A DNA stretch of 63,740 nt, the filler included, from Psammoneis japonica (lineage: Eukaryota): NCBI GenBank assembly GCA_008632985.1. It is 4 parts of 4 records of this genome, joined end to end, with 100 filler letters (N's around TTAATTAATTAA, not from the genome) between each part and the next. Parts side by side here need not be neighbours in the genome. Positions count along the whole stretch, not along the records: positions 1 to 18,380 come from QPGO01000469.1; positions 18,481 to 36,813 come from QPGO01000471.1; positions 36,914 to 55,056 come from QPGO01000470.1; positions 55,157 to 63,740 come from QPGO01000540.1. The stretch is one strand, 5' to 3'. The position numbers were made by a program, and so were the translations under genes. Positions 1 to 63,740 of this stretch are shown here, one piece after another. The first letter of the stretch is position 1. Each line of letters starts with the position of its first letter. The notes beneath the pieces were generated by a model. That model was not told the DNA's origin, made no database searches, and saw only the letters and a program-made list of their open reading frames with translations.

Positions 1-217
1 GTCAAACAAAAGGAATGCTCTCTGACACTGGAGGAGAAAAAGGCAAGAAAAGACAGGAACTGAGCCTGCAGAGAATTTGTTGGGAAACACCACGAAGTTT
101 TTGTGCAACATGTGCGTGCACTCCAATGTCATGTTCAAGAAGACATGGCATCATCGACCATCTTGCCACCAATGTGCAATGCTGGCAGTGCAACAACAAG
201 TCAACGAAGCAAGTTCA

Positions 218-1781
218 ATGAACAACGAAGCAAGAGATGCCATCCGTCTGCCATTGAAAAGTGGGGAGATTTCACGAATTTTTTAGAAGAGAAGTTTGAT
301 GCTGCCAGACCCCTTCCACTGCCGATGACTGCGCCACTGTTTAAAACCGTTGTTGATTGGATGACAATGACGAACAAAATCACGGAGCAATCCTTCGTCA
401 ATCCATTTGTGTTTGTGCACTGTTTTGTCAAGCTGGTCTCATGTGTCTGCCCTTCCAAGTGGATTCTGAAGAACGGGGCCGCTTCCCAACAATTGGACGA
501 CCCGATGAAGCCTGCTGCATGAAACCAACAGGAAATGACCCTGTTTGAGCTCAGAAAACAGCAGTTTTTGAAGCAAAGGCATTGCACAACATGTTGCTTC
601 CGAATGACTTTGACATGTTGAAGCAGTGTCATGAGGAGGCGGTCAAGAAGCAAGCGACAGAAAGGAGAAAGGAGCAGTCCAAGAGCTGGCATCAAATCTG
701 CCACCTGCTTTCCCAGGAATTGGCATGCATGATCAACAATGGTGTTCAACATGGAGCTCTTTTTTGTGCTTCGAAAGTGCACTTCATCCACCTTGATGGA
801 CCAGGCAGAGAAGTTCACAGGGTGGAAATTGCTGATGCGCACATTGCTGGTCAGAAAGACTTTCTTCGTGCTTGGGTGTGTGTGATTTGTCTCGCCGACA
901 AAAGTCCAGCACTGGCCAATGGAAATCATGGCCTTGAAATGTCTCCCTGCACTGGCATCAGATGGCTTAAGGGACCCCAATTTGTGAAGCTGAAGCATCG
1001 GAATCAGTGATTGAATGTCAAGAGCAAACTGGACATCATCCCAATGACAATGGCTCTTCTGTTGGTGATGGAAACAGTGACCACGAACTGTCTGGAGGAA
1101 GCCGAAGTGACAAGAGCAGCAGATCTAGCCCTGCATCCAAGAAACCAAGACACAAATCTCCTGAGCACCGCATGAAGAACGAAGGCAGTCAGTTGACTTT
1201 GATGTCATACACCGCCTCAGTTGGTTCAGTCGAGGTCTGCTGAGGATGAGGAAAGGAGCACAATGTCACTCCCACTCACCCCACCAGACTGCTCCTTCTT
1301 TGATTCGTTTTCTTTCGAAGACCAATTTGTGCATCCAGTCGATTTTTGAACTTTGAGGATCGGCCGGTTGTTGGGGGTCGGAAGGAACGGAGACGTCTTT
1401 GAGAGCGACTGTGGTGAAGAGAAGGTTGCGGTAAAGCAGTTTGATCTGTCAAAGAATTTTGAAAGTTACGAGAATGAGGTCAAGGCGTACGTGCGGCTGA
1501 GAAAGGCATGGGGTGAGCTTGTCCCTACTCCAAAATTCATTGCGCAGTCACCATCTGGCATGGTCAGGTTCCTTGGTCTACAGAAGGGGAGGTGTCCCGA
1601 AGAGGAAGAGTTTGATGGGCACTTTGGCACCGTGATTGACAAGCCACGGAGTGACTATAACTTCCAACCTCTTGATTATTCTCATGGTCGCAACTGCATT
1701 GTTGTAGATGAAGACAATGGAACAAAGAAGTTGCTCGTTATCGATCTAGAATTTTGGAAAGACACTGTGAAGATTGAGTAG
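218..1781 (+). pseudogene. Disrupted Crinkler-like gene: putative restriction-endonuclease-like domain followed by a protein-kinase-like domain
   Basis: 1353..1781 has kinase motifs (LLGVGRNGDVF Gly-loop, VAVK, NCIVV, VIDLE). 582..1010 has ELACMINNGVQHGAL, resembling the CRN REase motif YM..N...YG.L after Y->C/H changes. The frame is broken by stops/frameshifts. Confidence 0.5.
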
Positions 1782-2194
1782 ACTGATTTGGGAGAGTGAA
1801 GCTGATCATCGGAGGTGTGGGCTGTGTGCAAAGCACATGGTACAGTAGCCATACCTTTAGTGCTCTAACTAGCCCAAACATGGTAGCTTAGCTAATCGAT
1901 TAAAACAGAAATCTGGGCGTGTCGTGAAGGAGCAGCCCAACCGCTCTCTCCTTGACTCCAGTTTAACGTTGCGGGTGAGCCTGCCATCTGCTATCACCGC
2001 TCACCGCCCGTCGTGATCATGCGAGAGGGTTCTCTGCAGTTTGCTGAATACTATACTTCACCCTATTGTTTACCACGTGTGATATAATCATGTTCGTATT
2101 GACGAGCTGCTTGGTGGTTTGAACACGTCTAATGCCTTGCATGTGCAACAAGGGACTCTTCCAATAGCTGAAAGAAACCGGGAAGAGTGCTGCG

Positions 2195-3303
2195 CTAAGA
2201 CTTTGCTACAGCGGTACTTGCCACAATCTGCTCAGCCGTTTTGACGTATTTGAGGAATATTTCCTTTGTCTGCTCATAAAGCTCTTCTCGGTATCGTCTG
2301 CTATCGATTCTGACCACGGTTCTTTTGTCGTTGGAACTCCATTCGAAACACCGGTCGAAATCAATATGCCAAAGTTTTCCCGTGCTGTCAACCAATACTT
2401 GAAAGTCCCGCACAAGGCAACTTATATCCTGGATAAGTTCCAGGGTTTTGTTTATCTCGTGCCTAAAGTTACGAAGGAAGGATTCGCTGTCGCTCGACGC
2501 GGCCACAATTTCATCCAAATGCCCCTTTGCGTGTCTGTATTTGTTGGAGGTACAACCGAGGAGCAGCGACGGTTGAGGAGCCATTTTTACTCTATACACG
2601 GCAGCCATTCCTTTGGCATAGTAGCCTTTCTTGATCATTTTCTGTCGGGACTCTCTCATTAAAACTCTGTTCATCTCAGATGCATCATTCTGGCTTAGAT
2701 GTATAGACTGAACTGGACCAAACAGAGTGGATATCGAGTACTCCTTTTCAACCATTCTCGCAAGATCCCAAGCTTTTTCTCCGCTCGCAACAAAAAAGTT
2801 TAGTTGTTCTTGTGTGACCAAATAACCAAAGCGGGGACTTCGCCCTTTTCGCGGAAAAAACATTTCTCCACCCCACAGTTTGCCGGAACAGTTAGATTCA
2901 AGTTCTCCAATGCAAATTTCTTTGGAGAAGAATGATCTGAGTCAGACACGAGTTTGACTCCTTTTCATTTCTTGTGCCGTTTCTTTGTCCTCTTTGTTCG
3001 TATTTGTCAATATCGCCTTTGTACATGTCTACTTGCTCTTGACCTTCTCGATTGTCCTGCTTGTTGCTTCTATGTTTTTCGCGTGTGTCCGACAAAGATT
3101 GCCTTTTTGATGTGGGCGGAAGATCCTTCGTGGCAGAATCTTTCCTGATGGACTTGGATAGCGCTGCATATAGAGACGGTGAGTGTAATGACAGAGGGAG
3201 TTGAATTGATGTTGCTTAGAGACACGAAGGAAACTCGGAGAATCAGTTGAACGGTACTGTATCCAACGATGAACACGACGTAGACTAGTCGACGACTCAG
3301 CAT
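2195..3303 (-). pseudogene. Copy A of membrane-anchored hypothetical protein; frameshifted (real or assembly indels)
   Basis: ORFs 3070..3303, 2898..3095 and 2195..2863 together reproduce the copy C protein. Tyr codons are retained. Confidence 0.75.
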
Positions 3304-3404
3304 TTTGGAGAGGTTTCAATTACAGTCTAGTATACCTCAGCAACAGCGATGATAAATCCATCATCCAGTCTTTTTGGCAATCCTTTCATGGTCGTTGCCG
3401 CGGA

Positions 3405-4350
3405 AAAGCAAAAGGGAAAAGCAGAAAAAAGGTGGGGATTGATTCGACCGTTGGGCGCGCACAAAATTTTGATGACGACGAGCGTTGAAAGAGCGAGCAC
3501 GCAAGAGCAAAAAATGATGGCACGCACGAATTTTGTGCGCCATGAGCACACCAAATGCAATGGGGCAGCAAGTTCCACTTCTTCCTTGCCATTCAACCAC
3601 GTCCATGCCACTGGCAATGGGGAAGCCATCCAAGCCTTCTTCATCTGGTGGGGTCATGGGGAAGCCATCCCAGCCTTCATCTGGTGGGGTCACCCAAACA
3701 CTCCTCTGTGTTTGCCTGGACAAACTCGCGCCCATCTCCTTGTTTTGACCCGTGTCCCTTCTTGTCAGTGATGTCATGCACAACACATCATGGACAAATC
3801 ATCAACACATCTTCTTCTCTCATTTTGCTTGCTGCAGGAGACACTGTGTTTTCCACAGGCAAATGCAGAGAGTGCAGCCAGGTGGGCATGCTTGCCTCTT
3901 GAAAGAAAGAGCTGCAAAATGCTGGCGCTCTTGTTGTTTGCAGTGGAGACAACTCTGGCCTGCATCATTCTTGGTGTGATTCACATTGAGATTGTGTTCT
4001 CTGGCTGGCAATGAGCCATTGTTGCTGAAGAAGTCATTGTGAAAATTGTTGCTGGTCAAAGAGACACACCACCGCAGATGTCTTGAAACACAAGACTTTG
4101 GACCCAGCTTCTGTTTGCTCTCATTCTGAATTTCTTTGACATGTGCCAGCTTCATTGGCTTGCTGCTGTCAAGATGGAAGAAACCTCTTTCTGTCAAGTT
4201 GAGCCTCTCGATGCCTCTCATTTCTTTGACCACTCTCCTTTCAACACCAGCGCAGTTGGGGCAATGTCCCCCTTTTGTTGGGAGCTCCTTCCAACACACC
4301 CCACAAGATGATGGAGAGCACATTTCTTTGCAAGTCATGTCAGCATTGGG
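3405..4350. mobile_element. TpA-depleted unclassified insertion upstream of copy A (second copy ~6090-7040)
   Basis: Homology of copies A/B to copy C ends at gtcgttgccgcgga (~3404). The following ~950 bp is present twice, absent upstream of copy C, and almost TA-free. Confidence 0.55.
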
Positions 4351-4748
4351 TCATCATGCATCAGAGCTGTGTGCTGTGTGCAAAACACATGGTGCAGCAG
4401 CTGCACCTTAAAGGTCCTGACCAGCCCAACCATGGTGGCTTTTAGGCAGTCATTTTTAACAGAAATCGTGGCATGTCATGCTGGAGCAACCGCTCTCTTC
4501 TTGACTCCAGGTTGACATCGAGGGAAAAGCTGCCATGTGCTGTCCCCGCTCACCACCCATTGCATCATGTGAGAGGGGTCTCAGCAGTTTGCCGCACACA
4601 CTGCTTTGCCCCTTTTGATTTAAACCAGTCGACTCAAATGTGGCATGCACAAAGACATGAAAGCACAACATGAAGGCCAACGGGCTGTGAGGAAGCCCAA
4701 AAGCCAAGGGCTTCAATCTGTGTGTGACAGATGAAAAAGGACATCTGT

Positions 4749-5987
4749 TCATTTTGATGAGCCACTTTGTGGGTTGAGCATGTGTGTTGGCTGCCTCAAT
4801 GGCATTTCTGCAGGAGAAGATTTGCGTGTGAAATGAGAGACTCTTCCATTGGCTGAAAGAACCGGGAAGAATGCGGCGCTGAGCTTCACCACAGTGTTGT
4901 TTGCCACAATCTGTCCAGCCATTTTGACATGATTGAGAAATGTTTCCGTTGCCTGCTTGCAATGCTCTTCTCGGTGTTGCCGCTTGTCGATTCTGACAAC
5001 GTTTCTTTTGTCATTGGAACTCCATTCGAAACACCGGTCGAAATCAACATGCCAAAGTTTTCCCATGCTGTCAACCAATGCTTGAAAGTCCCGCACAACA
5101 CAACTTACATCCTGGACAAGTTCCAGGGTTTTGTTTGTCTTGTGCCTAAAGTTACGAAGAAAGGATTCACTGTCGCTCGACGCGGCCACAATTTCATGCA
5201 AATGCCCCTTTGCGTGTTTGCATTTGTTGGAGGTACAATCGAGGAGCAGTGACGGTTGAGGAGCCATTTTTGCTCTGTGCACGGCAGCCATTCCTTTGGC
5301 GCAGCAGCCTTTCTTGATCATTTTCTGTTGGGACTCTCTCATCAAAACTCTGTTCATCTCAGATGCATCACTCTCGCTTGGATTTGTAGACTGAACTGGA
5401 CCAAATGGAGTGGACATCGAGTGCTCCTTTTCAACCATTCTCGCAAGATCCCAAGCTTTTTCTCCACTCGCAACAAAAAAGTTTAGTTGTTCTTGTGTGA
5501 CCAAATGACCAAAGCGGGGACTTCCGCCCTTTTCGTGGAAAAAACACTTCTCCACCCCACAGCTTGCCGGAACTGTCAGATTCAAGTTCTCCAATGCAAA
5601 TTTCTTTGGAGAAGAATTGTCCGAGTCGGACATGAGTTTGACGTCCTTTTCATTTCTTGTGCCTTCATTTTGTCTTTTTTGTTCATGTTTTTCAATGTCG
5701 CCTCTGTGCATGTCTATTTGCTCTTGACCTCCTTGATTGTCCTGCGTGTTGCTTCCATGTTTTTTGCGTGTGTCTGACAAAGATTGCCTTTTTGATGCGG
5801 GCGGAAGATCTTTCGTGGCAGGATCTTCCCTGATGGACTTGGACAGTGTTGCATGTAGAGACGGTGAGTGCAATGACAGAGGAGTTGAGTTGATGTTGCT
5901 CAGAGACACAAAGGAAACTTGGAGAATCAGTTGAATGGTGCTGCATCCAACGATGAACACGACATGGACCAGTCGACGACTCAGCAT
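4749..5987 (-). pseudogene. Copy B of the same gene: open frame but hypermutated (no Tyr, original stop lost)
   Basis: 412-aa ORF colinear with copy C. All Tyr are replaced by His/Cys. The end GCT TAG appears as CTC AGC (1-bp deletion plus TA->CA). Confidence 0.8.
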
Positions 5988-7566
5988 TTTGGAGAGGTTT
6001 CAATTACAGTCTAGCACACCTCAGCACAACAACAACGACAAATCCATCATCCAGTCTTTTTGGCAATCCTTTCATGGCCGTTGCCACGGAAAAGCAAAAG
6101 GGAAAAAAGGTGGGGATTTGACCATTGGGCACGCACAAAATTTAAAATTTTGATGAGCTTGGAGACGAGCGTTGAATGAGCACGCAAGCAAGCAAAAAAT
6201 GATGACACGCACGAATTGTGCGCTGTGAGCACACCAAATGCAATGGGGCAGCAAGTTCCACTTCCTTGCCATTCAACCATGTCCATGCCACTGGCAATGG
6301 GGAAGCCATCCAAGCCTTCTTCATCTGGCGGGGTCGTGGGGAAGCCATCCAAGCCTTCATCTGGTGAGGTCATGCAAACACTCCTCTGTGCTTGCCTGAA
6401 CAAACTCGCGTTCATCTCCTTGTTTTGAGCCATGCCCCTTCTTGTCAGTGATGTTGTGCACAACACATCATGGACAAATCTTCAACACATCTTCTTCTCC
6501 CATTTTGCTTGCTGCAGGAGACAGGCCACTGTGTTTTCCACAGGCAAATGCAGAGTGCAGCCAGGTGTGGGCATGCTTGCCTCTTGAAAAGAAGAGCTTC
6601 AAAATGCTGGTGCTCTTGTTGTTTGCAGTGGAGACAACTCTGGCCTGCATCATTCTTGGTGTGACTCACATTGAGAACATGTTCTCTTGCTCTCAATGAG
6701 CCATTGTTGCTGAAGAAGCTGTTGTGAAAATTGTTGCTGGTCAAAGACACACCACCGTGGATGTCTTAAAACACGAGACTTTGGACCCATCTTCTGTTTG
6801 CTCTCATTCTGAATTTCTTTGACACATGCCAGCTTCATTGGCTTGCTGCTGTCAAGATGGAAGAAACCTCTCTCTGTCAAGTTGAGCCTCTCAATTTCTC
6901 TCATTTTTTTGACCACTCTCCTTTCAACAGCAGCACAGTTGGGGCAATGTCTCCCTTTTGTTGGGAGCTCCTTCCAACACACACACACCACACAAGATGA
7001 TGGAGAGCACATTTTTTTGCAAGTTGTGTCAGCATTGGGTCATCATGCATCAGAGCTGTGAGCTGTGTGCAAAACACATGGCACAGCAGCCACACCTTAA
7101 ATGCCTTGACTGGCGCAACCATGGTGACTTTTGGGCAGTTGTTTTTAACAGAAATCGTGGCATGTCGTGCTGGAGCAACCACTCTCTTTTTAACTCCAGG
7201 TTGATGTTGAGGGTGAGCCTGCCACATGCTGTCCCTGCTCTCCACCCATTGCATCATGCAAGAGGGTTCTCTGCAGTTTGCCACACACACTGCTTCACCC
7301 CTTTTGTTTTGAACCAGTCGACTCAAAAGTGGAACACAGAAAGACATGAAAGCACATTATGAAGGTTAACCAGCTGTGAGGAAGCCCAAAAGCCAAGGGC
7401 TTCAAACTGTGTGTGACAAAGGACAAAGGACATCTGTTCATTTTGATGAGCTGCTTTGTGGTTGAGCGCGTGTAATGGCTGCCTCAATGGCATTTCTATA
7501 GGAGAAGATTTGCATGTGCAATGAGAGACTCTTCCATTGGCTGAAAGAACCAGGAAGAATACGGCA

Positions 7567-8676
7567 CTAAGCTTTCACCACAGTGTTGTTTGCCACAATC
7601 TGTTCAGCCATTTTGACATAATTCAGAAATGTTTCCTTTGCCTGCTCGTAACGCTCTTCTCGGTAACGCCGCTTGTCGATTCGGACAACGTTTCTTTCGT
7701 CGTTGGAACTCCATTCGAAACACCGGTCAAAATCAATATGCCAAAGTTTTCCCGTGCTGTCAACCAATACTTGAAAGTCCCGCACAAGGCAACTTATATC
7801 CTGGATAAGTTCCAGGGTTTTGTTTATCTCATGCCTAAAGTTACGAAGAAAGGATTCGCTGTTGCTTGATGCAGCGACAATTTCATGCAAATGCCCCTTT
7901 GCGTGTTCGTATTTGTTGGGGGTACAACCGAGGAGCAGCGACGGTTGAGGAGCCATTTTTACTCTAAACACGGCAGCCATTCCTTTGGCATAGTAGCCGT
8001 CCTTGATCATTTCCTGTCGGGACTCTCTCATTAGAACTTTGTTCATCTCGGATGCATCATTCTGGCTTAGATGTATAGACTGAACTGGACCAAACAAAGT
8101 GGATAACGAGTACTCCTTTTCAACCATTCTCGCAAGATCCCAAGCTTTTTCTCCGCTCGCGACAAAAAAGTTGAGTTGTTCTTGTGTGACCAAGTAGCCA
8201 AAGCGGGGATTTTCTCCCTTTTCGCGGAAAAAACATTTCTCCACCCCACAGCTTGCCGGAACAGTTAGATTCAAGTTCTTCAAAGAAAAGCTGGTTGGAG
8301 AAGAATGATCTGAGTCAGACACGAGTTTGAAGTCCTTTTCTTTTTGTGTGCCGTTTCTTTGTCCTCTTTGTTCGTATTTGTCAATATCGCCTTTGTACAT
8401 GTCTACTTGCTCTTGATCTTCTCGATTGTCTCGCTTGTTGCTTCTATGGTTTTCGCCGGTGACTGACAAAGATTGTTTCTTTGATGAGGGTGCAAGGTCC
8501 TTCGTGGCAGGGTCCTCTCTGATGGACTTGGGTAGCGTCAAAGATATAGACGGTGAGTGCAATGACAGAGGAGTTGAATTGATGTTGCTTAGAGACACGA
8601 AGGGAACTCGGAGAAGCAGTTGAACGGTGCCGTATCCAACGATGACAATGACGTAGACTAGCCGACGACTCAGCAT
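7567..8676 (-). CDS. Copy C, intact 369-aa hypothetical type-II membrane protein with a possible atypical kinase-like C-terminal domain
   Basis: Starts MLSRRLVYVIVIVGY (N-terminal hydrophobic anchor, start shared with copies A/B). Low-complexity stem, then CGVEKCFF and DFQVLVDSTGKLWHIDFDRC motifs. Confidence 0.75.
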   Translation of the reverse strand: MLSRRLVYVIVIVGYGTVQLLLRVPFVSLSNINSTPLSLHSPSISLTLPKSIREDPATKDLAPSSKKQSLSVTGENHRSNKRDNREDQEQVDMYKGDIDKYEQRGQRNGTQKEKDFKLVSDSDHSSPTSFSLKNLNLTVPASCGVEKCFFREKGENPRFGYLVTQEQLNFFVASGEKAWDLARMVEKEYSLSTLFGPVQSIHLSQNDASEMNKVLMRESRQEMIKDGYYAKGMAAVFRVKMAPQPSLLLGCTPNKYEHAKGHLHEIVAASSNSESFLRNFRHEINKTLELIQDISCLVRDFQVLVDSTGKLWHIDFDRCFEWSSNDERNVVRIDKRRYREERYEQAKETFLNYVKMAEQIVANNTVVKA

Positions 8677-8757
8677 TTTATTTCCTGTCACAGTTGAGCA
8701 ACAACGATGATAAATCCATCCTCCAGTCTCTTGGTAATCTTCAAGGTCGTTGTAGCG

Positions 8758-8784
8758 GATGATGATGATGATGATGATGATGAT
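8758..8784 (+). repeat. (GAT)n microsatellite, ~9 units
   Basis: gatgatgatgatgatgatgatgatgat, seen directly. Confidence 0.95.
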
Positions 8785-8959
8785 ACAGTGTTCCACCGCG
8801 AAGATTGTCAAATAAATCGTCAAGACATACATGCAGTCATTGTGACTCGCCGTTTCAATGACTTCAGAAACGTCACTGAGGTGACCTGCTGTAGGGCCCT
8901 AGAAGAAGAGTCGTTGAGAGTCTCCTCGCGCCTCACAATCTCAATTAGTTGCTGTAACA

Positions 8960-11200
8960 CTGGCACCTAGAATTGCCTCAAGCTTGCCAAGGCATGCAAT
9001 GCAGTCGTCAACAATGAGGGCACGGACGAATGATTCCCAGAGCATGGGGCCACATTTGTGGCTGCCATGACAATGTGCAAGATGGAAAAATGTGAGTGGA
9101 AACCTTGTGGTGTCATGCCGCCATGCTTTTCTCAAAGCAACTGCCTTGCTGGCATGACAGGCAAAAAAGCCTGCAATTGCATTGCCACTGTTCCAGCACT
9201 GGTCATCACAGACACTGCACAATGGTGGCCTGCCTGCACTCACCGCACTCTGTCAGCAGCCACCATCTTTGTCGTTTGCTTGTCGCTCAGTTGTCTTGGG
9301 CACTCATCACATGCACCCAAGCAAAGTGATGGCACAGGCCATGCTCTGGTTGCTGCCATGTGACCAACAAGCTGTGCCAATTTGGAGAGTGAGTCACATG
9401 CTCTGTTGAAATGATCGATGCCAACACCTTCTCTGAGCAAAATGAACAATTTGGCAACGTGATTCACCCAGCACCCAGGTGCCAAAAGTGAAAAGCATTC
9501 TGTGCAGAATCTGACATTGACCCAGCACATGAAGTTGAGGATCCATTGCAAGTGACCATGAGTGTCAAGATGAAGCTGAAGCTGAGTGCAATGCTGGCGC
9601 ACCTTGCAAGGAATGGCAACCTGCGAGCCAAGATCAGGGCCTTTCTCAAGCTTTTGTTTGCTTCTTTCACTGGCAGTGCAGTTGAAGCAAAGTGCTCTTT
9701 TTTCATTTGGAAAGTTGTTCCCAGCACAGCATGAGCAACATGACTGGAGAGAGCACCTTTGCAAGTCTTCATTCTCAACATCTTCTTGGCTCCATGAGTT
9801 TGACACCCCACCCTGACAAATGAGGAATGAATCGCTGCCTGCTTCAGCTTGTTTGCCATCGGTGCTTTGATGGCTTGTGTGTTTTGGAGGCAACACCCTG
9901 ACCTTGCTTTTGCTGAAGCCTGGGGCATCATGCCAGTCTCAACATCAATCTGTGTCAGACAAAAAAATGTTGGAATGTTGAGCCAGGAATGCTCCAAAAT
10001 GGTGTCTGCATCTTTTGCCAGAAACTCCAAGCTGAACAAAGAAGATGTGCTGGATTTGTTTGTTTTTTGAGGAGCCTGGGGAAGCTGAAGCTGCATTTTC
10101 TCTTCTTCAATGTTTGCCCTCTGCAACTGTTTTTATCATCTCCATCCATGTTTGCTCTCAATGTCAGGAAGTGGTGCTGCTGTCACAGATGGGACAAGAT
10201 CTTCATCATCGCAGCTGCCATCTTCATGCCCTTGTTTGCACTGCTTGTTCTGTGGGCTGCAAGTTGCTGTGGTGCTTTCTGGGTGCAGCACTCAAGCTTT
10301 TGACTCTCCACACTGCAACTCTTCAGTGCCAAGATCTGCAGTGACATTTTTGACACTTTGCTGTTCAATGTTTTTGGTGCAGCTGCCACAGCAGACCACC
10401 CAACTCCATTGATTTGCACTTTGACAGCTTGGCTGATGAAGCAGCTTCTGGAGCTGCTGCAGATTTGTTGGTTGTGTGCAGCAACACTTTGTCATTTTCC
10501 ATCAGTGCCTTGTGTGCCTGGTGGCAGAGCAGCTCAAGTTTCAGCATGACATTTTCATTTGAGTGCACACAAGCCAAGAGGGGCACAGCACACAGAAACA
10601 GCACTTTTCTCATCAATGTCAGCTTGCCTTCAATGTGTCACAGTCCAGTTGGTTGTTTTGTTTCAGTTGCCCCACCACACATTTAAAAAAAGCCATGGCT
10701 GTCTCACAAAAACTGGCTGCCACCCTCTCTCTGTGACACCTTGTGCATTGCAACAGTCACATGATGATGATGGTGCAAGCTTGTTGCATTGACCAATCAC
10801 ACTCAAGTGCCTGGTGCATCTTTCTTTGCCTGCATCAAGTCTTGGAAGCTGCTTTCTTCTTGTGACTGTTGGCTTTGAGAGAAGTGTCAAAGCCATGCCC
10901 AGCTGAGTTTGAGCATGCACAGGTGGTGCTTGCAACAACGCCAAGTTGTTGTCCATTTTGGTGTCAGCTTCATGTCATGCATGTTGCCACAACAGTTGGC
11001 ACTGAGGCAGAAATGCATTGGTCACTGTTGCACCTGAAAAACTGCAAATGGATCAAAAGCTGGGATTTGAGTGTCAAGCACAAGCTGACTTGCAGGCTGG
11101 CATTGCCTGCAAATGTCATGTGAGCTTTACAATGAAGTTTGCTGGCCGCCAAGCAACTGCTCTCTGTCTTTGTGTGAAAAAGGGGGGTGGGGTGACACTT
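8960..11200. mobile_element. Heavily decayed unclassified repeat/transposon sequence
   Basis: Nearly TA- and CG-free; overlapping Tyr-free ORFs in all frames; no recognisable motif. Confidence 0.4.
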
Positions 11201-11209
11201 GATGACTTG

Positions 11210-11525
11210 GCGCACTGTGCTTGGAGAACAAGCACAAATGAAAGCAGAGTGGACAACAAAAAGTGGACATTGTGAGACAAATTTTGCTCTGCAATTTTTG
11301 GTTTCTCTGAATGAATTCTCTCAATGGCCCAAAGCATTTGTGCTGCTTCCACAGACTGAAAGGCTTTTCAGAGAATGTGATTGTGACAGCAGATTGTCTG
11401 GGTGTGACTGACACTGCCACCTTGTGTGTCAACATCATCAAGGGATCTTGTTTGCAATTCTCAACATCCAACAATTGTGGACATGTGCACAACTTTCTTG
11501 CTCAACAACACATGTTGCACTTGAA
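11210..11525 (-). repeat. 3' LTR-like direct repeat of the gypsy element (ends approximate)
   Basis: aaaaagtggacattgtgaga...tctcaatggcccaaag...actttcttgct.acaacaca matches 15990-16390. Confidence 0.7.
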
Positions 11526-11555
11526 TTCCTTGCTGCACATTAGAGTCATTCATTG

Positions 11556-11769
11556 AATGGTGTCATTTGACAGATGTTGACAGTGTCAATGATCTCTCAC
11601 CATGTTTGATCTGCACTTGCTGTGCTGTCAGTGTGTGCCATTGTCATTTTGTGGTGGGGCCAAATGGCATCATTTGACAGATGTTGACAGTGTCAATGAT
11701 CTCTCACCATGTTTGATCTGCACTTGCTGTGCTGTCAGTGTGTGCCATTGTCATTTTGTGGTGGGGCCC
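11556..11769. repeat. 107-bp tandem duplication of the integrase 3' end
   Basis: Near-identical units starting aatgg at 11556 and 11663. Confidence 0.92.
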
Positions 11770-14700
11770 AGCATGGGGCTGCTCTGATTTTGAGAGTCTT
11801 TCTCAAGCAATGTCTTTTCTTCTGCTCTGTGCTGCACATGTGAGAGAAGCACATTGAGCATTTTCTCAAGCATTGTTTTTATTTTTAGATTTTCTTTTTT
11901 CTTTTCTAAACAAATTTCCTGTCAGCAAGAACATGTTGGATGTCAAATGTGACATGCCTGTTGAAGACCAACTGTCCTGGTGCAGCTTGCACAGCAGTGT
12001 GACATGTTGAGTGCACTCCAAAGGCCGCTGCTGACAGGATTCCTGTGAAAGGATTCTCTTTGTCTGGAGGTTTATTTTGTAGATCAAATGTGTGCAGCAT
12101 GTTGCCCAGTGCTCAATGCTTGTGCTGAACAATGGTGTCAGCTTGTGGATTTTGGGCACCAGCTGTGGGCCTGCACTCAATGCCACAGTCCTCTTTAACC
12201 ACAGTTCTGAGTTGGTGTTCAGTGAACTCACTTCCACAATCACAAGCAATTGAAGATGGTCAAGGGCACTCACTCAACACCACGTTCTTTCCAGCAGTCC
12301 AGCAACAGTCATGGATTCCTCATTTGGAATTTCTGCCAGTGCTTCAAACAATCCTGTTGCTGGATCAACCATTGTGAAACATTTTGAGACCAGTGGTTTC
12401 TTTCTGCCCTTTCAATGCATTTTGCATGGTTCAATGACATTCACACATCTTCCCCATTGCACTGCTTCCACACACTCAGGAGGCCAATGTTTGTGTTTCT
12501 TCTGTTTCTTTTTTTAAATTTCTGGCATTTTTCACATTTTGACACGCATTTTTCTCATGTCTTTGCGCAAGGCAGACCACCACAAGTGTTGTGAGATTGT
12601 CTCTTTAGCTCCACTCATGGTGCCAAGGTGCACAAGGCATGCATGGTGCACCAACCCATCACTCTGCCTTTTTTGACATCTTTGGCATGATCTTTGTGTG
12701 ACATGTTGCACCCAACAATTTGGAGAGAATGTCCTTGCCCCACTTTTGTTCAGCATCAAGAACTTTGCACGTAAAAATTGAAGGACATTGTTGCAGGATT
12801 TGGGTGCAACATTCTCAGCCAATTCTTCAGCGGCTGCTGAGGTTTTCTGTTTTCTTCACAGTGAGTCAGCTGATTGCATCTGCAATGACACCAGCCTTGC
12901 CCTTTTGAGGTAAATTGTTTTTGAGCTGCATTCTTCTGTTGTCAGATGCCAACACATGACTCTGTTCACAGCAAAATTCCAGTGAGTGAGATTTTTAGGA
13001 CCCACAAATGTTTTCATCTGTTGGCCAAACAGTGTGTTGCAGAACTCTTTTGGATTTTCTGCAAAGGACAGAAGTTCTTCTTCCATTGTGGTGTGGCATG
13101 TCTGCACTCCATTGAGCTTGCAGCTGCAGAAGGCAGTGGGTCTGTCATCTTGTGTTGTGACCACTCCCAATTGAGAATCACTGATGGTGGTGTGCATCTC
13201 AAATGGTTTGTTGCATTTGGGTGTGACAACAACACATTTTTGACATGAAATGCTTCATGTTTTTGAAAGCCTTTTGTTCCATGCTTGTCTGTTGCCACTT
13301 GACCTTGCTTGAGGTGATTTGGCCAGACAAGTGAGTGCATGAGATTGTCAAGGCCAAATGCTCCAATTCCTTGTGAGTGGTGGGAGCTGCAATCACTTGA
13401 ATTGCCTCCACTTTCTCAGGGATTGGTCTGAAGCCATTTCAGGTGATGTGAAGGCCTGGATGGTCCACTTCAGGCTTGGATTAAATAGACTTTTTTTGGC
13501 ATTAACTTTTAAACCAGCTTGTTTGAGCCGTGTGAATGTCATTTTAAACTTGTTCAGGTTGTGTTTGAAGGCACCTTTTATCAGGCACATCATGTCATCA
13601 AAATGAGTTCTGAAAACTCCAAACCTGCCATGAGCTGGCTTGTGTGTTCTTGAAAACATGTGAGGCTCCACAAACATCCACCATGGTGAGTCTGCAGCAC
13701 TCACACTTGCCCCATGGCACACCACAATTGCACACAAGCAACATGCATGTGGTGTTAATTTGACATGGTGGTGTTCCATGTTCAAATCAAGTGAGGTCAC
13801 ATGCATGGACCCTTCTGGTTTTTGCAGCACATCTTCAATGTTGGGCAAAGGAAATGGAGTGTGTCTTGACCTTTTGTTGAGCTTGCAGAAGCCAGGCAGG
13901 AACCAAACTTGACCATTTTTCTTGGGTTGAACAAAAGTTGGAGCTGCCCATTCAGAATGGTTCATCTTTCTCAAGACTTTCAATTTGCATTGTTGGTCCA
14001 CTTCCTTTCAAGCAATTGCCTCCAAGGCTTGTGGCACAGGAAATGGTTTCACGTGACACAGAGTTGCAACCAACTTCAATGCAAAATCTGCTGGTCTTCC
14101 TGTTCATTTTGCCTGAGGCCTGACACACCATCAAAGAGGGGTTGAAACCTTTTTGAGCAAGAAGTTCAGTTGTCTCTGTTCTTCTGGGGCTGGATGAGTT
14201 GCTGCCATGGTGGTCACATTGTTGAGGTCAGCAGCATGACAGTCAGAGTCAAGGATCTTGTTGATCCTGTTGTCAAGGCCATTCACAGCATGAGATTCCT
14301 CAATGCAATTGGCAATCAGCTTGAAAACATCAGGCATCAAAGAATGTGCCAACATCTTTCATTGGTGCAGTTGCATCTTCCCATTTGATTTTGTCATTTG
14401 CAAAGTCTGACATGACTCCAAGACTGCTCATCAAGTTGTGTCCCAAGACCATGTCACATTGACATGAAGAAGAAGGGGTGCTGCACCACATTCTTAATCA
14501 ACTTGTGTTTGTCAAATTCAGGTGATGAAAACTGGATTTTGCATTGGCTGTCAGTCACAAAGAGTTCACCCTTGGTTTCTCAAGTCTTGGTTGCAGATTC
14601 CTCAGTTCTCAATTTCCACATGAATTTGCACAAAATTGTGGTTTTCTGTCAAGAAGAATGTGCAGAGGCTTGTTTTTTGTTTTCCACAAAGAGGTGCTCA

Positions 14701-15989
14701 TGTGAGGAATGATTGCTGGACTGGTGTGAGTTGTTTGGCCTTTTCCTGGGCTTGTTGGTGTCCAGTGATGTGCAAGACTCCTCAACAGGTGCCAGTCATT
14801 CCTCAGAATTGCTGCGAGTCATTTTCTCAAACTGAAACTTTCCTCTCTGAGGGCATCAGTGTCAGAGTCACAACTCTTGCTCTTGCACTCTTGTCCTTTG
14901 TCAAGAAACTTGCCTCAAGTGTCATCTTGACCACCTGGGCAATCAGAGCATCAAAATCTTCTTTTTGAAAGGCATTGTCAGCATTGCAACAAGGCCAGCA
15001 TGTGCGATTGGCATTTTGGACATTGCTGTTTTGGGTTCCATTTAAAATTTTTTGGCATTCTTTTGCCAGTTTTTAATGACCCAGCATTGCTTGGTCCATG
15101 TCATAGCATTTTTTTGCAACAGTTGCACCGCTTGTTGACTTGGGCCATTTGGCACCAGATTGGCAACCATTTTTGGGACCACAGCACCACGGGATCTGTC
15201 CTGGGCTTTAGAGCCAGGCTCAGTGGTGGGCTCAGATTCGACATGGATCTGGTCAAATGATGTGTCCTTGGCAACCTCCAAATGCTCCACAAAATCAACC
15301 AACCTGTCAAAGGTGTGGTCTGAGACTTCCAAACATTGTGGGTTGACTGATGCAAGCATCAAGAAGGTGCAAGGATGATGTTGCAGAGCTCATGTTAAGC
15401 AAGATTTTGCTTTGACTCATGGGGAGGACTGCACTTGAAGTTTTTGTTGACCTCCTGCATTCAAGCAGCAATTTCTTGAATTTTTCATGGTGTCTGGTTT
15501 CTGGAGATCAAGATCATGCTGTGGACGCCTTTTCTGATTTTGAGGAGTGTTCTTGGGGAAGACATGGTTTGAAAGATGCTGAAGACATTTTTCAAAGGCT
15601 CCTTTGTCTTTTCAGTCTTCAACGCTTGTTGCCTTTCTCAAAAACTTGCAGAGTGTCTCCATGCAACAACAACATGTGCACAAGCTGGAACTTGTCAGCT
15701 TGCTTCTGGATGATCTGAAAGTTTTTAAAATTTTAATGTGCTTGGGAACTCCCTGCTTGTTGTGGTGATTGACATCTGTCATGTGGGTGCAGCTTTTCTT
15801 GCATCTTAAGGATGAAAATGCTGCTCCACATCTTGAGGTGCCGGCTTGGTTCAAGCAACTTTGGCGTGGAAATCAAATCCAGTGGCACAGGCACAATCTT
15901 CTCCTGCTTGATCAAGGACTTTGGGTGGATTGGCCACATGAGACAAAAGCTTCATTTTCATGTTTTTGCTTTTTATGGCATTTGTGCAC

Positions 15990-16390
15990 AATGCACAGTG
16001 CTTGAAGAACAAGTGCAAACAGAAGTGGAGCGGATCGCACAAAAAGTGGAAATTGTGAGATTAAAATTTGCTCTGTGATTTTAGATTTCTCTGAACAAGT
16101 TCTCAATGGCCCAAAGTGTTTGCACTGCTTCTGCGCACTGAAAGTCTTTTAGAAAATGTTGTCATGACAACAGATTGTCCAGATGCAATTGACGTTGATG
16201 CCTTGTGTGTCAACATTGTCAAGGGATTGCATCATTTGCAATTTTTGACATCTCACAAACTCTGTGTGATCAATCTGACCTTCATGTGCATGTCCACAAT
16301 TGTGGTGCAATTGACACATGTGACATTGCACAATTGTCAGCATGTGCAAAACTTTCTTGCTTGACAACACATTGTGTTGCATTGGCAGGC
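15990..16390 (-). repeat. 5' LTR-like direct repeat of the gypsy element (ends approximate)
   Basis: Homologous to 11210-11525, with an extra internal segment. Confidence 0.7.
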
Positions 16391-16399
16391 TGTTTGTTT

Positions 16400-18380
16400 T
16401 GCATGCTTTGGTGCAAAAATGGCACCCAAATGACAAAACCAAATCACCAGCCTTTCATTGCTCCGATGCGACCATTGGGTTTTTGTCACATTTGGAGAAC
16501 CAAGAGGCAAGCAGGCCACTTTGGTTTGCTTCCATGCAAATGTGGCAGACCCACATGTGTGCACCAAACTGAGTCACTTTCAGTGCTGAAATGAAGACAA
16601 AAAGACAGATCCTCATGAGTGGAAGGGTTGTTGGCACTTGTTCCCAGCTTTGAGAAGCCTGCCATTTGGTCGTGTCACACAAAAACTCAGCACAGCAATG
16701 ACTTCCTGGGAAAAAATCTGATGAAATTTTCTGGCATTGTTGGCTGCACAAAGCAACAAGGTGTCTGAACAGCTGAGTGGAGCATGCTCCTGTGGCATGT
16801 GGGAACTCTGGTGAGTTCACTTGTTTGGCATGAAGGATGTCTTTCAAGTGCAAATGGTCGCAACATCCTCTTGCCATGTGCTTGAGAAGAAGTGCTTTTT
16901 GTGGCTATGGAGCAGATTGCTGTGCCACATTTGAGTGGCTCAAAGTCTCACAGATGCCCACTCATTGCACTCAAAAGGTTGGCCATGATCATGTGCAAGA
17001 AGCAAGTGAACATGCCACAATCATTGGCCTGAGGAGCTTGGCTTTTGCTGCCAGCTTTAGAAAAGATTGCACTGTGCTCCTCCCAAAAAGAAACTTTGGC
17101 CAAGTTTTTCTCAAGATCTTTGCAGCCACACCCCTGTGTCAACTTGGGAGTGGTGAGAGGCAAAGCAGACAAAAAACCCACTCTTTCAACTGAGTCATGT
17201 GAACCACTGACAAGAAGCAGAAATGCCTGTTGCAAGTCAAATCATCTGCAGCAAATGTTCGAACAAAATGAGCTTTGTTTCTTCAAACCAACTGACCCTG
17301 CCCCATTCCCATCACAAAGGCTTGCAACACATTGCTTGCTCACAAGAACAATGATGTCACACAATCCACACACCAGTGCTGGTGTGTTGTTAAACCAGTT
17401 GGTGTTGGAGTGACAAAGTGAGGACATTGAGATGTCAATGATGAGCTGTGCATGGCATGCCAAAAGCCCACCTTGGCTCCACAGTGTGGTCTGCCACAAA
17501 TGTTGGAAGAAAGGTGATGATCAGCAAATCCAGCTTTGAAACATGCATGAGTTTGCACCACCCCTGCACAGTGCTCTGGGTGTTGGTCATTGAGCGCTTT
17601 GCAGCACACTTTGCATTGACTCTGTGTGCATCATGCAGAGTCATTTTCCTTCATGTGCTCACATTGTCCCTGCATCAGATTGTGGTGCTGCTGCTGCTGC
17701 TTGCCCTCTTCATTTGCATGCCTTTTCATTGGCAACAGGAGCACTTTGCATATTTTGTGTTCCTTTTTTTTGACAGATGCGGGAGTTGAGTGCAATGAAA
17801 GTGCAAACAATTGGTGCATCAAGGTCAGTGTGTGTTGTCAAAACATCAACTGTTGAAGCCTTTTCATTGCCTGTTTTAAAAAGGATTTGAGGAGTGATTT
17901 GGCAGAGCTCCATGCTCTTCCCATCAAGAAGATTGGTTGACTTCACAGGAAAAACGACCAACCACCTGCTGGTTTTTCATTCCTTGAATGCCTCAGTTTC
18001 TTGCACAGCTTGCATTAACAAAATTGGCTGCTGGCAGCTTGGAAGTCACCATTTGTTGCCTTGATGGCATTGGGCAGTCTCTCTCATGCTGTTGCTGGCA
18101 CAAAAGAACTCATTTTGCAATGGATTCAATCTCTGACCTGCTCTGGGAGGTTGCTGCAGTTCTTTGTCTGGGTGGCAAGAAATCTGATGTCAACATTGAG
18201 GCATGAAGACCCACCATGGTCCTGGCAAACCAGGCCATTTGGTCCTCTGGAGTTTCCAAAATCAATTCAGGGCATTCAGCACCTTGGATTCCTTCCAATG
18301 CGGGAGTGGTCTTGGAACCAAATGGCAGCTTGGGCACTTGGGAACAGTGGGTGTGTGGCAGAGCTTGTGCAAGATTTTGC
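16400..18380 (-). mobile_element. Decayed transposon-like sequence with a possible Ulp1/C48 protease remnant
   Basis: 16948..17235 contains PQANDCGMFTC, resembling the Ulp1 Q.N..DCG.F catalytic motif. The region is TA-depleted. Confidence 0.35.
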
Positions 18381-18480
18381 NNNNNNNNNNNNNNNNNNNN
18401 NNNNNNNNNNNNNNNNNNNNNNNNTTAATTAATTAANNNNNNNNNNNNNNNNNNNNNNNNNNNNNNNNNNNNNNNNNNNN
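18381..18480. other. Assembly gap with artificial six-frame stop linker TTAATTAATTAA (18425-18436)
   Basis: Identical linker inside N-runs at three places in the window. Confidence 0.97.
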
Positions 18481-20460
18481 CCTTTGTTGCGGCACGTTGG
18501 ATCTTGATTGTTCTCCCTCTTCTGGGTTTGTTGGCAGTGGTGATGCTTTCTACAATCTGCTCAATGCTGGTCCCCATCTTGCATGTGCCTTCAGTGAGCA
18601 TGGTCCACCCTCGTCGTACCCGGTGCCATCTCTTCCGTTTCGGCGTGCATCCGGGCTTGTGGTTGGGGTCGGTCGCGTAGAAGTAAATGTGGATCAGGAC
18701 CATCGCTGTCGACAGTAAAATTAGAGCATGAGCTAGCAGCTTTTGTTCAATCACTCGTTTGTTTTCAAATGAGAGCGACGTCATTATGATGGTCATGTGG
18801 TTGCAGGCGAATGCCTGCCAGGCGAAGAGCGCAGTTGCCTTGATGATCGCAAAACACTTCGACGCCATGGTTTCCAACCCATGTCCATCACAACCGCTGC
18901 AGCCGTGCTCAAGGAGTCATTGAGACTCCTCGCCCGAGTCCTGCCCGTCCACTGCGGCTTGGCATGCTTTGTTGAGCTTGAGCCGTGGGTGTCCGTCAGG
19001 TCCCTTCTGTTTCTTGTGGGGTGGTGCTGTAGACTCGTTTTTCTGTGGCTTGTTCTTGCCTTCTCTGCCTTCACATTGGGAGGGCTTGTGGACACGCCAC
19101 TTGCCAGAACACTTGCCGCCGGCACTCTTCTCACACCAACAGCATGCGGCACCTTTCCAAGTTCTCGGGTTGGTTGGCTGGTCTCGTTTGGGACGCCTGT
19201 GTTTCTTCAACCACGTGGGCTTCCCGTCTTTCTGAGCACCTTGAGGCGCGTCGTGGTCTTTTCCCTTGTTTCCCGTCTTCTTGTGGGATTTCTTGCTGAG
19301 GGCCTCCACTTGAGCTTGGAGAGCCAAGATCTTTTCTTCAGACGCACTGGGGGTGTTCCACAGCGATTTCTGAAGCAGGTTCTTGCACTTGTTGCCCGCG
19401 AGGTTCATAAGTTGCGACGCCGACATGTCCTCGCCCTCTTCACACTGTTCTTGCTTACGCTCGATGTGCTTGACAAAAACTTTGTCGGAAGCAGCCAGGC
19501 ACCCCTTGAAGAGGTTCGTAAGCAGGTCCTCAGTGGTTTCGCCTCGTGACTTAAGGGCGGCAAGCAATAATGCCACGTGCTGGTTGAACTTCAAGATGTC
19601 ATGACCGATCGTTGGGAGACGGAGGTCGAGTTGACTCAATTTCGTTCGGATCGCACTCGTCGTGGCGTTCGTGTCGAGGTGGGATTCTCTGATGATGATC
19701 TTGAGAAGGAGATTTCCGGACATACGATCTCCGATCTTGTATTCTGATTCCCAGATCCTCACTTTATCCTTTCCGGCTTTCGACATGGAGTTCATTAGGC
19801 AGCGATGCGCTAGACAGGCATCTTGCACTGCGCGACTCTCGTCACCGATGTAGGATTCTTCAAAGCCCCGGATCCTCTCTAGGTCCATCTGACCATAGTC
19901 GGTCAACAGATTAGACCTCTCGGATTCCAGGATGTCTTCGTGGTCTTCTGGGATCATGAATGCTCCGTTCTCATCATTCCACCCAAACTCTCTGGCTCTG
20001 TCTTCCAAGTTCTTGAGGAACTGGCACAGGTCTCCTGGTTCACAATCGAACAATTCCTCGTCCAGCGGCTTGGTGGCTTGCTCAAAAAGCTTACGACCCG
20101 CACTCGAACGACAATCGATGACCGTGGTGATCGCTTGTGCCGGAGCCAATGCAAGTGGGACATCTTCGGGAACATCTCCCAGCTCCGGTCCAGAAACGGA
20201 CGAAGCGTCTGAAGAGGCGTCAGACATGTCACTCAGCGCAGAGGAAGCGTGTTTAAATGCTCAAAAGCAGATCAGCAGCGGTAGCTAGTGATGACTAGCA
20301 AGCATTGGGGCGATCAAATAGGTGTTACAATAACAGCTGTAGTAAAATTGTGAGGATGTGAGAGGCTCCTCGTCTCTCATTGAAGACCGATGTTTATGAG
20401 TCATTTTTGGGACAGTGAGTCATAATGTAATGACGTATGAAATATGATATCTTCACAACA
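18481..20460 (-). mobile_element. 5' part of a diatom copia-like (CoDi-type) LTR retrotransposon, cut by the gap
   Basis: gag ORF followed by the start of a second ORF. TGTTG...AAACA (minus strand, 20460-20391) may be a short LTR (uncertain). Confidence 0.65.
18917..20227 (-). CDS. Gag-like protein of a copia retrotransposon (436 aa, partly hypermutated)
   Basis: LLLKIIIRESHLDTNATTSAIRTKLSQLD, LLTNLFKG.LAASDKVFVK.IERK and C-terminal WC..C..W..H....C knuckle, as I recall from diatom copia gag proteins. Confidence 0.75.
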   Translation of the reverse strand: MSDASSDASSVSGPELGDVPEDVPLALAPAQAITTVIDCRSSAGRKLFEQATKPLDEELFDCEPGDLCQFLKNLEDRAREFGWNDENGAFMIPEDHEDILESERSNLLTDYGQMDLERIRGFEESYIGDESRAVQDACLAHRCLMNSMSKAGKDKVRIWESEYKIGDRMSGNLLLKIIIRESHLDTNATTSAIRTKLSQLDLRLPTIGHDILKFNQHVALLLAALKSRGETTEDLLTNLFKGCLAASDKVFVKHIERKQEQCEEGEDMSASQLMNLAGNKCKNLLQKSLWNTPSASEEKILALQAQVEALSKKSHKKTGNKGKDHDAPQGAQKDGKPTWLKKHRRPKRDQPTNPRTWKGAACCWCEKSAGGKCSGKWRVHKPSQCEGREGKNKPQKNESTAPPHKKQKGPDGHPRLKLNKACQAAVDGQDSGEESQ

Positions 20461-21043
20461 GCATCTGCCGTGATGTCCCTGTCGCTCTGGCCCCTGTCTA
20501 TCTGGCCGCAAAAGAAGTGAACTTGTTGATGGTCCTGCACATGTTGTGGACATGTAGGATGCTCTTGGGCTGGATGCTGCACGGTGTTGGCGCTGACGCA
20601 TCGCACACTCATTCGCCACACGGTTGAGGTGTGCACTCTGTTGACTGCGGGCTGCGACATGCTGCGCATTGCACAATTCTCTTTGTTTCGGCCTGCTGGT
20701 GCGGTGCTGCGTTCGCCAGAAACGAAATGTACAGTGGGGGGCAAACGTGGATGTAATGGTTCTATGTGTGCGTGCAAGAACACGCGATAAGCTCTTTCAT
20801 TTATTACTGTTGTTCTTATGTCTACCCTCTTCCGTTGGTCCTTATGTAGAGGGAATTCATGGATCGTTAAAGGGTGCGTATCACGTATCATGTATTTCAC
20901 GAAAGACAACGCAAGAGCAGGTACTTTATGCAGCCGATGCACAGGTGATGGTCCGTTTTATTTCATTGTCGAGAGATTTTGGTGTGATTTAGATTGTTGC
21001 CGTAACAGGGATACGTTCGAATCCTGGCGCTAGTATACATCCC

Positions 21044-23485
21044 TCACTCTCCGAAGTAACGGAAAGGCGCGAAACCCGCTGGCTTGGACGATCCCATGCC
21101 GGGTAAGATATCCTTGATCATCCTCGTACCTTGGGAAGTTCCATCTGTGACCCAGAGCTCTTCCCCATTGTAGGTAGTATGTGCGCTGAAGAACAGCTGA
21201 TCTTGGAAAACGACTAAATTTCGTGGAGAGGATCCTTCGGCACCCGGTCTGATATCTTTGACCATAGTAGTGCCTTCCTTGCTCCCATCAGAGCGCCACA
21301 GCTCCCTTCCATATGTGCCGTCATAGGCTGAGAAGAATAGGTTGTCGTGGAACGAAGCAAATCCCCCGGAATATACTGGGGATAACGGCCCGGGAAGACT
21401 TTGACCAAATGGGGTGATAATAATGATTTTTCGTGGATGATCACCCATAGCTCAGTTCCAAGCTCGCCGTCGTCAACCAAGAAGAAAATCTTTCTGCCTA
21501 CCACAGTCGAGCCCATAGGTGGCTTTTGGAATGACTTAAAAGGGGCACTGTAATATCCGGAATGAGAGACCCGCAACTCGTATCGGCCTTGGCCGTTGGT
21601 GGCCCACAAAGAAAAGAAGCCCCACAAGATTATCTGGGTTGTACACGGTGAGTCCTCTCGGCAATGAGTCCTTCTTGCCTTCAGCTATCTCCAACATTCT
21701 CAGAGCGCGACTTCCGTCAGATCTCCACAACTCCCAGCCATGTGCGCTATCGAATGCTCGGAAGAATAAGCGGCCCCGGAATGATGTTAGATCATTTGGC
21801 GTATAATCAGACGCCATACTGTCCGGCACGCGACTTATGTTTCGCCATTCTGGTGACAAACAGGCCCCTGTTCTCGCCAAAAAAAGAGCTTCTCGCCAGC
21901 AACAGCAAACTCAGAGAAGCCTGAACAGTAAGGGAAGAAACGATAAGTTCCTTCTTGCATTCCATCTGTTACCCACAGGTCGACTAAAGAGGACTTGGTG
22001 CTAGAGGATGCGACAAAGTAGGCCATGTCCTTGAAGACGGTAAAGCGCCTGTTTATGGTCATGTATGCGCCTGGTAAGAGTCTTGATCATGACAGTACCT
22101 TTGGCGCTGCCATCAGATTTCCAAAGCTTGACACCATCTTTGTCCTGACTGGCGAAAATGATCTGATCTCCGAAGGACGTCAATGTGTTTGTCAAGATGT
22201 AACCCAGTCCATGTGAGACATCTTTCACTAGTTTTGTTCCTTCGGAAGATCCATCTGTCACCCACAACCCGGGTCCCCTCGTACGATTTCTGGCAGAGAA
22301 GGACAACAATGGCTTGTACACAGAAACCGTGGCACCAGTGACCTCTATGGCAGAAAAATCCTCTTTACAACTTCATAATAGGCACGGAAATCAAACCTGC
22401 GCTCACCCAGGTCGCCAGTCATTGTCTTTGTTATGCTACAAAAATTTACCATCGTAGCTGAAGTGAGGGAACGTGATGGACATTCCTTCCCCAGGTCTTT
22501 AGATGCGTCAAGGTCAACCAGGCGCACAACAGTAATTGGAGAGGATGTCAATGCTCGAAAGAAGATAGTGAAGGTGACTGAAGTGCCAATTTGCGCTACG
22601 GTCGGATTCGCTCTGACCAAAAAAGGCTTGTAAACGGAAACTGTTGCACCAGCATCCTTCATGGCGGAATACTGCCCTTCGACTTGATAATAGGCACGGA
22701 ATTCAAACCTACGCTCACCGACGTCGCCAGTAATTTTCTTTGTAATGCTGCATGTATGCACCATCGTAGGTGAGAGGGAACGTGATGGAAGGCCGCATTC
22801 CTGTCCCAGGTCTTCAGAGGTGTCAAGGTCATCGAGACCTACAATTTTGATGGGATAGGGCGTCGCATATCTATGCCGAAAGAGGATAGAGAAGGTGACG
22901 GAGGTGCCGATTTGGGCTTCAGTCGGATTCGCACTGACCTCAAAGCCAAGAGCTGGTGCTGGCAGGGTCTCACGATGGAAGGAAGGTCCCTGAGAGCATG
23001 AAATGAATGATTTTTTAACAGATACGATTGAATGAGAACACCATGGTAAAGGCATTCGTACGCACTCAGTCCGGCTTGTTAGCATACCTGCTGGAGGACC
23101 TGGAGTCCTCGAAGGTGATGGGACGCCACGTCGTGCGTGTCTACCTGTCCGATTGCGTTTTCCACAAAAACGCACAGCGTAACAACAATGAAAAGAAAAA
23201 ATAGGGATGACATTGTCACATTGTAGCAGCATCTCGGTTTCGCAATTTTTGTTTTCTATGTGCTGTGTTTGTTGTGGTCGATGATCGGCGACCTCCCTTA
23301 TGCAGTCTGGCACAATAAATGTTAGACAAGACAATGTCCGCCGTCGCGGGACTTCTTGCAGCAGCAGTAAGAACACTGCCAGATGAAAACACGATTGCAA
23401 TTAGAGACAATGAGGCCCTGTAAGTTTGCGAATGTCTCGGATGTTTCCACGACCCACGACCCACGACACAAAAGATTGACTCCAT
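21044..23485 (-). CDS. ELWxxDGT-repeat (beta-propeller-like) protein with two N-terminal ~100-aa Ig-like repeats; several frameshifts; start uncertain
   Basis: Repeats GRELWRSDGS, GEELWVTDGT, GWELWRSDG, LWVTDGS, LWKSDGS across successive ORFs. Duplicated unit ANPT.AQIGTSVTF...GERRF.FRAYY. Confidence 0.75.
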
Positions 23486-23519
23486 CGCTTGGGTGCAATC
23501 TTCTCATTTCTAATCACCA

Positions 23520-25200
23520 TTGTTCCAATCGTCAAGCTTTGATCAAAGAGTCAATGCATTGTTTGCACTTGTGCAGCCGATGCAGCTGCTTTGGAGGCTT
23601 TTCCGAGGCCACGCTTCAAAGTGGTTGTTCAGGCACAGTGCCTTTTCGTCCGCTGCAATGACGTGAGCCATGGCCAAAGCTGATTCTGGCACAAGTGAGA
23701 TGGAGTCAATTCCTTGTTCCACAAGAAATGTGGCAATGTTGTTGGGCTCATTGCTGGGGAGCTTGTCGGCAAAAGCCAGTGAGTGCCACGATGTGAGCCA
23801 GCGCTGGCTGCTCCAGCAGCTGACTTTGCCGCAGGGCTGCTCTTGTCAAACAGCCTTTCCAGCTCACTGTCATCATTTTCTGAACCAAAAAAAAGCTGTG
23901 CCAAGTCATTGAGTCCATTGAAAAAACAGTCAAAGAGAGCAGTGAAGTCATCAGCAGCTGGGGTGCTGGCAGGGGCTTCACAGCACACTGCACCCCAAAC
24001 TTCGAGGGTTTTTTGTTGCCCTTGCTTTGGCCCCCTCTTGGCAAGAACATCAGTCACAACACAAGGGAACAACAAGCTCTGCATTGTTCAGGCACCTGCT
24101 TTGTTTTGAGCATGAGACAGACCCTTGTGCTCAAACTCAAATGTGTTTTTGAGCTTTTGGCAGAGACATCACACAGCTCTCCAAGAAGCCAGCTCCAATT
24201 TTCTTCATCCAGCTCAAAGACCTTGCCACTCACAAGACAACAGTGCTTGTTTGGTTTGAAGCTGCTGGGGTGAACAACAGCCAGGTGAGGATGAAAGGGA
24301 GCAGTGGCACCCCCCCACGCCTTTGGAGAGCTTTTCAATGAAAAAGTGCTGGGGGTGGGAATCATTTCAGGCTTTTTCACAAACCACCACACACAACAGC
24401 CTCACTTGCTCAATTGAGAAAGATCACCAAATTTGGCACAACCACAGAACCTTGGTGAGCTGGCCCAACTCCAGTGATGGACAGATGACAGCTCAAAAGA
24501 GCAGAGCTGGGATCTCCCAAGATGGAGCTTTGCCCTGGTTTTGGAAGGTCATCAATGCTGAACTCAGTGTGCTGAGTGTCAGCAACTCCATGGTGGGTGA
24601 ATCTGCTGCTGCCATTGAGCCAGTTTGTTGCACACAAATTGCCAGCTTCAGGAGAGTTACAGGGATGAACAGCGCAGGTTTGCTTTCATCCAACACAGTG
24701 GTTGATGACAGCAGGATCCTCTGCTTTTTCAACTGTGGGTTTGAACAGCTCTGGTGCTCATTGGGGCCCCATCTTTCTGCCAACAATGGACTGTCAAAGA
24801 CCACACAAGCTGGCAACAACAGCAATGCAATGAAATCCCACATGTCAGGGTTGAGTGCAAAGGCAGTGCCCAAACTTGCAGCATCACTCCACACCATTGT
24901 CAGGTGATGGTGCAACCAGCAGATGCTCTCCAGGATGGCATCTGCCGCTGCCGCTTCCCCCCCAGCAACCTCACTTGAAGATGAGGCTTGCTGCCTGTCA
25001 GAGGATGTGTGCAGCTGTCAGATCTTCAGCGGTTTCCAAGCTCTGTGTGGCAATGGAAGTTTCCACACATTGCTGCCACACACACTTTCATGCACCACTT
25101 CAGCATTTTGTGAATGACATCTTTTTGCCATTTTTGCTCAGCTTTGCAGCTGCACCATGCTGACTTGCACTGCAATGCCCAATGCCACAACATTGGCATT
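23520..25200. mobile_element. Decayed unclassified repeat block
   Basis: Abrupt switch to TA-depleted composition; only Tyr-free ORFs. Confidence 0.4.
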
Positions 25201-28170
25201 TTTTGGTGTGTGCCTCATGTTGCACATGCACACATTCCCACATGACTTTGGTGGCATTTTGCATCATTTTGCAGTCACATGCATTGCTCCCAGCACACAA
25301 ACATTGGATCTTGTGGGCAGAACTCATTGGGCCCACATCACATGGAGTCCTGGCTGGGGCTGAAGTGTGCACATCAGCAGAATTTTGTTTCTCTCACTGG
25401 CAGAGGACCTTTCTTCTATGCACATGCTGACCATGCAATGCACTTTGCTGCCTCAAGATGAGTTGTCAGTGTTGGAGATTAAAAAAGAACAAACAGGGGG
25501 TGCAAAACACAGTGAGCCACACTGCCCTGTCTTTGAGCAATGCACAAACAACAGCAAGGCAGAACATGTGCTCACACACACCACCTGGCTCCAGCCCCTC
25601 TTCAGGCCAAAAGAAGGCCAAGCTGTTCTTGCAGATTGCTTTGATTGAGAACCATGCTGCAGGTGCTGGTTGTTGTGGCAAATCCATCACAAAAACTTGC
25701 ACCCCAACTGGTGCCAACTCTTGAGCAAGCTTGCTGAGATGGAAGGTGTCAAGGGCTGGGCCTTGATCAACAAGTCCATTGCTGTGAAGGCTTGTGCTGC
25801 ATTGAGCCAAACAACCCTTGAAGCAATTCTGGCAGAAATTGTTGAAATGGTCAGAGTGACCCACACATCCAATCATCATGGTGGAAACCAGACAAATTCT
25901 TTTGCCAACAGGAGTCAAGGAACCAACTCCAACAGAAGAAACCAACAGCCCAACACTGCATGTCCCGTGCACAGCATTTTACAAGCAGCATCAACAAAGC
26001 TGTGCCAACCGTGGTCAACAATGGCAAGGCTCCAACAGTCACAACCAGAGCAATCAGAAGACTCAGCCAAACCATCAACACAATGCAAGGAGTTGTTCTC
26101 ATCAGTTGGGAAGAGAACAATCAAGTTCAGAGTCAACCTGCTCATTCAACTCAAGTTTGTTTGTTTGTTTGTTTGAACCCAAGCAATGCTGACAGCACAT
26201 TGTTGCAAGACATCAACAAAATCTCTGATGTGTTTGAAGTGATGAGCACTGTTCAAGAGCCCCAACCAAAAGTGCTGGACCCTGCAACAACTGCAAAAGT
26301 GACAGCTCAGTTTCTCAATGATGGAACAGGCCAGAGCAAATGTCACCTTGGCCTGCTCAACACTGGGGCACGTGGTGATTTTGTCAAGCGTGATGCACTC
26401 AAGTCTGTTCCTCATTCCATCAAAGGGGCTGTGGGTGCAAAAGTCAATGGAGGGTGCAAAGCGATCAAATCTTCCCAGCTTCCCAACATTGAAGTCAAGC
26501 TTCTGGAATTTACAAGCATGAAGAAGCATCTGCCAATGCTTGCATCAAAGAGAAGCAAGGCAACTGGGTGCCTTGATGTTGTCATTGGCGCTGCTGAGCA
26601 CACCAAAGCAATGGCATTGTCCGCAACTTCAAGACAGACTGCCTGTTGCACAGGATGATGTTGCTGTCCCAACGTGTCCAGAAGGGTTGATGGACCAAAA
26701 CAAGGCTTTGCCTGACTTTGTGCTGGCTGCCACACAATGTCAGACTTGCACCATTTGAAGCAATGAGTGTGTGAGCAGCTCAGTTGTCAGAAGATGGCAT
26801 CATGGTGCAATGATTTGACAGCAGAAAGTCAAAAAGAAGATCTGTTGGAATTGATTGGATGTCATCCCAGTTCAGTTGATGAAGCTCTTTGTGAAGCTCC
26901 TGGACCTCTGAACATGCTCTGAGTCAAGCCTGGTGCTGAGCCTTGTTGTGCCAGAGCTTGTGTCATTCCTCAAGCTCTTTGTCCCATTGCAAGGGAAGAA
27001 GTTTTGATGAGCTTGAAATTGTTGGCATTGTTGCTTGCAATGTTGCTTTTAAGTGGGGCAAGCCATGTTTGTTCTCACCAAAGGAAAACAGTGGAGTCCA
27101 ACATGTCTTAACCAACTTGAAGCACCCCAACTCATGTCTCACAAGTCACCCTCATCTGATGTCAAACCCTGATGATGTGATTTGGAAAATCAACAGGTTT
27201 GCATGGGTGCTTGCTTTGATCTCAACCACATGGCCATCATCATTCTTTTGTTCTTGACTGCCAGTCAAGCAAGCTCTGAGCAACCATCTTGCCATGGGGC
27301 AAGTGTTGTCAGCCACCCTCAACTCCCTCAAGGAGCCACGCCTTCAAGAAGTGACATCTTTCAAGCTTTTGTGAGCCAGTGCTTTGGTGATGCAGAAGAC
27401 ACCGCTGCTTTCTTTGACAATGTTCTTTTGTTTGCAAAATCAGCCTTTGTTCAGCACCTTCTTCAAAAACTTGTCAAGAATGACCTTTGCACACACATTG
27501 AAGGAACTTTTCTTGCTGGTGCCAAGGTTGGCATTTTTGGGACATCATGTCAAAAGGAAGGGTGTCACGCCTCAGAAGCAGAAAATTGTTCCCATTTTTT
27601 TGCTTTGCTTCTCCCAAAAACAGAAGTCAGCTGAGGTCATTTAATGGATTCACAAATTTCCATGAGAAATTGTGGCATTGCAAGAGACACACACCACGAC
27701 ACCTCTGATGGCTGTGGTCACTCCCAAGATCAAGCTCAAGTGGTCTGAAGTCAAAGAGCAATCTTTCCAAGCCATGAAGAAAATCATTGCTTGCCAAGTC
27801 TTGTTGCACTTTCCTGATTTCAGCACAACTTCTGCATCTACCCTGGTGCAAGTGACTGTCAACTTAGCACCACCACAATTCAAGTGTTTGAAGATGGCAA
27901 GTGGCCCATTGCACTCTGCAGTCACAAATTGTTTGAAGCTCAGTGCAGCAGAGAAGGAGTTGCTGTCCATCATCAAAGCAATGAGTGCACTTCACTTGGC
28001 TGTTGTTCAGTTCAAGTCAGAGCACATCAAACACAGGCGGCACCTCTTGTTGGAAGAGTGTTGCTGCACTTTTGAACACTGTCCTGGCAAGGACAATGTC
28101 ATCACCAACAGTTTGAGCCACCGTCCAGTGATTGATCATGTCTCCACTGATTGCTTTGAAGAAGCCATGA
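25200..28170 (+). mobile_element. Degenerate Ty3/gypsy element (gag-PR-RT-RNaseH; integrase missing)
   Basis: PR HLGLLNTGA (~26345). RT PCLFSPKENSG, CFDLN, LPQG..DIFQA, FFDNVLLF. RNaseH VLLHFPDF, EKELLSII, LLLEE...FEHCPGKDNV. Confidence 0.85.
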
Positions 28171-30200
28171 CCTTGGGCTGTCTGGCTGGGGAAGCAAGTG
28201 CTGCGGGTGTGCATGCTTTTTTTGTGCATGTGTCCTGTTCTCATTTCTCAGTGATCTTCAGATTTTTCTCTGTCTTTTCATCAAGTCATTTCAGTGGCTT
28301 GTCTCTTTTGCAAAACAAGTCTTTTCAATGACTTGTTGCATGTGTCTGGGCTTGGTTTGCATTCCGCACAATTCTGTGAGATGTCCAAGAGAGCAGCTCC
28401 AAGGGACCTGTTCTGTCTCATCTCACAACTCAAGCATCTGGGTGGTTGAGCCTCATTTCACTCACAATTGGCCTCTGAGGACAATTCATTTTTCATTTCC
28501 ATGTGTGCTTCCTCCACATTGTCAAACAGCACAAGTGTTTCAGTCAGTTTTGTGGACAAAGCAGTGAAACAGGGTCCAAAGTTGATGCCATCGTGTGGGC
28601 TGAGTTTCGCTTCTTCTCTCACGTGTCTTCTTGAACTCAAGTGCCGCCAACGAATGTTTTGCACAATCTGTTGTGCACAATTTGTGCTCACATGTTCAAA
28701 CAAAACACCACTTGTGTCTTGTTCAAGAGCCAACTTGTGTGCAAGAATGCGTGCTTTGTGTTTTTCTTTTGGGCATCGCAGCAGCTGCAAATCGCTCATC
28801 AGAAAACTGAGCTCTTGTCTCACAGCTCCACCCCATTTGGTGATTGATGGCTTGGTGCATCATCAGTTGTGAATGCATGGGTGCACACATGAGACCTTTC
28901 CATGTGCCCACAACAACACATTTGAAAATTGTCATGTCTCAGCTGTTGAAAATGGTGCCTCAAGTTCAGACAACGCGTTTCATGCTAAAAGGGTCATTTT
29001 TTTTCGTGCAAACACACACCCAAGTCTGGAACAAGTCTCAAGTGGAGAGTGGAAGGAGCACTTGCTTGAAAAGGTGCCCTTGTTTTTGCCACTCACAGCA
29101 AAGCAGCTGCCCACACCAGCGTTGGCAACACAGTCTGTGCGCACATTGTGGGGAAGTGGGGCCAAAGGAGGGCACACAAGAGGAGAGAGCTGCCAGGGGG
29201 TGGCAACCTTTGCGGCTTCCACTTGCCAATCATTTTCACTGTGTGCCTTTTTTCCCACTTCTCACAGTGCAAAAGATTCATTCCAAAAAAAGTGCAAGAC
29301 ATCATCACCCGCTTCAGTCGTGACAACAGGTGGCCGTGTCGATTTTGTGCGGCGGCGATTGGCCCGGTTTTTTCATTCATTCGGAACCCGGAACAAGGCA
29401 TTCCAGTGCGTCAGGCTCGCTCGCGAGAGGACGCACAATGACGTCAGAAAGATCAGATCGAATGAATCTTTCTGAGATTCTCGCGAAACAAGCTCGCTCG
29501 CACGCAGAAGTCTGCGGGCCCAATGTCGCACGGATTCCCACCTGCGTCTGGAACGCGTCTGCTCCCATTTCTTGTCTCCCAGTCCTGGACAAACTCTCCC
29601 TCACTTGCTGGCAAATCAAGTGCTCTGTTGTGTGCAGTGATCTTTCTGTTGTTTCATTTCTTTGAGGTTTGAACGAGGTTTTCCACTTGATGAGCGACAG
29701 CCTGTGGTTTGGCACTCTTCCTTTGACTTCCTTTTGGCTTCCTTCATGGCTCTCATGTGAATTTTTCCCAAATGCAACTGTCCTCTGTGGTGGTGGTGTA
29801 ACCAACGTGTGTGTCACCAGCAATGCCACATCAAACTCCAAGTGTTGTGTTGTGCTCTCTGCACCAACTTTTTCCGTCGGGCGTCTCCTCAGGGAGACGC
29901 CAGTTCAGGCCAATCGCGTGTGTTTCTGCCACATCTCCAAGCGGGGTGCACTGGAAGTGTGGGTCAGCTGGCGCCAGTGTTGCTGGGCAAAGGTGCAACA
30001 GCACTTAAAATTGGGTTTGTTTTTTTTTCCTCACCGACCACAGTGCGGCGTGATGTGCTGGTGCTCAGTTTCACGGCGTTCTTCTTTTTGCGTCATTCTT
30101 GCGCGAGTTCGCAGTGACGTCAGAAAGATCGGATCGGATGAATCTTTTGAGATTCCTCTCCCTCCGACCTCCGAGGCGACGCACGACGCACGGCATCACA
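28170..30200. mobile_element. Decayed repeat mosaic including a right-end remnant (29430-29559) related to the GAC-TIR family
   Basis: ctcgcacgcagaagtctgcgggcccaatgtcgcacggattcccacctgcgtctggaacgcgtc matches the MITE right end. tgacgtcagaaagatc.gatcg.atgaatctt occurs at ~29439 and ~30115. Confidence 0.6.
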
Positions 30201-30309
30201 CCATGACATAGACGCACTTGAACACACATAACGCTGTTTTGTTTTTCCAAGACTTGACACTTACACCAACACTTCCTTGACTAACACACCTCTCATACGT
30301 GTGTCTTGC

Positions 30310-33300
30310 ATGTTGGCAGTGACTGTAACTGTTTTTGTGATTTTTGTTTCATATTTCAGTACCGCACAAGCTTTTGTTGTTGTTTCACATCATACGCTCG
30401 TTTCTGCAAAGAAAAAGTATAATTTGACTGAATTGAAAATGACAGACGATCACCACAAGTTCCATTTCGCCATTGACCGGGGCGGAACCTTTACCGATGT
30501 TCACTGTAAGCTCCCCAATGGAACAGAACTTGTTTCCAAATTACTTTCCGAAGACCCCATGCACTACAAGGACGCTCCCACCGAAGGCATTCGTCGCATT
30601 CTCGAACAATACGATACATCCACTTCCTATACTCGTGGCAAACCCGTCTCGACGCAATCGATTGGAAGCATTCGCATGGGAACGACCGTGGCGACCAATG
30701 CCCTGTTGGAACGGGACGGTGCTCCCATGGCTCTCGTCATTACCGACGGTTTTGCCGATTTGCTCGAAATTGGAAATCAAGCACGAAGTGACATTTTTGA
30801 TTTGACCTGTGCCAAACCAAGTCTCCTGTACAAGGATGTGGTGCAAATTCAGGAACGGGTCGTGTTGGAAAATTTCGTCACGAGTGAATCGGGTCTAGGA
30901 GAGGGAGTCTCGTCCCACGAGGGAATTACCGGTGAATCGGTACGAGTTTTGCAAGCTCCCGATTTGGACCAAGTCAAAAAGCAGTTGCAATCCTTGGCCG
31001 ACAAGGGTATTACCAGTATTGCCATATGTCTCATGCATTCCTTTGCCTATCCACAACATGAAGTCATGATTGGTGATTTGGCCAAGAGCATGGGTTGCTT
31101 TGATCAAATCTCACTTAGTAGTTCCGTCATGCCCATGATCAAGATGGTGAGTCGTGGCCACACGGCGTGTGCTGCGGCGTACCTGACACCCAAAATCACC
31201 TCCTATCTATCATCCTTTCAACAAGGCTTTGATGAGAACTTAAAGAATGTGGCATTGACCTTTATGAAATCCGATGGTGGTTTGGCACCGGGTCCACGAT
31301 TTTGGTGGACACCAGGCAATTCTGAGTGGACCAGCCGGAGGCGTTGTGGGATATGCCAAGACATCGTATCATCATCAAGATGACGATATGCCCGTGATTG
31401 GATTCGATATGGGAGGTACATCGACTGATGTATCCCGATATGATGGCTCGTGGGAACTCGTCTTTGAAACAACAACTGCTGGAGTGGCTATTCAAGCGCC
31501 TCAACTGGACATCCACACGGTGGCAGCCGGCGGTGGATCTCGATTGTTTTTGAAACGAGGCATGTTTATCGTGGGTCCAGAATCGAGTCGAGCCCATCCT
31601 GGACCCGTCTGTTATCGCAAAAATGGGTACTTGGCAGTGACGGATGCCAACGTCGTGCTCGGCCGAGTCATTCCAGAAGAATTCCCAAGCATCTTTGGAC
31701 CCAACGAAGACGAGCCACTGGATTTAGACGGAGCCAAGCAAGCGTTTTTAGAATTATCCTCGCGTCCCGAAGCTCAAGGACGATCGGTAGAAGAGTTGGC
31801 CTTTGGTTTTTTGCAAGTGGCCAATGAAGCCATGTGTCGTCCCATTCGAAACTTGACACAAATGAAGGGACACGATATCACCACGCACAAGTTGGCGTGC
31901 TTTGGTGGTGCGGGTCCGCAGCATGCGTGTGCCATGGCCAAGGCATTGGGAATTTCCAAGGTATTTGTTCATCGTTACGGGGGTGTACTCTCGGCCTACG
32001 GACTATCCATGGCCGATGCAGTTCATGAAGAGCAAGAGCCGACGGCACAAGTATATGCCAACAAGGACGGGAGTCAAGTAGACCCTAACGGAACGGTTCG
32101 AAATGAACGATTGGCACTCTTGGGTGAAAAAGCTCAAAAAGCTTTGGAGGAGCAAGGTTATGAAGCCAAAGACATTGTATTGGAGCGCTATTTGAACATG
32201 AGGTACGATGAAATTGGTAATATCTTCAGCTCATTCATTCCTTGTTCTTGTCTCAATCCTGTCTCTCATTTTTCATATACCTCTGCTTGGTATCGTTTGA
32301 ATGTAGGTACGAAGGAACGGACAATGCGATAATGATTCAAGAAAGCACAGATAAGAGTTACGGCGAATGCTTTGCTGCACAATACTTGAGAGAGTTTGGT
32401 TTCAAGTTGGAGGGACGAGAGATACTGATTGATGATTACCGCGTCCGTGCGGTTGTTCCGGGCCATTCGCCTCCTCAAAACGCAAAGCCTACATCGTTGG
32501 GTAGTCCACCTGCAACAGGCAAGACCCGCACCTATTTTGAAGACGGGTGGCGAGAAGTATCTGTCTATCGAATGGAAAAACTACAACCTGGACACGAAGT
32601 GGCGGGTCCAGCCATTATCGTACAAGAGATTAGTACCGTGGTGTTGGAAGTCGGTTGCACTGCCTTTGTCACGGCGGATGGTGACTTGGACATTACCGTC
32701 GACCGAGCTGTGGACCACCATGGCGATNGAAACAAATCTGCCGACGAAATAAGGAGGATCCGGTACAGCTATCCATCTTTTCTCATCGATTCATGGGTAT
32801 TGCTGAGCAAATGGGTCGAACACTTGCACGGACCGCCATTAGCGTCAATATGAAGGAACGACTGGATTTCTCGTGCGCTCTCTTCACCTTGGACGGTGGT
32901 TTGGTGGCAAACGCTCCGCACATTCCGGTTCATTTGGGTGCCATGCAGTCGGCAGTTCGCTTTCAAGTAGAGTACTGGAACAGCGAGGGTCGAGAGGGAC
33001 TTCAAGAAGGCGATGTGCTTGTCTCCAACCACCCTCAGCTCGCAGGCGGATCTCATTTGCCAGATATTACTGTCATTACGCCTGTGTTTTTCAAGGGGTC
33101 CATCATTTTCTTTGTCGCAAGCCGTGGCCATCATGCCGACATTGGGGGTATTGCTCCCGGTTCCATGCCACCTCATTCAACCAGACTGGAAGACGAGGGT
33201 GCCATGATTGTTGCATTCAAGCTTGTCAAGAGTGGCAAATTCCAAGAAGAAGGTATTACCGAGATACTAGAAGCCCCTGGAAAGTTAAAAGGCAACTCTG

Positions 33301-34346
33301 GCACCCGCAACTTGCGAGATAATCTGAGTGACTTGCGAGCTCAAGTCGCTGCCAATAATTCGGGTATCCGCCATTTACAAGAGCTGGTCGAGGAGTATGG
33401 TCTTGGCGTCGTTCAAGCGTACATGGGCTTTATTCAACACAACGCCGAAGGATGCGTTCGTACCATGTTGAAAGAGTTTGCAGAAAAGCATGGCTCCCGT
33501 GCTCACGCAATCGATTATATGGACGATGGAACTCCGATTGAATTGACAATTACAATCGACAAAGACACCGGCAGTGCCTTGTTTGATTTTACTGGTACAG
33601 GTCCACAAGTCTACGGCAATCACAATGCTCCACCCGCCGTGACGTACTCGGCTGTCATTTACTCGCTACGGTCTCTTGTTGCCCAAGATATTCCTCTCAA
33701 TCAGGGTTGCTTGGCGCCCATTGAGTTTGTGATTCCCAAGTATTGTCTCTTGAATCCGTCGTCGGACGCCGGTGTCGTGGGAGGAAACGTATTGACAAGT
33801 CAACGCGTGGTGGACGTTGTACTCAAGGCATTCAAGGCTTGCGCTGCGAGTCAGGGCTGTATGAATAATTTGACCTTTGGCGACAAGGAGTTTGGATACT
33901 ACGAGACGATTGCCGGGGGCGCCGGAGCTGGAAGCACTTGGAATGGTCGCAGCGGAGTGCATACGCATTGTACCAATACTCGTATTACCGATCCGGAAAT
34001 TCTGGAACGTCGATATCCCGTCTTGTTGCGACAGTTTGCCTTGCGTCACGGTAGTGGAGGGAAGGGACAACACAAGGGCGGCGACGGCGTCATTCGTGAA
34101 ATCCAGCCATTACGTCCTCTCATTATGAGCATTCTCAGTGAACGTCGCGCTCTTCATCCCTATGGCCTTGACGGTGGTGAGGACGGTGCTTGTGGAATCA
34201 ACTTGCTCGTAAAGGAAAATGGTATTGTTGTCAATATGGGCGGACGGTGCAGCGGTACAATTACTGTTGGCGAACGACTTAGAATTGTAACTCCCGGTGG
34301 TGGTGGATGGGGCAAATACGAAGCCTCAGGGGAAATGAACAGTTAG
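30310..34346 (+). CDS. OXP1: 5-oxoprolinase (ATP-hydrolysing; hydantoinase A+B fusion); intron 32203-32306; apparent indel errors near 31290 and 32730-32760
   Basis: [95 protein letters not shown] intron restores MR/YEGTD. Alternative start at 30439. Confidence 0.95.
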
Positions 34347-34409
34347 TCTAGTTCCTTGCAAATAACAATGCAATAGCATGAATAAGGTTTTGAACAATTA
34401 CAAGTGTAA

Positions 34410-34540
34410 TGGACCGAAAAATTTCGGTCCACTTTGGGTCCCTTTTCGGTCCATTGCCGCGCGTGCGCGCGACGAAAATGGACCGAAATTGACATTTTTC
34501 GGTCCACGCTTCCCTTGCACGCACGCACGTACGGACCGCG
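34410..34540. repeat. Cluster of five TGGACCGAAA motifs in mixed orientation
   Basis: Forward at 34410 and 34479; reverse complement (tttcggtcca) at ~34422, ~34444 and ~34497. Confidence 0.85.
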
Positions 34541-35902
34541 CAAGGTCATAATGACGTGGCATTTCCCCGCGCTATTTGTATCGCTAAATATCTATAAATA
34601 ATCTAGCCTCATGAATGAATAAAACTAATTGATGAGCCTTCCGACACGAGGCATTTTTTTGGCAGAACAAAAAACATCAGCCGACCATCATACAACAGCA
34701 ACAGACATCACGTCGTGTCGACACAAGCGAGCATCCCATTCAAAGAAAACATGACGTATGGGACAACGACTATAGACTTTGGCAAGGCAGTAGTATTGTT
34801 GTCTTGTGTATTTAATGCCGGAATGGTATTTTTCATCTACAAGGATCCAGAACGAGTGATTGCATCNTACAGAAATAGACAACGATGAAAAGAACTCATA
34901 TTTACCTCGTATATGGGCGTCTCATTTGGTCTATCAATTGGTGGTTCGACTTCATTGGGTCTTTACCGAAGAAACGGCACGTCCTCTATCGGTGTGTCTT
35001 GATTTCGTACATGCTCCCGATTGCACAGTATTTCTCGAAACAAGTTATTACGAGTCCATGCCACCCATGGAACATCCGAGGTTACCTTTATGATGATTCC
35101 AATATTGTCCTATTAGTGAATTATCTCAAGTACACCGACGAGAGTGCAAAGGGAAAAAGCTTCAATAGCAATATGCCATAGGAGATATACGTCGTGATTG
35201 GCTTGGGGGATTTTGTTTATGTTTTGGTTCGTGAAAGTAAATGTGAAAGTGTATATGTGAAAGTATTGGTAAAGGTTCAGTTTTCATAAAATAGGGAAAT
35301 AGGGATGTCAGAGGGGTAATGGAGAAAAATAATCACAGACTCAAGGCTCGCTATAAGGGCGAGTTTGTCTTTTGGTCAGTGTGTTCAATCTGCATAAATA
35401 CAATAACAATGTCGTGCAAAGCCACGCAATGATTCTATTTGTGGTCGACAGGTGTATAGAACAGCTTCACTATCGTAGCCGTGCTTTGTCGACCGTAAGA
35501 CCATGCTTTCAATCTCTCATCTCGGGTGGAGCTTTTTGTTGTGAGTCCTACTACATAGTTGTTGAAAGCGAAAGCAACAAACAAAAAGGACTTTTGATGA
35601 GCTCCTTTGCCTTTCTGTTTCGCTATTTATCAACAGCATTACTCTAGAGTGCTCTTACCGGTACCTCCATATATCTGTAGCTTAGCTAGAGTCTAAGCGC
35701 AGCTAGAGCTACATAGCTAGCTCACCGACCCACGAGCAGTCTTTCCGTCTCACCACCAACAGCTGCCGGAAGATGTTGTGACCGCGTCCAATCAAAATTC
35801 GTGCATTTTGTCTGGTACATTTTCAAGTAGATTCTACGACAGAATCCTTTCACATTTTTTCTGCGAAAGATCCCCTCACAAAAATACTTTTCCCTCGTGA
35901 CC

Positions 35903-36813
35903 ATGGCGTTTTTTCAAACGCTGCAGCTGTTGCTATTACTGTTGGGTTCTGTCCACGCCTTTATTCCAACAACAAGGACAAGTATCCTAGAAATGTGTTG
36001 TATGCGTCAAATCCACTCTCGCATTGCTCAAGTAGGTGGAGGATTGCCTCTTTCCGATGTCGTGTTTGATCCGGAAGCAGGGAAAACTAAGGGAAGTGGT
36101 GAATTGACGAGACGAAATCGCCAGTGGCTATCGTATTATCTGTCTGCGTCGTCTTCTTCTTCACAACAACTTCCACACACATGATTTACAAGACGCACAA
36201 CACTGGCTCGAAGACATTGGTTGCACTCAATTTGCAAAGCCACAGGCACGGCCACCGCACCGTGTTGGGACGGACGCGTTTGATTTCGCCAGATGCCCCC
36301 GGGGATATTCAACACGTCATTCTTCAATTGCCAGAGGGATTTCACTACGTCGAGGGACAATCTCTTTCCGTCCTTCCACCCGAGGGTCGATGAACGAGGC
36401 AAAAGCCAAGCCACGGTTGTACAGTATTGCGTCACGCGTTTGGCGACATTGTCGACGGCAATACGGTGTCTCTCTGTGTCCGACGTGCCGTATACGTAGA
36501 TCCGCGAAACGGGTCTTGAGGATGAATCGAAAAGGGAGTTTGTTCCAACTTTTTGTTGTGACGTACACCCGGTACAACGTCAGTGTCGCGGGGCCCATTG
36601 GAAAACATGCTACTACCAGACGATCAACCACCGATATCATCATGGTGGCGACGGTACCGAATTGCACCCTTTCGAGGCCTTTTTTACATCGACTATTCAT
36701 GGAAAATACACTGGCGCGACACGTCTTTCAAGGAACCGCGTGGCTTATACTGGGCGTTCCAGTGACGGGTGGTTTGTTATATCCAGAAGAATTCCAAGCC
36801 ATGCAACAACAAG
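35903..36813 (+). CDS. petH: Plastid-targeted ferredoxin-NADP+ reductase (FNR), truncated by gap, many indels
   Basis: Signal peptide MAFFQTLQLLLLLLGSVHA-FIP. Motifs YVEGQSLSV.P, PRLYSIAS, TVSLCVRR, GPIGK, IIMVAT, IAPFR, AWLILGVP spread over shifted frames. Confidence 0.85.
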
Positions 36814-36913
36814 NNNNNNNNNNNNNNNNNNNNNNNNNNNNNNNNNNNNNNNNNNNNTTAATTAATTAANNNNNNNNNNNNNNNNNNNNNNNNNNNNNNN
36901 NNNNNNNNNNNNN
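36814..36913. other. Assembly gap with TTAATTAATTAA linker (36858-36869)
   Basis: N-run with linker. Confidence 0.97.
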
Positions 36914-36915
36914 CA

Positions 36916-39140
36916 ATGATGGCACTCGCCGTCTTCTGCGGGTTTGCGCTTTGTAGCGAGTCGATTGCTTTCACAATGCGCTTGACTCAAGAAAAGTGCT
37001 GTGAGTCGGCTTTGTCAAAGTCCTTCCGCCATGTGCATTTGTGGTTGCTTTCCATCTTTTCCAGCCCTCCAACCACAGGCTTGTCCTTGAATGCGCTCAA
37101 GCCGTGCCACTGGTCGTAAATCGACTGGATGCTAGAGTGGTTTCGACGCGGCGGTTTGCAGCCAAATCCCTCTGGAGCTGCTGTTGTGATGCCAGCATCT
37201 GCAGATTCAGTGCTGCTGCCGGGCCCCTCTTCCACCCTGGAGCTTCCTCCTGCACCAACTTGAGCGCTGCCGCCAGCTCTGGAGAGTCCTCCGCCATGAA
37301 GCAAGCTGCTGGCAGCCAGTGTGAGCTGTCCTGCTGCTGCCGACCGGGCTCCTTCATTTGCACGGCACTCGCCAACAAAGCCATCAAGCTTGCTCTCCAG
37401 ACGCTTCTGACCAGCTTCCAAGTGCTGCTGCCCGTGGCTCAGAGATGAGAGTCGCTCATGAACTCCTGGGAGGACATCAGAGAGGCTTGAGTCTGCCGGA
37501 GAAGAGGCGCTTTGCAAGCTCTCCCGCATGGTTTGACGAAACTCCAGAAACAGTGGATGCTCAAACACCTCCATCTGAAAAAGTGGGTGCCTTGATCGCT
37601 CAGGATGGAGCTCTAGAATGGCTGCTGCATCTTGAAAAATCACTCGTCAAAGCTCCTTCAGCAGCACCAAGAAGTTGATGGCGGTGCAATGAGCGGTGTT
37701 GTTTTGCGCCATGGAATTCACCACAGCACTGTGAGGCTCTTCAACAAATGGGAAGATGGTCGTCTGGAGCTCTTCTGGTGGCTCACCACTGTTCTAGGAT
37801 TGAAATGCATGCCATTGGCTTTGTGAAACCCGCCTTTGGCTTGGATGGATGGCATGGGCAGTTTTGTAGAGTGGAGCTTCTCTTGCATCTTTGGGTCCCA
37901 GTTTCCAGGGGTTCGCGTCTCTTCGTTGGGAGCTCTAGAAACTCCATTTCAACAGCTCCGAGGACTCTCCCAAAATGGACACAGTGGTTCATGGGAATGC
38001 CCACCTCCTTTCCAATTTTCTTCATGGCATCAGCACAAGTCGCGTCAGAGACATTCACAGTGTTGCCAGTGGTTCGGGAGTCCACCAGAAGCTTGATGTC
38101 GAACCACGACTTGTTGTCTGTAAAGTCAGGCGGCTGGTCCATTTCCCCAGTCAGGTAGAATCGACAGAGCAACATGAATCCAAGGCTTCCCACAGAGCAA
38201 AGGAGGGGATTCAGGTGCCTCATGCTGTGGCCATGCAATTTCACACCTTTGTTTGTCTTTCCCGTGGCTGTCTGCATGATGAGAAGCGTCAAAGGGTGAG
38301 GGTCGGAATCTTTCTGCATTTTTGTGCACAAGAGATCGGACAGCTCTGCTTTGTAGACTGACTCCCCATGTAGAATCCCTGAGAAAGTCTGCAAGAAGCA
38401 GCAACAGTTTCTCAAGCCACAGAAAGCCTGACGAGAGGTGTTGTGTCCACTCTTCCACAAGCACGATTCGATCGAGTCCAGCTCTTGAATGGCTGCATGT
38501 GGTGCAAAATCGTGGTCAATCTTTTCTTTGTAATTTTTTTTTGATTCTTTCCTTGCGATTGCTGGCCATTTTCATCAGCCTTTCTGCATCTTCCATCCAA
38601 ACAAATTCCCATGGAAGCGAGTTTGCATTCTGAGTGACCTGCCGCGTGTGAATGTGCTTGACAGTGCATTTGTGCTGTGCCATCAAACTGTGGCCGACGG
38701 TTTTGGGGCTCCGGCATTTCACTCCTTGTTCCTGAAACACTCTTGAAATGTTTTTTGGCAGGTGTGGACAACTGTGCGGAAATTGAAGGCATCAAATTGC
38801 CGCCCGTCGGTTCCGTTTTGCCACGCTTTCATTTCCCACCTTGTTTCTTCCTTTCTCGGAATGCCTGATGGAACATAAATTCGTGCACTTTTTCCTTTGT
38901 AACAAGGCATGTGGTGTCATCACCAGCAGCAGCTTTTGACTCACAACACGCCCTGAATTCATCCTTCTTTGGGTCAAACGCGAGACTGTTGTTGTCAACC
39001 GCACTCTGATCTGCGATGTTTGGCACCATTTCAGACATCATTTGCTGGTTGACACCAGAAAGCTGCTGTGGATGCACCAGAGGCCCCATGAGTTGTTGCT
39101 CAGTCCTCAGGCGGCTGGCATTGTGCCTGGCACGCATGCC
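36916..39140 (-). mobile_element. Crypton (CryptonF-like) tyrosine-recombinase transposon pseudogene with C-terminal GCR1_C-like domain
   Basis: ILHGES (R->H), GKTN, MRH..P.LC.VG.LG, PDF.DN..WF, HFGR, GNWDPK in 37783..38460 and adjacent frame. IYDQWHG...GGLEKME..HK.TWRK in 36987..37643. Confidence 0.8.
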
Positions 39141-39399
39141 TCTGGCCGTTGCTGGTTGGCAAGCATCATCACAGTTGCACAGTCGTTCTGGGGACCGCTC
39201 CGTGTGTGCAATCTGAAAGCAATTGCGAGAAAATTAAAAAGGAAGGTGGCCACAGAAAAAAGTGCACATGAGAGCAATTTGAACCGGAGGCCTCTTGCAC
39301 TTCCAGTGTCGCTTTTTGTGTGGTTGAAAATGACCCACGCTGATGTTTTTGTCAATCGATCCTGACGTCCCACAACCAAAATGACGACAATCATTGCAT

Positions 39400-41340
39400 G
39401 ACCGAACCCCAAAATAACAAAATTGTTTGGCCCCTCAGTCATGATGGAGAGCCTGCCACGTCATCCAAATGTCGCCTCAGTCTGACTGGGGTCAACACAA
39501 CAATTTTTTTGTGCCAGCGTGGAACTGCACGCATGTGTCTGGCACACAAAAATCATGCCACATCAACCATTTTCTCCAATCTTCGGCAATGGCGGCGTTC
39601 GTCGGTTTGCAGCTGTTGCGCTGCTGAAACCATGTCAGTTGTCATCAAACCTGTGGCATGTCACTCGTCACCCTCTTCTTGCTTCACATGTTCCTTTGAA
39701 GCTGCGCATTCTTTAGCCACAATCCAGACAATCAACAACATCAACACAAGGCAAAAATCCAAAGCAGATGCGAGTTGCTTGTTGGTGTCAACCTCGTGTT
39801 TTTGTCACAAACGCCCAACCAAACAGCATTTTGCCGCTCTTTCACTTGATTTTCCAGGGTTTCATTGTCAACAAACACCATGCTCCAATCGTCCGAGGTG
39901 CGGTTCGCCAAGGCCATGAATGCATGAGCTGTGTGGAGAAATCTTTGGATTGAACAGATGTTGTGTCGGCACCCCGATCCGTTTCAAACATTGCCAAAGG
40001 AGCGCAGCGAGTTTCTGAGTTTCTGTCTGTTCTGTTGGTGACTCGAATGAGCAAGCCATGCTCGACACCACCTCGGTCTCCACCCAAAGGTGCAATGTCA
40101 AAACACCTAACTCCGCTTGTTTGTGTCATGGATTCAGATGTCTTCTGTGGACAGCTTTCGTTTGTGGCAACAGATGACTCCATGGTGCAAAACAAAGCAC
40201 GAGAATGCCCCACTGACATCATGCCAGCTTTGTCTTTTAGAGACAGGAAGGAGATCAGTGGCAGCTCAGCAGCAAAGACATTGGATCGTGCTCGGTTTCA
40301 GAGCTGAGATCTGGGCTGAACCCATTTTGCAAAGAGCTGCTCAAGTCATGAGTTAGCGCCACAACTTGTGGGCAATTGACTGACACCAGAAGCGTTCAAA
40401 AGCAGTGTGGAAAGGATGAGATGATCATCTCGGCCAATCCAGTTTGAGCTTGCGAAGGATTATTTTACGATCGAGCATTCGCTGTTTGACGTCACATGCT
40501 GGAAAATTGTGCACATTCTGCACAGAAATCGGAGCACCAACTTGAAGCTGCTGCTTTGTGGTCAAAACAAGCTTGCCATTTGGAGCACATCTTCTGAGGA
40601 ACGGTCACTCAAACGAGCAAAGGGAAGGGCCATGGAAGGTGCTCCAAATGCCACAGCAGTTTTGATGTTGGAACAACATCTTGAAACATGCAGCTCTGTG
40701 TCATTAAATGGGATTCCGTGAAATGGACTTTCATGCATGCAAGCAGGGAATTTAAAAAATTTTCGAGGTCGATCGAGCTCCAGAACATTTGTTGAGATTT
40801 TAGTCGTACAAGTCGAAGCTGATGCCACTTGCGCGTAGAACTGAACCACTGTGGCATGTGTGCATGCACGCACGCCAGCATGCACATTCAAAGCAAAGAC
40901 AGTTCCAACACTGTCAACGATGCGACGACCCAAAAGCCACCTTGTGATGCAGCATGCAGCTAAAGCAAGCTGCGTGAATGGTGCAAAGCCCAAACAACAC
41001 TTTGTCCTTTTGTGCAGCAAGACAGTAGACAGCGGAGTGCCCATGTGGTGACTTCCCTGAGGTGTGGTTCTCTCGCAACTCGCAAGGCGCCGACTTTCTT
41101 CCTTCAGGCAGCAAGGACAGTCAAGGAACGGAAAACCGGAAAACTGGCTTGTTGTGCCACGCTTGTTGCTTTTTCCAAACAAGCCTCTGTGTGTGGACTC
41201 TTGTCACGATCGCAAGTTTTTTCGAGAATGTTTTTAGAGCGAGAAACCTCAAAGACGACAACGTCTTTTTCAAGAATCGCACTTTGTTCTTCCTGGCGGC
41301 CGACGGTAGTGTTTTTGCACAGTCGATCGCACGGCACCCA
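39400..41340. other. TpA-depleted decayed sequence, unclassified (repeat or multicopy-gene remnant)
   Basis: Composition only; no motif recognised. Confidence 0.3.
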
Positions 41341-42689
41341 TGATATACATCAATCGAGGATACTAGAAACGGAGAAAAAAAGAACACCAATGCCTACTGT
41401 GTCACTTGTCAGCCGTGGTAAAAAACATGATGTGTCGGCCAAGAACGACTTCTATTGTGGTTTGCATACCATCTTGATGGTATTGTAATCGGCTTGGAAA
41501 TGATGGGAAAATTAACCTACCGTATTGAATGAGGTTAAGGCATCAAGCCTTTATAGCTTCCTTGGGTTGCTGGAATAATTATTTGGGACGACATTGGCAG
41601 GAAAGCGACATTCGAGTCATACCTCACTACTTTCGGCGGCGTCAAAACTACCTTGCGAGATCGATCAAGAGATGAACGCATAGAAATGATTCCAAAGAAA
41701 TGCAACCATGGATTGGCAGTGAAACACAAAATGAACGTCTGCTCATAGAACCATACCGTTCTCCTACAAGAGCCATAACGTATCGTGTCGATTCAAAGTT
41801 GATTTACCTTCTGTCAAATACGATCAAAGACATGAAGCAGTGTGATATGATTATTTAAGGTATGGAACGCATACCCGACAAGAATACTTCACATGAACAC
41901 CAGCACTAAATCGACGTGTGACCGTCGTTCTACCCGAGTGAGTCGGCAATCTTGTTGCTGCCCACATCACGCGCCACCTGTTGACTATTCCCGATCTAAT
42001 TGAAAGCTTCATCACACCTACTAGCATTCACATGCAACAACATGGGGATCATTCATCATCAACCCACACTTCGAGTACAAGATGAATAGTGTGAACTTTG
42101 CGCAACACCAAAGAACGCTCGTTAGAAAGAGAGTTGGGGCAGGATGTACGCCGCAGCAGAAGCATAACGAGCAGTATTACGATTTGCGAGCGGACTGCAA
42201 AAAGTAAAGGGACTTTCAAAGTCAACGGGACACTAGAAAGAAGGTTGGAGATGACATTACAACGCTCTGGCGGACCTTGCGATCTATCTCAATTTCTTGT
42301 TGCACGCAATCCAGATGGCTAGGAAGCTGAGTTCTATCGAATGACATTGTCAGTGAATTGGCCAAATCTTGAAGACAAATATCTTTGTTCTTTCTTCAAA
42401 TGGTTTTTGGATTGAGCAGCATGATGAATTTATGAAGATTCCTGTCGACTACGTCTGTGTTTTTTTCAATAATGGAGAGGAAAAGCAGATGAGACGACAG
42501 TACTGGCGTAGGTCAGGAGAAAACCGTAATGCACGACGATGATTAAAAAATTCAGAGGATGATTACTGTTAGTAAGTGTTCGGTTACACAGCTAATGAGC
42601 TACAATAGCATGGTACGTATGCGGTACTGAAGCATTGGACGCATTGACTGCTTTTGTATTCCATACTAACAGTCTCGTTTCGATCCTGG

Positions 42690-43910
42690 GCTTAGTTGTA
42701 CAAATAGAAGTATAATACAAGAAAGCACAAAGACATTTTCTCGCTGAGTAGAATTATTGGGACGCTTCTCGTCCATGGACACAGTGCCATTGCCGATATC
42801 GACGTGGTAGGCAAACTCATCGAAGTGGCAGACTGTGGCGTTCCTGACCGTATCGTCATATCCCACATGAAGATTCCAAATGAGTAGTCTGTCGTCAATA
42901 CCAAAGGAAACTCCGAAGTTGATGGACGGTGAAGCGCAGGAGGTATCGTTGTTCTTGACAACGTTGCCTTTCGAAGCTTGACCATTGCAACCAGAATGCA
43001 CCTCGGAAGTATACTGCAAGAGGGCGCCAGCGCCAGGGCGTGCCCCATTATCCATACATTTACCAACCAAAACATTCGAAATGACATTCGCTTGAACGTC
43101 GACTGAGACAGATCCGGTCAAGGCTCTACCGTCGGCAAATACTACCCAAGGGGGGCCGAGTTGGGAAAGGCCGAATCTTTGGTAGTGAGGCGGGAATGGT
43201 GGACGGTTGAGCATGACAGGAAAATATGTCAAACCTTGGGCTTGGATCTAGGACGACGGTGTCTATTACGTTGCTGACTTCAACCTGATGAACGACGAGG
43301 CACAGTATTCACAAGAAAGCCAGCAACGGCACAGAGCCAGGACCGAGCAGTCAAGCCCGTTGACACCGTTCAATGTTAGTTTCTCGATATCCACATTGCT
43401 GTTAAGATTAAGAAGGACTACTGCACCGGTTGAATTGGCAGTGGGTCGAAAGAGAGATGAACCACTCCCAAATCTCGACATCACGGCCTAGGTCAACCAT
43501 GACGGCTTCGTTGTACGTTTAAGCCCAAAGTTGAATGGATAGATCGGAGCTCACTCACATCAACGCTTTGGCAATGGTCGTGTAGTAAGGATCTTTGTCA
43601 TTGAAATTTTCCTGGTCAGTGCCTTCCACGATCGTTCGAGGATCAGTGCCTTCAACAAAGCTCTCCTTCGAACCTGCGTCTGACAGCTTGCGTTGCGCTT
43701 GAGCGTGTGCCGCCCTTAGTGAAGCCCGGCAGATGGGACCTGGCAAGTAGAAATGAATATTCTCTGGTCTAAGAAGGGACTCCAGAACTGGCTGCACATC
43801 CCAAGAAACCCAAGCGGAAGATACGTAGACATGGCTCGCACCCATCAATGTACCACGAACCAACGACCAACGCCGCCGCGAAAACCTGTGCAAGGCGCAT
43901 GATTTTGATA
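42690..43910 (-). pseudogene. Decayed paralog of the beta-helix protein gene at 45908-47344
   Basis: TIVEGTDQENFNDKDPYYTTIAKAL vs TVIVGTDDDNCNDEDPDYSTITEAL; IEKLTLNGVNGL vs LEKLTLDGVNGL; DIGNGTVSMD vs DNGDGTMFMD; broken by stops/frameshifts. Confidence 0.8.
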
Positions 43911-44488
43911 CACTAGCTACCTCTTCGTTTCGCTGGGAGGGGGTTTTGTCGACTGCTGGACTCAACACACGGTACCATAAGTACGGTACAGGCGAAGGAA
44001 GGAGAAGTGAACAGAATAAGTGGAGAGAGGATAGACTACTCTTGTAGAGCGCGATCGCTTGCGATGCCTGTCAGTTCATGTGCGAAAGGAAGGACAGATG
44101 CAGGTCACAGATTGATTCGGTGTGATTCACACTATGAAAAGTCATAGGTTCAATGCCTACGGTCACAGAGACATCATAGGAGTGCGGGTGGTTGTGAGTA
44201 GCGCTATGACGAGTCATTTGTTTTCAGTCAACAATGACTGTTTGGGGCTGCTCAGTCGAATGACCACAGGTCCTCGTCTCAATAGTGTTAATCCCTTTGG
44301 TGAACATTGAAGCCATCGGTCATTGACAAAATATTAAGCCCTGGCACAGATAATGTACCGTATGACGTTTCCCGTGCTCCACGCTCCACGCTTTTTTGCT
44401 GTTCTCACATTTCCCCGTTTCGCATTTCGTTTACAACCCAATCTTATTCTTTTGCAACAGGTCAACAAGCTGGTTGATAAACTGGTCC

Positions 44489-45542
44489 ATGATGACATCT
44501 TTAAAGGGAATCGTAGCCTTGCTCTTGATAGAATGTTGTGCTCTGCAGGTTGCCAGTGAGTCAAACCTTCGTCACTCTTCATGGAGGCGCGAACTCGTCG
44601 ATCCCGAATTTCGTTTTGCCGCTGAGAAGTACACATACGATGTACACACTGAAGACGATGATGATCCCTATCTATCCACGGAAACGATGAAATGCCTCGA
44701 GTTGGTCATTGCTGACGAACTTGGAAAGCTTGTGGAGGAGTATGCAGTGAAAGAGCTTTTGTATACAGGGAAGGACGTGGACTGCCAACCACACCACACC
44801 TGAACGTATAGTGATTCTCACAGAAGAGGATGATGGATCTCGAAATTTTACCGTTTGGGAAGATGGACAAGCTGGTAAGCTGAACATTGCTAGTGTCGTG
44901 GGGAAAGGGGTCAGCAGTGCTACCCAGCTGTACTTTCCCGACAGCGGGGCTTCAAAAGCTACCACAAACAACGCAGAGGAACATGATGATGTAGAAGGAA
45001 AAGGCGGTAGTAACGAAGCAACCAAGCAAAGTGAGATCCTGGATGGCGATGTTGGAATTGATGTTGAAGAGATCTGGCCAACACCATCTCCAACCTCAGC
45101 TCCCCCTGAAGAGAACAAAAAACCCACTGGAGGTTTTGGAGCCTACCTATTTGGAAATTGGGGCAGAGAAAGACGCAACCTACCACAAGAGGACCCAGAG
45201 ATGATGGAACATGAAATTACTATCTTTCACCCCAGAATGCTGAAAGCGGAGGTAGACCCGGAACTTGCAGCGCTAAAAGCGAAAAGAAGAAAGAGAAGGA
45301 GGAAAAAGAGAAGGCAACAGAGAAAGAAGTGGCAAGCCTCTGTACAAGTCGAAGCAACGTGCGGCATCTTTTGCAGCACCGATGACAAGGATGCAGGAGG
45401 GAGGACTAGAGCTTTGAATGACAGGAAACTTACAAGTGAAGATTTTGAATCCTGGATGAAAGGCAAGCTCACCCGAAAGATCAAGCGGAAGTGTTCGGAA
45501 GCTGAAACTCTTATTACGTCGTCGTCCTTCAAAGTTGCTTAA
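44489..45542 (+). CDS. Hypothetical secreted protein (one frameshift near 44800)
   Basis: Signal peptide MMTSLKGIVALLLIECCALQVAS followed by NLR...RREL. Continues in ORF 44811..45542 with PTPSPTSAP linker and basic tract. Confidence 0.6.
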
Positions 45543-45907
45543 GGCGCGACGGCGATGGGAAATGGGGCATTGTACATGCTTGCCTGGGGGCGGGGGGCGG
45601 AAGAAGTGTATGAAGCAAAAATGTTGGGAAACATGGGGAATAAAATATGCTTGCTTTTTTGGGAATTTCAAAGCACATCAAAAACAAAACGGGAAGTTAA
45701 TGGGGAATAACATGCTTGCCTTGCGGGAAGGCAACGTTTCGTATTTTTACTTTCGGGGGTGGGTGGGTGGGGGGAATAAGATATGAAGTATAATAACTTT
45801 TTGAGGGCATTACAAATTATCCGTGAAATTCTCAATTCTTAGATAAAACACGTGACGAATAATCGGTGAATGAAATCGGGACACTTCTGCTCCCCGAACC
45901 CACCACT

Positions 45908-47344
45908 TTAAGGAGCGGGAGTAGGAGGAGGGGTATACATTGGGATATTGTCCATGAACATGGTGCCATCGCCATTATCGATGTAGGGCACTGTGGCGGC
46001 AACTGTGTTATTCTTGACCGCGTTGTCATTTCCCGAGACGCCGATGCCTACTGCACAGTCGGCAGCAATGCTATTGCTGTCGATCACGTTGTTTGAAATG
46101 TTGATCATGTCATCGTCATCAGAAACTAAGCCGACCCCGACGGTTGCAATTGCTATTTCGCAGGAGATTTCGTTTTTCTCGATATTGTTGTTGTCCACAA
46201 CATCTGGCCCTATAGCACAGCCGGGATCAGCATTGCTTTCACGCCGGAGCAGAACACCAAAACCACCCTTTACGCCGTTTGAAATCGCATTGCCTTCAAT
46301 TTCGGCTGAAATAGAGTTGAGCAGAAGGATTCCAACTCCAGCAGAGTCGATCTGGTTCGTGATGACTTCCGTAGCTTGTCCTTGACAGAATAAGGCGATC
46401 CCAGTACCACTTTCATCAAAGTTCCTGACGGTGTTGCCCTCAACTACAACATTGGCTTGGCGGGAAACTTCAATCCCAATGGAAGTTTGAATCTCTTCAT
46501 CTTCAAAGATAAATGGAGCATCCCTTGTGACGTTGTTGTGCTTGATTTCCCCCGACAAAGCGCTTCCGGCGACAAAAGTACCAAAGGTGCCAGGATTGGG
46601 AAAGATTGAATCTATCACTCTGATCTGGTAGTCTCGGAATGATGAAAACGACCGCACATATACGTCAGCGCTCATGCTTGAATTGAGGAAGGTGTCCCTA
46701 ATGTTCTTGATTTTGACCTCATTCAAACTGGCATCGCAATCGTCACAGAAGAACCCAAAAACAAAGCGATCTGGAGGGGCTACTATAGCAGAGCCGTTCA
46801 GCCCGTTGACTCCATCCAGTGTTAGCTTCTCGAGCTCCACAGTGCTGTTTATGCCGGCGCCAATGACGAAACCTGCCTCATCGGTCGGAGGGCGAATGAA
46901 GGACAGCCCCCTCCCCACTCCCCTAATCTTGACGGCATAGTCTAGTGGGATCACGACGCTTTCGTTGTAGACTTCGGCACAAAGTTGAAGGGTCACGCCA
47001 GACCTCTCCCTTATCAACGCTTCGGTGATGGTCGAGTAGTCAGGATCTTCATCATTGCAATTATCATCGTCAGTGCCCACAATGACTGTGCGAGTACCAT
47101 CATCACTTGAATCCGAGTCCGAGTCCGAGAGCTTACGTCGATCTTGGATTGGGGTAGCCCTTAGCATATTCCGGTCGGTGGAGCGCGGAAAGGAGAGCTG
47201 AATGTTCTCGGACGTTGAGGCGGATCCGAAATCTGGTACCATATCCCATGACTCCCACGATGGTTGTGACGAACCAAGGGTGGGAGTCGCTCCCATCAAC
47301 GTGGCGGATCCCAAAGATGCAAAGGCAAGCTGAGTGAGGCGCAT
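45908..47344 (-). CDS. Secreted right-handed parallel beta-helix (pectin-lyase-like) protein
   Basis: Intact ORF (alternative start 47380); signal MRLTQLAFASLGSATLMGA; YSTITEAL..G.TLQLCAEVYNESVVI; repeated V/I.GN.I and GI.L motifs. Confidence 0.8.
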   Translation of the reverse strand: MRLTQLAFASLGSATLMGATPTLGSSQPSWESWDMVPDFGSASTSENIQLSFPRSTDRNMLRATPIQDRRKLSDSDSDSSDDGTRTVIVGTDDDNCNDEDPDYSTITEALIRERSGVTLQLCAEVYNESVVIPLDYAVKIRGVGRGLSFIRPPTDEAGFVIGAGINSTVELEKLTLDGVNGLNGSAIVAPPDRFVFGFFCDDCDASLNEVKIKNIRDTFLNSSMSADVYVRSFSSFRDYQIRVIDSIFPNPGTFGTFVAGSALSGEIKHNNVTRDAPFIFEDEEIQTSIGIEVSRQANVVVEGNTVRNFDESGTGIALFCQGQATEVITNQIDSAGVGILLLNSISAEIEGNAISNGVKGGFGVLLRRESNADPGCAIGPDVVDNNNIEKNEISCEIAIATVGVGLVSDDDDMINISNNVIDSNSIAADCAVGIGVSGNDNAVKNNTVAATVPYIDNGDGTMFMDNIPMYTPPPTPAP

Positions 47345-48412
47345 GGCGGTATTGCGATGAAACTTGCTGTTACGAGGCATTGGAGTGTAAATACTCGGAT
47401 GGCTTTTGTTGTGTGAAGTGAGGTGTTTTGGATTACATCGAGCACACCGGGCAAAAGTGCAGATTGGACTGCGAATGTTTCAATTTGCGTTTTGTTCTGC
47501 TGCGGCGTACATAGCATTGGATTCATGGCATGATGTTGGCTTATTGCGTTGTGCGTCGCCGCAAGTACAGTAGAAACATTATTGAGACACCGTAGATATA
47601 ATTATCCTGGATACTCCCATAGCAGCGAAATTCATTTACAAATACTTTCTTGTCTTACGTGTCAGAGAGCAGCTGTGCGGCGACATCGGCATCACATCAC
47701 GATAATGTGACAAAGCGTTGGACGCCGACTGTAAGATCAAACATGGTCTTGCGAACGAATAAGACCAAAAAGTGAAAACGCTAAATGACGTTTTCCGGTT
47801 TCGTCTTGATACGAAAAGGACAAAAACTTAGGGGTGATTTCTGTCATAGAGTGATTGCTTCTTGGGTCTATCAGTAATTTTTTTATTCGCATATTTACAT
47901 GTACATAAATTAATTCATAAGCATTGTTGCTGGAGTCACAATAATGCACATAGAATCTGATTGAATGTCTTATAGCCCTTGAGGACATGAAGTAAAGCCA
48001 CCACCTTTTGCTCGCGTCCCAAGAAGATGATCAACCACAATGAGAACTGGAGGTCCACATGGTCTGACAACAACCGTCGGGACACCGACTCAGCCTCACT
48101 CTCAACACCCCAAAGTCTCTGAAAAAAAAAATCATGCGCCCCGCAGCCCAATCTCTGGTGGAGCGTCCAAGAGGCGCTGGCTTGCTGGAAGCAGCTCTCT
48201 TTTCTCGCTCGTTTCCAGTGCTTTTGCTGTGGTTCTGAGCAAGAAGGCTGCAAAACAAAGACCTGAATTTGCTTGCAAAGTTCAAAGGGTTGGCATGTTG
48301 TTGCCTCAAGGATGACTCTTCCACAAATTAGACTTGGACTGCTGCTCTGCCACTTTGACTTGCTTCTTGCTTTGACCAGGCAACAAACAGTGTCTGGCCA
48401 CTGCCCGTCAGC

Positions 48413-48802
48413 GACGCGTTCCAGGTCTAGGTGGGACCTCGTACTACTGAACTGTGACATCGATAGTTTTTTGAATCACGTCGTATGTCGCGCACGTAGA
48501 TTTCTACGTGATTTTTTCGATATTTTGTGTCATTTTACGGTACACTTATTGAGCGATCCGTCCAACAACTTTTGACATTTTTTGTTACAGCGCGATTCTA
48601 TAATGTCTTAAGAATCGCGTAGGGCAGGCGCATTTGCAAAAACGTCGAGTGGCAAGAGGCATAATTGTGCCACAAACTTGGCAGTTTATTTGATGTTGAA
48701 GATAAATATATCCATTAATTAAATTCTCGTACTACGGAGCTCGCACGTAGAATTCTACGGGCCCAATGTCACACGGAGTCCCACCTAGGACTGGAACCCA
48801 TC
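48413..48802. mobile_element. MITE copy 1 (390 bp), TpA intact; ~25-bp TIRs; 4-bp TSD CAGC
   Basis: cagc|gacgcgttccaggtctaggtgggac ... gtcccacctaggactggaacccatc|cagc. Confidence 0.9.
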
Positions 48803-48806
48803 CAGC

Positions 48807-51800
48807 ATGCATTGCTGCAATGGTGCATTCCTCCGGACCAGGTGAGGCACAGACAGACAACAGAGTTTAAATTTGATTCATTCGTGAAGCTTTGAATGCT
48901 TGTTCAAATTTGGAGATTTTGCTGTGATCATGAGTCGTCTCGTGAGCTGGCCGGCCTCAGCATTCATCAGAGTTTCTCCGAATCTTGTGTCAACACACCA
49001 TGCGTTTTTGCTGTGCTTTGAGTTTTTTGTCTCCCACTGACAGAGACAATGATTGTTGCACTCATCAAGGTGGCATCTTGGTGCCTCAGTGAAATCGTCA
49101 AATGATGTGAAGCAACACTCTTCACCCGCCAACGAATCTGCTGTTGCATTTGTTGATGATTCTGCCAAAAAATGGGACCATGACATCTGCCAGAGAAACT
49201 TGGCCAGTTTCTTTCATTGTTGCCATGATGCACTGGCGTGGTGGCATGAAGTTATTTTGCGGCCCGATTCTGAGTCTGATTCAGGCGTCCCATGTCTTTC
49301 AAGTTTGCTTGGCTTGTCTGACAGCTCCTGTGAAAAGCTTTTGACAAACAATGGTTTGTTGAAGGTGAACATGGCTTTGACCAAGGAAATTGACAGAAAA
49401 GCATGGGACATGTTCAAAAGGTGTTGTTTGATGTTGACGTTGAACTTGACAGGGTCTCCTCAAGCAGAGAGACCATCAAGTGTGGGCCGAAAAATGTCCC
49501 GTGTCAGGTCAGTGCACAAATGGAAAATTCACAAAAGGCTTCGCGGCAAAGCTCCAGGCCAATGAAGCATGCAATGGGAAGCTGCAACAGAAATGACTTG
49601 GGGTTGCCAAGGTGCAAGAGGAGTTTGCTTGCACCTGTGTCATGCTGAATGAAAATGAGCCCACTTGTGAGAAACAAAAGACTGTTGATGACAAGGCAGC
49701 CTCTGGGTCCGTGGCACCTGACGAATCACCAACTGGCACATTGTGTGACATCACTCAATGACAAACAAACATTGACAACAGCATTGACAATGAGTTGGAG
49801 CCTTGTGCTGGACAAAAAATGTTGGGAAAAGACAATGTGCCATTGTTTCAGTGTCTGTGAAAGAATGGATGCAGAGCAGTTCTGTGCCCCGTGCAGCTGT
49901 CACAATCAGAGACACCACACTGATTGCCTCTTGCTTTCATTCAATTGAAGGTGCCAAGGATTTGTGTCTCTTGGTTGATTCAGACAATGGATGCAACCTG
50001 CGGCCAAAATCAAGCAGCCACTGGAAGCCCAAGTCCGTCAAATTGCAGTTGTCCGCCCCCTGCTCCGATGCACGATTGACTGTGTCTTGCATTCGGCAAC
50101 AATGCAAGAGGGCCATGTCAAAGGAAGTGTCTTCAAAAATGCATCTTAAACCTGATCACTTTGACATCATCCCCCAAAGGAGGTTGTGTGTGGCAGCATT
50201 CAGCAGCTGCAGACCAACCTCAGCAATTCTAAGAAACGGGAGTGTCGGCTGCAAGAACAAACAGTGGCAATGAAGAACTGGTTGCTCAAATGTGACGGTT
50301 GGCTCAATGGCACTCTCCCCATCCAAAGAAAAGATGCATTGATCCTGAAGACCATCGTGCATCATGCAGAGCCAATTGCAGCAAAAATGCATGGCAAAGA
50401 TTCCATTGAATGCCATGCCTTTGCTGTGCACTTGAAGTTCTTAAATGGAGAGCTCACGGATTCCAAGGGAAGCCACATCAAAACAATGTGGTGCTGCACC
50501 CAGATTAATTTCCATGCACTTTCCATGCACTTGCTGCACTCCGTGATTGTAGAAAGGATGTTTGTGGCACTTTGTCAAAGGTGTTGCACCTTCCAGATCA
50601 ACGGAACATTGAACGTTTTGCCAAGGATGAGTTTGGAAATGAACGAGAGAATGGTGTGCTGAGTGGGAATGTCAACGCTCTTGCTGTGGAGATGCAAAAG
50701 GCAGGCTGTGCCAAAGTTGCAATTGCTTTTGACAGCATGACCATGCAAAAGGGAATGATTCTTGACAACCAAGAAGATTGTAAAGATGAGCCCAGAGGTG
50801 CGACAATGCCGGAGCAGCTTTCCATTGCAAAGTTGGAGTTTGAAAAATGCATCTGGAATCTGGCTGATGGAGTCGAAGGCAGCAATTTGGGCGAAACTGT
50901 GTGTTGTCATTAAAGCTCAACTCAGAACATTCTGTGTGCTGCGCCACTCTGTTGAATCCAAAAGTTGAGGCAAAAGTCATGACAGCATGCTGCAATGCAG
51001 AGACCTTGACAGCTGCTGATGTGTGTGCCCAGTTGGATGTTGGACAAATCGAACATGGCACTGAAGCACCGCAGTTTGTCCACTGCTTTGGAGGTGTCCG
51101 ATTCAGCAGGAGCAAATGATGCAGCAGCAAATGTAAGGTGTGATGCATCTGCCAAAGAAATGCTCCCACGGGATCTTTTGGAAGCACACAGCTTGGGTGG
51201 GAACTTCCTCATCATGCACAAGGATGTGTGGTTGCAAAAGATGACATGGTGTGCACCGACAACATGCCGCACATTTTGAAATGAATGGGGAATGTGATGG
51301 ACTCACGAAAACTGGCACACGACTGACTTCAACTTCATCCAATGTCAATGCCTGTTTTGGGGGGACGTGTGCAGCAGTCTTGCCGGTGGCAGATTTGGTC
51401 TGCAGGTGCATGAGAAGTGGCCCCCACATGATTTTCAAAAGCAGAGCAACCATGACAAAATGAAAGTGAAGAGAGTGGCAAAAATGCCAAGCGGGCAGCA
51501 TGGTCAAATGCATTGACGAAGTGTGCAACTGACCTGAAATGGAATTGGCAGGATTGTTGGCAAGAACAGCAGAGGAGAGGAAGGCATTCTACAGACCCAT
51601 CCACAACCATGTGTTTGCCATGAATCATTGGTTTGACACTTGGCAACTCTTGTGACATAGAAGGCAAGCACAATTTCTTGGTTTGTGTGACTCGGGCTAA
51701 CGCAAGAAGCACCCAAGATGTGTTCTTAGAGTCGCTTGTCACATGTGAAGATTGGATGGTGCAAAACTTGACAAACAATGAGGGAGAGCTCAACAAAGAG

Positions 51801-53100
51801 AGATTCACACCCATGGCGCTGATGGCCAGCATGCAAAGGGTTTGTTGTGGCTTTGCTGCGCTCATCCAAAAGATTGTTGTGGAAGAGAACAGGGTGCTTC
51901 TCTTGCGTGACTTAAATCAAGACATTTGTGAGCACCATTTCGCTCACACATGAGCTTCTCATGGTTGGCACAACAATCTCCCATCTAATCTGGTGCGGTC
52001 TTTTCTGATTTTGCGTCTGCAGCCAAATGAGTTTGTGCAATGTCTGACCGTGCCAATGTGTCAAAAAGTGCTGGGGAGCACTTCAATTGAGTTGTCAACA
52101 CAAGTGCAGTTCTGGTTGTGCTGCACTGCATTGTTTGCTCCTGCACACGTTCATCGTTCGGACAATTTTTGACATGAAAAATTAAGCTGTCCATCCACAA
52201 TGGCAATGCTGCTCTCTCCTTGCAACAACAAATTTAGTTCTGTTTTAGCTGTTGCTGTCGCTTTCTCATGGACAAATGATTTTGACCACATCCCCCCACC
52301 CTTTGAGTCTGTGGCACCATGGCAGAACAAAGTCATCCAACCCCAGCAACAGCAATGCCACTCTCTCTTCAGTGGTGAGTCTGGGTGGAAAGCAGCACTC
52401 AAAATGACCATGCACTTGAATGCTGTTGTTGATGACTGCTTCAATCTTCGAGAGCAATCGAGCTTTGTGCTGAAGCACTTGAGCAGAGCTAAAGTTTGTC
52501 GTTTCTGGGGCACACACCAAGGTGACAAACTCACAGCATTCATTGCTGGGATGTTGCAATGCTCCTTTCACATGATCTCTTTCCTCGACAAGGTGCAAAT
52601 CGTGTGCTGCCTCGTCCTCCGCTGCTTCGCTGCTGACAGCATTGTGGCCAATTGATGAGCTTGTGCCACGCGTCCGATTCAAATTTCTGAGTTGCAGTTT
52701 TTGACAACTCACAGGCATGCACCTCCATCTTTGACAACCCCCAACCTGCAACACAAGCTGCAAAACTGGCATCCTTTTCTTCTTCTTGGATTTTCGAGAT
52801 GGCGTCCTTTGTCAGACAATCTGCCGCTGGGATTTCATTGGTTTCCCACACAGCTTCTTTTCCCCCACACCCCTTGCAGTTTTTGATGAAAGTCACAAAT
52901 CATTACATCACTGGCTAGCCCAGGTGCCATCCCAGAGAAGCATTGGACACAGTTCAAAAAGTGTCCACGTCGCTCCATCCACATGAAGTGCTGCATGCCC
53001 AGGATTTTCCTGTGTCAATCTTGGAAGAAGAAGGAGTGCTCCCTTCAAGGCACAATGCCAGAGCATTGTTGAACTCGGTGATTTCATAAATTGCACGGTC
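48807..53100 (+). mobile_element. Degenerate P-element/THAP9-like transposase region
   Basis: VAIAFDSMTMQKGMILD (cf. L.FDEM.I...L.YD) in 50572..50913; LRDLNQDICEHHFAH (cf. SQD.LE.FF) in 51633..51953; TA-depleted and fragmented. Confidence 0.6.
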
Positions 53101-53390
53101 TCTGGTGATTTTGTCATGTATTAGTAGCTCTTCAAAGGATTTGTGTTCATCACTGCCAACAAAAACATTTTGTGTCGTCCAGTGGGCGGCGCATGTGCCT
53201 CACCCACTGGATGGTCCGGAGGAAACCATTGATTACAGTGCTGCGCGATCGATGACGTCAGCTATGTTAGAACTCGCGCGCGCGCGGGCTTCGATGACGT
53301 GTGCGATGCTCAACGTCACAAAATCTGCAACAAACCAAAAAAGAGTTCGGAGGCGACAAAACGACCACATACAACAGCAACAAGACAACC

Positions 53391-54566
53391 ATGAAGTGGA
53401 CGCAAGCTGCAATTACAGGCCTTGTTTGCCTCGCTGGTTCCACCAGAGCCTTTGGACCATCTCGTGCGTTTGTATCTAGAACACCAGCTTTCTCCACGGC
53501 TGCTGCTGCTGTCGCGCCTCGATACAACACGGCCCTGAATGCCAATGTTCTCAAGCTGTCGGAACCGGCTTCTCAGATTCTCGACAATACCGATGTGTTT
53601 ATTTTTGACTGTGATGGAGTCATTTGGAGGGTAGGTATCGAGCCATATCTTATGATTTATTGTGTCCAAGTCTATTATTTCGACTTGTGCATAACTCACA
53701 CATCTTCTCTGTTCACACTTCACACTTCTCACGATACATCACAGGGCGATTCGTTGATTGACGGCATTCCCGAAACGCTTGCCAAGTTGCGTGCCATGGG
53801 TAAGAAAATGTACTTTGTCACCAACAACTCGACGAAATCCCGCAAGGGCTACAAGAAAAAGTTTGATTCGCTGGGGCTCGACATTCCCGCCGAAGAAATC
53901 TTTTCGTCGTCCTTTGCGGCCGCGGCTTATTTGGAACAAACTAAATTCAAAGACACGGGAAAGAAAGTCTATGTCATTGGTGAAGTGGGAATTTGTGAAG
54001 AATTGGATCTTATCGGAGTACCGTGGATGGGTGGACCGGACGATAAGGGCAAGGAACCCGACATGGGACCCGGCGGTATGCTGCACCAAGATGAAGACGT
54101 GGGTGCCGTCATTGTGGGCTTTGATCGCAACATTAACTATTACAAGATTCAGTACGCACAGCTTTGCATTAATGAAAACGACAATTGCGAATTCATTGCC
54201 ACCAACACGGATGCCGTGACACACTTGACGGATGCGCAAGAGTGGGCCGGCAATGGCAGCATGGTGGGTGCCATCAAGGGATGCACCGGACAAGAACCCA
54301 CCGTTGTGGGCAAGCCGAGTCCGCTCATGATTGATTACCTTTGCACCAAGTTGGGACTAGAACGGTCTCGTATCTGTATGGTTGGTGATCGTCTGGATAC
54401 CGATGTCTTGTTTGGAACCGATAATGGATTGCAGTCCTTGTTGGTCTTGTCGGGTGTCACGTCGGAAGAAAAGCTCTTGAGCCCGGAAAACAGCATTACA
54501 CCCGATTACTATGCCGATACGATTAATGACTTTTTCCTGGAGTCGCACGCCAAGGTTGAGGCTTAG
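53391..54566 (+). CDS. PGLP: Plastid-targeted phosphoglycolate phosphatase (HAD IIA); intron 53631-53744
   Basis: Signal + STRA-FGP presequence; FIFDCDGVIW, FVTNNSTKSR, VGKPSP, MVGDRLDTD, LVLSGVT. 114-bp GT..AG intron restores VIWR/GDSLI. Confidence 0.95.
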   Translation: MKWTQAAITGLVCLAGSTRAFGPSRAFVSRTPAFSTAAAAVAPRYNTALNANVLKLSEPASQILDNTDVFIFDCDGVIWRVGIEPYLMIYCVQVYYFDLCITHTSSLFTLHTSHDTSQGDSLIDGIPETLAKLRAMGKKMYFVTNNSTKSRKGYKKKFDSLGLDIPAEEIFSSSFAAAAYLEQTKFKDTGKKVYVIGEVGICEELDLIGVPWMGGPDDKGKEPDMGPGGMLHQDEDVGAVIVGFDRNINYYKIQYAQLCINENDNCEFIATNTDAVTHLTDAQEWAGNGSMVGAIKGCTGQEPTVVGKPSPLMIDYLCTKLGLERSRICMVGDRLDTDVLFGTDNGLQSLLVLSGVTSEEKLLSPENSITPDYYADTINDFFLESHAKVEA

Positions 54567-55055
54567 ACTAAGTGGGGATTGTGCGACGAGAGATTGCGAT
54601 GAAGTAGCATTGCAGTAACTTGGTATTAGTTCATTCTTGTGGTTCATGAAGAGAAACAGATCTTCCCTAAACTAGACCTAAGGTCGTCCAAGCAAATTAC
54701 CGCATTAGCATCACGAATCGATGATCCGTTCAATCAATAACATGCATCTAAAATATGTAGCGTGAACTCTATCTATCAACTAAACTAAAACGTGTAGTCT
54801 TCTCGTTTCTCTCTCCACAATCCCGAGAATCCCACAATCGTGCAATCACTGCAGCCACGATTGGCAGTCTCGCACATTTTACTCGCCATTCTTCAATCTT
54901 TATTGATTTTTCTTGGACAATTCCAAATCAATTCTTCTCCGGACATGTCCCAGATCGGCCGATACGGCCGCCCACCAAACGGCCACCACCAAGCACAGGA
55001 CCATATTGGGTGAAATCCCAAACAGCGTTCCATGTTTGGAAATTTTCATCACGGC

Positions 55056-55156
55056 CNNNNNNNNNNNNNNNNNNNNNNNNNNNNNNNNNNNNNNNNNNNN
55101 TTAATTAATTAANNNNNNNNNNNNNNNNNNNNNNNNNNNNNNNNNNNNNNNNNNNN
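55056..55156. other. Assembly gap with TTAATTAATTAA linker (55101-55112)
   Basis: N-run with linker. Confidence 0.97.
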
Positions 55157-55484
55157 GCAGCTGTGGCTGTGCGTGACAACATGTGCATGAGCCACAACCT
55201 GACCAAGGTTGCACAAAGCTGGTTTGCTTTTCTCTGCATGGCTTTTTGACTTTGCTCATCCCCTCCTCACAAAAGCAAGCCTTTGTTTGCTTGCCCTGCT
55301 GCTTCTGCTGCTGCCCACCTTGTCCCAGTGCATGCTGGAGGTCATTTCTGTCCACCTCAGATGCTGTGACTTCCACTCTTTTCATCTTTTTGTTGCTGTT
55401 GCTGCTCTGGCTGCTTGCTGCTCTGACATGCAGAGCTGCTTTCTGCTGCTGGCACTGTTCCTTTTTGTTGGTCTTGGCAAAGCA

Positions 55485-55875
55485 GACGTGTTCCAGGTCC
55501 AGGTGGGACCTCGCACTGCTGAACTGTGACATCAACAGTTTTTTGAATCACGTCGCATGTCACGCACGTAGATTTCTGCGTGATTTTTTCGACATTTTGT
55601 GTCATTTTACGGCGCACTTGTTGAGCGATCCGTCCAAAAACTTTTGACATTTTTTGTTGCAGCGCGATTCTACAATGTCTTAAGAATCTCTGCAAGGAAG
55701 GCGCACTTGCAAAAACGTCGAGTGGCAAGAGGCATGATTGCACCACAAACTTGGCTGTTTGTTTGATGTTGAAGACAAACACATCTGTTGGATGAATTCT
55801 TGCACTGCGGAGCTCGCACGTGGAATTCTGCGGGCCCAATGTCACACTGAGTCCCACCTGGGGCTGGAACGCGTT
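55485..55875. mobile_element. MITE copy 2 (391 bp), TpA-eroded; TSD AGCA/GGCA
   Basis: Colinear with 48413-48802; agca|gacgtgttccaggtccaggtgggac ... gtcccacctggggctggaacgcgtt|ggca. Confidence 0.9.
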
Positions 55876-56463
55876 GGCACCTCTCTGTGAAGCAGCATCG
55901 TGTTGGGAGCTCCCCACCAAAGCTGCAAGCCAAAGCTGCAAAGACAATTTTTAACACCAAAGAGAGGTCATGCTGGAGGACATGCTTTTCCATTCATTTG
56001 ACACAAGCAGCACACGGCAGCAGAGAGAGAGAGAGCAACATTTTCAGCTCAAGCTCGTCCGACCATGCTTTTTGGGCAAGCTTGGAGATTTTGCAACGAG
56101 CGCTGGTGCAGCTCTTGTTGTGAGGCAGCTCTCAAAACAAACTGGGTGACGTGTCAAAGTGGTGCTGAAAACACTCTTTGTGGGGTGCTGCTTGGTCATT
56201 GACAACATGCGGGGCTTTTCGCTGGCCAGCTGCGGTCAACAACGAGCTCTTGCTCTCTGGGTTGTGCTGCAGAGCATCTCAACTGCTTGCTTTTGGTGCC
56301 AAAAAAGTCTTGCCCACCACTCTCCCTTTTGGCACCTTGTCAATCCCTTCCACCTGCGCTTGTTCAAGCTGCAGCACACAGGCACAGCTCTCTGTGAGAG
56401 AGCTGGCACTGGCACACCCTCTGGCTTCTTTTTCGTTGGCGCCTCTTGCATCCACCAGCACTG

Positions 56464-59400
56464 GACGCGTTCCAGCTCTAGGTGGGACCTCGCACTACTG
56501 AACTGTGACATAATTATTTTTTATCATCCGTCGTATGTTTCGCACGTACATTTCTACGTGTTCTGTTATAAAAAATTGTTCCACACTGCCTGTTTTGCGA
56601 AGCCAAAGGCTTTCTGTTATCTACATTTATGTCAATAAAAATGCGCTGGGTATATTCTTTAATGTCTGAAGAACATACCCGGGCATACTGTAAAGAATGT
56701 ACTTCAAGTGTGGAGGAGGAGATACGTTCGCAAAATTGCCTCTTTTTCTGTTGGCTATCATTCATATATCCATTGCTTAATAATTTTAGTACGGAGCTCG
56801 CACGTAGAATTCTACGGGCCCAACTACAGGAGGAATAAACAGGCGTCAGACGCCAGTTTCCTAGCGTTTTTCTGGTAATATAGTTATGTAGGAATTGTGT
56901 ACATTTTCAACGAAGAGATGAGGTTGGATTGAAAAATGCGACAGCAGACGCACAAAAACGCGACACAACGCGACAAGCGACAATGGAGCTGCAATGGCAT
57001 GCACCCAGATGAACGAGTGCCAGTGGATGCACTGCTGCACAACACTCAAGTGCTGTGCTTTTACTCCTGTTGCTGTGTGCCACTTGCCTTGATTTGGGCT
57101 GTTCGCTGCAACCAGCGCAACAGCTCTTCTTGATTGCGGAAACAAGAGATCCGTCCGATCTGTTTGTCGCTCCGCTCTGATTGGTGCTTTTCCTTTCGCC
57201 CGTGGTGGTTGGCATTTTGCAAGGCAACACAACAATTTTAAATTCAAACTGTGCCATGTCAGGATCATTGTAAAATTCAAACAATGCACAAGACCAAAAA
57301 CAGTTCTCGCAACCGCTGCAAAATGATGCACTTTTCATTCATCAGATGCAGACTGACACATTTTTGGGAAAGCAATCATGCGTGAGACTAACAACAACGC
57401 AACAGTTGATGCCATTTCATTGTTGAATGCAGCCAAGAGCACATGTCATGCCAGCGAGCTTGTCAAGGAGGCAAAGGCTTTCGCGAAGGAGGAGTTTGCG
57501 TCAACAGCAGCTGCTCGCAAGTTGTGTTCTGTTTTGAGCGTCGTCTCGGAAGCGCTGTCCGCAGTTTCCACCAAAGTTAAATCTTGCGCCACTGTTTGCG
57601 CCCCCGTCGCAAGCAATCCATCTTGTGCCATGAAGAGGTTGAGAGCTGCCGCACCAACAGCTGCGAATGTCAAGGATGACTCCTCCCAAGCCCTCACAAA
57701 TTTGAAACAGCTGATTGCGGATTCGAAAGGGACGAGAGAAGCAACAGAATCAATGCCACGACGCTCCAGCAAGAGGAAGGCTGCAAGCATTGGCGCTGAA
57801 GACACTGACGACATCAAAGTGATTCCAGACCTCCCCCCACCCCCAACAGAAGGGAAGATGTGCCCCACCTCGACGGCGTGCCAACTGTTCAGTGAGTGCA
57901 AGCACAAGAAAAGGAAGGGAGAGCTCTTTGCACACTGGTTGCGAAGCGGGTGTGTTCCAAAAATGTCAAGGCAGAACTGGCACAAGATTGTGAAGACGCA
58001 TTCTGAAGGCAAGAATGCAAGGGAATGGGATGACAACGGCAGCAGGAAAACTGGACGAAGGCCTCTTGCGGAAGTGGCCGAGGTCATTGACTTTGTCGAC
58101 CGATTCAGACAAGGTGCTGCAATGGGAAACAAAGAGATTCAGGACATGCTTGTGAGGATGCAAGCTGACAGAGACTCAAAAGAAGGCTGCTGTGATCTCG
58201 GAATTTTGAAAGCGACCTCCAAGACGATCAACAACTGCAAAACACTGGCAGCTTGCGTCATCCCGACCACCCTGATGGAGCGAGCTGTGGTCAAGTCGGA
58301 GGTCCGCGAGGTTGCTGAAAAATCCCTTTGAAGCACAGCTGCTTTCTTGATGGTTGCCGCTGCCACCATGTTCGAAATTGGCAAGCTCCAGACTGGTCGC
58401 TCACCAGTTTCCAAGGCCACTCGAGGGGCGCAAACCTTCGAACGTCTTGCATCTCAATGCTGCGGTGGCCCACCAGTTCGCCCCTTGCACTCTTGTGACA
58501 CTCATTCCACCGACAACAGCGGCGTCTGTTTTGTTTCGGAGGTGACAGAGCAGGGGTGCAGCTGGAGAATCGACAAACAGGATGGTGAGGATGCAAGCAT
58601 TAGATCAAAGTGTGAGCAGCGCAGCAAAAGCTCTCTAATTGGACAACGAGTCCAATTCACCTAGACTGCAACAGCAGAAGGCACCATGGCATCTCCATGT
58701 GTCTCCATTCTCGGACTGAACGATCAAGAATCACCCAAGGAGACCTGCCCAAGCGGTGTGTTAGTTGTTTCGCTGAAAGGGACAGCCATTGGAGGGTCCG
58801 ACCCAAGCAACACTTCAGTTGGTCGAGTTGTGTTTGTCCGCAAGGGAGAAGGCACCGAGACAACGAACTTTAAAAATTACCGTGACACCGTCTGCCGTCC
58901 ACATGTTGAGTCAAAGCGTGATTTGTCGGAGGGAATGCCAACACCGGAAGATGAAAATGCTGCAGGGTGGCAAGATGGCGGCGGTCCTCAGCTGAAGGCT
59001 ATCACAGCTGAAGAGTCGATGGAGAAGGATGAGGAAATCAACCTCACAGCAAACAAGCACTCTGCAAGCAGAAGCGCGACTGAACAGTGCGCTGACCTCA
59101 TGAGGATTTTTGCTCTCATACACGCGGAATGCAAGAAACTCACCGCCAAAAAGCCACCCATGATCGGTCACAAGAAACATGTTCATCGTGTCTTCCATGA
59201 ATTACAGACATCCGGCCGAATCAATCTGTCCAAGGACAAGCTCAATTCCATGATGGATCTGATCATCTGTGCGTTGGAAATCCAAACCAAGTCTGTTGCT
59301 CCCACTCGTGTTCGTGATGGCTTCATTGCCGCTGGGGCAATCGACTCAGAAACGCTCGAATGGCCAGACTTCAACATGATGCTTGCAACGCTTCGGCGCA

Positions 59401-61247
59401 AGATCACAGAGCAAGAAGTTGAGTTAATCCAGAAGTCTTTTAATGTGATGATGGATGCACAATTGATGTTTGGCAAGGCACCTGAGACGCTCTTTGATGA
59501 ACTCGGGTTTCCCGAGGACGAGGCTGCTGACAGCTCAAAGTGACCGAGACGTTCCGAGTCAGACGCACACTCCCGCGCCATGTGTCTGTCAGCGGACAAA
59601 GTGCGAAAGGCAAGAGTTGAGAAGATGCTTCTAGAGGCAAGGAAGAAGCAAGTCCGTCTTGAGCAAGAGAATGCTGCCATCAGCAAGCTCCTGGCTCTCA
59701 ACAAAGAAGTTGAAGACAAGCTGCCAGCAGACCGATCGACAGCAACGCACCAGTTTCTCTTTCAAAATTTTAAAGCTCCCCAGCTGGGAGCCTTCGTCCA
59801 TGCACGTCTGTTTGTCACGGGCAAGAAACCAAGGAATGCTGAATGGAATGGCATGAAATTCAAGAATGTGAACAAAGGCACACCGGCAATGGCGGAGATG
59901 GGAGAGGACAATCTGTTGACACGTGCCAAGTTGCTGCTCAATGATCCTGTTACATTGAGGGAAAAGGAACCAGAGAGCACAGAAGATGAACAGAGCAACA
60001 TCAACTCCACTCCATCTGTCGTTGATGCTGCTCACACAAATGAATCAGGAGCCCTGGATGCACCACCAAAAGGTGACGACCTTTTAGGCGATGATCGCTG
60101 GATGTCCTCGGTCAAAGAAGAGATCCAGGGTGCGACGTTTCCATCAGGAACAATCGACCCCGCTCTCCCTGGTCATGTTGACAGCCTTGTGTCACATCTG
60201 TGCCTTCGCCTTGACCGTCACCTAAAGACAAGATTCCCAGACCCTGCGCATTGGCATCACTGGTCGTTCCGTTGGGCAAGGCGGAACTCCAGCAGAGTGG
60301 CGGCGATGGCTGCACTCGGAGGGCACGTGAAGAACGATTTGGCCTCAAAGCAACTCTCTGATTCTCTTTTGAATGTGAACATTTCTCGTTTTATGGAAAT
60401 TGACGAGACTTCTTGCATTGCAGGCTCTTGTCTGTTTTATGATGAAGAGAACGGGCGGTTCGTGAGATCGGGCAAGGCAACCTGTCAAACAATGTGGGAG
60501 CGGCATTTGGAACACAGAGCCAAATCCATGAAGGAAGAAAAGGGCTTGCATGAAGCTCACCCTGACAAAGGCAACAAATGTGTCAAACACAAAATTCGAA
60601 AAGGCTTTTTCGAGCAGCTGAAACTTGTGGCGGCCTTGGGTTTCCTCGACTTGAACACGTCTGCGCTTGAAGACACGTCTGGTGATGGCATTTTTGACTG
60701 GGACGACAGCACTCTTGACAACATGAAATCATGGAAAGCCACAGGGACAATGAAGGAAAAAAAGCTTTCAATGGTTGGGTTCTCATTTGAACTTGCACAT
60801 GACTTGATGATCGCGCCGTCGGACAACGTTTCGGAAAACCCTGGATTCGAGCCATGCCACGGTTACATTGGGCAAGATTGAAGGGCGGGGAGAGCAACTC
60901 AAGTAAAAAGCAAAGAATGCTGTAGTTGTTTCATTTAAAATGGCACCCATCATGGCTGTGGCATGGGTCCATCACTTGTGTTGGGCGTGTTGACAGAGTG
61001 CAAGCGCATTTTACATTGTGCGAGTTGGGTGCATTCTCTCTGCGACGCTGCTGTTTTTGTGCGTGTGTTGGTTGGAGCTCATCAGCTCTGGTGCAAAATG
61101 TGCGTAGCTGGCTACAGGGGAATGAGTGTCTTCTGTCGCATTTTCTCCAGATCGAGCGCTTCATCTGACAACTGTTTTTTCCTGACGCGCATTTTTTCCG
61201 CGCGCAGCCAATGACACAAAAAGTCCCACCCAGGGCTGGAACCCGTC
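56464..61247 (+). mobile_element. Full-length 4.78-kb TIR DNA transposon, parent family of the MITEs; 4-bp TSD ACTG
   Basis: actg|gacgcgttccagctctaggtgggac ... gtcccacccagggctggaacccgtc|actg. The left ~360 bp is homologous to the MITE. Confidence 0.9.
57378..60881 (+). pseudogene. ~1167-codon transposase-like frame with three in-frame stops (pogo/DDE_1-like core, GIY-YIG-like C-terminus)
   Basis: ORFs 57378..58331, 58347..58664, 58686..59543 and 59580..60881 are in one frame. Motifs GRRPL, STDNS, WQDGGGPQ, SRSATEQCADLMRIF. Confidence 0.7.
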
Positions 61248-62456
61248 ACTGTGTGGCTGCATGCACTGCTTCTGCACCAAATTCTTGTGCCTTTGCATCA
61301 CACTTTGCTTCAAATTTTTCCTTTTCCTTGAGTGCTGCAGCTGCATTTGGTGATGGTGCTTGTGAAAAATCATTTGTTCTCACCCCACTTTAAAATCCGG
61401 GTTACTTTTGCCTGTTGACTCTCGCTTCGCTCGAGTCGAGTTAATCAAAACCCTCTGCCCACACCAGGTAAAAAAATGCCTGAATTTCTTGCGCAATCGG
61501 CCATTTCAAAGATTGACTGATTTGTCGACTTTTGTGGGACTCTTGAGTTAGTTACATACTAGCATTAAAATATTAGAGTCAAAGTTTGATGGATGTGGAG
61601 TTATCTAGTCTTTTGAAACGCAGAATTAGAGATAACAATGAAATGTTGACAACATTTCATAGCTCAAAATGACTAGTTCTATCTTAGAATAAAATAAAAT
61701 GGCTACTACACTTAGATATCACTAATGTTATTGTTCTACTTTACAATAATGAAACTATCACACTTGTATCTGAGCTTCTTTATCCTCACACACCCTCAAA
61801 ACCGAACACAGAACGATTCTCTTGTCGGCACCAAAATCTGGTGTTGTCGCGCGACCCAAAAGTGTCGTCCATAACGACTCAAAGTGCAGACGATACATTA
61901 TAAGAATCACAGTAACGTATCATAAAAACGCATATTGTTGTTCGTATTGAGCATCAAGTCAATAGAGCGGAGAGTTGCGGAGACTCCTGCGTCGCAATTT
62001 GAGAAAGAGAAAAAGAGGCATCAAAAATGTCATTAGTCAAAAGGCTATCCATAAGGCACAACAAACAGCAAAAATCAAAATTTCAACCACATCATCGTAT
62101 AAATCGTAGTCTTATTGACCTGTCTCGATATTTTTACCTTCTCAATCATGACAGCCGTCGGTGTAAGAATGGACGAGTTCATGGCGGTGACATGGTGCCA
62201 TTTTCGGTGTGGCGATTGTGTTCCGAGACCAGGGAGTCGCCTCAAATCTGTTGAAACTCGAATAATTGATATCTTTCTCGTTAATCAATACATATATTAA
62301 AATGACAATATGTATCATATACGTGTTCTTAATTTTCATAGATTTTAATTAGGCTAATGCTCAACACTTATACACAGATAACATATTCTGATTCTGTTTA
62401 TCCGTAATCCAGATTATTAATTAAAAAGAGTCATTTTCGCCAAAAATTGGCGATAG

Positions 62457-62550
62457 TTTCAACAAAAAACTGTTGAAACTTTGAAGTTTCAACAAAAAAA
62501 CTGTTGAAACTTTGAAACTTTGAGGAGTTTCACAGTCGTTGTTGAAACTA
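62457..62550. repeat. Short tandem/inverted repeat gtttcaacaaaaaactgttgaaactttgaa (2 copies plus partials)
   Basis: Seen directly; each unit contains inverted gtttcaac/gttgaaac. Confidence 0.75.
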
Positions 62551-62759
62551 TCTGACGTCACCAGGATGTCATCCCCATAATGTCTGAAACTTAATGACGT
62601 CACCGTCAATTCAGACGAATTGCTTGACGGGAGGTAGAAAATGCCGAAAACGCTGTCGCAATTTGAATTGGCACCACAAGCACCACTAAAGCTCGGCATG
62701 TTGGGACCTGCAGTAGAAGCTAACAGTAAAAATGAGACTAAACTCTGAAACTGCTAAAT

Positions 62760-63740
62760 TGATGACTGTCAACTGAGCCATTTTCAATCCGCTCTTGGCG
62801 GCGGTGGCGAGACAATCATCGCTCCAGTTGTTGTGACCACCCTTCACTGCCGTGTTGCCCGATTTCAGAGCAACCCTAAACACAACAGTGTCAGTGATCC
62901 TTTCATGCGTTTTGCCATGATGCACAAACGGTTTGCCCTCAACTGCAATCCAATGTGGCTTGAGAGAGCCATCCTCTTTCGAGTGGCAGCGGTTCGTGAG
63001 CTTGACGTGTGCTGGGAAGCGCAAGATGAACTGCCTGGTTCCACGACCAGCTTTGTCTTTGTCCTGAAGCTTGGTTGTCTGCTTTTCATGAGGCATTCCC
63101 ATCTGGTCGCATGCATTGCACCACACCTTTGCTCGCTGGTGAAAGAGTCCACACTCGTTGTGACAGAAATTGAAGGCAAATGGCAAGAATTCAAACAACA
63201 ACTCCTTGCTGCTGTCTAAATGGCAGATGAGTCTCTGCTCAGAGACCGTTGCAGGAGCCGAAAGACGTGCAAGTTGGCACAATCGGGCTGCTGTTGTCAT
63301 TCTTGTGAGCCGTGTGGCTCGAAAGCAAACTGCATCGTGCGCGCACGCGCGGAACTAAAGAGCACACAAAACTGTGCGCGGCAAACTGAACAGTGCGCGA
63401 CATCTCGCACGCACCTAATCCCATTCAAATCCTGTCACTCCCCAGTTTGCTTGAGGAGTCACAGAAACAGATTCAACTTCGGATGGATTGGATGCCTCCG
63501 GAGCAAAGTTCCAAAACATGAGAGGACGGAGAAGGTTCCAGATTTGGGAGCAACCCCAATGCTTGCTGAGAATGTCAGCAGGGTTGCGGGAGCCTTCGAT
63601 GAAGTGGAACTCAAGGTCACCAGAGGCAATTGCCTTGTGCACATGATGGAACAAGAGAGTGGTGTGTCGCTCATGTAACTTGGAGTGCGGGATGGTCGCA
63701 CTGTCCACAACCGACTTGTTGTCACCGAGCGTGCAACTGA
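62760..63740 (-). mobile_element. 3' part of a copia-like retrotransposon: RNase H end (~63480-63740) plus a downstream TA-depleted unknown ORF remnant
   Basis: LGDNKSVVDSATIPHSKLH.RH...FHHV..AIASG...FIEGSRNPADILSKHWG.SQIWNLLRPLMFW is a copia RNase H terminus. Confidence 0.8.

Follow-up and report, generated by a model that had tools for sequence, protein, structure and literature searches.

Discrete blocks of sequence from the diatom Psammoneis japonica have lost nearly all of their TpA dinucleotides, and we consider it probable that a DNA-level process of the diatom converts A:T to G:C at 5'-TA-3' within individual silent copies or domains of mobile elements. At the level of sequence comparison, the entire analysis being drawn from fixed differences between sequences, we show the signature, its direction, context rule, strand symmetry and in-place independence, as well as its heterogeneity between copies. 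The signature is already known from Bigelowiella natans, and the additions made here are a T-A-pyrimidine (T-A-Y) motif, strand symmetry and independence from CpG decay; a literature search returned no description of a TpA signature in diatoms.

TpA-Depleted Blocks and Their Contents

The window, that is the whole 63,740-nt stretch of DNA analysed, consists of four contigs joined by synthetic linkers of the form N44-TTAATTAATTAA-N44 (18381..18480, 36814-36913 and 55057-55156) and is not one stretch of the genome; adjacency across a joiner is not genomic. Its overall observed/expected (o/e) ratios are 0.30 for TA, 0.62 for CG, 1.48 for TG and 1.51 for CA, and a two-state HMM run on TA positions delimits depleted blocks at 1-1431, 3354-7357, 8969-18380 (plus a weaker 18481-19407) and 23422-30208 in contigs 1 and 2, and at 36914-41306, 48787-53086, 55157-56478, 56901-61390 and 62756-63739 in contigs 3 and 4. 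With the linkers masked, the blocks (38,050 nt) hold 180 TA (o/e 0.07; CG 0.40, TG 1.65, CA 1.73) against the roughly 1541 expected at the o/e of normal segments (Poisson P = 0 to machine precision), while the remaining 25,387 nt hold 1087 (o/e 0.60; CG 0.96, TG/CA 1.19). Block-wise TA depletion far beyond chance is confirmed, in agreement with the preliminary description, which had TpA nearly absent from blocks but normal in host genes and whose coordinates fall within about 250 nt of the HMM blocks, except that the block it began at 48000 starts at 48787. The o/e scan that it proposed, carried out here on the window, bears out the TA depletion and shows that these blocks have lost CpG as well (CG o/e 0.10-0.72), to which the description referred just as background. 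Across the blocks, 1361 TA and 1224 CG are missing, 2585 in all, vs. a TG+CA excess of 2386 (ratio 0.92).

Domain searches identify a degenerate Ty3/gypsy element on the minus strand at 8969..18380, occupying the rest of contig piece 1 (TA 41, o/e 0.06; CG o/e 0.10), with its RNase H at 12859-13254 and its reverse transcriptase (RT) at 13396-14007; all seven of seven conserved RT tyrosines are lost, four of them to His. The block at 23422..30208 (TA 14, o/e 0.03; CG o/e 0.28) fills the gap between two host genes; it matches gypsy RNase H weakly at 27666-28328 and, on the minus strand at 23632-24087, holds a degenerate fragment of a PEP-utilising enzyme. The block at 36914..41306 (TA 30, o/e 0.11; CG o/e 0.62) carries a minus-strand Crypton-like ORF with an NDC10_II domain (37786-38571). 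Three consecutive long plus-strand ORFs at 57357-60878, within the block 56901..61390, contain 0-0.4% Tyr and belong to no family recognisable in domain searches, which likewise left the element class of 48787..53086 (TA 22, o/e 0.07; CG o/e 0.36) unrecognised; the block opening contig piece 1 (1..1431; TA 5, o/e 0.05; CG o/e 0.51) has no Pfam match, and that at 62756..63739 (TA 5, o/e 0.09) runs off the window. The weakly TA-poor start of contig piece 2 (18481..19407; TA 9, o/e 0.21; GC 0.54) is ambiguous, and GC-rich coding sequence alone may account for its low TA. Among the affected classes named in the preliminary description, gypsy, Crypton-like, MITE and a trapped host-type gene copy stand, whereas the copia and P-like labels could not be confirmed. 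No candidate enzyme gene is encoded within the window.

The TA-free sequence is real: three contig pieces built from reads of public run X1 (word depth about 60) span 23196-29525 and depart from the window by 7 letters and 1 gap, which provides the read check suggested earlier. Since this run may share its sample with the assembly, the match rules out polishing or consensus errors but does not extend to sample-level effects. The host 5-oxoprolinase gene (30232..34346, plus strand) served as a control with normal composition and for placing the organism among diatoms.

Direction of Change Among Paralogues

Paralogue comparison resolves a tandem triplication on the minus strand, in which gene copies A (2100..3500) and C (7472..8898, with a 443-aa ORF at 7567-8898) have normal TA, while copy B (4752..5999) is hypermutated and lies with its two flanking spacers in one depleted domain (3354..7357; TA 19, o/e 0.07; CG o/e 0.42). 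At the 38 dinucleotides that are TA in both A and C, copy B has 7 TA, 15 TG, 16 CA and nothing else, so that 31 of 38 ancestral TA are lost; it keeps 26 of 46 ancestral CG, with 19 of the 20 losses leading to TG or CA. Tyrosines common to copies A and C are all His or Cys in copy B, which has none at all vs. 17 in copy C. With an unmutated partial copy of the inter-gene spacer (spacer 0, 1807..2071) as outgroup, TA has been replaced by TG or CA at 12 sites in spacer 1 and at 9 in spacer 2, with 1 and 0 sites in the reverse direction, and the two spacers differ from one another as TG against CA at 18 dinucleotides.

The same direction is seen in a MITE with terminal inverted repeats (TIRs). Between copy 1 (48413..48797, plus strand), which has normal TA at the edge of a depleted block, and copy 2 (55485-55870), inside the depleted block 55157..56478, we count 12 TA-to-TG and 11 TA-to-CA changes and no reversals, the 23 TA gone from copy 2 being retained in its sister copies. 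Copy 3 (56464..56900, plus strand; TA o/e 1.03), which keeps the 5' TIR and the subterminal repeats but differs at its 3' end, is nested between two depleted blocks. TA is thus the ancestral state (31 of 38 in copy B, 23 vs. 0 in the MITE, 21 vs. 1 in the spacers), as had been proposed. On the other hand, mutated copies have unmutated repeats of the same kind within about 1-3 kb, namely gene copies A and C and MITE copies 1 and 3, and the earlier view that the process is repeat-directed in the RIP sense is not supported.

Graded Loss in an Environmental Gypsy Family

An independent data set comes from environmental diatom contigs that carry another, unrelated gypsy family (80 loci of 479 relatives found); the record names of these contigs indicate at least two separate metagenome assemblies. 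Its placement in a diatom rests on only one flanking gene, adjoining one of the copies, whose best named relatives are from raphid pennate diatoms. The absence of any nucleotide match is the only hint that its host differs from the window species.

The 80 loci range in TA o/e from 0.89 to 0.10 and include every intermediate stage. Relative to the family majority base, copies retain from 0.94 to 0.07 of 276 TA sites at 3-7% background divergence, and TA loss increases with that divergence (rho -0.55), so that age accounts for part of the copy-to-copy variation and facultative targeting of copies is not proven. Nevertheless, copies of equal divergence that keep 94% to 7% of their TA, together with the unmutated repeats found beside mutated ones, indicate that targeting is by copy or domain and not by homology alone, as far as sequence can reveal it. 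Across 2053 TA sites, 611 are kept, 694 are TG, 657 CA, 6 CG and 85 other, with 93.7% of the changed sites being single transitions. In 13 hypermutated copies A>G reaches 49.7% at TAC, 48.3% at TAT, 20.2% at TAG and 15.8% at TAA, vs. 2-10% in other contexts, where errors in the majority-base reference and subfamily structure add noise such as an apparent A>G of about 10% at CAY; the T>C spectrum mirrors that of A>G. The context-specific spectra called for in the preliminary description hence do reveal an A>G excess at TpA.

Context Rule, Strand Symmetry, and CpG Decay

In a hazards model built on 6985 environmental site observations, the base at +1 sets the rate (C 1.0, T 0.98, A 0.24, G 0.24), with little effect of any other position from -5 to +5. 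The negative log-likelihood, 5023 under the null, is lowered to 4582 by +1 alone but only to 4955 by -2 alone, differences that are overstated since shared ancestry leaves the site observations of the copies partly dependent on one another. For the window, a model with +1 as its only term reproduces all 10 NTAN classes (R2 0.96), with retention spanning 0.82 at TTAA to 0.008 at ATAT, and a pyrimidine occupies +1 in 34 of the 48 hits that are strand-resolved. The window ranking (T > C > G >> A vs. C = T >> A = G in the environmental family) comes from an estimate near saturation, affected by new TA and by the starting composition assumed from host segments.

Neither strand is preferred: the top/bottom rate ratio relative to the element coding strand is 1.05 (delta lnL 0.5), and environmental copies show 817 TG vs. 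740 CA outcomes. The two outcomes are interleaved at random, and concordance between copies equals that expected under independence (0.60 in both cases). These observations support a DNA-level A-to-G change at TpA on either strand, as first suggested.

CpG decay is a separate process, uncoupled from TA loss: CpG C>T is 8-18% in hypermutated environmental copies vs. 9-23% in non-hypermutated ones, and the fractions of TA and CG kept among copies do not correlate (rho -0.02). We take this decay to reflect 5mC deamination, since diatom transposons are described as CpG-methylated in Phaeodactylum (PMC9998398). Together with the A>G spectrum at TpA, the lack of correlation sets the signature apart from both RIP and CpG decay, as had been claimed.

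Proposed Process and Alternatives

We propose that each TA within a silent element copy or domain would be struck once, on either strand, and end as TG or CA. Read on the strand that carries the mutated A, the motif is T-A-pyrimidine, with TAT and TAC reacting about four times faster than TAA and TAG. Mutations would build up site by site and separately in each copy until TA is nearly gone, with sequence trapped inside a mutated domain mutated as well, transcribed host genes escaping, and CpG decay running alongside in the same DNA, uncoupled. The predicted result is the loss of all Tyr, ATA, TTA, CTA and GTA codons and of TATA-type signals, with no new stop codons. The chemistry may be enzymatic deamination of adenine to hypoxanthine in DNA, a proposal to which we give about even weight. 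We infer that the process would be homologous to that of B. natans and would serve as genome defence.

It is important to note that sequence cannot separate A from its paired T as the chemical target. An A>G change is T>C when read from the opposite strand, and with the perfect symmetry of the data R-T-A describes the motif just as well. A TET/JBP-type dioxygenase acting there in silent chromatin could thus generate 5-hydroxymethyl- or 5-formyluracil that mispairs with G and yields T>C, a scheme we regard as unlikely. In dinoflagellates 5hmU occurs preferentially at TpA and TpC, a precedent for which a literature search returned no paper, and 5-formyluracil causes T>C mutations. However, 5hmU pairs normally with A, we know of no thymine dioxygenase or modified thymine in diatoms, and mispairing should also produce some transversions, whereas single transitions account for 93.7% of the TA sites that changed.

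That TA and CpG loss share the same window blocks would suit biased repair or error-prone synthesis confined to heterochromatin, for example non-canonical mismatch repair by a polymerase-eta-like enzyme, set off by 5mC deamination, or a T:G glycosylase over-correcting to G:C. A>G errors at WA motifs are characteristic of polymerase eta, and the scarcity of CTAG in E. coli is attributed to very-short-patch repair. The uncoupling of the two losses (rho -0.02, with equal CpG C>T in both groups of copies) nonetheless makes such a mechanism quite improbable, as do the sparing of AA, the other WA motif (A>G at A-A-N 3.8-5.0% vs. 2.5-4.4% in controls), the scarcity of transversions (1.8% vs. 1.3% of sites) and the implausible supply of mismatches needed to bring 92-99% of sites to one outcome.

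A-to-I editing of retrotransposon RNA by an ADAR-like enzyme or ADAT and its retention through reverse transcription, or else cDNA deamination in the course of retrotransposition, is contradicted by the strand symmetry (ratio 1.05; TG 817 vs. CA 740), by the mutation of MITE copy 2, a non-autonomous DNA transposon, and of a tandem gene copy with its spacers, and by independent mutation of copies after insertion, including the 18 TG/CA discordances between spacers. We hold it to be very improbable, even though most of the affected DNA is retroelement-derived and the ADAR and ADAT families are described as favouring U before the edited A (bioRxiv 10.64898/2026.01.13.699255).

Finally, it is barely credible that no host mutation process is at work and that the low TA content goes back to the origin of the elements (horizontal transfer), to selection (avoidance of a TA-cutting nuclease or TA-targeting insertion) or to sequencing or assembly artefact: TA is under-represented in most genomes, the host segments themselves stand at o/e 0.60 and the assembly behind the window is fragmented, with linkers between its pieces, but paralogues show the direction of change, intermediates are graded within one family, coding capacity is destroyed, read-derived contigs carry the identical sequence, and the signature recurs in at least two separate metagenome assemblies.

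Comparison with Known Systems

Decay of CpG by 5-methylcytosine deamination affects the same blocks and also feeds the TG/CA pool, but it cannot remove TA and is statistically uncoupled from its loss. RIP in Neurospora and other fungi also inactivates mobile DNA through local transition hypermutation in a dinucleotide context, and its footprint, too, consists of compositional blocks. However, it converts C to T at CpA, creating TpA and stop codons, whereas the diatom process turns A to G at TpA, so that TpA is lost along with TAA and TAG; it is triggered by duplication and mutates repeated copies, whereas in the diatom unmutated copies lie beside mutated ones; and it is premeiotic and strand-coordinated within an event, whereas the diatom outcomes are interleaved at random. 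Animal ADAR (A-to-I, RNA) and APOBEC3 (C-to-U, cDNA) also hypermutate mobile elements by deamination with a neighbour-base preference, but, since they act on RNA or on one cDNA strand, their footprint is strand-specific and limited to retro-copies, while in the diatom both strands are marked alike, and DNA elements and host sequence bear the footprint too.

To our knowledge, the TadA/ADAT2 fold is the only one that deaminates adenine in polynucleotides. Its natural members act on tRNA, and natural eukaryotic ADAT2/3 substrates mostly have a purine at +1, after A34, which does not fit the T-A-Y rule with its +1 pyrimidine. An engineered TadA-fold variant described in a review (PMC13109818) edits A in a Y-A-C context on DNA and in this resembles the diatom preference.

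The closest comparison is with B. natans. Contrary to the earlier supposition that no description had been published, the signature is demonstrated there in mutation-accumulation lines, where two regions of integrated viral DNA are reported to have gathered 231 mutations, 230 of them A>G or T>C and these without exception at TpA (Mettrop et al., bioRxiv 10.64898/2026.01.13.699255, 2026). Going by the preprint's account of B. natans, both systems share near-exclusive A>G/T>C transitions only at TpA, giving TpG or CpA by strand; confinement to discrete foreign or silent regions in an otherwise normal genome; long-term TpA depletion with CpA+TpG gain in clusters rich in reverse-transcriptase and DDE domains; heterogeneity, between lines there and between copies here; and an adenine deaminase as the proposed agent. 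They differ in lineage, B. natans being a chlorarachniophyte (Rhizaria) and diatoms belonging to the Stramenopila; in main targets, reported as a single-copy giant-virus insert and a virophage vs. transposons, a MITE and a trapped gene copy; in depletion, moderate in the viral insert (rho TpA 0.45) vs. near saturation (0.03-0.11); and in the rate, which is given as measured directly in B. natans but only inferred in the diatom. The words trinucleotide, context, flanking, CpG and diatom do not occur in the main text of the preprint, and thus, as far as that text shows, the T-A-Y rule, element-relative strand symmetry, CpG independence and per-copy independence are additions of the present analysis.

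TpA-depleted blocks in the window

The depletion of TpA in the window is confirmed. Observed/expected (o/e) dinucleotide ratios over the whole window are 0.30 for TA, 0.62 for CG and about 1.5 for TG/CA, and a two-state hidden Markov model (HMM) run on TA positions, with the joiners masked for block totals, separates depleted from normal segments in sharp blocks that agree closely with those listed in the preliminary description. With linkers masked, the depleted blocks amount to 38,050 nt and hold 180 TA (o/e 0.07), where about 1541 would be expected at the normal-segment ratio; their other ratios are 0.40 for CG, 1.65 for TG, 1.73 for CA, 1.25 for GC and 0.80 for AT. The remaining 25,387 nt hold 1087 TA (o/e 0.60), with CG at 0.96 and TG/CA at 1.19. 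In terms of mass balance, 1361 missing TA and 1224 missing CG sum to 2585, to be set against a TG+CA excess of 2386. TA o/e is uniform from block to block (0.03-0.11, vs. 0.46-0.67 in normal segments) and the block edges are sharp; CG o/e per depleted block spreads widely, from 0.10 to 0.72. The edges adjoin host genes: one block ends at 30208, and the reading frame of a 5-oxoprolinase host gene (30232-34346), recognized by Pfam and most similar, among named relatives, to those of Bacillariaceae, Amphora and Cyclotella/Stephanocyclus (80-82% identity), starts at 30232. Host genes assign the organism to the diatoms.

It is important to note that the window consists of contigs of 18,380, 18,333, 18,143 and 8,584 nt laid end to end and separated by three 100-nt joiners, N44-TTAATTAATTAA-N44 with a six-frame stop linker (18381-18480, 36814-36913 and 55057-55156), so that adjacency across the joiners has no meaning. 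The contigs are concatenated in order of size, with the result that every contig end lies in or beside repeat blocks. Between two depleted blocks, 61391-62755 forms an AT-rich island (GC 0.38, TA o/e 0.67) that could be either a younger insertion or escaped unique DNA.

Against an assembly artefact, sequencing reads retain the TA-free sequence: contigs derived from the public run X1 span 23196-29525 as three segments that depart from the window by 7 letters and 1 gap, at a word depth of about 50-60, and 88% of the words sampled from 26500-32700 are present. About 0.5% of genic positions differ between X1 and the window (32 listed differences over 6.6 kb), so X1 is not a copy of the assembly, though possibly from the same sample. 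The listed differences inside the depleted block, at 25434 and 27715, read TG in the window and CG in X1; they are CpG/TpG polymorphisms, none is at TpA, and they are consistent with segregating, still ongoing CpG decay. Contigs of a second public run, X2, give no cover over 24162-29958, and this run was not used as expression evidence; in one X2 contig, 21646 is directly followed by 21720, the 73 nt left out having GT..AG ends, so a spliced form of the minus- or plus-strand gene at this place is present in X2. Summed X1 word depth reaches about 16,475 over 29432-29958 and 3,125 over 29959-30485, vs. about 50 in neighbouring genes, marking 29432-30485 as a short element of very high copy number immediately upstream of the oxoprolinase gene, with a 59-nt match to the MITE family (29496-29554).

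Paralogues polarize the change

A unit of about 2.69 kb (period about 2685 nt) recurs over 2100-8900, yielding three gene copies (A, 2100-3500; B, 4752-5999; C, 7472-8898) and two full spacers; the outer copies A and C have normal TA, and the middle copy B and both spacers fall within a depleted domain. Copies A and C both have TA at 38 dinucleotides; of these, copy B retains 7 and carries TG at 15 and CA at 16, with no other outcome, all 31 of the 31 changes being single transitions. Its 46 CG counterparts comprise 26 kept and 19 converted to TG or CA (19 of the 20 lost), and the other dinucleotides are kept at 0.81-0.97, with the exception of AT (0.71), which overlaps TA. Pairwise identities among the copies are 87.9, 85.3 and 83.4%, and since C is more distant from A than B is, changes specific to B are correctly polarized. 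Every tyrosine common to A and C is His or Cys in copy B, which has no Tyr vs. 17 in copy C. The triplicated gene has no Pfam match, and copy C carries a nine-Ile run (GAT repeats, plus strand, near 8740-8778).

The same direction emerges from two further comparisons. Spacer 0 (1807-2071), a partial unmutated spacer upstream of A, has TA where the two full spacers have TG/CA at 12 and 9 sites, the reverse change being found at 1 and 0, i.e., at 1 of 22 differing sites. In a MITE family of three copies with terminal inverted repeats, of which MITE1 (48413-48797) and MITE3 (56464-56900) have normal TA, the depleted-block copy MITE2 (55485-55870) shows TG at 12 and CA at 11 of the MITE1 TA sites, with the reverse at 0 of 23. 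Spacers 1 and 2 disagree as to TG or CA at 18 dinucleotides and, in the part with an outgroup, have a common outcome at 11 of 13 sites, so hits occurred both before and after spacer duplication. With some hypermutation outcomes common to the spacers, the duplication history is not simple.

An environmental gypsy family as a second case

An independent second case, with INTERMEDIATES, is provided by an environmental gypsy family in metagenome contigs. Five metagenome proteins among the relatives of the window's gypsy reverse transcriptase (RT) show graded replacement of Tyr by His/Cys at the same positions; their alignment (A2) brought up 479 relatives on metagenome contigs; 80 loci were retained, and none of the 80 has a nucleotide match to the window. 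One copy adjoins a MINDY-3/4 deubiquitinase gene that finds its best named relatives among raphid pennate diatoms (Seminavis robusta at 61% identity, then Amphora and Fistulifera). The loci form an unbroken gradient of TA o/e between 0.89 and 0.10, along which TG/CA and G+C increase as TA declines. When copies were piled up on locus L033 and compared with the family majority base over 276 TA sites, the fraction of TA kept in copies at 3-7% background divergence ranges from 0.94 down to 0.07-0.08; locus L007, with 136 TA sites, keeps 8% of them, the others having become TG (60), CA (57) or something else (8), with CG kept at 0.75.

Three loci (L018, L024 and L039) whose pile-up is all but identical to that of another locus were excluded from the spectrum, hazards, context, correlation and strand counts. 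The models comprise 55 copies, all with a background divergence below 0.08 and at least 800 comparable sites, and the correlations 74 copies with at least 40 TA sites as well as the 55 of these below 0.08 divergence; in the hazards and strand models, sites with flanking bases off the majority base were skipped. Non-gypsy flanks are also TA-poor at L041:1-2253 (o/e 0.08) and L010:1-4018 (0.33), the latter with a 1106-aa ORF that has no Pfam match and lies beside an almost unmutated gypsy copy (TA kept 0.91). In the moderately mutated loci L033, L035 and L053, hits seem by eye to concentrate near the element ends and to thin out in the middle, possibly an effect of LTRs or of spread from the flanks.

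Mutation spectrum and context rule

In 13 hypermutated environmental copies, A>G affects 49.7% of T-A-C, 48.3% of T-A-T, 20.2% of T-A-G and 15.8% of T-A-A, i.e., 16-50% after T vs. 2-10% after A, C or G, and T>C mirrors A>G, whereas the same contexts in 17 non-hypermutated copies stand at 3-11%. Context-specific spectra taken from the family majority base thus concentrate A:T>G:C at TpA, as proposed in the preliminary description. The 2053 TA sites of the hypermutated copies divide into 611 kept, 694 TG, 657 CA, 85 other and only 6 double-hit CG, a scarcity indicating that a single hit abolishes the site, since no T then precedes the second A; TG or CA accounts for 1351 of the 1442 changed sites (93.7%).

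A competing-hazards model (6985 site observations, 55 copies) assigns relative rates of 1.0 for C, 0.98 for T and 0.24 each for A and G at position +1, with a smaller effect at -2 (A 1.0, G 0.90, T 0.55, C 0.48). The negative log-likelihood (NLL) falls from 5023 for the null to 4955 with -2 only, 4582 with +1 only and 4491 for the full model, and none of the other positions from -5 to +5 matters much. Residual TA in the window spans NTAN classes from 0.008 (ATAT, ATAC) up to 0.82 (TTAA), and a +1-only model accounts for all ten of them (R2 0.96; rates of 2.7 for T, 1.7 for C, 0.8 for G and 0.2 for A); strand-resolved window hits with a known neighbour have a +1 pyrimidine in 34 of 48 cases and are flat at -2. 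The +1 preference defines the motif 5'-T-A-Y-3' on the mutated-A strand or, equivalently, R-T-A on the mutated-T strand.

Where and how the process acts

With the element coding strand as reference, top and bottom rates stand in a ratio of 1.05 (delta lnL 0.5), and the 55 environmental copies reveal no transcription-linked strand bias. In four of five series, TG and CA outcomes follow one another in random order; strand-coordinated bursts were considered and rejected, as runs tests on the TG/CA order (z = 0.55, -0.2, 2.23 and -0.56) show no clustering, and the deviating series, spacer 1 with 14 events (z 2.23), alternates more than chance, the opposite of clustering. Together, strand symmetry and random interleaving speak against editing of RNA, deamination of cDNA and bursts that are coupled to transcription or coordinated by strand. 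Outcomes at co-mutated sites agree at 0.60 (3185/5279, 100 pairs), exactly as independence predicts under the context model. The process acts in place on DNA, copy by copy.

CpG C>T is equal in hypermutated and non-hypermutated copies and TA kept is uncorrelated with CG kept (rho -0.02), so that TA loss is uncoupled from CpG decay. TA loss does rise with background divergence (rho -0.55), and age therefore contributes to the copy-to-copy spread. Unmutated copies stand beside mutated ones, A and C next to B, and MITE1 and MITE3 vs. MITE2, with MITE1 and MITE3 positioned at or inside depleted blocks. Homology alone is consequently not the trigger, and the preliminary description's notion of a repeat-directed process is not supported in that form; its core reading, a DNA-level A:T>G:C change at TpA that disables mobile DNA, is supported. 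Both the chemistry and the enzyme behind it are inferred.

Affected elements and coding consequences

Mobile identities are confirmed in the depleted blocks for gypsy, Crypton-like and MITE elements, with Pfam matching only fragments of elements. Pfam searches of 140 ORFs (about 90 aa or more) and 84 further ones found nothing in 1-1431, 48787-53086, 56901-61390 and 62756-63739; an Atlas search with a 445-aa ORF returned no usable match, and the copia and P-like labels given earlier found no confirming match in Pfam or Atlas searches. Comparison of a PEP-synthase fragment with solved structures gave a similarity too weak for scoring Tyr replacements. In the gypsy element, a 106-nt unit occurs twice in tandem at 11556-11768 (98% identical).

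None of the 7 tyrosines that its 30 best relatives conserve survives in the gypsy RT (13396-14007); 4 have become His. Among 120 RT relatives the median Tyr content is 4.2% and a single one (1/120) is Tyr-free, a count with little bearing on how widespread the process is. ORFs in depleted blocks contain 0-1.1% Tyr, vs. 1.5-3.8% in five of six host-segment ORFs; the sixth, at 0.7%, overlaps the weakly TA-poor 18481-19407.

The change TA>TG/CA removes TAA and TAG and never makes a stop codon, and the elements lose all Tyr codons, plus ATA, TTA, CTA and GTA. Stops per kb per strand are 2.5 in blocks vs. 9.5 outside for TAA, 1.2 vs. 8.6 for TAG and 24.9 vs. 20.0 for TGA, and stop-free runs of 100 codons or more number 3.8 per kb in blocks vs. 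2.4 outside. Because no new stop codons arise, inactivation must come from mass missense changes, to which we infer that the loss of TA-containing signals contributes. Of 250 stop-free frames at least 90 codons long, 175 fall within the depleted blocks, which make up 60% of the window; with such inflation, gene finders are likely to call tyrosine-free pseudo-proteins. Because hypermutation strips elements of their Pfam signal and their tyrosines and gives them long spurious ORFs, diatom repeats are probably under-annotated, and diatom gene sets probably contain such ORFs.

Comparison with known systems

CG>TG/CA decay, of the kind driven by 5-methylcytosine, is also seen here, both in copy B and in block CG o/e, and explains the CpG part only; the CpG methylation of diatom transposons, described in Phaeodactylum as acting through DNMT5a (PMC9998398), would account for that part of the depletion.

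Fungal RIP changes C>T / G>A, preferentially at CpA, and thereby creates TpA, whereas here TpA is destroyed; duplication triggers RIP of the repeated copies, but the repeats A, C, MITE1 and MITE3 are unmutated. RIP is premeiotic and depends on RID/DIM-2-type methyltransferases. RID-related DNMT4 genes are reported in many diatoms (PMC9998398). ADAR or APOBEC editing would leave a one-strand footprint in retro-copies, whereas here both strands are hit alike and a MITE and a tandem gene copy are affected.

As to the enzyme, natural ADAT2/3 substrates mostly have a purine after the edited A, at odds with the T-A-Y rule. A TadA-derived editor variant prefers Y-A-C on DNA according to a review (PMC13109818), which makes the rule plausible for that fold. 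The "YAC" of PMC10953296, considered as support for a Y-A-C motif, is a yeast artificial chromosome and was discarded, and a search for literature on 5hmU with dinoflagellate TpA found no paper.

The closest counterpart is Bigelowiella natans, where the same signature, of which the preliminary description knew no published account, is reported by Mettrop et al. (bioRxiv 10.64898/2026.01.13.699255): in mutation-accumulation lines, 231 of 302 mutations fell in two integrated viral regions, 230 of these 231 were A>G or T>C, all at TpA, at about 6e-7 per site per generation (about 1e-7 to 1e-6) and in only some lines, with an ADAT2 homologue as the proposed mutator. As there, the changes here are almost exclusively A>G / T>C transitions, confined to TpA and to discrete mobile or foreign regions among normal host genes, four of the blocks here being without a class match; the rate there was measured in lines, whereas here fixed differences alone are seen. 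The case thus belongs with this very recently described kind and, as far as our full-text literature search shows, is the first in diatoms; the search turned up the signature in the B. natans preprint alone, and no account of the pattern from diatoms.

Should the pattern extend to the whole genome, diatoms, which are among the most abundant groups of eukaryotic phytoplankton, would also possess a defence that was first measured in 2026 in a single rhizarian alga, and theirs would run nearly to completion on transposons; it would then rank, alongside RIP, as a second and widespread form of mutational genome defence. The T-A-Y, one-hit-per-site, both-strand, CpG-independent and copy-by-copy rules amount to a concrete enzyme-finding assay that narrows the candidates, and a natural DNA adenine mutator with a defined three-base motif would be of interest to genome engineering. 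A bolder and rather doubtful extension is that diatoms and chlorarachniophytes might share an enzymatic, T-A-pyrimidine-specific DNA adenine-deamination defence, ancient in SAR and brought to single silent or foreign copies irrespective of CpG methylation, which would erase tyrosine codons and TATA-type signals without creating stops and would stand as a chemically opposite second counterpart of fungal RIP. The B. natans preprint makes no mention in its main text of diatoms, CpG or flanking context; relative to that text, the present case adds near saturation, the T-A-Y preference, the limit of one hit to a site, equal action on both strands, independent action in place on each copy and the lack of coupling to CpG decay.

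What the first reader, a model, noticed from the sequence alone, without database searches (positions are those of the whole stretch)
4749..5987. Natural three-copy experiment: 12 of 12 tyrosines converted to His/Cys in the middle gene copy
Copy C has 12 Tyr. At the aligned positions copy B has 7 His (TAY->CAY) and 5 Cys (TAY->TGY): LVY/LVH, VGY/VGC, DMY/DMH, DKY/EKH, FGY/FGH, KEY/KEH, GYY/GCC, NKY/NKC, RRY/RQH, ERY/EHC, LNY/LNH. Copy A keeps Tyr at nearly all of these sites, polarising the change as TA loss. DNA example: A ccatttttactctatacacg vs B ccatttttgctctgtgcacg. Both outcomes occur on one strand, so both strands were hit.
Basis: seen in the sequence. Interest (0 to 1): 0.88.

Follow-up and report, generated by a model that had tools for sequence, protein, structure and literature searches.

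The report
TpA-erasing hypermutation in diatom DNA
One of three tandem gene copies in a diatom has lost every tyrosine codon because a localised mutation process turns the DNA step TA into TG or CA, and the same process has wiped TA out of about half of this window (dead transposons and spacers) while sparing working genes.

Summary
All 12 Tyr codons that copy C shares with copy B are CAY (7) or TGC (5) in B, and B has no Tyr in 412 residues. Homologues from elsewhere keep Tyr at the conserved sites, so B is the derived state. Of 39 dinucleotides that are TA in both A and C, B has TG at 16, CA at 16 and TA at 7.

Copy B is one instance of something larger. About 57% of the classified window consists of sharply bounded domains with TA observed/expected 0.07, CG 0.37 and CA/TG about 1.7. 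These hold retrotransposon relics, a MITE copy, the array spacers and copy B. Gene islands are normal (TA 0.58, CG 0.95).

A second natural experiment agrees: in a MITE pair, 25 of 43 differences are TA>TG/CA, all in one direction. Surviving TAs sit mainly in TTAA, which implies a T-A-Y preference.

The named relatives of a neighbouring gene are all diatoms. The same signature was reported in 2026 for viral insertions in the chlorarachniophyte Bigelowiella natans. My searches found nothing for diatoms.

Best reading: a domain-targeted DNA editing process acts on silent DNA, probably by adenine deamination. The enzyme and the targeting are inferred. I class it as a new member of a very recently described kind.

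The parts
4749..5987 (-). Copy B: hypermutated gene copy, open for 412 codons, with no Tyr
   Evidence: It has 81 private substitutions in the gene body: 32 TA>TG/CA, 18 CG>TG/CA, 15 other transitions, 10 transversions and 6 others. TA count by codon phase is 0/4/4, against 18/14/13 in C.
4879..4881 (-). Former stop codon of copy B. It is TAG in A and C and CAG in B, with a 1-nt deletion just upstream. The frame runs on for 44 codons.
7567..8832 (-). Copy C: intact copy with normal TA content. The likely true start is the Met at 8676.
   Evidence: It has no private TA>TG/CA change in the gene body.
2195..3460 (-). Copy A: needs three frame changes to be read, so it is a likely pseudogene, but its TA content is normal
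   Evidence: It has no private TA>TG/CA change in the gene body.
3354..7470 (.). TA-poor domain covering the spacer upstream of A, the whole of unit B and the 3' flank of C
   Evidence: There is no TA at all in 3354-4408. TA o/e is 0.07-0.09.
1431..3353 (.). TA-normal island holding copy A and the small ORF 1353-1781
7471..8968 (.). TA-normal island equal to copy C plus about 100-140 nt on each side
   Evidence: It is followed by no TA in 8969-10133.
8969..18380 (.). TA-poor and CG-poor domain with LTR-retroelement relics: RT_RNaseH at 12859-13254 (-) and RVT_1 at 13396-14007 (-)
23500..30100 (.). TA-poor domain with an RT_RNaseH_2 relic (27666-28328 +) and a PEP-utilizers_C fragment (23632-24087 -)
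36950..41000 (.). TA-poor domain with an NDC10_II-domain relic (37786-38571 -)
48900..53000 (.). TA-poor domain with no recognisable protein domain
57000..61100 (.). TA-poor domain in which CG is still at o/e 0.7. One frame is open over 3.5 kb apart from 3 stops.
48413..48797 (+). MITE-like element with terminal inverted repeats: unmutated copy with 28 TA
55485..55870 (+). Second copy of the same element inside a TA-poor domain, with 4 TA
   Evidence: There are 43 differences in 383 columns: 25 are TA>TG/CA and 4 are CG>TG/CA, with none in the reverse direction.

Best explanation
A diatom genome carries a locally targeted DNA hypermutation process. It converts the palindromic step TpA into TpG or CpA, an A:T>G:C transition that can fall on either strand. 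It prefers T-A-Y and largely spares T-A-A.

The process acts on whole domains of silent DNA: transposon relics, a MITE copy, the spacers of this tandem array, and the middle gene copy B. It runs almost to completion and stops within about 100-150 nt of working genes. The same domains lose CpG more slowly, as expected if they are cytosine-methylated.

Copy B is therefore a silenced duplicate being written off. Every Tyr codon became His or Cys, its TAG stop became CAG, and its long open frame is a by-product of the loss of TAA/TAG.

Shown here: the substitutions, their polarity, their context, their strand symmetry, the domain structure, and independent recurrence after duplication. Inferred: that the agent is an enzyme (most likely a TadA/ADAT2-like adenine deaminase making inosine in DNA, about 0.45 on its own), that it is recruited by silent chromatin, and that it serves as genome defence.
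For: Polarity. Outgroups keep Tyr or an aromatic residue at the conserved sites.

Specificity. 32 of 39 ancestral TA sites are converted in B, 16 to TG and 16 to CA. Transitions at TpA bases are 26/66 against 15/500 at other A/T (p 6.6e-17). Transitions at CpG bases are 18/80 against 13/378 (p 1.3e-7).

Not selection on the protein. TA is lost in all codon phases in B (0/4/4) and kept in all phases in C (18/14/13). The noncoding spacers are TA-free.

Domain structure. In 35.9 kb of TA-poor DNA the o/e values are TA 0.07, CG 0.37, CA 1.74 and TG 1.68. In 26.8 kb of normal DNA they are 0.58, 0.95, 1.20 and 1.19. The edges are sharp.

Targets. TA-poor domains hold RT/RNase H and NDC10_II relics. 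Normal domains hold oxoprolinase and phosphoglycolate phosphatase genes.

Independent replicate. The MITE pair shows 25 TA>TG/CA and 0 in reverse.

Recurrence after duplication. CA<->TG 'conflict' dinucleotides between paralogous spacers number 12 and 10, against shuffle means of 0.48 and 0.44 (0 of 2000 shuffles reach the observed values). The gene-body controls give 2 and 3.

Inherited events. Where A has TA in the 3' flank, B and C share the same product 11 times and differ twice.

Internal control. Copy A is frameshifted but has no private TA>TG/CA change, so neutral decay alone does not give the pattern.

Extended motif. Survivors are enriched in TTAA 7.9-fold and depleted in ATAT/ATAC to 0.08-fold (chi-square 235, df 9, p 1.6e-45). 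The edited A has a 3' pyrimidine while the spared A has a 3' purine in 20 cases against 7 (p 0.019).

Precedent. De novo TpA>TpG/CpA hypermutation about 1000-fold above background was measured in B. natans mutation-accumulation lines, and an ADAT2-like deaminase was proposed (bioRxiv 10.64898/2026.01.13.699255; abstract, Results and Discussion read).
Against: No enzyme, DNA modification, chromatin or expression data exist for this organism. No genome is held and no RNA run is listed.

Because of strand symmetry, 'A after T' cannot be told from 'T before A', so adenine deamination is not distinguished from a thymine-based route.

Only one window, made of at least four joined contigs, was examined.

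In B, 49 of 81 private substitutions are not of the TA type, so the copy has also aged in ordinary ways.

The 3'-neighbour preference is significant in the survivor analysis. In the 39 sites of copy B alone it is only a trend (converted 10/20, 7/17, 4/15 and 5/14 for 3' T, C, G and A), and the full T>C>G>A ranking is not significant in the direction data (26 against 16, p 0.16).

The one diatom with mutation-accumulation data, P. tricornutum, showed a GC>AT bias, and no TpA effect appears in the passages I read (PMC6604790).

A and C are 93-99% alike over much of the gene body yet unmutated, which does not fit homology-based targeting. What selects a domain therefore stays open.
Confidence: 0.78

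Rival explanations
1. The targeting and the footprint are the same, but the chemistry acts on thymine. T in TpA would be modified (for example hydroxylated to 5-hydroxymethyluracil or a J-like base). It would then mispair with G, or be excised and repaired wrongly, giving T>C.
For: The pattern is strand-symmetric (TG 16, CA 16). A T-centred rule (R-T-A preferred) therefore fits exactly as well as T-A-Y does. From recall only: dinoflagellate DNA carries 5-hydroxymethyluracil preferentially at TpA.
Against: No evidence for such a base in diatoms was seen here. The only study of this signature proposes adenine deamination. Nothing in the window discriminates between the two.
Confidence: 0.15
2. 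There is no targeting. A genome-wide TpA>TpG/CpA (and CpG) mutation bias would act on all DNA, and genes would keep TA because transcription-coupled repair or selection removes the changes.
For: TA-normal islands match transcription-unit-sized blocks around genes. All long TA-poor stretches lack intact recognisable genes.
Against: Copy A needs three frame changes yet keeps its TAs, with 0 private TA>TG/CA. Synonymous-type TA positions in C are as well kept as Tyr codons (18/14/13), so selection on the protein is not what keeps them. Multi-gene normal domains of 7 kb keep TA o/e 0.57-0.60 over their whole length, the stretches between long ORFs included. MITE copy x keeps 28 TA. Repair coupled to transcription cannot be excluded without RNA data.
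Confidence: 0.06
3. The polarity is reversed. A RIP-like C>T process at CpA/TpG would have created TA (and Tyr) in the ancestor of A and C, with B keeping the original His/Cys.
For: A and C are nearest neighbours in the gene body, so the three copies alone do not root the change. CAY>TAY and TGY>TAY are the canonical RIP changes (recall).
Against: Outgroups have Tyr at position 213 in 24 of 27 and at position 241 in 20 of 27, and never Cys at position 281. The 'normal' TA o/e of 0.58 is shared by housekeeping genes. From the counts, TpA/ApT is 0.085 in TA-poor DNA, the opposite of RIP. C has no stop codons of the kind RIP would create.
Confidence: 0.01
4. It is an artefact of assembly or base-calling, for example systematic miscalls at modified bases or a chimeric join of two organisms.
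For: The window is a pseudomolecule of joined contigs. A conserved gene elsewhere in it is read in several frames.
Against: Short contigs of run X1 reproduce copy B with 0-2 other letters, though the run may be the source sample. Domain edges lie inside contigs. Paralogous spacers mostly share the same product at converted sites, with only 12 conflicts. That is inheritance, not independent miscalling. Strand-mixed miscalls would not remove both TA and CG cleanly.
Confidence: 0.01

Closest known systems
TpA-specific hypermutation of integrated giant-virus and virophage DNA in Bigelowiella natans (Mettrop et al., bioRxiv 10.64898/2026.01.13.699255, 2026)
   Same: The changes are A>G/T>C transitions confined to TpA and give TpG or CpA depending on the strand. 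They are regionally confined, with a large contrast to the rest of the genome. The long-term footprint is TpA depletion with CpA+TpG gain, enriched in transposon and foreign domains.
   Different: The host is from another supergroup: a diatom (stramenopile) rather than a chlorarachniophyte (rhizarian).

Here the erasure is near saturation (o/e 0.07 over 57% of the classified window). There the hypermutable virus region has Rho 0.45, and only 5% of 1-kb windows lie at or below 0.43.

The targets here include a duplicated host gene, a MITE and array spacers, not viral insertions.

CpG is lost alongside TA here, whereas none was reported there.

A 3'-neighbour preference (T-A-Y over T-A-A) is seen here.

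Their evidence is de novo mutations in culture lines. Mine is comparative only.
Repeat-induced point mutation (RIP) of ascomycete fungi
   Same: It permanently inactivates repeated and mobile DNA by context-specific transitions on both strands. It leaves compositionally distinct domains.
   Different: The direction is opposite. RIP makes TpA from CpA/TpG; here TpA is destroyed (TpA/ApT 0.085 in affected DNA, from the counts). RIP creates stop codons, whereas this process removes TAA/TAG and lengthens open frames. RIP mutates all copies of a duplication, whereas here A and C escaped.
CpG decay by deamination of 5-methylcytosine in methylated transposons
   Same: CG>TG/CA is enriched in the same domains (18/80 against 13/378 in B; CG o/e 0.37). 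A palindromic dinucleotide is hit on either strand and gives the same TG/CA products.
   Different: It cannot explain TA loss. TA loss is also faster: the MITE copy lost 24 of 28 TA but only 6 of 27 CG.
ADAR hyperediting of double-stranded RNA (animals)
   Same: The change is A>G with a preference for a 5' U/T neighbour (stated in the preprint's Discussion).
   Different: It acts on RNA. It would reach the genome only through retro-copies and on one strand. Here both strands are hit equally, in a tandem DNA duplicate and in a DNA transposon copy. The 3' preference seen here (T>C>G>A) is not the 3' G preference that I recall for ADAR.

Membership tests
TpA-targeted A:T>G:C hypermutation (as defined in B. 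natans) | Changes fall on TpA dinucleotides | tested here: met
   26/66 against 15/500, p 6.6e-17. In the MITE pair, 25 of 43 differences are of this type.
TpA-targeted A:T>G:C hypermutation (as defined in B. natans) | Both products, TpG and CpA, occur (either strand) | tested here: met
   TG 16 and CA 16 in B. In the wider 650-nt alignment around the MITE pair, TA>CA 11 and TA>TG 12.
TpA-targeted A:T>G:C hypermutation (as defined in B. natans) | The spectrum in the affected region is almost exclusively A>G/T>C | tested here: inconclusive
   In B, 32 of 81 private substitutions are of the TA type and 18 of the CpG type. These are evolutionary comparisons that mix in ordinary substitutions, not de novo events.
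TpA-targeted A:T>G:C hypermutation (as defined in B. natans) | Regional confinement with a large contrast to neighbouring DNA | tested here: met
   Edges are sharp at 3353/3354, 7470 and 8968/8969. Domain o/e is 0.07 against 0.58.
TpA-targeted A:T>G:C hypermutation (as defined in B. natans) | Long-term footprint of TpA depletion coupled to CpA+TpG gain | tested here: met
   CA 1.74 and TG 1.68 in TA-poor DNA, against 1.20 and 1.19 in normal DNA.
TpA-targeted A:T>G:C hypermutation (as defined in B. natans) | Targets are foreign or mobile DNA | tested here: inconclusive
   RT/RNase H and NDC10_II relics and a MITE are affected. So is a host-gene duplicate, and most TA-poor DNA has no recognisable origin.
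TpA-targeted A:T>G:C hypermutation (as defined in B. natans) | Ongoing, with a measurable elevated de novo rate | not testable with these tools
   Only contigs of one sample are available. Conflict dinucleotides show recurrence after duplication but not present-day activity.
Fungal RIP | C>T at CpA, producing an excess of TpA | tested here: not met
   The direction is opposite.
Fungal RIP | All copies of a duplicated sequence are mutated | tested here: not met
   A and C have 0 private TA>TG/CA changes in the gene body. MITE copy x is unmutated.
ADAR-type RNA hyperediting fixed through retro-copies | A>G on the transcribed strand only, in a retro-copied sequence | tested here: not met
   Both strands are hit equally. 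The affected copy sits in a tandem DNA array together with its spacer.
Protein-kinase-like fold (identity of the triplicated gene) | Bilobal kinase fold with a catalytic-loop and metal-binding Asp motif | tested here: inconclusive
   The model has pLDDT above 90 over residues about 180-380. The Foldseek top hits are HopBF1 kinase 6pwd (E 3.1e-5, TM on target 0.52), PI3K and PINK1. D352, D358, H365, D367 and D369 are conserved. There is no Pfam family and no PDB sequence match. Catalytic residues were not mapped.

The most novel reading that the evidence does not exclude
Diatoms would possess a chromatin-guided DNA adenine-editing system that erases TpA from silent DNA to saturation. It would be a mirror image of fungal RIP: it removes Tyr codons (including the catalytic Tyr of reverse transcriptases and recombinases), TAA/TAG stops and TA-rich promoter elements, yet leaves GC content unchanged and so is invisible to GC-based scans. 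It would be homologous to the process just found in Bigelowiella. That would make TpA editing an old genome-defence system of the stramenopile-alveolate-rhizarian eukaryotes, with a natural T-A-Y-specific DNA adenine deaminase behind it.
Probability: 0.35. Interest if true: 0.92.

Novelty: new member of a known kind. Interest (0 to 1): 0.8.

Why it matters
If this is real at genome scale, it is a second, independent lineage with TpA-directed hypermutation, and a far more extreme case than the first. It would then be a general way for eukaryotes to disable mobile and duplicated DNA, beside cytosine-based RIP and APOBEC.

It has three practical consequences:
- TA-poor DNA has almost no TAA/TAG, so gene finders will call long false ORFs in it. 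Copy B's 412-codon frame is an example.
- Tyr-free 'paralogues' are pseudogenes.
- Dating of duplicates and transposons by divergence is distorted.

A natural enzyme that edits A in double-stranded T-A-Y contexts would also interest base-editing research.

The three-copy array gives a clean internal design: one intact copy, one ordinary frameshifted pseudogene and one hypermutated copy.

Tried and rejected
- Own genome: none is held, so there was no genome-wide segmentation and no search for deaminase genes.
- RNA evidence on which copy is expressed: no RNA holder is listed. Only three DNA runs of one sample appear.
- Runs X2 and X3: nothing was laid on the stretch.
- Related loci: alignment A2 was too diverse for the pattern scan. 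The smaller alignment A3 gave three short metagenome contigs of 1.3-3 kb. They are too short to show domains and were not analysed further. The viral-contig scan was not repeated.
- Pfam on copies A-C: no family passed its cut-off.
- PDB by sequence: 0 matches.
- ESM Atlas on copy C: best score 0.88, unnamed bacterial clusters, used as a lead only.
- ESM Atlas on the oxoprolinase part: bacterial Hydantoinase_B clusters, of no help for taxonomy.
- Cluster look-up of eight homologues: no names or accessions.
- Rfam and tRNA scans of the window: nothing.
- Earlier findings of this scan: none for this genome, and none on this pattern in eukaryotes.
- Literature: six searches gave one relevant paper, the B. 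natans preprint, and none for diatoms. Subscription journals are not covered.
- Homology-dependent (RIP-style) targeting: rejected because A and C escaped.
- Adaptive recoding of B: rejected because noncoding DNA and all codon phases are affected.
- Biased gene conversion: rejected because the change is dinucleotide-specific and CG is lost at the same time.
Full report
ANATOMY. The left end of the window holds three head-to-tail units with a period of about 2685 nt. Each unit carries one gene on the minus strand.
- Copy A (2195 to about 3460) needs three frame changes to be read.
- Copy B (4749-5987) is open for 412 codons.
- Copy C (7567-8832) is intact.

tblastn found no further copy in the window. 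The gene belongs to a real family: phmmer found 412 homologues at E up to 0.001. The family has no Pfam model. A model built from 30 sequences has pLDDT above 90 over residues about 180-380. Its best structural matches are small atypical kinases (HopBF1 6pwd, E 3.1e-5; PI3K; PINK1). I therefore call it kinase-like, without claiming membership.

OBSERVATION. The finding is correct in every particular that I could check.
- The 12 Tyr codons of C that align with B are CAY (7) or TGC (5) in B.
- At a 13th site A has TAT, B has CAC and C has TTT.
- A has TAY at 13 of 13 of these sites.
- B has no Tyr at all.
- The quoted 20-mers lie at 2581 and 5264.

In a three-way DNA alignment, 39 dinucleotides are TA in both A and C. 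At these, B has TG 16 times, CA 16 times and TA 7 times. A/T bases inside TpA changed by transition in 26 of 66 cases, against 15 of 500 elsewhere (Fisher p 6.6e-17). CpG bases changed in 18 of 80 cases, against 13 of 378 (p 1.3e-7).

In the gene body the private substitutions number 32 for A, 81 for B and 67 for C. B's 81 comprise:
- 32 TA>TG/CA
- 18 CG>TG/CA
- 15 other transitions
- 10 transversions
- 6 of the reverse types

A and C have no TA>TG/CA change.

POLARITY. Outgroups settle the matter.
- Among 27 homologues, position 213 is Tyr in 24 and position 241 is Tyr in 20.
- Position 281 is Phe in 17 and Tyr in 9, and never Cys.
- The nearest homologue, P0001, has Tyr at 213, 280, 281, 289 and 405.
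- The remaining Tyr sites lie in poorly conserved parts and are uninformative.

B is the derived state. Its stop codon went the same way: TAG in A and C is CAG in B, next to a 1-nt deletion, and the frame runs on for 44 codons.

COPY B IS ONE INSTANCE OF A DOMAIN-WIDE STATE. TA is absent from 3354-4408 and from 8969-10133. It is normal only in 1431-3353 and 7471-8968, that is, around copies A and C with 100-140 nt on either side.

Across the whole window, long blocks have TA o/e 0.0-0.14.

| DNA class | Length | TA o/e | CG o/e | CA o/e | TG o/e |
|---|---|---|---|---|---|
| TA-poor | 35.9 kb | 0.07 | 0.37 | 1.74 | 1.68 |
| Normal | 26.8 kb | 0.58 | 0.95 | 1.20 | 1.19 |

Base composition is almost unchanged between the two classes. 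From the same counts, TpA/ApT is 0.085 in TA-poor DNA against 0.61 in normal DNA, the reverse of a RIP signature.

TA-poor blocks hold RT/RNase H relics (12859-14007, 27666-28328), an NDC10_II relic (37786-38571) and a PEP-utilizers fragment. For 90 of the 96 open frames scanned, nothing was recognisable. Normal blocks hold an oxoprolinase gene and a phosphoglycolate phosphatase gene.

TA loss in B affects all codon phases (0/4/4), and C keeps TA in all phases (18/14/13). Selection on the protein therefore explains neither the loss nor the retention.

A SECOND NATURAL EXPERIMENT. A 385-nt element with terminal inverted repeats occurs at 48413-48797 in normal DNA, with 28 TA. It occurs again at 55485-55870 in TA-poor DNA, with 4 TA. 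Of 43 differences in 383 columns, 25 are TA>TG/CA and 4 are CG>TG/CA from the first copy to the second. None runs the other way. TA loss (24 of 28) is far ahead of CG loss (6 of 27).

TIMING. Paralogous TA-poor segments differ by CA-versus-TG 'conflicts', which are the mark of one ancestral YpR step converted independently on opposite strands.
- The A and B spacers show 12 conflicts. The B and C 3' flanks show 10.
- Column shuffles give means of 0.48 and 0.44, and 0 of 2000 shuffles reach the observed values.
- The gene-body controls give 2 and 3.
- Where A has TA in the 3' flank, B and C share the same product 11 times and differ twice.

Some conversions therefore predate the B/C split and others followed it. 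The process recurred over time.

EXTENDED MOTIF. The 167 TAs that survive in TA-poor DNA are not a random sample of the 1094 in normal DNA. TTAA is enriched 7.9-fold and CTAA 2.7-fold. ATAT and ATAC are depleted to 0.08-fold and GTAC to 0.16-fold (chi-square 235, df 9, p 1.6e-45).

A multiplicative model fits the ten classes closely. In it, each of the two adenines is hit according to its 3' neighbour, in the order T>C>G>A (my arithmetic on the figures).

In 58 polarised events, the edited A had a 3' pyrimidine while the spared A had a 3' purine 20 times, against 7 the other way (p 0.019). The full four-base ranking is not significant (26 against 16, p 0.16). Within copy B alone there is only a trend.

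ARTEFACT CHECKS. The window is a pseudomolecule. Three 100-nt linkers (N44, TTAATTAATTAA, N44) join at least four contigs, and I kept them out of all counts. The domain edges that matter lie inside contigs.

Short contigs of run X1 (200-413 nt, word depth 54-71) match copy B with 0-2 other letters. That run may be the source sample. At 5765 and 5847, X1 has CG where the window has TG, a hint of CpG/TpG polymorphism.

ORGANISM. The named best relatives of the phosphoglycolate phosphatase are all diatoms, from over a dozen genera, at 66-77% identity.

WHAT IS KNOWN. Six full-text searches gave one relevant paper: bioRxiv 10.64898/2026.01.13.699255.

In Bigelowiella natans mutation-accumulation lines, two integrated viral regions mutate about 1000-fold faster than the rest of the genome. 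The changes are almost only A>G/T>C, all on TpA. The genome also has TpA-poor, CpA+TpG-rich clusters enriched in transposon domains. The authors propose an ADAT2-like DNA adenine deaminase.

Nothing on diatoms turned up. The P. tricornutum mutation-accumulation paper (PMC6604790, passages only) reports a GC>AT bias and names CG, CC and TG as the mutable contexts.

MECHANISM. Shown here:
- a TpA-specific, strand-symmetric, recurrent conversion bounded by domains
- slower CpG decay alongside it

Inferred:
- An enzyme deaminates adenine in T-A-Y on either strand of silent DNA. The inosine pairs with C, and A becomes G.
- Silent, probably cytosine-methylated chromatin recruits the enzyme.
- The effect is permanent inactivation of mobile and redundant DNA.

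A TadA/ADAT origin is attractive because the natural substrate A34 always follows U33 in tRNA. That point is from recall.

Strand symmetry means a thymine-based route cannot be excluded. Homology-based targeting as in RIP does not fit, since A, C and MITE copy x escaped. Copy A, an ordinary frameshifted pseudogene with normal TA, shows that relaxed selection alone does not produce the pattern.

VERDICT. The phenomenon is much larger than the finding: a near-saturating TpA erasure of silent DNA in a diatom. It is a new member, in a second eukaryotic supergroup and with new kinds of target, of a kind first described in 2026.

Noticed in passing
window 18381-18480, 36814-36913, 55057-55156: Three 100-nt linkers (44 N, TTAATTAATTAA, 44 N) show that the window is a pseudomolecule of at least four joined contigs. 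Neighbourhood across them is not real.
   Followed up: yes
window 2195-3460 (-): Copy A needs three frame changes to be read but keeps normal TA and CG content. It is an ordinary pseudogene beside the hypermutated one.
   Followed up: yes
window 30277-34346 (+): An oxoprolinase/hydantoinase gene (Hydant_A_N, Hydantoinase_A, Hydantoinase_B) is read in four overlapping frame pieces. The first break lies within about 10 nt and leaves no room for an intron. Either the gene is decaying or the assembly has indel errors. Its nearest Atlas clusters are bacterial.
   Followed up: partly
window 57357-60878 (+): One reading frame is open over 3.5 kb apart from three stops. It lies in TA-poor DNA that still has CG o/e 0.7, and has no Pfam match. 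It could be a young hypermutated element or a by-product of TAA/TAG loss.
   Followed up: partly
window 23632-24087 (-): A fragment matching the PEP-utilising enzyme domain (PF02896, E 2.2e-5) lies just inside a TA-poor domain. It may be another hypermutated host-gene fragment.
   Followed up: no
window 48413-48797 and 55485-55870: A 385-nt MITE-like element has 24-30-nt terminal inverted repeats and an inner inverted repeat. The two copies lie on different contigs.
   Followed up: yes
window 1353-1781 (+): A small 142-residue ORF shares the TA-normal island with copy A. By eye it has a glycine-loop and VAVK-like motif, but it had no Pfam hit above cut-off.
   Followed up: no
window 5765 and 5847: The copy-B-specific contig of run X1 has C (making CpG) where the window has T (TpG). 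This suggests CpG/TpG polymorphism within the sample.
   Followed up: partly
window 18751-19551, ORF 18917-20227 (-): A 436-codon ORF has GC 0.55 and few TAs (3/4/9 by codon phase, against 27/18/20 expected), but CG o/e is 0.75. It is either partly converted or naturally TA-poor.
   Followed up: no
window 10000-16000: In this TA-poor block CA o/e (2.0-2.3) exceeds TG o/e (1.6-1.9) on the plus strand. The retroelement relic there lies on the minus strand. The other relic (25000-29000, plus strand) shows no such skew.
   Followed up: no

Follow-up and report, generated by a model that had tools for sequence, protein, structure and literature searches.

TpA-to-TpG/CpA mutation of Ty3/gypsy elements after their insertion into the chromosomes of the diatom Psammoneis japonica

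In the genome of Psammoneis japonica, a host process turns TpA into TpG or CpA in chromosomal DNA after insertion of transposons, and an old Ty3/gypsy element in the window (the whole analyzed stretch of DNA, 63,740 nucleotides long) represents the end state of this process. The window is composed of several contigs joined at N gaps (positions 18381–18480, 36814–36913, and 55057–55156), and of these positions only 1–18380 belong to contig G000:C470. The body of the old element lies on the minus strand at 11540–15950; its LTRs begin at 11212 and 15993. The 3′ LTR (11212–11590, minus strand, inner end approximate) and the 5′ LTR (15993–16370, minus strand, outer end approximate because it was taken from the 380-bp LTR of a young family in the same genome) are 75% identical over 269 nt, and they are 68–76% identical to the LTRs of that family. 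The LTRs enclose a decayed, frameshifted gag-pol (11650–15800, minus strand), which was recognized by tblastn with 40 of 120 outside relatives and by blastn, with 68–72% nucleotide identity to the young 5.18-kb family. Its Pfam matches to RVT_1 (E 5e-4) and RT_RNaseH_2 (E 2e-5) both fall below the curated cut-off; the outside relatives carry PF00078, PF17917, PF17921, and PF00665. The Ty3/gypsy order of protease, RT, RNase H, and integrase is found in both the young copies and the window element, as are paired LTRs; the 4-bp target-site duplications come from the young copies, the window copy contributing the LTR pair only.

Both TA and CG are depleted in 11540–15950 beyond chance: TA occurs 28 times vs 332 expected (the lowest of 1000 shuffles had 289) and CG 17 times vs 217 expected (lowest shuffle, 184). 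Twenty of the 28 surviving TAs are TTAA, TTAG, or CTAA. The element sits in a TA- and CG-erased domain that extends into its flanks (9000–18380, unstranded; TA O/E 0–0.18 per 500 nt). The conserved motifs quoted in the first-pass annotation of this DNA are all present with the residues it gave. On the minus strand, the RT motif LDLNMEHHH (13765–13791) has His (CAC CAC) at both Tyr columns, each of which is Tyr in 120/120 relatives; the YxDD motif reads THFDD (13594–13608), with His (CAT) at the Tyr column and both Asp retained; the RNase H motifs (13087–13134), AFCSCKL (13114–13134; TGC AGC TGC) and CHTT (inside 13084–13137), show Tyr replaced by Cys or His and Arg by Cys; and the integrase motif HSTCHT (11996–12013) has His for Arg and Cys (TGT) for a Tyr that just 82/120 relatives have. 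The motif attributed to a second gypsy element, LLLEECCCTFEHCPGKDN, also exists; it had been placed in 11540–15950 and is instead located on another contig, at 28044–28097 on the plus strand, within a more decayed pol fragment (26976–28220, plus strand).

To establish the direction of change, we used the best 120 of 1393 outside relatives and the 20 columns in which at least 90% of them have Tyr. Among the resulting 2400 cells, 2344 are Tyr, 13 His, and 1 Cys, and no relative of the 120 has more than 2 Cys/His at the 20 columns. The proposed conservation of these Tyr across gypsy elements holds for the YxDD Tyr, both GYYH Tyr, and the RYTT Tyr (120/120 each) and for the AFYS Tyr (119/120), and is weaker for RSTYHT (82/120, with 24 Phe) and LLEEY (93/120, with 27 Phe). 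Eleven of the 20 columns were mappable in the window copy (9 were dropped by a local identity filter of 0.33), and there it has 6 Cys, 4 His, and a single Tyr (TAC, 12910–12912). Because the 120 outside relatives have Tyr in nearly all cells, TA is the ancestral state, just as had been argued without recourse to a paralog; native His or Cys in relatives, which would have overturned that argument, amounts to 14/2400 cells. Control residues are mostly retained in the window copy (Phe 9/11, Trp 6/8, Pro 16/20, and Glu 14/18). At conserved Arg columns, 5/21 are retained and 13/21 are now Cys, His, Gln, or Trp, which together with the CG depletion agrees with the additional CpG decay suggested for the older copies. 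At the nucleotide level, 228 columns that are TA in young copies read CA in 94 cases, TG in 87, and TA in 6 (CA/TG 181/228), and 189 columns that are CG in young copies read TG in 76, CA in 75, and CG in 7; the remaining dinucleotides of the young copies are retained in the window at 62–79%.

Other sequences in the window serve as internal controls. The same TA to TG/CA polarity is seen in a tandem triplicate gene, in which 31/38 of the TAs common to copies 1 and 3 are CA or TG in the middle copy (4752–5999, minus strand); copy 2 has 0 Tyr in 416 aa vs 17 in 443 aa. An atlas search with this gene gave matches only under 0.9. The 'recombinase' of the first-pass annotation corresponds to an NDC10_II-domain element (36987–38571, minus strand; Pfam PF16787, E 2e-14), which we take to be Crypton-like and which bears the same DNA signature relative to two genomic copies: where genomic copy L090 has TA, the window element has TG 23, CA 17, and TA 14 times, and the reverse direction is found in 1/15. 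Host genes in the window have TA O/E of 0.5–0.6, CG of about 1, and normal Tyr content. They include a spared 5-oxoprolinase gene (30232–34346, plus strand; TA O/E 0.53–0.61, CG about 1.0, Tyr normal) and a spared HAD-family phosphatase gene (53298–54566, plus strand; TA O/E 0.51, CG 1.02).

The genome (91.4 Mb in 597 contigs) contains at least 150 RT matches. From 40 fetched stretches, we obtained 26 full-length alignable copies of the 5.18-kb family (23 young and 3 older), leaving out 14 that were partial, rearranged, or a second assembly of the window locus. Young copies have LTRs of 380 bp with ends TGCA...TGCA. The LTR pairs of 16 copies differ at 442 positions, of which 149 are TA/CA or TA/TG, 202 fall in CA/TG doublets, 41 are CpG-type, and 50 are other. 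Because the two LTRs of a pair differ at TA/CA and TA/TG positions, the TA change occurs after insertion, in chromosomal DNA. The products are balanced (1706 TG vs 1747 CA), so both strands are hit equally, and no strand-coordinated runs were found (same-type neighboring changes 0.506 vs 0.494 ± 0.007 in permutations). We infer many rounds of mutation from this pattern, because one round of deamination would hand a single strand's changes to a daughter cell. Copies are hit near-independently: doubly hit sites agree in TG or CA between copies in 63% of cases, with ancestral columns counted in.

The context of the change is narrow. The minor-allele A>G frequency is 0.209 after T vs 0.003–0.007 after G or A, and the hazard by the following base, relative to A, is 3.2 for T, 3.1 for C, and 1.4 for G. 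Because the hazard is highest with a pyrimidine 3′ of TA, TAT and TAC, and thus Tyr codons, are preferred targets. TAC and TAT are hit alike (3.1 vs 3.2), and we therefore rejected a 6mA mark at ApT. The three older copies and the window copy have no spared tract left and show advanced CpG loss: TA is lost first and CG later.

These observations bear on whether such a process exists at all. The alternatives are that His and Cys are native to these families, that editing took place at the level of RNA or reverse transcription, or that the pattern is an assembly artefact. Editing of RNA or during reverse transcription would affect one strand and leave LTRs identical at insertion; here, LTR pairs differ, both strands are hit equally, and copies choose TG or CA near-independently. 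Native residues conflict with the Tyr kept by the relatives, and an artefact conflicts with a second assembly of the window locus that is 99.8% identical, with the presence of the mark in other data sets, and with spared tracts that have the same background rate of private changes and their own subfamily markers (see below). On the other side, one assembly was examined, and the public run that contains the family, X1, is without the tested insertion. X1 carries the empty site of this one hit insertion (joint 2012–7194), with flanks about 2% different, and therefore derives from another strain or allele and provides no test of the tracts; the hit insertion is recent or heterozygous. Altogether, these alternatives are already largely refuted, and we consider it extremely improbable that any of them accounts for the data.

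The functional knockout claimed for the element stands in part. Its conserved Tyr are lost (10/11 now Cys or His), and scoring of the conserved Tyr columns, as had been proposed, found 0/26 genomic copies with Tyr at all 20 (maximum 15). Loss of function itself was inferred, however: the catalytic residues of RT are the aspartates of LD and DD, not Tyr, and these aspartates are intact in the window copy. By the genetic code, no TA to TG/CA change makes a stop out of a sense codon, whereas TAA and TAG are removed. Because frameshifts and stops that arose in another way are also found in the window copy, its death is not assignable to the TA process alone. Young copies make the stronger case for damage. 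Of their approximately 350 conserved columns, 11–46 are changed, for the most part by TA-type substitutions (mainly Y>C/H, L>P/S, I>T/V, and T>A), and their inactivation by this missense load is likely, while open frames in hit copies are often long (up to 1066 aa).

Loss of TA in the young copies occurs in all-or-none tracts of kilobase size, with 2–24% vs 74–95% of TA lost. In columns 3300–4000, 13 of the 23 young copies have lost a fraction of 0.02–0.24 and 10 have lost 0.74–0.88; in columns 4500–5050, the fractions are 0.02–0.16 in 8 copies and 0.79–0.95 in 15. These two internal domains are strictly bimodal, whereas loss in the 5′ part is graded (0.19–0.86); we examined the domains for mutual exclusivity, and their four hit-state combinations occur in 5/5/10/3 of the 23 copies. 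Spared tracts retain their own subfamily markers, which speaks against polishing or conversion. Judged by eye, markers cut across the tract classes, and class was therefore rejected as a trait of subfamilies.

Tract borders recur in element coordinates across subfamilies (at about columns 2800–3300 and 4000–4470). A long purine run at column 4091, near a recurring border, made the central polypurine tract a candidate border, and we rejected it because hits on both strands speak against timing at reverse transcription. Flank and adjacent LTR show no correlation in TA state (rho −0.12, p 0.44, 46 ends), and spared LTRs found within fully erased flanks are left without explanation by simple spreading of silent chromatin. 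Both the recurring borders and the uninformative flanks are compatible with the same chemistry being aimed by homology, through RIP-like repeat pairing or small RNAs, with borders marking the extent of the partner or guide. The tandem triplet, hit in its middle copy only, and an inverted copy pair (L044) that could yield hairpin RNA also fit such targeting. However, the LTR pair of a single element, although a linked repeat, is often split between hit and spared, and the hypermutable region of B. natans (see below) is single-copy in the accessible text of its preprint. We therefore regard targeting by homology as rather unlikely.

CpG loss is coupled to TA loss, being 3–10 times higher in hit tracts than in spared ones (32/310 vs 4/403 and 39/505 vs 3/272), and private CpG loss is likewise elevated (OR 3.1, p 1e-6). 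Private A>G changes outside TA are about four times more frequent in hit tracts (99/36506 vs 8/12397 in spared tracts), and 78/99 of them have a 3′ pyrimidine. Private G>A changes are equal (36/26596 in hit vs 12/8716 in spared tracts), as are transversions, which indicates that hit and spared tracts are of about the same age. Error-prone synthesis in silent or methylated DNA, in which a Y-family or repair polymerase inserts G opposite T at TpA as a by-product of repair, could account for the coupling to CpG decay, for the A>G excess at AA, CA, and GA in hit tracts, and for the lack of strand runs. Yet in hit tracts, where some 75% of TA has gone, private AA>AG changes number 48/14413; the WA motif of polymerase eta is far less sharp than this TpA pattern; and neither transversions nor G>A are raised. 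We regard error-prone synthesis as unlikely, though less so than targeting by homology.

In our assessment, the best mechanism is adenine deamination in methylated silent DNA, to which we give about an even chance. Under deamination, hit tracts would be CpG-methylated silent chromatin, as CpG loss suggests; a deaminase of the TadA/ADAT/ADAR fold would be drawn to them and convert A to inosine; replication would turn inosine into a permanent G, round after round; and the outcome would be transposons loaded with missense changes. Diatom TEs are CG-methylated by DNMT5a, according to the accessible part of PMC9998398. The preference for a 3′ pyrimidine, both at TA and elsewhere, is similar to the motifs of TadA-derived editors, for which the accessible part of PMC10879117 gives TAT, TAC, CAT, GAC, and GAT as promoted and CAG, AAG, CAA, and AAA as inhibited; the accessible part of PMC10661471 has no TadA sequence-context data. 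Candidate deaminase genes in the genome are a TadA-like gene, an ADAT2-like gene (ADAT2 being the candidate proposed for B. natans), and two A_deamin genes; C5-methyltransferases are numerous. Several findings count against deamination. The deaminases resemble ordinary tRNA or nucleotide enzymes, no chromatin domain was found on them in the exons scanned, and none is linked to the process. An endonuclease V gene, whose product could repair inosine, is present. The lack of a link between flank and LTR state and the recurring borders also count against a simple picture of deamination in silent chromatin. A search for an AAG/MPG glycosylase, which found 4/14 controls, gave no match in the genome.

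Because TA is palindromic, the sequence does not distinguish A-to-G from T-to-C on the other strand, and the data can equally be read as T-to-C before A. Thymine could accordingly be the damaged base, with an oxidized or modified T in RTA context pairing with G. No Tet_JBP match was found in the genome, in a weak search that was also silent on its controls, and the 3′ preference fits TadA-type editors. Damage to thymine is, in our view, improbable.

The signature matches TpA hypermutation in the unrelated alga Bigelowiella natans, a rare kind of genome mutation. In B. natans, integrated NCLDV and virophage DNA undergoes TpA-only A:T>G:C hypermutation (Mettrop et al., bioRxiv 10.64898/2026.01.13.699255). 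The accessible text of this preprint describes an approximately 1000-fold raised rate in growing cells of some lines only, suggests an extension to transposons (TE-type Pfams are enriched in TpA-poor genes), and proposes ADAT2 as a candidate (bioRxiv 10.64898/2026.01.13.699255). As in B. natans, changes in P. japonica are A:T to G:C transitions almost exclusively at TpA, yield both TpG and CpA in chromosomal DNA, and are local to silent foreign or repeated DNA, with host genes spared within this window. Unlike the B. natans data, which come from mutation-accumulation lines and two single-copy viral regions in which much TpA survives (Rho 0.45), the diatom process is read from genomic transposon copies and a duplicated gene near saturation (O/E 0.05–0.1). 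All-or-none tracts, TAY preference, and coupling to CpG decay are diatom features that the accessible part of the preprint does not describe for B. natans.

Like RIP of ascomycetes, the diatom process damages repeats by transitions at specific dinucleotides and leaves genes unharmed. RIP generates TpA as well as stop codons and operates before meiosis by means of pairing, whereas the diatom process destroys TpA, raises GC, and removes TAA and TAG. Fungal RIP was rejected as a candidate, the main change being A:T to G:C and not C:G to T:A. As far as the accessible texts go, RIP is a C to T change (bioRxiv 10.64898/2026.01.13.699255) linked to cytosine methyltransferases (DNMT4/RID), and diatoms have DNMT4-like genes (PMC9998398). 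TadA-derived editors, ADAT2/3, and ADAR share with the diatom process A to G change via inosine and a preference for 5′ T and 3′ pyrimidine (accessible part of PMC10879117), but they are engineered or RNA-directed. The elements themselves resemble the diatom GyDi Ty3/gypsy group in their PR-RT-RH-IN order, LTRs, and target-site duplication (accessible part of PMC2806351), and the young family adds its TGCA...TGCA ends and 4-bp duplications.

The mark extends to other data. When a profile of nine hit RT pieces was scored over 150 representatives, 4/150 proteins had 6–7 Cys/His at Tyr positions and TA-type changes at 7.5–10.9% of conserved columns (median 1%); for two of the four, the best identity to any sequence scored in this genome is 59% and 47%. 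Another flagged protein (P0215) was rejected, as its family has native His. A metagenome scan with the Cys-Cys form of the motif, a pattern that itself selects hit copies, returned 23 loci (21 gypsy and 2 chance matches). Their whole-locus TA O/E is 0.05–0.61, at most 0.2 in 8 of them, and some have sharp borders. The metagenome gypsy elements are 63–70% identical to the family of this genome over pieces of at least 189 nt, and 19/21 belong to two related series of records in which many copies overlap, so that they probably represent one organism. On contig L123, an intact gene adjoins an erased gypsy. Its named relatives are diatom mechanosensitive channels (64% identity in Seminavis robusta, 54–59% in Nitzschia inconspicua, and 48% at best in this genome), which suggests that a second, rather distant diatom carries the mark, with paralogy and a chimeric contig as caveats. 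This genome has 7 matches to that channel family, in keeping with its being a diatom. Our literature search, with subscription journals mostly outside its reach, found no description of a TA-erasing mutation in diatoms.

The results extend the mutation signature of one rhizarian preprint to the transposons of at least two diatoms and supply testable properties (TAY preference, all-or-none tracts, and CpG-decay coupling). There are practical consequences as well: dead elements retain long open frames and pass for intact ones, ages estimated from LTRs come out too high, and database proteins free of Tyr and rich in Cys/His, such as the four found here, can be used to find further hosts. A role in defence is likely. 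Only tentatively, and with less than even confidence, do we suggest that in several diatom lineages, and perhaps in SAR algae broadly, a double-stranded DNA adenine deaminase is guided to methylated domains of kilobase size, where it removes TpA and kills transposons through accumulated missense changes, with Tyr affected before other residues and no stops made. Should a deaminase prove responsible, it would count as a natural adenine base editor of DNA, and the resulting genome-editing defence would be an inverse of RIP.

N gaps, each with the spacer TTAATTAATTAA, interrupt the window at three places (18381-18480, 36814-36913 and 55057-55156): the window consists of separate contigs joined together. 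At the old gypsy locus, a 106-nt unit is tandemly duplicated (11556-11768; copies 98 per cent identical) and is single in contig C336 of the Psammoneis japonica assembly (G000), a second assembly of the locus that is 99.8 per cent identical to window 9001-17686. The duplication may be an allele or an assembly error.

Loss of TpA steps to TpG or CpA (TA erasure) also affects a gene without a Pfam family. In a tandem triplicate of this gene at 2160-8900 (three copies, 2.69-kb period), for which the atlas search gave only matches below 0.9, just the middle copy is TA-erased. Three long open frames (18917-20260, 57357-58331 and 58665-60881) have no Pfam match and nearly lack Tyr (0-3); they are probably mobile or duplicated genes that were TA-erased.

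The assembly contains 27 matches to C5 DNA methyltransferases (on C43, C10, C59, C78, C27, C301, C297 and other contigs), several full-length in a single frame and some broken. Endonuclease V is present, and no match was found to the AAG/MPG glycosylase (PF02245), which removes hypoxanthine, in a search that was positive in only 4 of 14 controls.

In metagenome gypsy loci (L113:3846-4287 and L123:5125-5571), a four-base microsatellite mixes CATG, CACA and TGTG units, as would be expected were its TA steps erased. The flanks of a young-family insertion on L060 (compared at 7194-8936) differ by approximately 2 per cent from those of the empty site in read run X1, including several CA/TG doublets, each of them a single TA or CG of the ancestor that became CA in one strain or allele and TG in the other.

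Two young-family copies at L044 (C10:125500-134500) are inverted relative to each other, a possible source of hairpin RNA. In alignment columns 500-1750 of this family, all copies have few TA columns and higher GC, which suggests that their parents had already passed through earlier rounds of erasure.

Follow-up and report, generated by a model that had tools for sequence, protein, structure and literature searches.

Why does one copy of a short repeat in the genome of the diatom Psammoneis japonica carry 28 TA dinucleotides and a second copy only four, and which of the two has changed? The copies, M1 and M2, lie in the 63,740 nucleotides analysed here (the window), which are made up of four contigs with artificial linkers of the form N...TTAATTAATTAA...N between them, at 18381-18481, 36813-36913 and 55057-55157; because M1 is on another contig than M2 and the related element M3, the apparent '7 kb' spacing between M1 and M2 is artificial. 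We read the two copies, together with the rest of the window, as the outcome of regional hypermutation of TA to TG and CA, and we put the probability of this reading as a whole at roughly 0.8. The features on which the argument draws are collected in Table 1.

Table 1. Features of the window used in the analysis; positions count along the whole window.
Feature	Position	Strand	Basis or remark
T1: TA-keeping paralog of T2	2195-2941
T2: middle member of 2.68-kb tandem gene triplet, TA-stripped, 0 Tyr codons	4749..5999	-
T3: TA-keeping paralog of T2	7567-8898
TA-poor and CG-poor example block	9001..18380	.	TA and CG o/e ~0.03-0.15
RT/RNase H relics in TA-poor blocks	12859-14007 and 27666-28328		Pfam
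PEP-synthase relic, TA-poor block	23632-24087	-
M5: very old copy; TA and CG both turned to TG/CA	~25190..25376	+
M4: 3' fragment, old copy; CA at palindrome site where M2 has TG	29441..29563	+
5-oxoprolinase gene, TA-normal example block	30232..34346	+
NDC10_II (Crypton-type) domain, TA-poor block	37786-38571		Pfam
Putative 4-bp target-site duplication of M1, CAGC, left copy	48409..48412	.	right copy 48803-48806
M1: young TA-intact MITE copy, 390 nt, 28 TA	48413..48802	+	repeat-depth limits, TA counts
M1 5' terminal inverted repeat (TIR), 30 nt	48413..48442	+	80% complementary to 48773-48802
M1 3' terminal inverted repeat	48773..48802	-	pairs with 5' arm
HAD phosphatase gene	53598-54563
Artificial contig linker (N run, TTAATTAATTAA, N run)	55057..55157	.	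separates M1 contig from M2 + M3 contig
M2: old TA-stripped MITE copy; 4 TA, 23 CG remain	55485..55875	+	alignment, TIR arms
M3: TA-rich related element, serves as outgroup	56464..~56825	+	alignment
M6: 3' TIR fragment; CA at TIR site	61204..61247	+

TA is lost selectively between two copies of one element

We aligned M1 and M2 with MAFFT and counted the changes, and found that at the 28 TA sites of M1, M2 has 11 CA, 12 TG, one CG and four TA, exactly the figures that the first-pass annotation had proposed as approximate. All four TA of M2 are also present in M1, and M2 has no TA of its own. The two copies differ by 46 substitutions over 390 aligned positions, 25 of them at the 56 TA bases and 21 among the remaining 334 (Fisher p = 3.5e-12), and the changes at the TA bases of M1 are A>G (13) and T>C (12) and nothing else (25/25). 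It had also been claimed that CpGs and other positions are mostly unaltered, and this holds, in that 20 of the 26 CG sites of M1 are intact in M2 and CG bases are altered at 6/54 versus 15/280 at other bases (p = 0.12); the three example strings quoted for the pair are present in the sequence. Divergence outside TA is ~5-6% (15/280 other bases), so a steady TA rate 15-30-fold higher suffices and bursts are not required. By itself, the M1-M2 pair is uninformative on the ancestral state.

M1 and M2 are separate insertions of the same non-coding DNA transposon, a MITE present in very many copies in the diatom nuclear genome. Like M1, M2 has terminal inverted repeats, with arms at 55486-55509 and 55851-55874 (24 nt, 88% complementary), and the core motif of these repeats occurs seven times in the window versus 0.04 expected. 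M1, the one intact example, is flanked on both sides by CAGC, and M2 has AGCA and GGCA at the same places (3/4 match). The inverted repeats, the length of 390 nt and the longest stop-to-stop ORF of M1, which is 53 aa, agree with the earlier description of the element as a non-coding MITE; the ORF of 132 aa in M2 exists because TAA/TAG stops were lost.

The family is also seen in sequencing run X1, in which 90% of the sampled 31-mers of 45900-49000 are present at a depth of ~30 and whose contig pieces were matched to 48300-48920 at a likeness of at least 80%. We found that 3026 pieces match the MITE region (421, 844, 1184 and 577 at >=99, 95-99, 90-95 and <90% likeness, respectively, the pieces being short). 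Summed word depth is 75,000-590,000 on the MITE versus 29.9 on the left flank of M1; it rises in the 48405-48425 bin and drops after the 48783-48803 bin, which are the ends of M1. The family numbers in the thousands of copies, word depth being a rough measure and not a copy count. The X1 shares given below are likewise word-depth sums rather than copy counts, and X1 may be the assembly's own data and so non-independent.

Copies or fragments of the MITE inside the window are the six of Table 1 (M1-M6) only. M3 shares its terminal and subterminal parts with M1 and M2, differs from them in its interior and has no 3' TIR. We found no autonomous relative with a transposase within the window and, by Rfam search of the window, no family. 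A metagenome scan yielded no locus for the pattern of the palindrome region and 78 loci for the TIR pattern, 77 of them without further likeness to M1 (nhmmer); locus L035 has a TIR-like end (E = 8e-4) on a short sequence.

TA loss is regional

TA is distributed over the window as a mosaic. The histogram of observed/expected (o/e) TA over 500-bp windows is bimodal (68 of 122 below 0.2, four at 0.2-0.3 and 50 at 0.3-0.9), with 59% of the 500-bp windows below 0.25, and block edges are sharp, such as 17 TA in 23001-23500 versus one in 23501-24000. Pooled TA-poor DNA (36.2 kb) has o/e values of 0.07 for TA, 0.37 for CG, 1.74 for CA and 1.68 for TG, and pooled normal DNA (22.9 kb) has 0.59, 0.96, 1.19 and 1.19, respectively. 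The process of TA loss is regional and not genome-wide.

The MITE copies help to order these events in time. M1 has 28 TA in 390 nt versus one TA per 200-nt flank, and both M1 and M3 are TA-rich islands in TA-poor flanks; we read these insertions as having arrived after their surroundings were stripped. The left flank of M1 is TA-poor and, at its depth of 29.9, single-copy, so DNA that is not repeated is also affected. Relics of mobile elements lie in TA-poor blocks (Table 1); among 67 ORFs of at least 130 aa, five have a Pfam match. The PEP-synthase relic matches PDB chains at E = 4e-5 over 62 residues, an alignment too weak for polarising Tyr positions.

A uniform genome-wide bias against TpA, with genic TA kept by purifying selection and with neither regional targeting nor a role in defence, would fit the near-equilibrium look of the TA-poor DNA (o/e 0.07) and would make M2 simply older than M1, for which the 15-30-fold TA rate is enough. 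It accords poorly with the sharp block edges and the bimodal histogram. Moreover, TA at codon 3|1 junctions stands at 0.5-0.76 of expectation in conserved genes (observed/expected 12/22.9, 11/20.0 and, in the C part, 33/43.4 in 5-oxoprolinase; 18/25.2 in the HAD phosphatase) versus 0.1 in T2 (4/31.2), and TA is kept in gene-adjacent stretches in which no conserved gene was found (o/e 0.72-0.85 in 34501-36000; 36 TA in 47501-48000). We regard a uniform bias as improbable.

TA loss is not the only decay in these regions. CG o/e is 0.04-0.15 in the blocks with retrotransposon relics and 0.4-0.8 in others, and CG loss is slight in M2. Decay of CpG to TpG and CpA is a second, separate and slower process in part of the same regions. 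TA loss resembles CpG decay through deamination of 5-methylcytosine in methylated domains in that silent or repeat DNA loses a YpR dinucleotide, one that is its own complement, to TG/CA, strand-symmetrically and as a domain mosaic; it differs in the dinucleotide and the base concerned, and since M2 has lost 86% of its TA and kept 20/26 CG, the two processes are separable and the one at TA is faster.

The direction of change is from TA to CA and TG

The direction of change is TA to CA/TG, opposite to that of RIP. Since the interior of M3 cannot be aligned to M1 or M2, M3 serves as outgroup to M1 and M2 together. We found that M3 has TA at 11 of the 13 reliably aligned TA sites of M1 (those where M1 and M3 are locally at least 70% identical) and the state of M2 at 2/13, which bears out the claim that M3 keeps TA at most common sites; over all TA sites of M1, the non-homologous interior of M3 included, the count is 14/28. 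The other copies agree. At the first TA site of the 14-nt palindrome CGTAGAATTCTACG, M1 and M3 have TA, M2 has TG, and M4 and M5 have CA; at a site in the TIR, M1 has TA, M2, M4 and M5 have TG, and M6 has CA. Since a single transition turns TA into either TG or CA, and two are needed between TG and CA, such multi-state sites point to a TA ancestor.

The family as sampled in run X1 has the same three states. At 48707/8, T>C makes up 35% and A>G 33% of depth, and at 48709/10 the shares are 37% and 30%, which leaves about a third TA at either place. At 48668/9, where M1 itself has TG, the family has T>C at 43% and G>A at 75%, from which TA must account for no less than 32% of depth; M1, too, has therefore lost at least one TA. 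Among the variants listed for the MITE, A>G and T>C account for 21 places each versus nine for C>T, eight for G>A and 18 for transversions. A family consensus of CA or TG, which the first-pass annotation had named as the sign of the reverse direction, appears at five aTA sites, where the depth-weighted majority is CA (58-83%, among the variants listed) and taken alone fits a CA ancestor; at other sites TA, CA and TG stand at about a third each. Because of these other sites, the TA kept by M3 and the context rule described below, the CA majority at the aTA sites reflects advanced, strand-biased decay and not a CA ancestor.

The genes of the window point the same way. The TA-normal blocks hold conserved genes, so the TA-normal composition is the unmutated state. 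These genes are 74-89% identical to proteins of other diatoms; for 5-oxoprolinase, the closest named matches, at 80-82%, come from diatoms, against 69% for the first match outside the group, and for the HAD phosphatase every named match is a diatom (69-81%).

An independent comparison comes from the tandem triplet T1/T2/T3, whose copies are 85-95% identical and of which only T2 is altered. Among its 82 private changes, T2 has 30 TA>CA/TG (15 and 15) and 17 CG>TG/CA, and in its frame, which lacks tyrosine codons, seven Y>H and five Y>C changes are seen relative to T1 and T3. The three copies cannot be rooted alone, and outgroup homologues were therefore added. A word-index search with the T1 protein gave no match at E <= 1e-5; an exhaustive search gave 439 homologues, of which the best 40 were aligned. 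Three of the columns in which T2 has lost Tyr are aromatic in these 40 outgroups (Y in 37/40; Y in 25 and F in 6; F in 21 and Y in 19), one column has Cys in 23/40, as in T2, and the remaining columns are variable. Five T1 homologues and T3 gave no Pfam family above threshold. Tyrosine loss in T2 thus agrees with the M3 outgroup and the multi-state sites that TA is ancestral and TG/CA derived, as had been proposed.

The opposite, RIP-like course would start from a CA/TG ancestor, with M1, M3, T1 and T3 gaining TA by repeat-triggered C-to-T change at CpA/TpG. Diatoms carry RID-related DNMT4 genes, a point in its favour. By its abstract, PMC9998398 deals with the diatom DNA methyltransferase repertoire. 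It can also draw on the CA majority at the five listed family sites, on nine apparent TG/CA>TA singletons on the T1 branch, which count against TA loss, and on the fact that the M1-M2 pair alone gives no direction. Even the RIP-like course requires A>G and T>C changes, since one and the same site can be TG in one copy and CA in another, and it has to explain TA in the outgroup M3 at 11/13 sites and a T2 without Tyr where the 40 homologues conserve Y/F. RIP makes TA, yet 59% of the 500-bp windows lie below 0.25 and it is the conserved genes that are TA-normal. Nor does duplication as such trigger the process, because T1 and T3 were spared although duplicated and the single-copy flank of M1 was affected. 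What remains in common with fungal RIP (Neurospora) is that dinucleotide-specific transitions ruin transposon copies and leave a readable TpA/CpA/TpG imbalance; RIP is C>T at CpA and makes TpA, whereas here A>G at TpA destroys it. We consider the RIP-like direction largely refuted.

The preferred target is TAY

The target is the A of 5'-TAY or, read from the opposite strand, the T of 5'-RTA, the two being one base pair; the preference is strong and not absolute. With such a target, RTAY is exposed on both strands and YTAR on neither. We found that the 172 TA surviving in TA-poor DNA comprise 102 YTAR, 65 RTAR/YTAY and 5 RTAY, and the 924 TA in normal DNA comprise 140, 487 and 297, respectively (chi-square p = 1e-39). 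Per kb, survival is ~1% for RTAY, ~8% for the one-sided sites and 46% for YTAR.

The rule also predicts which product forms at one-sided sites. From M1 to M2, YTAY gave TG seven times and CA never, and RTAR gave CA four times and TG twice, so that 11 of 13 sites changed in the predicted way. On the T2 branch, 6/8 strand-asymmetric sites did so, as did 10/10 one-sided family variants among those listed, a set that overlaps M2 and is therefore not independent. At the YTAR sites of M1, 4/5 are altered in M2. The first-pass annotation had treated TpA sites as a uniform target; conversion at TpA stands, and the equality of all TpA gives way to a preference for TAY/RTA.

Two other patterns were considered and set aside. 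Mutagenesis at WA of the Pol-eta type does not match, since AA is not depleted (o/e 1.28 in TA-poor and 1.11 in normal DNA). Strand coordination within M2 was suggested by its RTAY sites (CA 6, TG 0, CG 1), but YTAY gave TG seven times and the family is symmetric at 48707-48710; the sample is too small to carry a claim.

The context rule bears on whether selection, and not mutation, removed TA. Several transposon superfamilies have TA as their target, and the step is a flexible one in DNA; it might be purged from non-genic DNA because it is read by a nuclease, in transposon targeting or in nucleosome positioning. The strength of selection required per site is implausible across thousands of junk copies and a pseudogene, the replacements are solely transitions to TG/CA (25/25 changes at TA bases), and the strand rule TAY>TGY is a context preference of the kind expected of an enzyme or a lesion. 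Selection is a very unlikely cause. Modified bases cause systematic errors in some long-read assemblies and the window is a concatenation of contigs, but an artefact, whether miscalled modified TA or chimeric or foreign TA-poor blocks, is scarcely credible given the 31-mers found in run X1, the coexistence at high depth of TA, CA and TG at the same MITE sites, the contiguity of TA-poor and TA-normal blocks within single contigs and the recognisable diatom-type repeats and relics inside TA-poor blocks.

Relation to known systems and possible agent

TpA-specific DNA hypermutation has been described before, as far as the literature searched goes, only in a preprint on the chlorarachniophyte Bigelowiella natans; titles and abstracts yielded nothing that links diatoms with it. 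According to the main text of that preprint, 231 of 302 mutations in mutation-accumulation lines fell in two integrated viral regions, and 230 of these 231 were A>G/T>C, all on TpA, at ~1000x the background rate and in some lines only (Mettrop et al., bioRxiv 10.64898/2026.01.13.699255). The genome of B. natans has 124 clusters that are TpA-poor and CpA+TpG-rich, with Rho 0.45 in an NCLDV region; among its coding sequences, those poor in TpA show an enrichment of DDE and RT domains, and an ADAT2-like deaminase is proposed as the agent (same preprint, main text).

By that account, the two cases share A>G/T>C change only at TpA, on DNA, giving TpG and CpA, in confined regions with the rest of the genome normal and with long-term TpA-poor, CpA+TpG-rich traces in transposon and RT sequences. 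They differ in host, which here is a diatom (Stramenopiles) and there a rhizarian, and in extent, as ~59% of the window is affected, the greater part of the non-genic sequence included, with TA o/e down to 0.0-0.1, as against the 124 clusters and the Rho of 0.45 reported. The targets here are MITEs, retrotransposon relics, a tandem gene copy and single-copy intergenic DNA, and those described for B. natans are giant-virus and virophage inserts. The preprint reports de novo events, whereas the diatom case is known from its long-term sequence trace alone; the TAY rule is seen here, and the main text of the preprint makes no mention of a wider context.

In the hypermutation reading, M1 would be a recent copy close to the active sequence, and M2 an older one that has passed through hypermutation at the DNA level, in which A:T is converted to G:C at TpA steps. 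As TA is self-complementary, hits on either strand yield TG or CA about equally. The near 1:1 ratio of TG to CA, earlier taken as an argument against codon selection and RNA-level editing, is found both in M2 (12 TG versus 11 CA) and in TA-poor DNA at large (CA 1.74 versus TG 1.68). The targets range from DNA transposons and retroelement relics to a gene copy and spacers, a spread that excludes reverse transcription of edited RNA as the general cause. The process would have brought ~59% of the window to a TA o/e of ~0.07, taking in intergenic DNA, retrotransposon relics, old MITEs and T2, and the agent may be an enzyme directed by a silent chromatin state or by recognition of foreign DNA.

Our working hypothesis for the agent is a DNA-acting adenine deaminase, which would turn A into inosine that is read as G; we hold it tentatively, at somewhat short of even odds. 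Such an enzyme would have an HxE...PCxxC core and a tRNA-deaminase-like preference for T-A-Y and be of the kind proposed for B. natans. In tRNA, the A34 edited by TadA or ADAT is, to our knowledge, always preceded by U33, and in bacterial tRNA-Arg the edited A34 is followed by C. TadA and ADAT2-ADAT3 likewise make inosine that is read as G, and their U33-A34-C context resembles T-A-Y. ADAR prefers a 3' G, and a 3' purine is disfavoured here; hence, by the 3'-pyrimidine rule, a tRNA-deaminase-like enzyme fits better than an ADAR-like one. Unlike the agent sought, TadA/ADAT and ADAR act on RNA. The trace would look identical if, instead, the thymine at RTA carried a mutagenic modification, since the base pair involved is the same, and sequence by itself does not tell the two apart.

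Implications

TA-free DNA lacks TAA/TAG stops and so contains long spurious ORFs, and TA stripping makes transposon relics unrecognisable and distorts ages based on divergence. The MITE family provides thousands of natural reporters with a known starting sequence, and the TAY/RTA rule narrows the hunt for the enzyme or modification. A natural nuclear-DNA adenine deaminase, if true, would be of interest to base-editing research.

Finding the B. natans signature in a diatom, and on a much larger scale, argues that TpA hypermutation shapes genomes more generally, in at least two SAR lineages. More speculatively, and in our view rather doubtfully, diatoms and chlorarachniophytes would share an old chromatin-directed defence that edits adenine in DNA and recognises 5'-TAY. 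Here it would have rewritten more than half of the non-genic genome, so that silenced transposons, pseudogenes and spacers would all have lost their Tyr codons and TAA/TAG stops, and its enzyme would amount to a natural base editor of adenine in nuclear DNA.

MITE copies and their surroundings

The palindrome CGTAGAATTCTACG, which M1 (the young, TA-intact MITE copy) shares with M3 (a related TA-rich element), reads as broken CGTGGAATTCTGCG in M2 (the older, TA-stripped copy), and in M4 (a 3' fragment of an old copy) we found it altered symmetrically to CGCAGAAGTCTGCG. Summed depth was 200-560 in the right flank of M1 (48804-48920) vs 29.9 in the left flank; hence, M1 adjoins, or lies inside, another, older repeat. 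In a 1.1-kb public metagenome contig (L035:560-625), a sequence like the MITE 3' TIR (…AATGTCACAAAACGTCCCACCTGGGGCTGGAAC) closes a TA-rich stretch and is followed by TA-poor DNA. This locus may be a related element from another organism.

Table. Features of the window
Feature	Position	Strand	Details
Tandem triplet	1500-9400	-	2.68-kb unit; T1 2195-2941, T2 4749-5999, T3 7567-8898
RT + RNase H relics, LTR-type retrotransposons	12859-14007	-
	27666-28328	+
Artificial linkers	18381-18481, 36813-36913, 55057-55157		N runs flanking TTAATTAATTAA, a six-frame stop linker
5-Oxoprolinase gene	30232-34346	+	Four overlapping ORF pieces
NDC10_II domain	37786-38571	-	E=2e-14; block TA-poor, CG moderate
Perfect 14-nt palindrome	48743-48762 (M1), 56800-56819 (M3)		Subterminal
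Three long ORFs in a row	57357-60881	+	324/292/445 aa; within TA-poor DNA
AT-rich, TA-rich island	61500-62700		GC 0.34-0.37; surroundings TA-poor

The AT-rich island carries direct repeats of the 'gtttcaacaaaaaaactgttgaaactttgaa' type; it could represent a recent insertion or, alternatively, a promoter region. Around the LTR-type relics, observed/expected ratios were ~0.03-0.15 for TA and CG alike, and these blocks are probably methylated in addition to TA-edited. The NDC10_II match may be a relic of a Crypton-type tyrosine-recombinase element. The linkers connect four contigs (18380, 18331, 18143 and >8583 nt); spacing and synteny across them are artificial.

Genes and open reading frames

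In the representative library we counted 439 homologues of the unnamed protein family that the tandem triplet encodes; no Pfam family was found for it. The middle copy of the triplet, T2, is TA-stripped and its Tyr codons are all gone; the frame remains open because TAA and TAG cannot occur. The 5-oxoprolinase gene is split over several ORF pieces, which implies that it has a few short introns or changes of frame.

The three long ORFs had no Pfam matches. Since TA-free sequence is without TAA and TAG stops, they are probably spurious, and such long ORFs of TA-free DNA would mislead gene finders.

Follow-up and report, generated by a model that had tools for sequence, protein, structure and literature searches.

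The window analyzed here, a stretch of 63,740 nucleotides joined from four records of the Psammoneis japonica genome (GCA_008632985.1), carries on its plus strand a full-length, probably once autonomous element of 4784 bp (56464..61247), delimited by a pair of terminal inverted repeats (TIRs) and by ACTG duplications. The left TIR, GACGCGTTCCAGCTCTAGGTGGGAC, is 25 bp long (56464..56488, plus strand), and the right TIR (61223..61247, minus strand) is identical to it at 22 of 25 positions, one of the three differences being a TA>TG change. The target-site duplication ACTG was read directly on both sides, at 56460..56463 on the left and 61248..61251 on the right (no strand). Public contigs from the same organism that carry other copies show a sequence break exactly at 56464. 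When the window was searched with the 25-nt left end at ≤3 mismatches, five matches were obtained (48413, 55485, and 56464 on the plus strand; 55851 and 61223 on the minus strand), against none in 100 shuffles. Three insertions are flanked by ACTG/ACTG, CAGC/CAGC, and AGCA/GGCA, i.e., by duplications that are all 4 bp long, non-TA, and variable in sequence; by an arithmetic estimate, two perfect 4-mers plus one 3/4 match would arise by chance about 2 times in a million, the sample being three duplications within the window, one of them imperfect. The TIR matches and the three duplications bear out the original prediction of a family of TIR transposons whose duplications are 4 bp long and non-TA.

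Besides the large element, the window holds two miniature copies. Copy 1 (390 bp, 48413..48802, plus strand) has an intact TA content (observed/expected [o/e] 0.91) and is flanked by CAGC at 48409-12 and 48803-06; its right end (48778-48802), read directly, has four mismatches to the 25-nt end. Copy 2 (391 bp, 55485..55875, plus strand) is TA-depleted (o/e 0.15), with AGCA at 55481-84 and GGCA at 55876-79. We also considered a public contig that skips 55453-55893 as the empty site of copy 2; since it carries 15 different letters at the junction and 13 mismatches, it was set aside as a diverged paralogue or allele. A solo right end belonging to another, mutated copy lies at about 29479..29559 (plus strand; repeat families D17 and D18), and no left-end partner for it was found in the window.

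The ~390-bp miniatures consist of the left ~360 bp and the right ~40 bp of the large element, joined at a CCAA microhomology, and their form equals the large unit minus exactly 56821-61209. The left breakpoint of this deletion is a subterminal, palindrome-bearing block (56797..56823, no strand; core CGTAGAATTCTACG; repeat family D18), and the CGTAGAATTCTACG block recurs close to the right terminus of the miniatures. The joint 56820>61210 has a summed depth of 291 in public contigs from this organism, where depth reaches 90,000–180,000 in the miniature-copy bins, compared with 28–145 over the gene. With the same TIRs, the same duplication length, and the coding part deleted internally, the miniature copies are MITE-type, internal-deletion derivatives of the large element.

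TA dinucleotides are unevenly preserved along the large element. The o/e ratio is 1.03 in the left 443 bp and 0.09–0.27 in the remainder, with a sharp boundary at about 56906/56907; given this contrast, the assembly may be chimeric here, or the left end may have undergone gene conversion. The CAGC duplication is original, because miniature copy 1 sits in unmutated DNA. Copies with TA erased (old) and copies with TA intact (young) offer dated markers of the TA-erasing mutation process in this genome.

The large element contains a transposase pseudogene (57378..60881, plus strand), whose 1167 codons occupy a single frame at 57378-60878 with no intron needed and are interrupted by three in-frame stops (TGA at 58329-31, TAG at 58662-64, and TGA at 59541-43). 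It aligns in single stretches to relatives of ~1200 amino acids, for example, to P0002 over residues 56-1159. The frame of about 1167 codons foreseen from the sequence, with its motifs STDNS, WQDG, and EQCADLMRIF, is present, the last two aspartates being separated by 39 residues. The window copy retains 136 of 174 conserved columns, and C or H stands in five of the seven mismatched columns where Tyr is conserved, as expected from the earlier proposal that such residues derive from Y. With its three stops and its TA>TG/CA changes, including a Tyr>Cys change in the GIY motif, the window copy is dead. From N to C terminus, its product comprises a variable part, an RNase H-like core, a helical region, and a domain of the GIY-YIG fold.

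From invariant columns and the model of a relative, the RNase H-like DD39D catalytic core was placed at approximately 58287..59450 (plus strand), with the catalytic aspartates D379 (58512-14), D533 (58974-76), and D573 (59094-96). All three are invariant across a 30-sequence alignment and are the same residues that had been picked by inspection; the spacing of 39 between the second and third, also claimed at the outset, recurs in 10 of 11 relatives. In a core model built on the relative P0010 (pLDDT 88.9), the first aspartate lies on the first strand, the second just past strand 306-310, and the third on the helix after strand 334-338. The best structural matches of this model were Metnase (Z 11.5; 195 residues aligned, rmsd 3.1), Mos1 (Z 11.3), and Sleeping Beauty (Z 10.2); the top four are all mariner-type transposases (Z 11.5, 11.3, 10.7, and 10.2), and the next best family reaches 6.6. 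Foldseek likewise returned Mos1 as the top match (E 0.014). In the language-model (Atlas) search, the ten best named neighbors were all pogo-type DDE_1 proteins, with scores of 0.78–0.81 that we take as leads only. The suggested resemblance to pogo-like transposases is thus upheld by a modeled core nearest the mariner type and by named neighbors that are all pogo-type DDE_1.

The C-terminal domain, placed at approximately 60414..60857 (plus strand) from the motifs of alignment A4 and a model, is predicted to have the GIY-YIG nuclease fold and carries the motif residues of that family. Its model (pLDDT 91.3) matched I-TevI (Z 5.9; 90/92 residues aligned, rmsd 2.4), Hpy188I (5.8), T4 EndoII (5.6), Eco29kI (4.5), UvrC-N (3.8), and PD-T4-3 (3.7), so that GIY-YIG nucleases make up six of the nine best structural rows, at modest Z (<6) and a Foldseek E of about 1. 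The A4 consensus, from 57 sequences, reads EGxYLYxD(5)WIRSGK..G..R.F..R..EH...YLxE...NVS, in which the GIY-YIG residues R208, G210, H226, and E329 are invariant and G194, Y196, and R222 nearly so; the invariant residues are presumably the counterparts of the catalytic residues of I-TevI. In the window copy, the tyrosine of the GxY motif has become Cys (TGT at 60429-31, Y1018C). Pfam GIY-YIG was matched neither in 14 full-length relatives at E≤0.1 nor in the window piece. The original prediction mentioned neither this domain nor the three stops, the solo right end, or the deletion origin of the miniatures.

The protein belongs to a large family. Among 1.84 billion representative proteins, we found 1119 relatives at E≤0.001, 437 at 1e-10, and 70 at 1e-30, none of the 1119 having a Pfam family, and 15 among the 150 matches listed extend over both the DDD core and the C-terminal domain within a single alignment segment. 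The family comprises >1000 clusters at 50% identity, all without annotation, so that naming it would tidy many algal and metagenome "hypothetical proteins." Searches of Pfam, NCBIfam, and PDB sequences with the window protein and with a 30-sequence profile gave nothing relevant. In a word-indexed homologue search, P0002 retrieved only itself and alignment A2 had no match; the P0010 core had 35 matches, none with a Pfam domain, and the three named entries among them are all "hypothetical protein." With the 292-aa piece of the window itself as query, the Atlas search returned only unrelated families, at scores ≤0.90. Two related metagenome contigs, only 2.0 and 2.5 kb long, show no element ends, and no related loci were found in viral contigs.

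On balance, we favor reading the locus as an inactivated copy of an autonomous transposon of the cut-and-paste type that combined a mariner-like DD39D core with a fused GIY-YIG domain, produced 4-bp duplications, and belongs to an unnamed, Tc1/mariner/pogo-like lineage. The lineage is best read as a deep branch near Tc1/mariner/pogo, outside that superfamily and, from a by-eye comparison with parts of their profiles, outside Sola1-3. The family is unnamed in the databases and literature searched, Repbase and Dfam lying outside the search, and it may already have a name. More tentatively, and with some doubt on our part, it could be an unnamed eukaryotic lineage of superfamily rank, common in diatoms and marine metagenomes, whose DD39D transposase is permanently fused to a second-strand-cutting GIY-YIG nuclease and which makes 4-bp duplications with no need for TA.

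We consider it unlikely that the element truly belongs to the Tc1/mariner/pogo superfamily, with a target that has merely shifted from TA to 4 bp. Membership would explain why Metnase, Mos1, and Sleeping Beauty are the best structural matches, why DDE_1 appears in all ten of the best named language-model neighbors, and why the motif pattern is pogo-like. However, DDE_1, DDE_3, and Transposase_1 were matched by none of four window ORF pieces and none of 14 full-length relatives (E≤0.1), and neither these nor any other transposase Pfam was matched by any of 65 relatives at E≤1. The PDB gave no sequence match with either a single protein or the profile, none of the three duplications is TA, and the language-model scores stay below 0.9. 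The protein is, moreover, ~3 times longer, with an added nuclease domain, and in the model the gap between the first and second aspartates is ~60 residues larger, with extra strands.

An origin within Sola, as an ordinary if divergent member of Sola1, Sola2, or Sola3 (reportedly those of Bao et al. 2009), is rather improbable, even though that superfamily is one of DDD transposases with 4-bp duplications and the Psammoneis japonica element has both the DDD triad and the 4-bp duplications. The Sola features compared here come from portions of PMC3627910, PMC3845634, and the supplement of PMC5751038. In these portions, the present family's second-D motif D-x4-Q recurs in the Sola1 consensus (SDNCaGQNKN) and in Sola2 (SDG..QYKN), its H-S pair after the last strand recalls Sola1 PgHS, and insect Sola1 TIRs begin GGACCGTT (PMC3845634), to be set beside GACGCGTT in this element. 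By eye, however, the motifs of the present family (STDD / W.DG...QL / NKHSASR..EQ..D) differ from the available stretches of the Sola1 consensus (sFDlqkvlslP / ySDNCaGQNKN / FLePgHSk; nodes 1-30 and 82-124 of 124) and do not match that of Sola3 (DNaGcYhs / FsEaQnGK; nodes 94-131 of 131), and the Sola2 motifs DFAENY, SDG..QYKN, and SHGK..CDG, taken from part of the published alignment, are all absent by eye from P0001. Nor does any of the three duplications fit AWWT, a target preference that the consulted part of PMC3845634 calls a Sola1 hallmark and that partial sources report for Sola2-type elements too. At the level of titles and abstracts, the literature contained no mention of a GIY-YIG domain in Sola, and in all but one of the files of the Majorek 2014 supplement, only unrelated words beginning with "sola" occurred.

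TTAA-specific duplication, given in passages of PMC9587614 as a piggyBac/Kolobok feature, is seen at none of the three insertions. A Ginger-type rve core was matched in none of the window ORF pieces, the 14 full-length relatives, or the 65 relatives, and the core fold resembles mariner (Z 11) more closely than integrases (Z 6.6). Finally, it is highly improbable that the large unit was never autonomous, i.e., that it is a gene of host or foreign origin caught between miniature ends or a chimera of a young miniature and old DNA: the sharp TA boundary, the low copy number of the gene beside the very high copy number of the ends, and the lack of any listed public contig bridging the left part and the gene, apart from a piece starting at 56841, would suit such an origin, but the gene encodes a transposase-type RNase H-fold DDD enzyme, the miniature form is exactly the unit minus its deleted interval, the right TIR and its ACTG duplication have their counterparts at the left end, and the huge family is without any host-gene annotation.

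If the element was indeed such a two-nuclease transposon, its DDD core would bind the TIRs, cut the 3' ends, and attach these to phosphates of the target spaced 4 bp apart, in the way that Tc1/mariner enzymes act at TA. Cleavage of the other (5', non-transferred) strand would most plausibly fall to the fused GIY-YIG nuclease, by analogy with the TnsA/TnsB division of labor, and intact relatives could have moved the miniature copies in trans. A second nuclease in the transposase chain bears on the old question of how single-active-site enzymes cut both DNA strands, and a compact two-nuclease system for bench testing is on offer if this reading holds. About 20 superfamilies of eukaryotic DDD/E transposons are counted in passages of PMC9587614, and a new deep lineage among them is rare.

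The present element shares with Tc1/mariner/pogo elements its short TIRs, its single transposase built around an RNase H-like DDD core that has their fold, and the short spacing (39) between the second and third aspartates, and like them it spawns miniature derivatives; unlike them, it makes variable 4-bp duplications where theirs are TA, and its ~1170-aa protein carries a fused GIY-YIG domain. In the TnsA/TnsB pair of Tn7, the work is split between the DDE enzyme, which cuts the 3' ends, and a second nuclease acting on the 5' ends, with cut-and-paste transposition as the result. Tn7 is a bacterial system of two proteins with a restriction-enzyme-like second nuclease and a 5-bp duplication, and the likeness would lie in the proposed logic only, with no claim of homology. 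With Sola1-3, as far as the partial sources describe them, the element shares the DDD triad, 4-bp duplications, a long transposase, and the lack of a Pfam family, and it differs in signature motifs (by eye, against parts of the profiles) and in its non-AWWT targets. KolobokP, as presented in passages of PMC9587614, is likewise a eukaryotic DDD/E lineage with a second, unrelated nuclease; it belongs, however, to the Kolobok superfamily, duplicates TTAA, and has a His-Me finger homing endonuclease as its extra nuclease, whereas here the GIY-YIG domain is fused within the same polypeptide.

The window is made up of four separate contigs, as shown by the linkers (runs of N around TTAATTAATTAA, of the six-frame-stop type) at 18381-18480, 36814-36913 and 55057-55156; features on either side of a linker are not genomic neighbors. 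The large element (56464-61247) sits in the last contig. When the 25-nt end GACGCGTTCCAGCTCTAGGTGGGAC was used as the query, five matches with ≤3 mismatches were detected in the window, compared to none in 100 shuffles. The ends of the large element are identical at 22/25 positions and are bordered by ACTG on each side, while miniature copy 1 (48413-48802) is flanked by CAGC/CAGC and miniature copy 2 (55485-55875) by AGCA/GGCA; a solo right end lies at ~29479-29559. The 25-bp terminal inverted repeats (TIRs) and 4-bp duplications of the original prediction are thereby borne out. In public contigs from the same organism, the match of other copies to the reference breaks off precisely at 56464 and 55874/55875, confirming the element boundaries. 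In one public contig of 332 nt, with 13 mismatches, 55452 is followed by 15 other letters and then by 55894, so that both miniature copy 2 and ~30 bp of its left flank are missing; this contig is a diverged paralogue or allele that lacks the insertion rather than a clean empty site. A pair of subterminal near-palindromes with the pattern ACGTAGA(n2-3)TCTACG(T) was present in each copy, at 48493-48512 and 48744-48759, and at 56547-56562 and 56802-56817, reading CGCAGAAGTCTGCG in mutated copies; these are candidate transposase binding sites.

The miniature copies match the large element over its left ~360 bp, up to GGGCCCAA, and resume, from CCAATG, in its last ~40 bp. They are therefore internal-deletion derivatives with a CCAA microhomology joint, and this joint (56820>61210, with a single A between) was found in public contigs at a summed depth of 291. 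Over miniature copy 2, summed contig depth, which is not copy number, was 90,000-180,000; the left part of the large element gave 29,000-72,000 and the gene only 28-145, with uniquely matching pieces of the gene at ~28-37. We take these depths to show no more than a very abundant short form and a rare coding form. A second very high-copy repeat, at 62909-63740, had a summed contig depth of up to 292,000, exceeding that over the miniature element.

The window also contains TA-depleted blocks, in which the observed/expected (o/e) ratio of TA falls to 0.00-0.1 and TG/CA is in excess. Depletion is partial at 1800-8780, a stretch of roughly three tandem units of 2.68-2.69 kb that are 75-94% alike. 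With TA o/e values of 0.91 and 0.15, miniature copies 1 and 2 show the same miniature element before and after the TA>TG/CA process, respectively. In the large element, TA is preserved over the left 443 bp (40 TA, o/e 1.03) up to a border near 56906/56907, whereas the remainder is depleted (o/e 0.09-0.27), as is the left-flanking DNA at 55876-56463 (o/e 0.03), making this an unmutated island inside the element. It possibly reflects gene conversion from young miniature copies, the border of a mutation zone, or an assembly chimera.

The transposase gene (57378-60881) comprises 1167 codons in a single frame, as in the original prediction, with three in-frame stops. The protein, read through with X at stops, was searched against 1.84 billion representatives and yielded 1119 relatives at E ≤ 0.001, of which 437 reached E ≤ 1e-10 and 70 reached E ≤ 1e-30; several relatives are ~1200-aa proteins that align end to end. 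None of 14 long relatives carried a credible Pfam family, none of 65 relatives matched a transposase family at E ≤ 1, and none of 35 word-index relatives had a precomputed Pfam domain, the only name given there being "hypothetical protein." The window copy of the gene is decayed: it retains 136 of 174 well-conserved columns, and the seven conserved Tyr columns at which it deviates have become Cys (three), His (two), Arg (one) and Phe (one). Changes of Tyr to Cys or His are what TA>TG/CA mutation is expected to leave behind, and TA o/e across the ORF is 0.10.

In a 30-sequence alignment, D379, G435, D533, D573 and D714 were invariant, including the predicted triad D379/D533/D573, and the predicted 39-aa spacing between the second and third Asp held in 10 of the 11 sequences with both motifs locatable (41 in the other). 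An AlphaFold2 core model of a relative, P0010 (65 sequences, pLDDT 88.9), places D142 on the first core strand; D311 immediately follows strand 306-310, and the helix that comes after strand 334-338 carries D351, which is the canonical arrangement of RNase H-like folds. Against 48,161 PDB representatives, the four best matches of this model were Metnase (Z 11.5), Mos1 (11.3 and 10.7) and Sleeping Beauty (10.2), with retroviral integrases following at Z ≤ 6.6; Foldseek also placed Mos1 on top (E 0.014). The language-model neighbors, unnamed diatom clusters and then exclusively DDE_1 (pogo-type) families, scored 0.78-0.82 and are leads, not proof.

The original reading is largely right, also in the DDD triad; a C-terminal domain had been overlooked. 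Its family consensus is EGxYLYxD(5)WIRSGK..G..R.F..R..EH ... YLxE ... NVS, and R208, G210, H226 and E329 of the C-terminal alignment are invariant across 57 sequences. The model of this domain from a second relative, P0054 (pLDDT 91.3), best matched I-TevI (Z 5.9, 90/92 residues, rmsd 2.4), followed by Hpy188I (5.8), T4 EndoII (5.6) and R.Eco29kI (4.5), and more weakly the UvrC N-domain (3.8) and PD-T4-3 (3.7); six of the nine best structural matches were GIY-YIG nucleases. Foldseek put R.Eco29kI and I-TevI on top, at E of only ~1. With Z values this modest, the assignment to the GIY-YIG type rests on predicted fold and motif together. Among 150 relatives listed, 15 span both domains in one aligned stretch, so the fusion is a family trait and no accident of this locus.

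Established for this element are TIRs, a DDD enzyme of modeled RNase H fold, 4-bp duplications and mobilized deletion derivatives. We infer cut-and-paste transposition, in which strand transfer would be staggered by 4 bp and the GIY-YIG domain would cut the non-transferred strand, so that a single active site would no longer be needed for both strands. Alternatively, the domain may target empty sites as a homing-type nuclease, the role that PMC9587614 proposes for the additional nuclease of KolobokP. No fusion of a DDD transposase to a GIY-YIG domain is described, as judged by titles and abstracts, in the papers listed by full-text searches.

Among families with 4-bp duplications, Ginger has an integrase-type core, and no such core was found in the window protein or Pfam-scanned relatives. 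TTAA is required by piggyBac and Kolobok, according to PMC9587614. AWWT targets, called a hallmark of Sola1 in PMC3845634 and also reported for Sola2-type elements, fit none of the three window duplications. The window family has STDD, W.DG...QL and NKHSASR..EQ..D; by eye, it lacks DFAENY, SDG..QYKN and SHGK..CDG, the motifs in the published Sola2 alignment. The partial profile consensuses in PMC5751038 read sFDlqkvlslP, ySDNCaGQNKN and FLePgHSk for Sola1 (nodes 1-30 and 82-124 of 124) and DNaGcYhs and FsEaQnGK for Sola3 (nodes 94-131 of 131), and the features that the Sola families share by eye with the window family on these partial profiles are only a generic D-x4-Q and an H-S pair. Overall, the element is best read as a dead copy from a DD39D lineage that is Tc1/mariner/pogo-like, makes 4-bp duplications and carries a fused GIY-YIG nuclease; this lineage is apparently unnamed and, judged by eye on partial profiles, probably distinct from Sola1-3.
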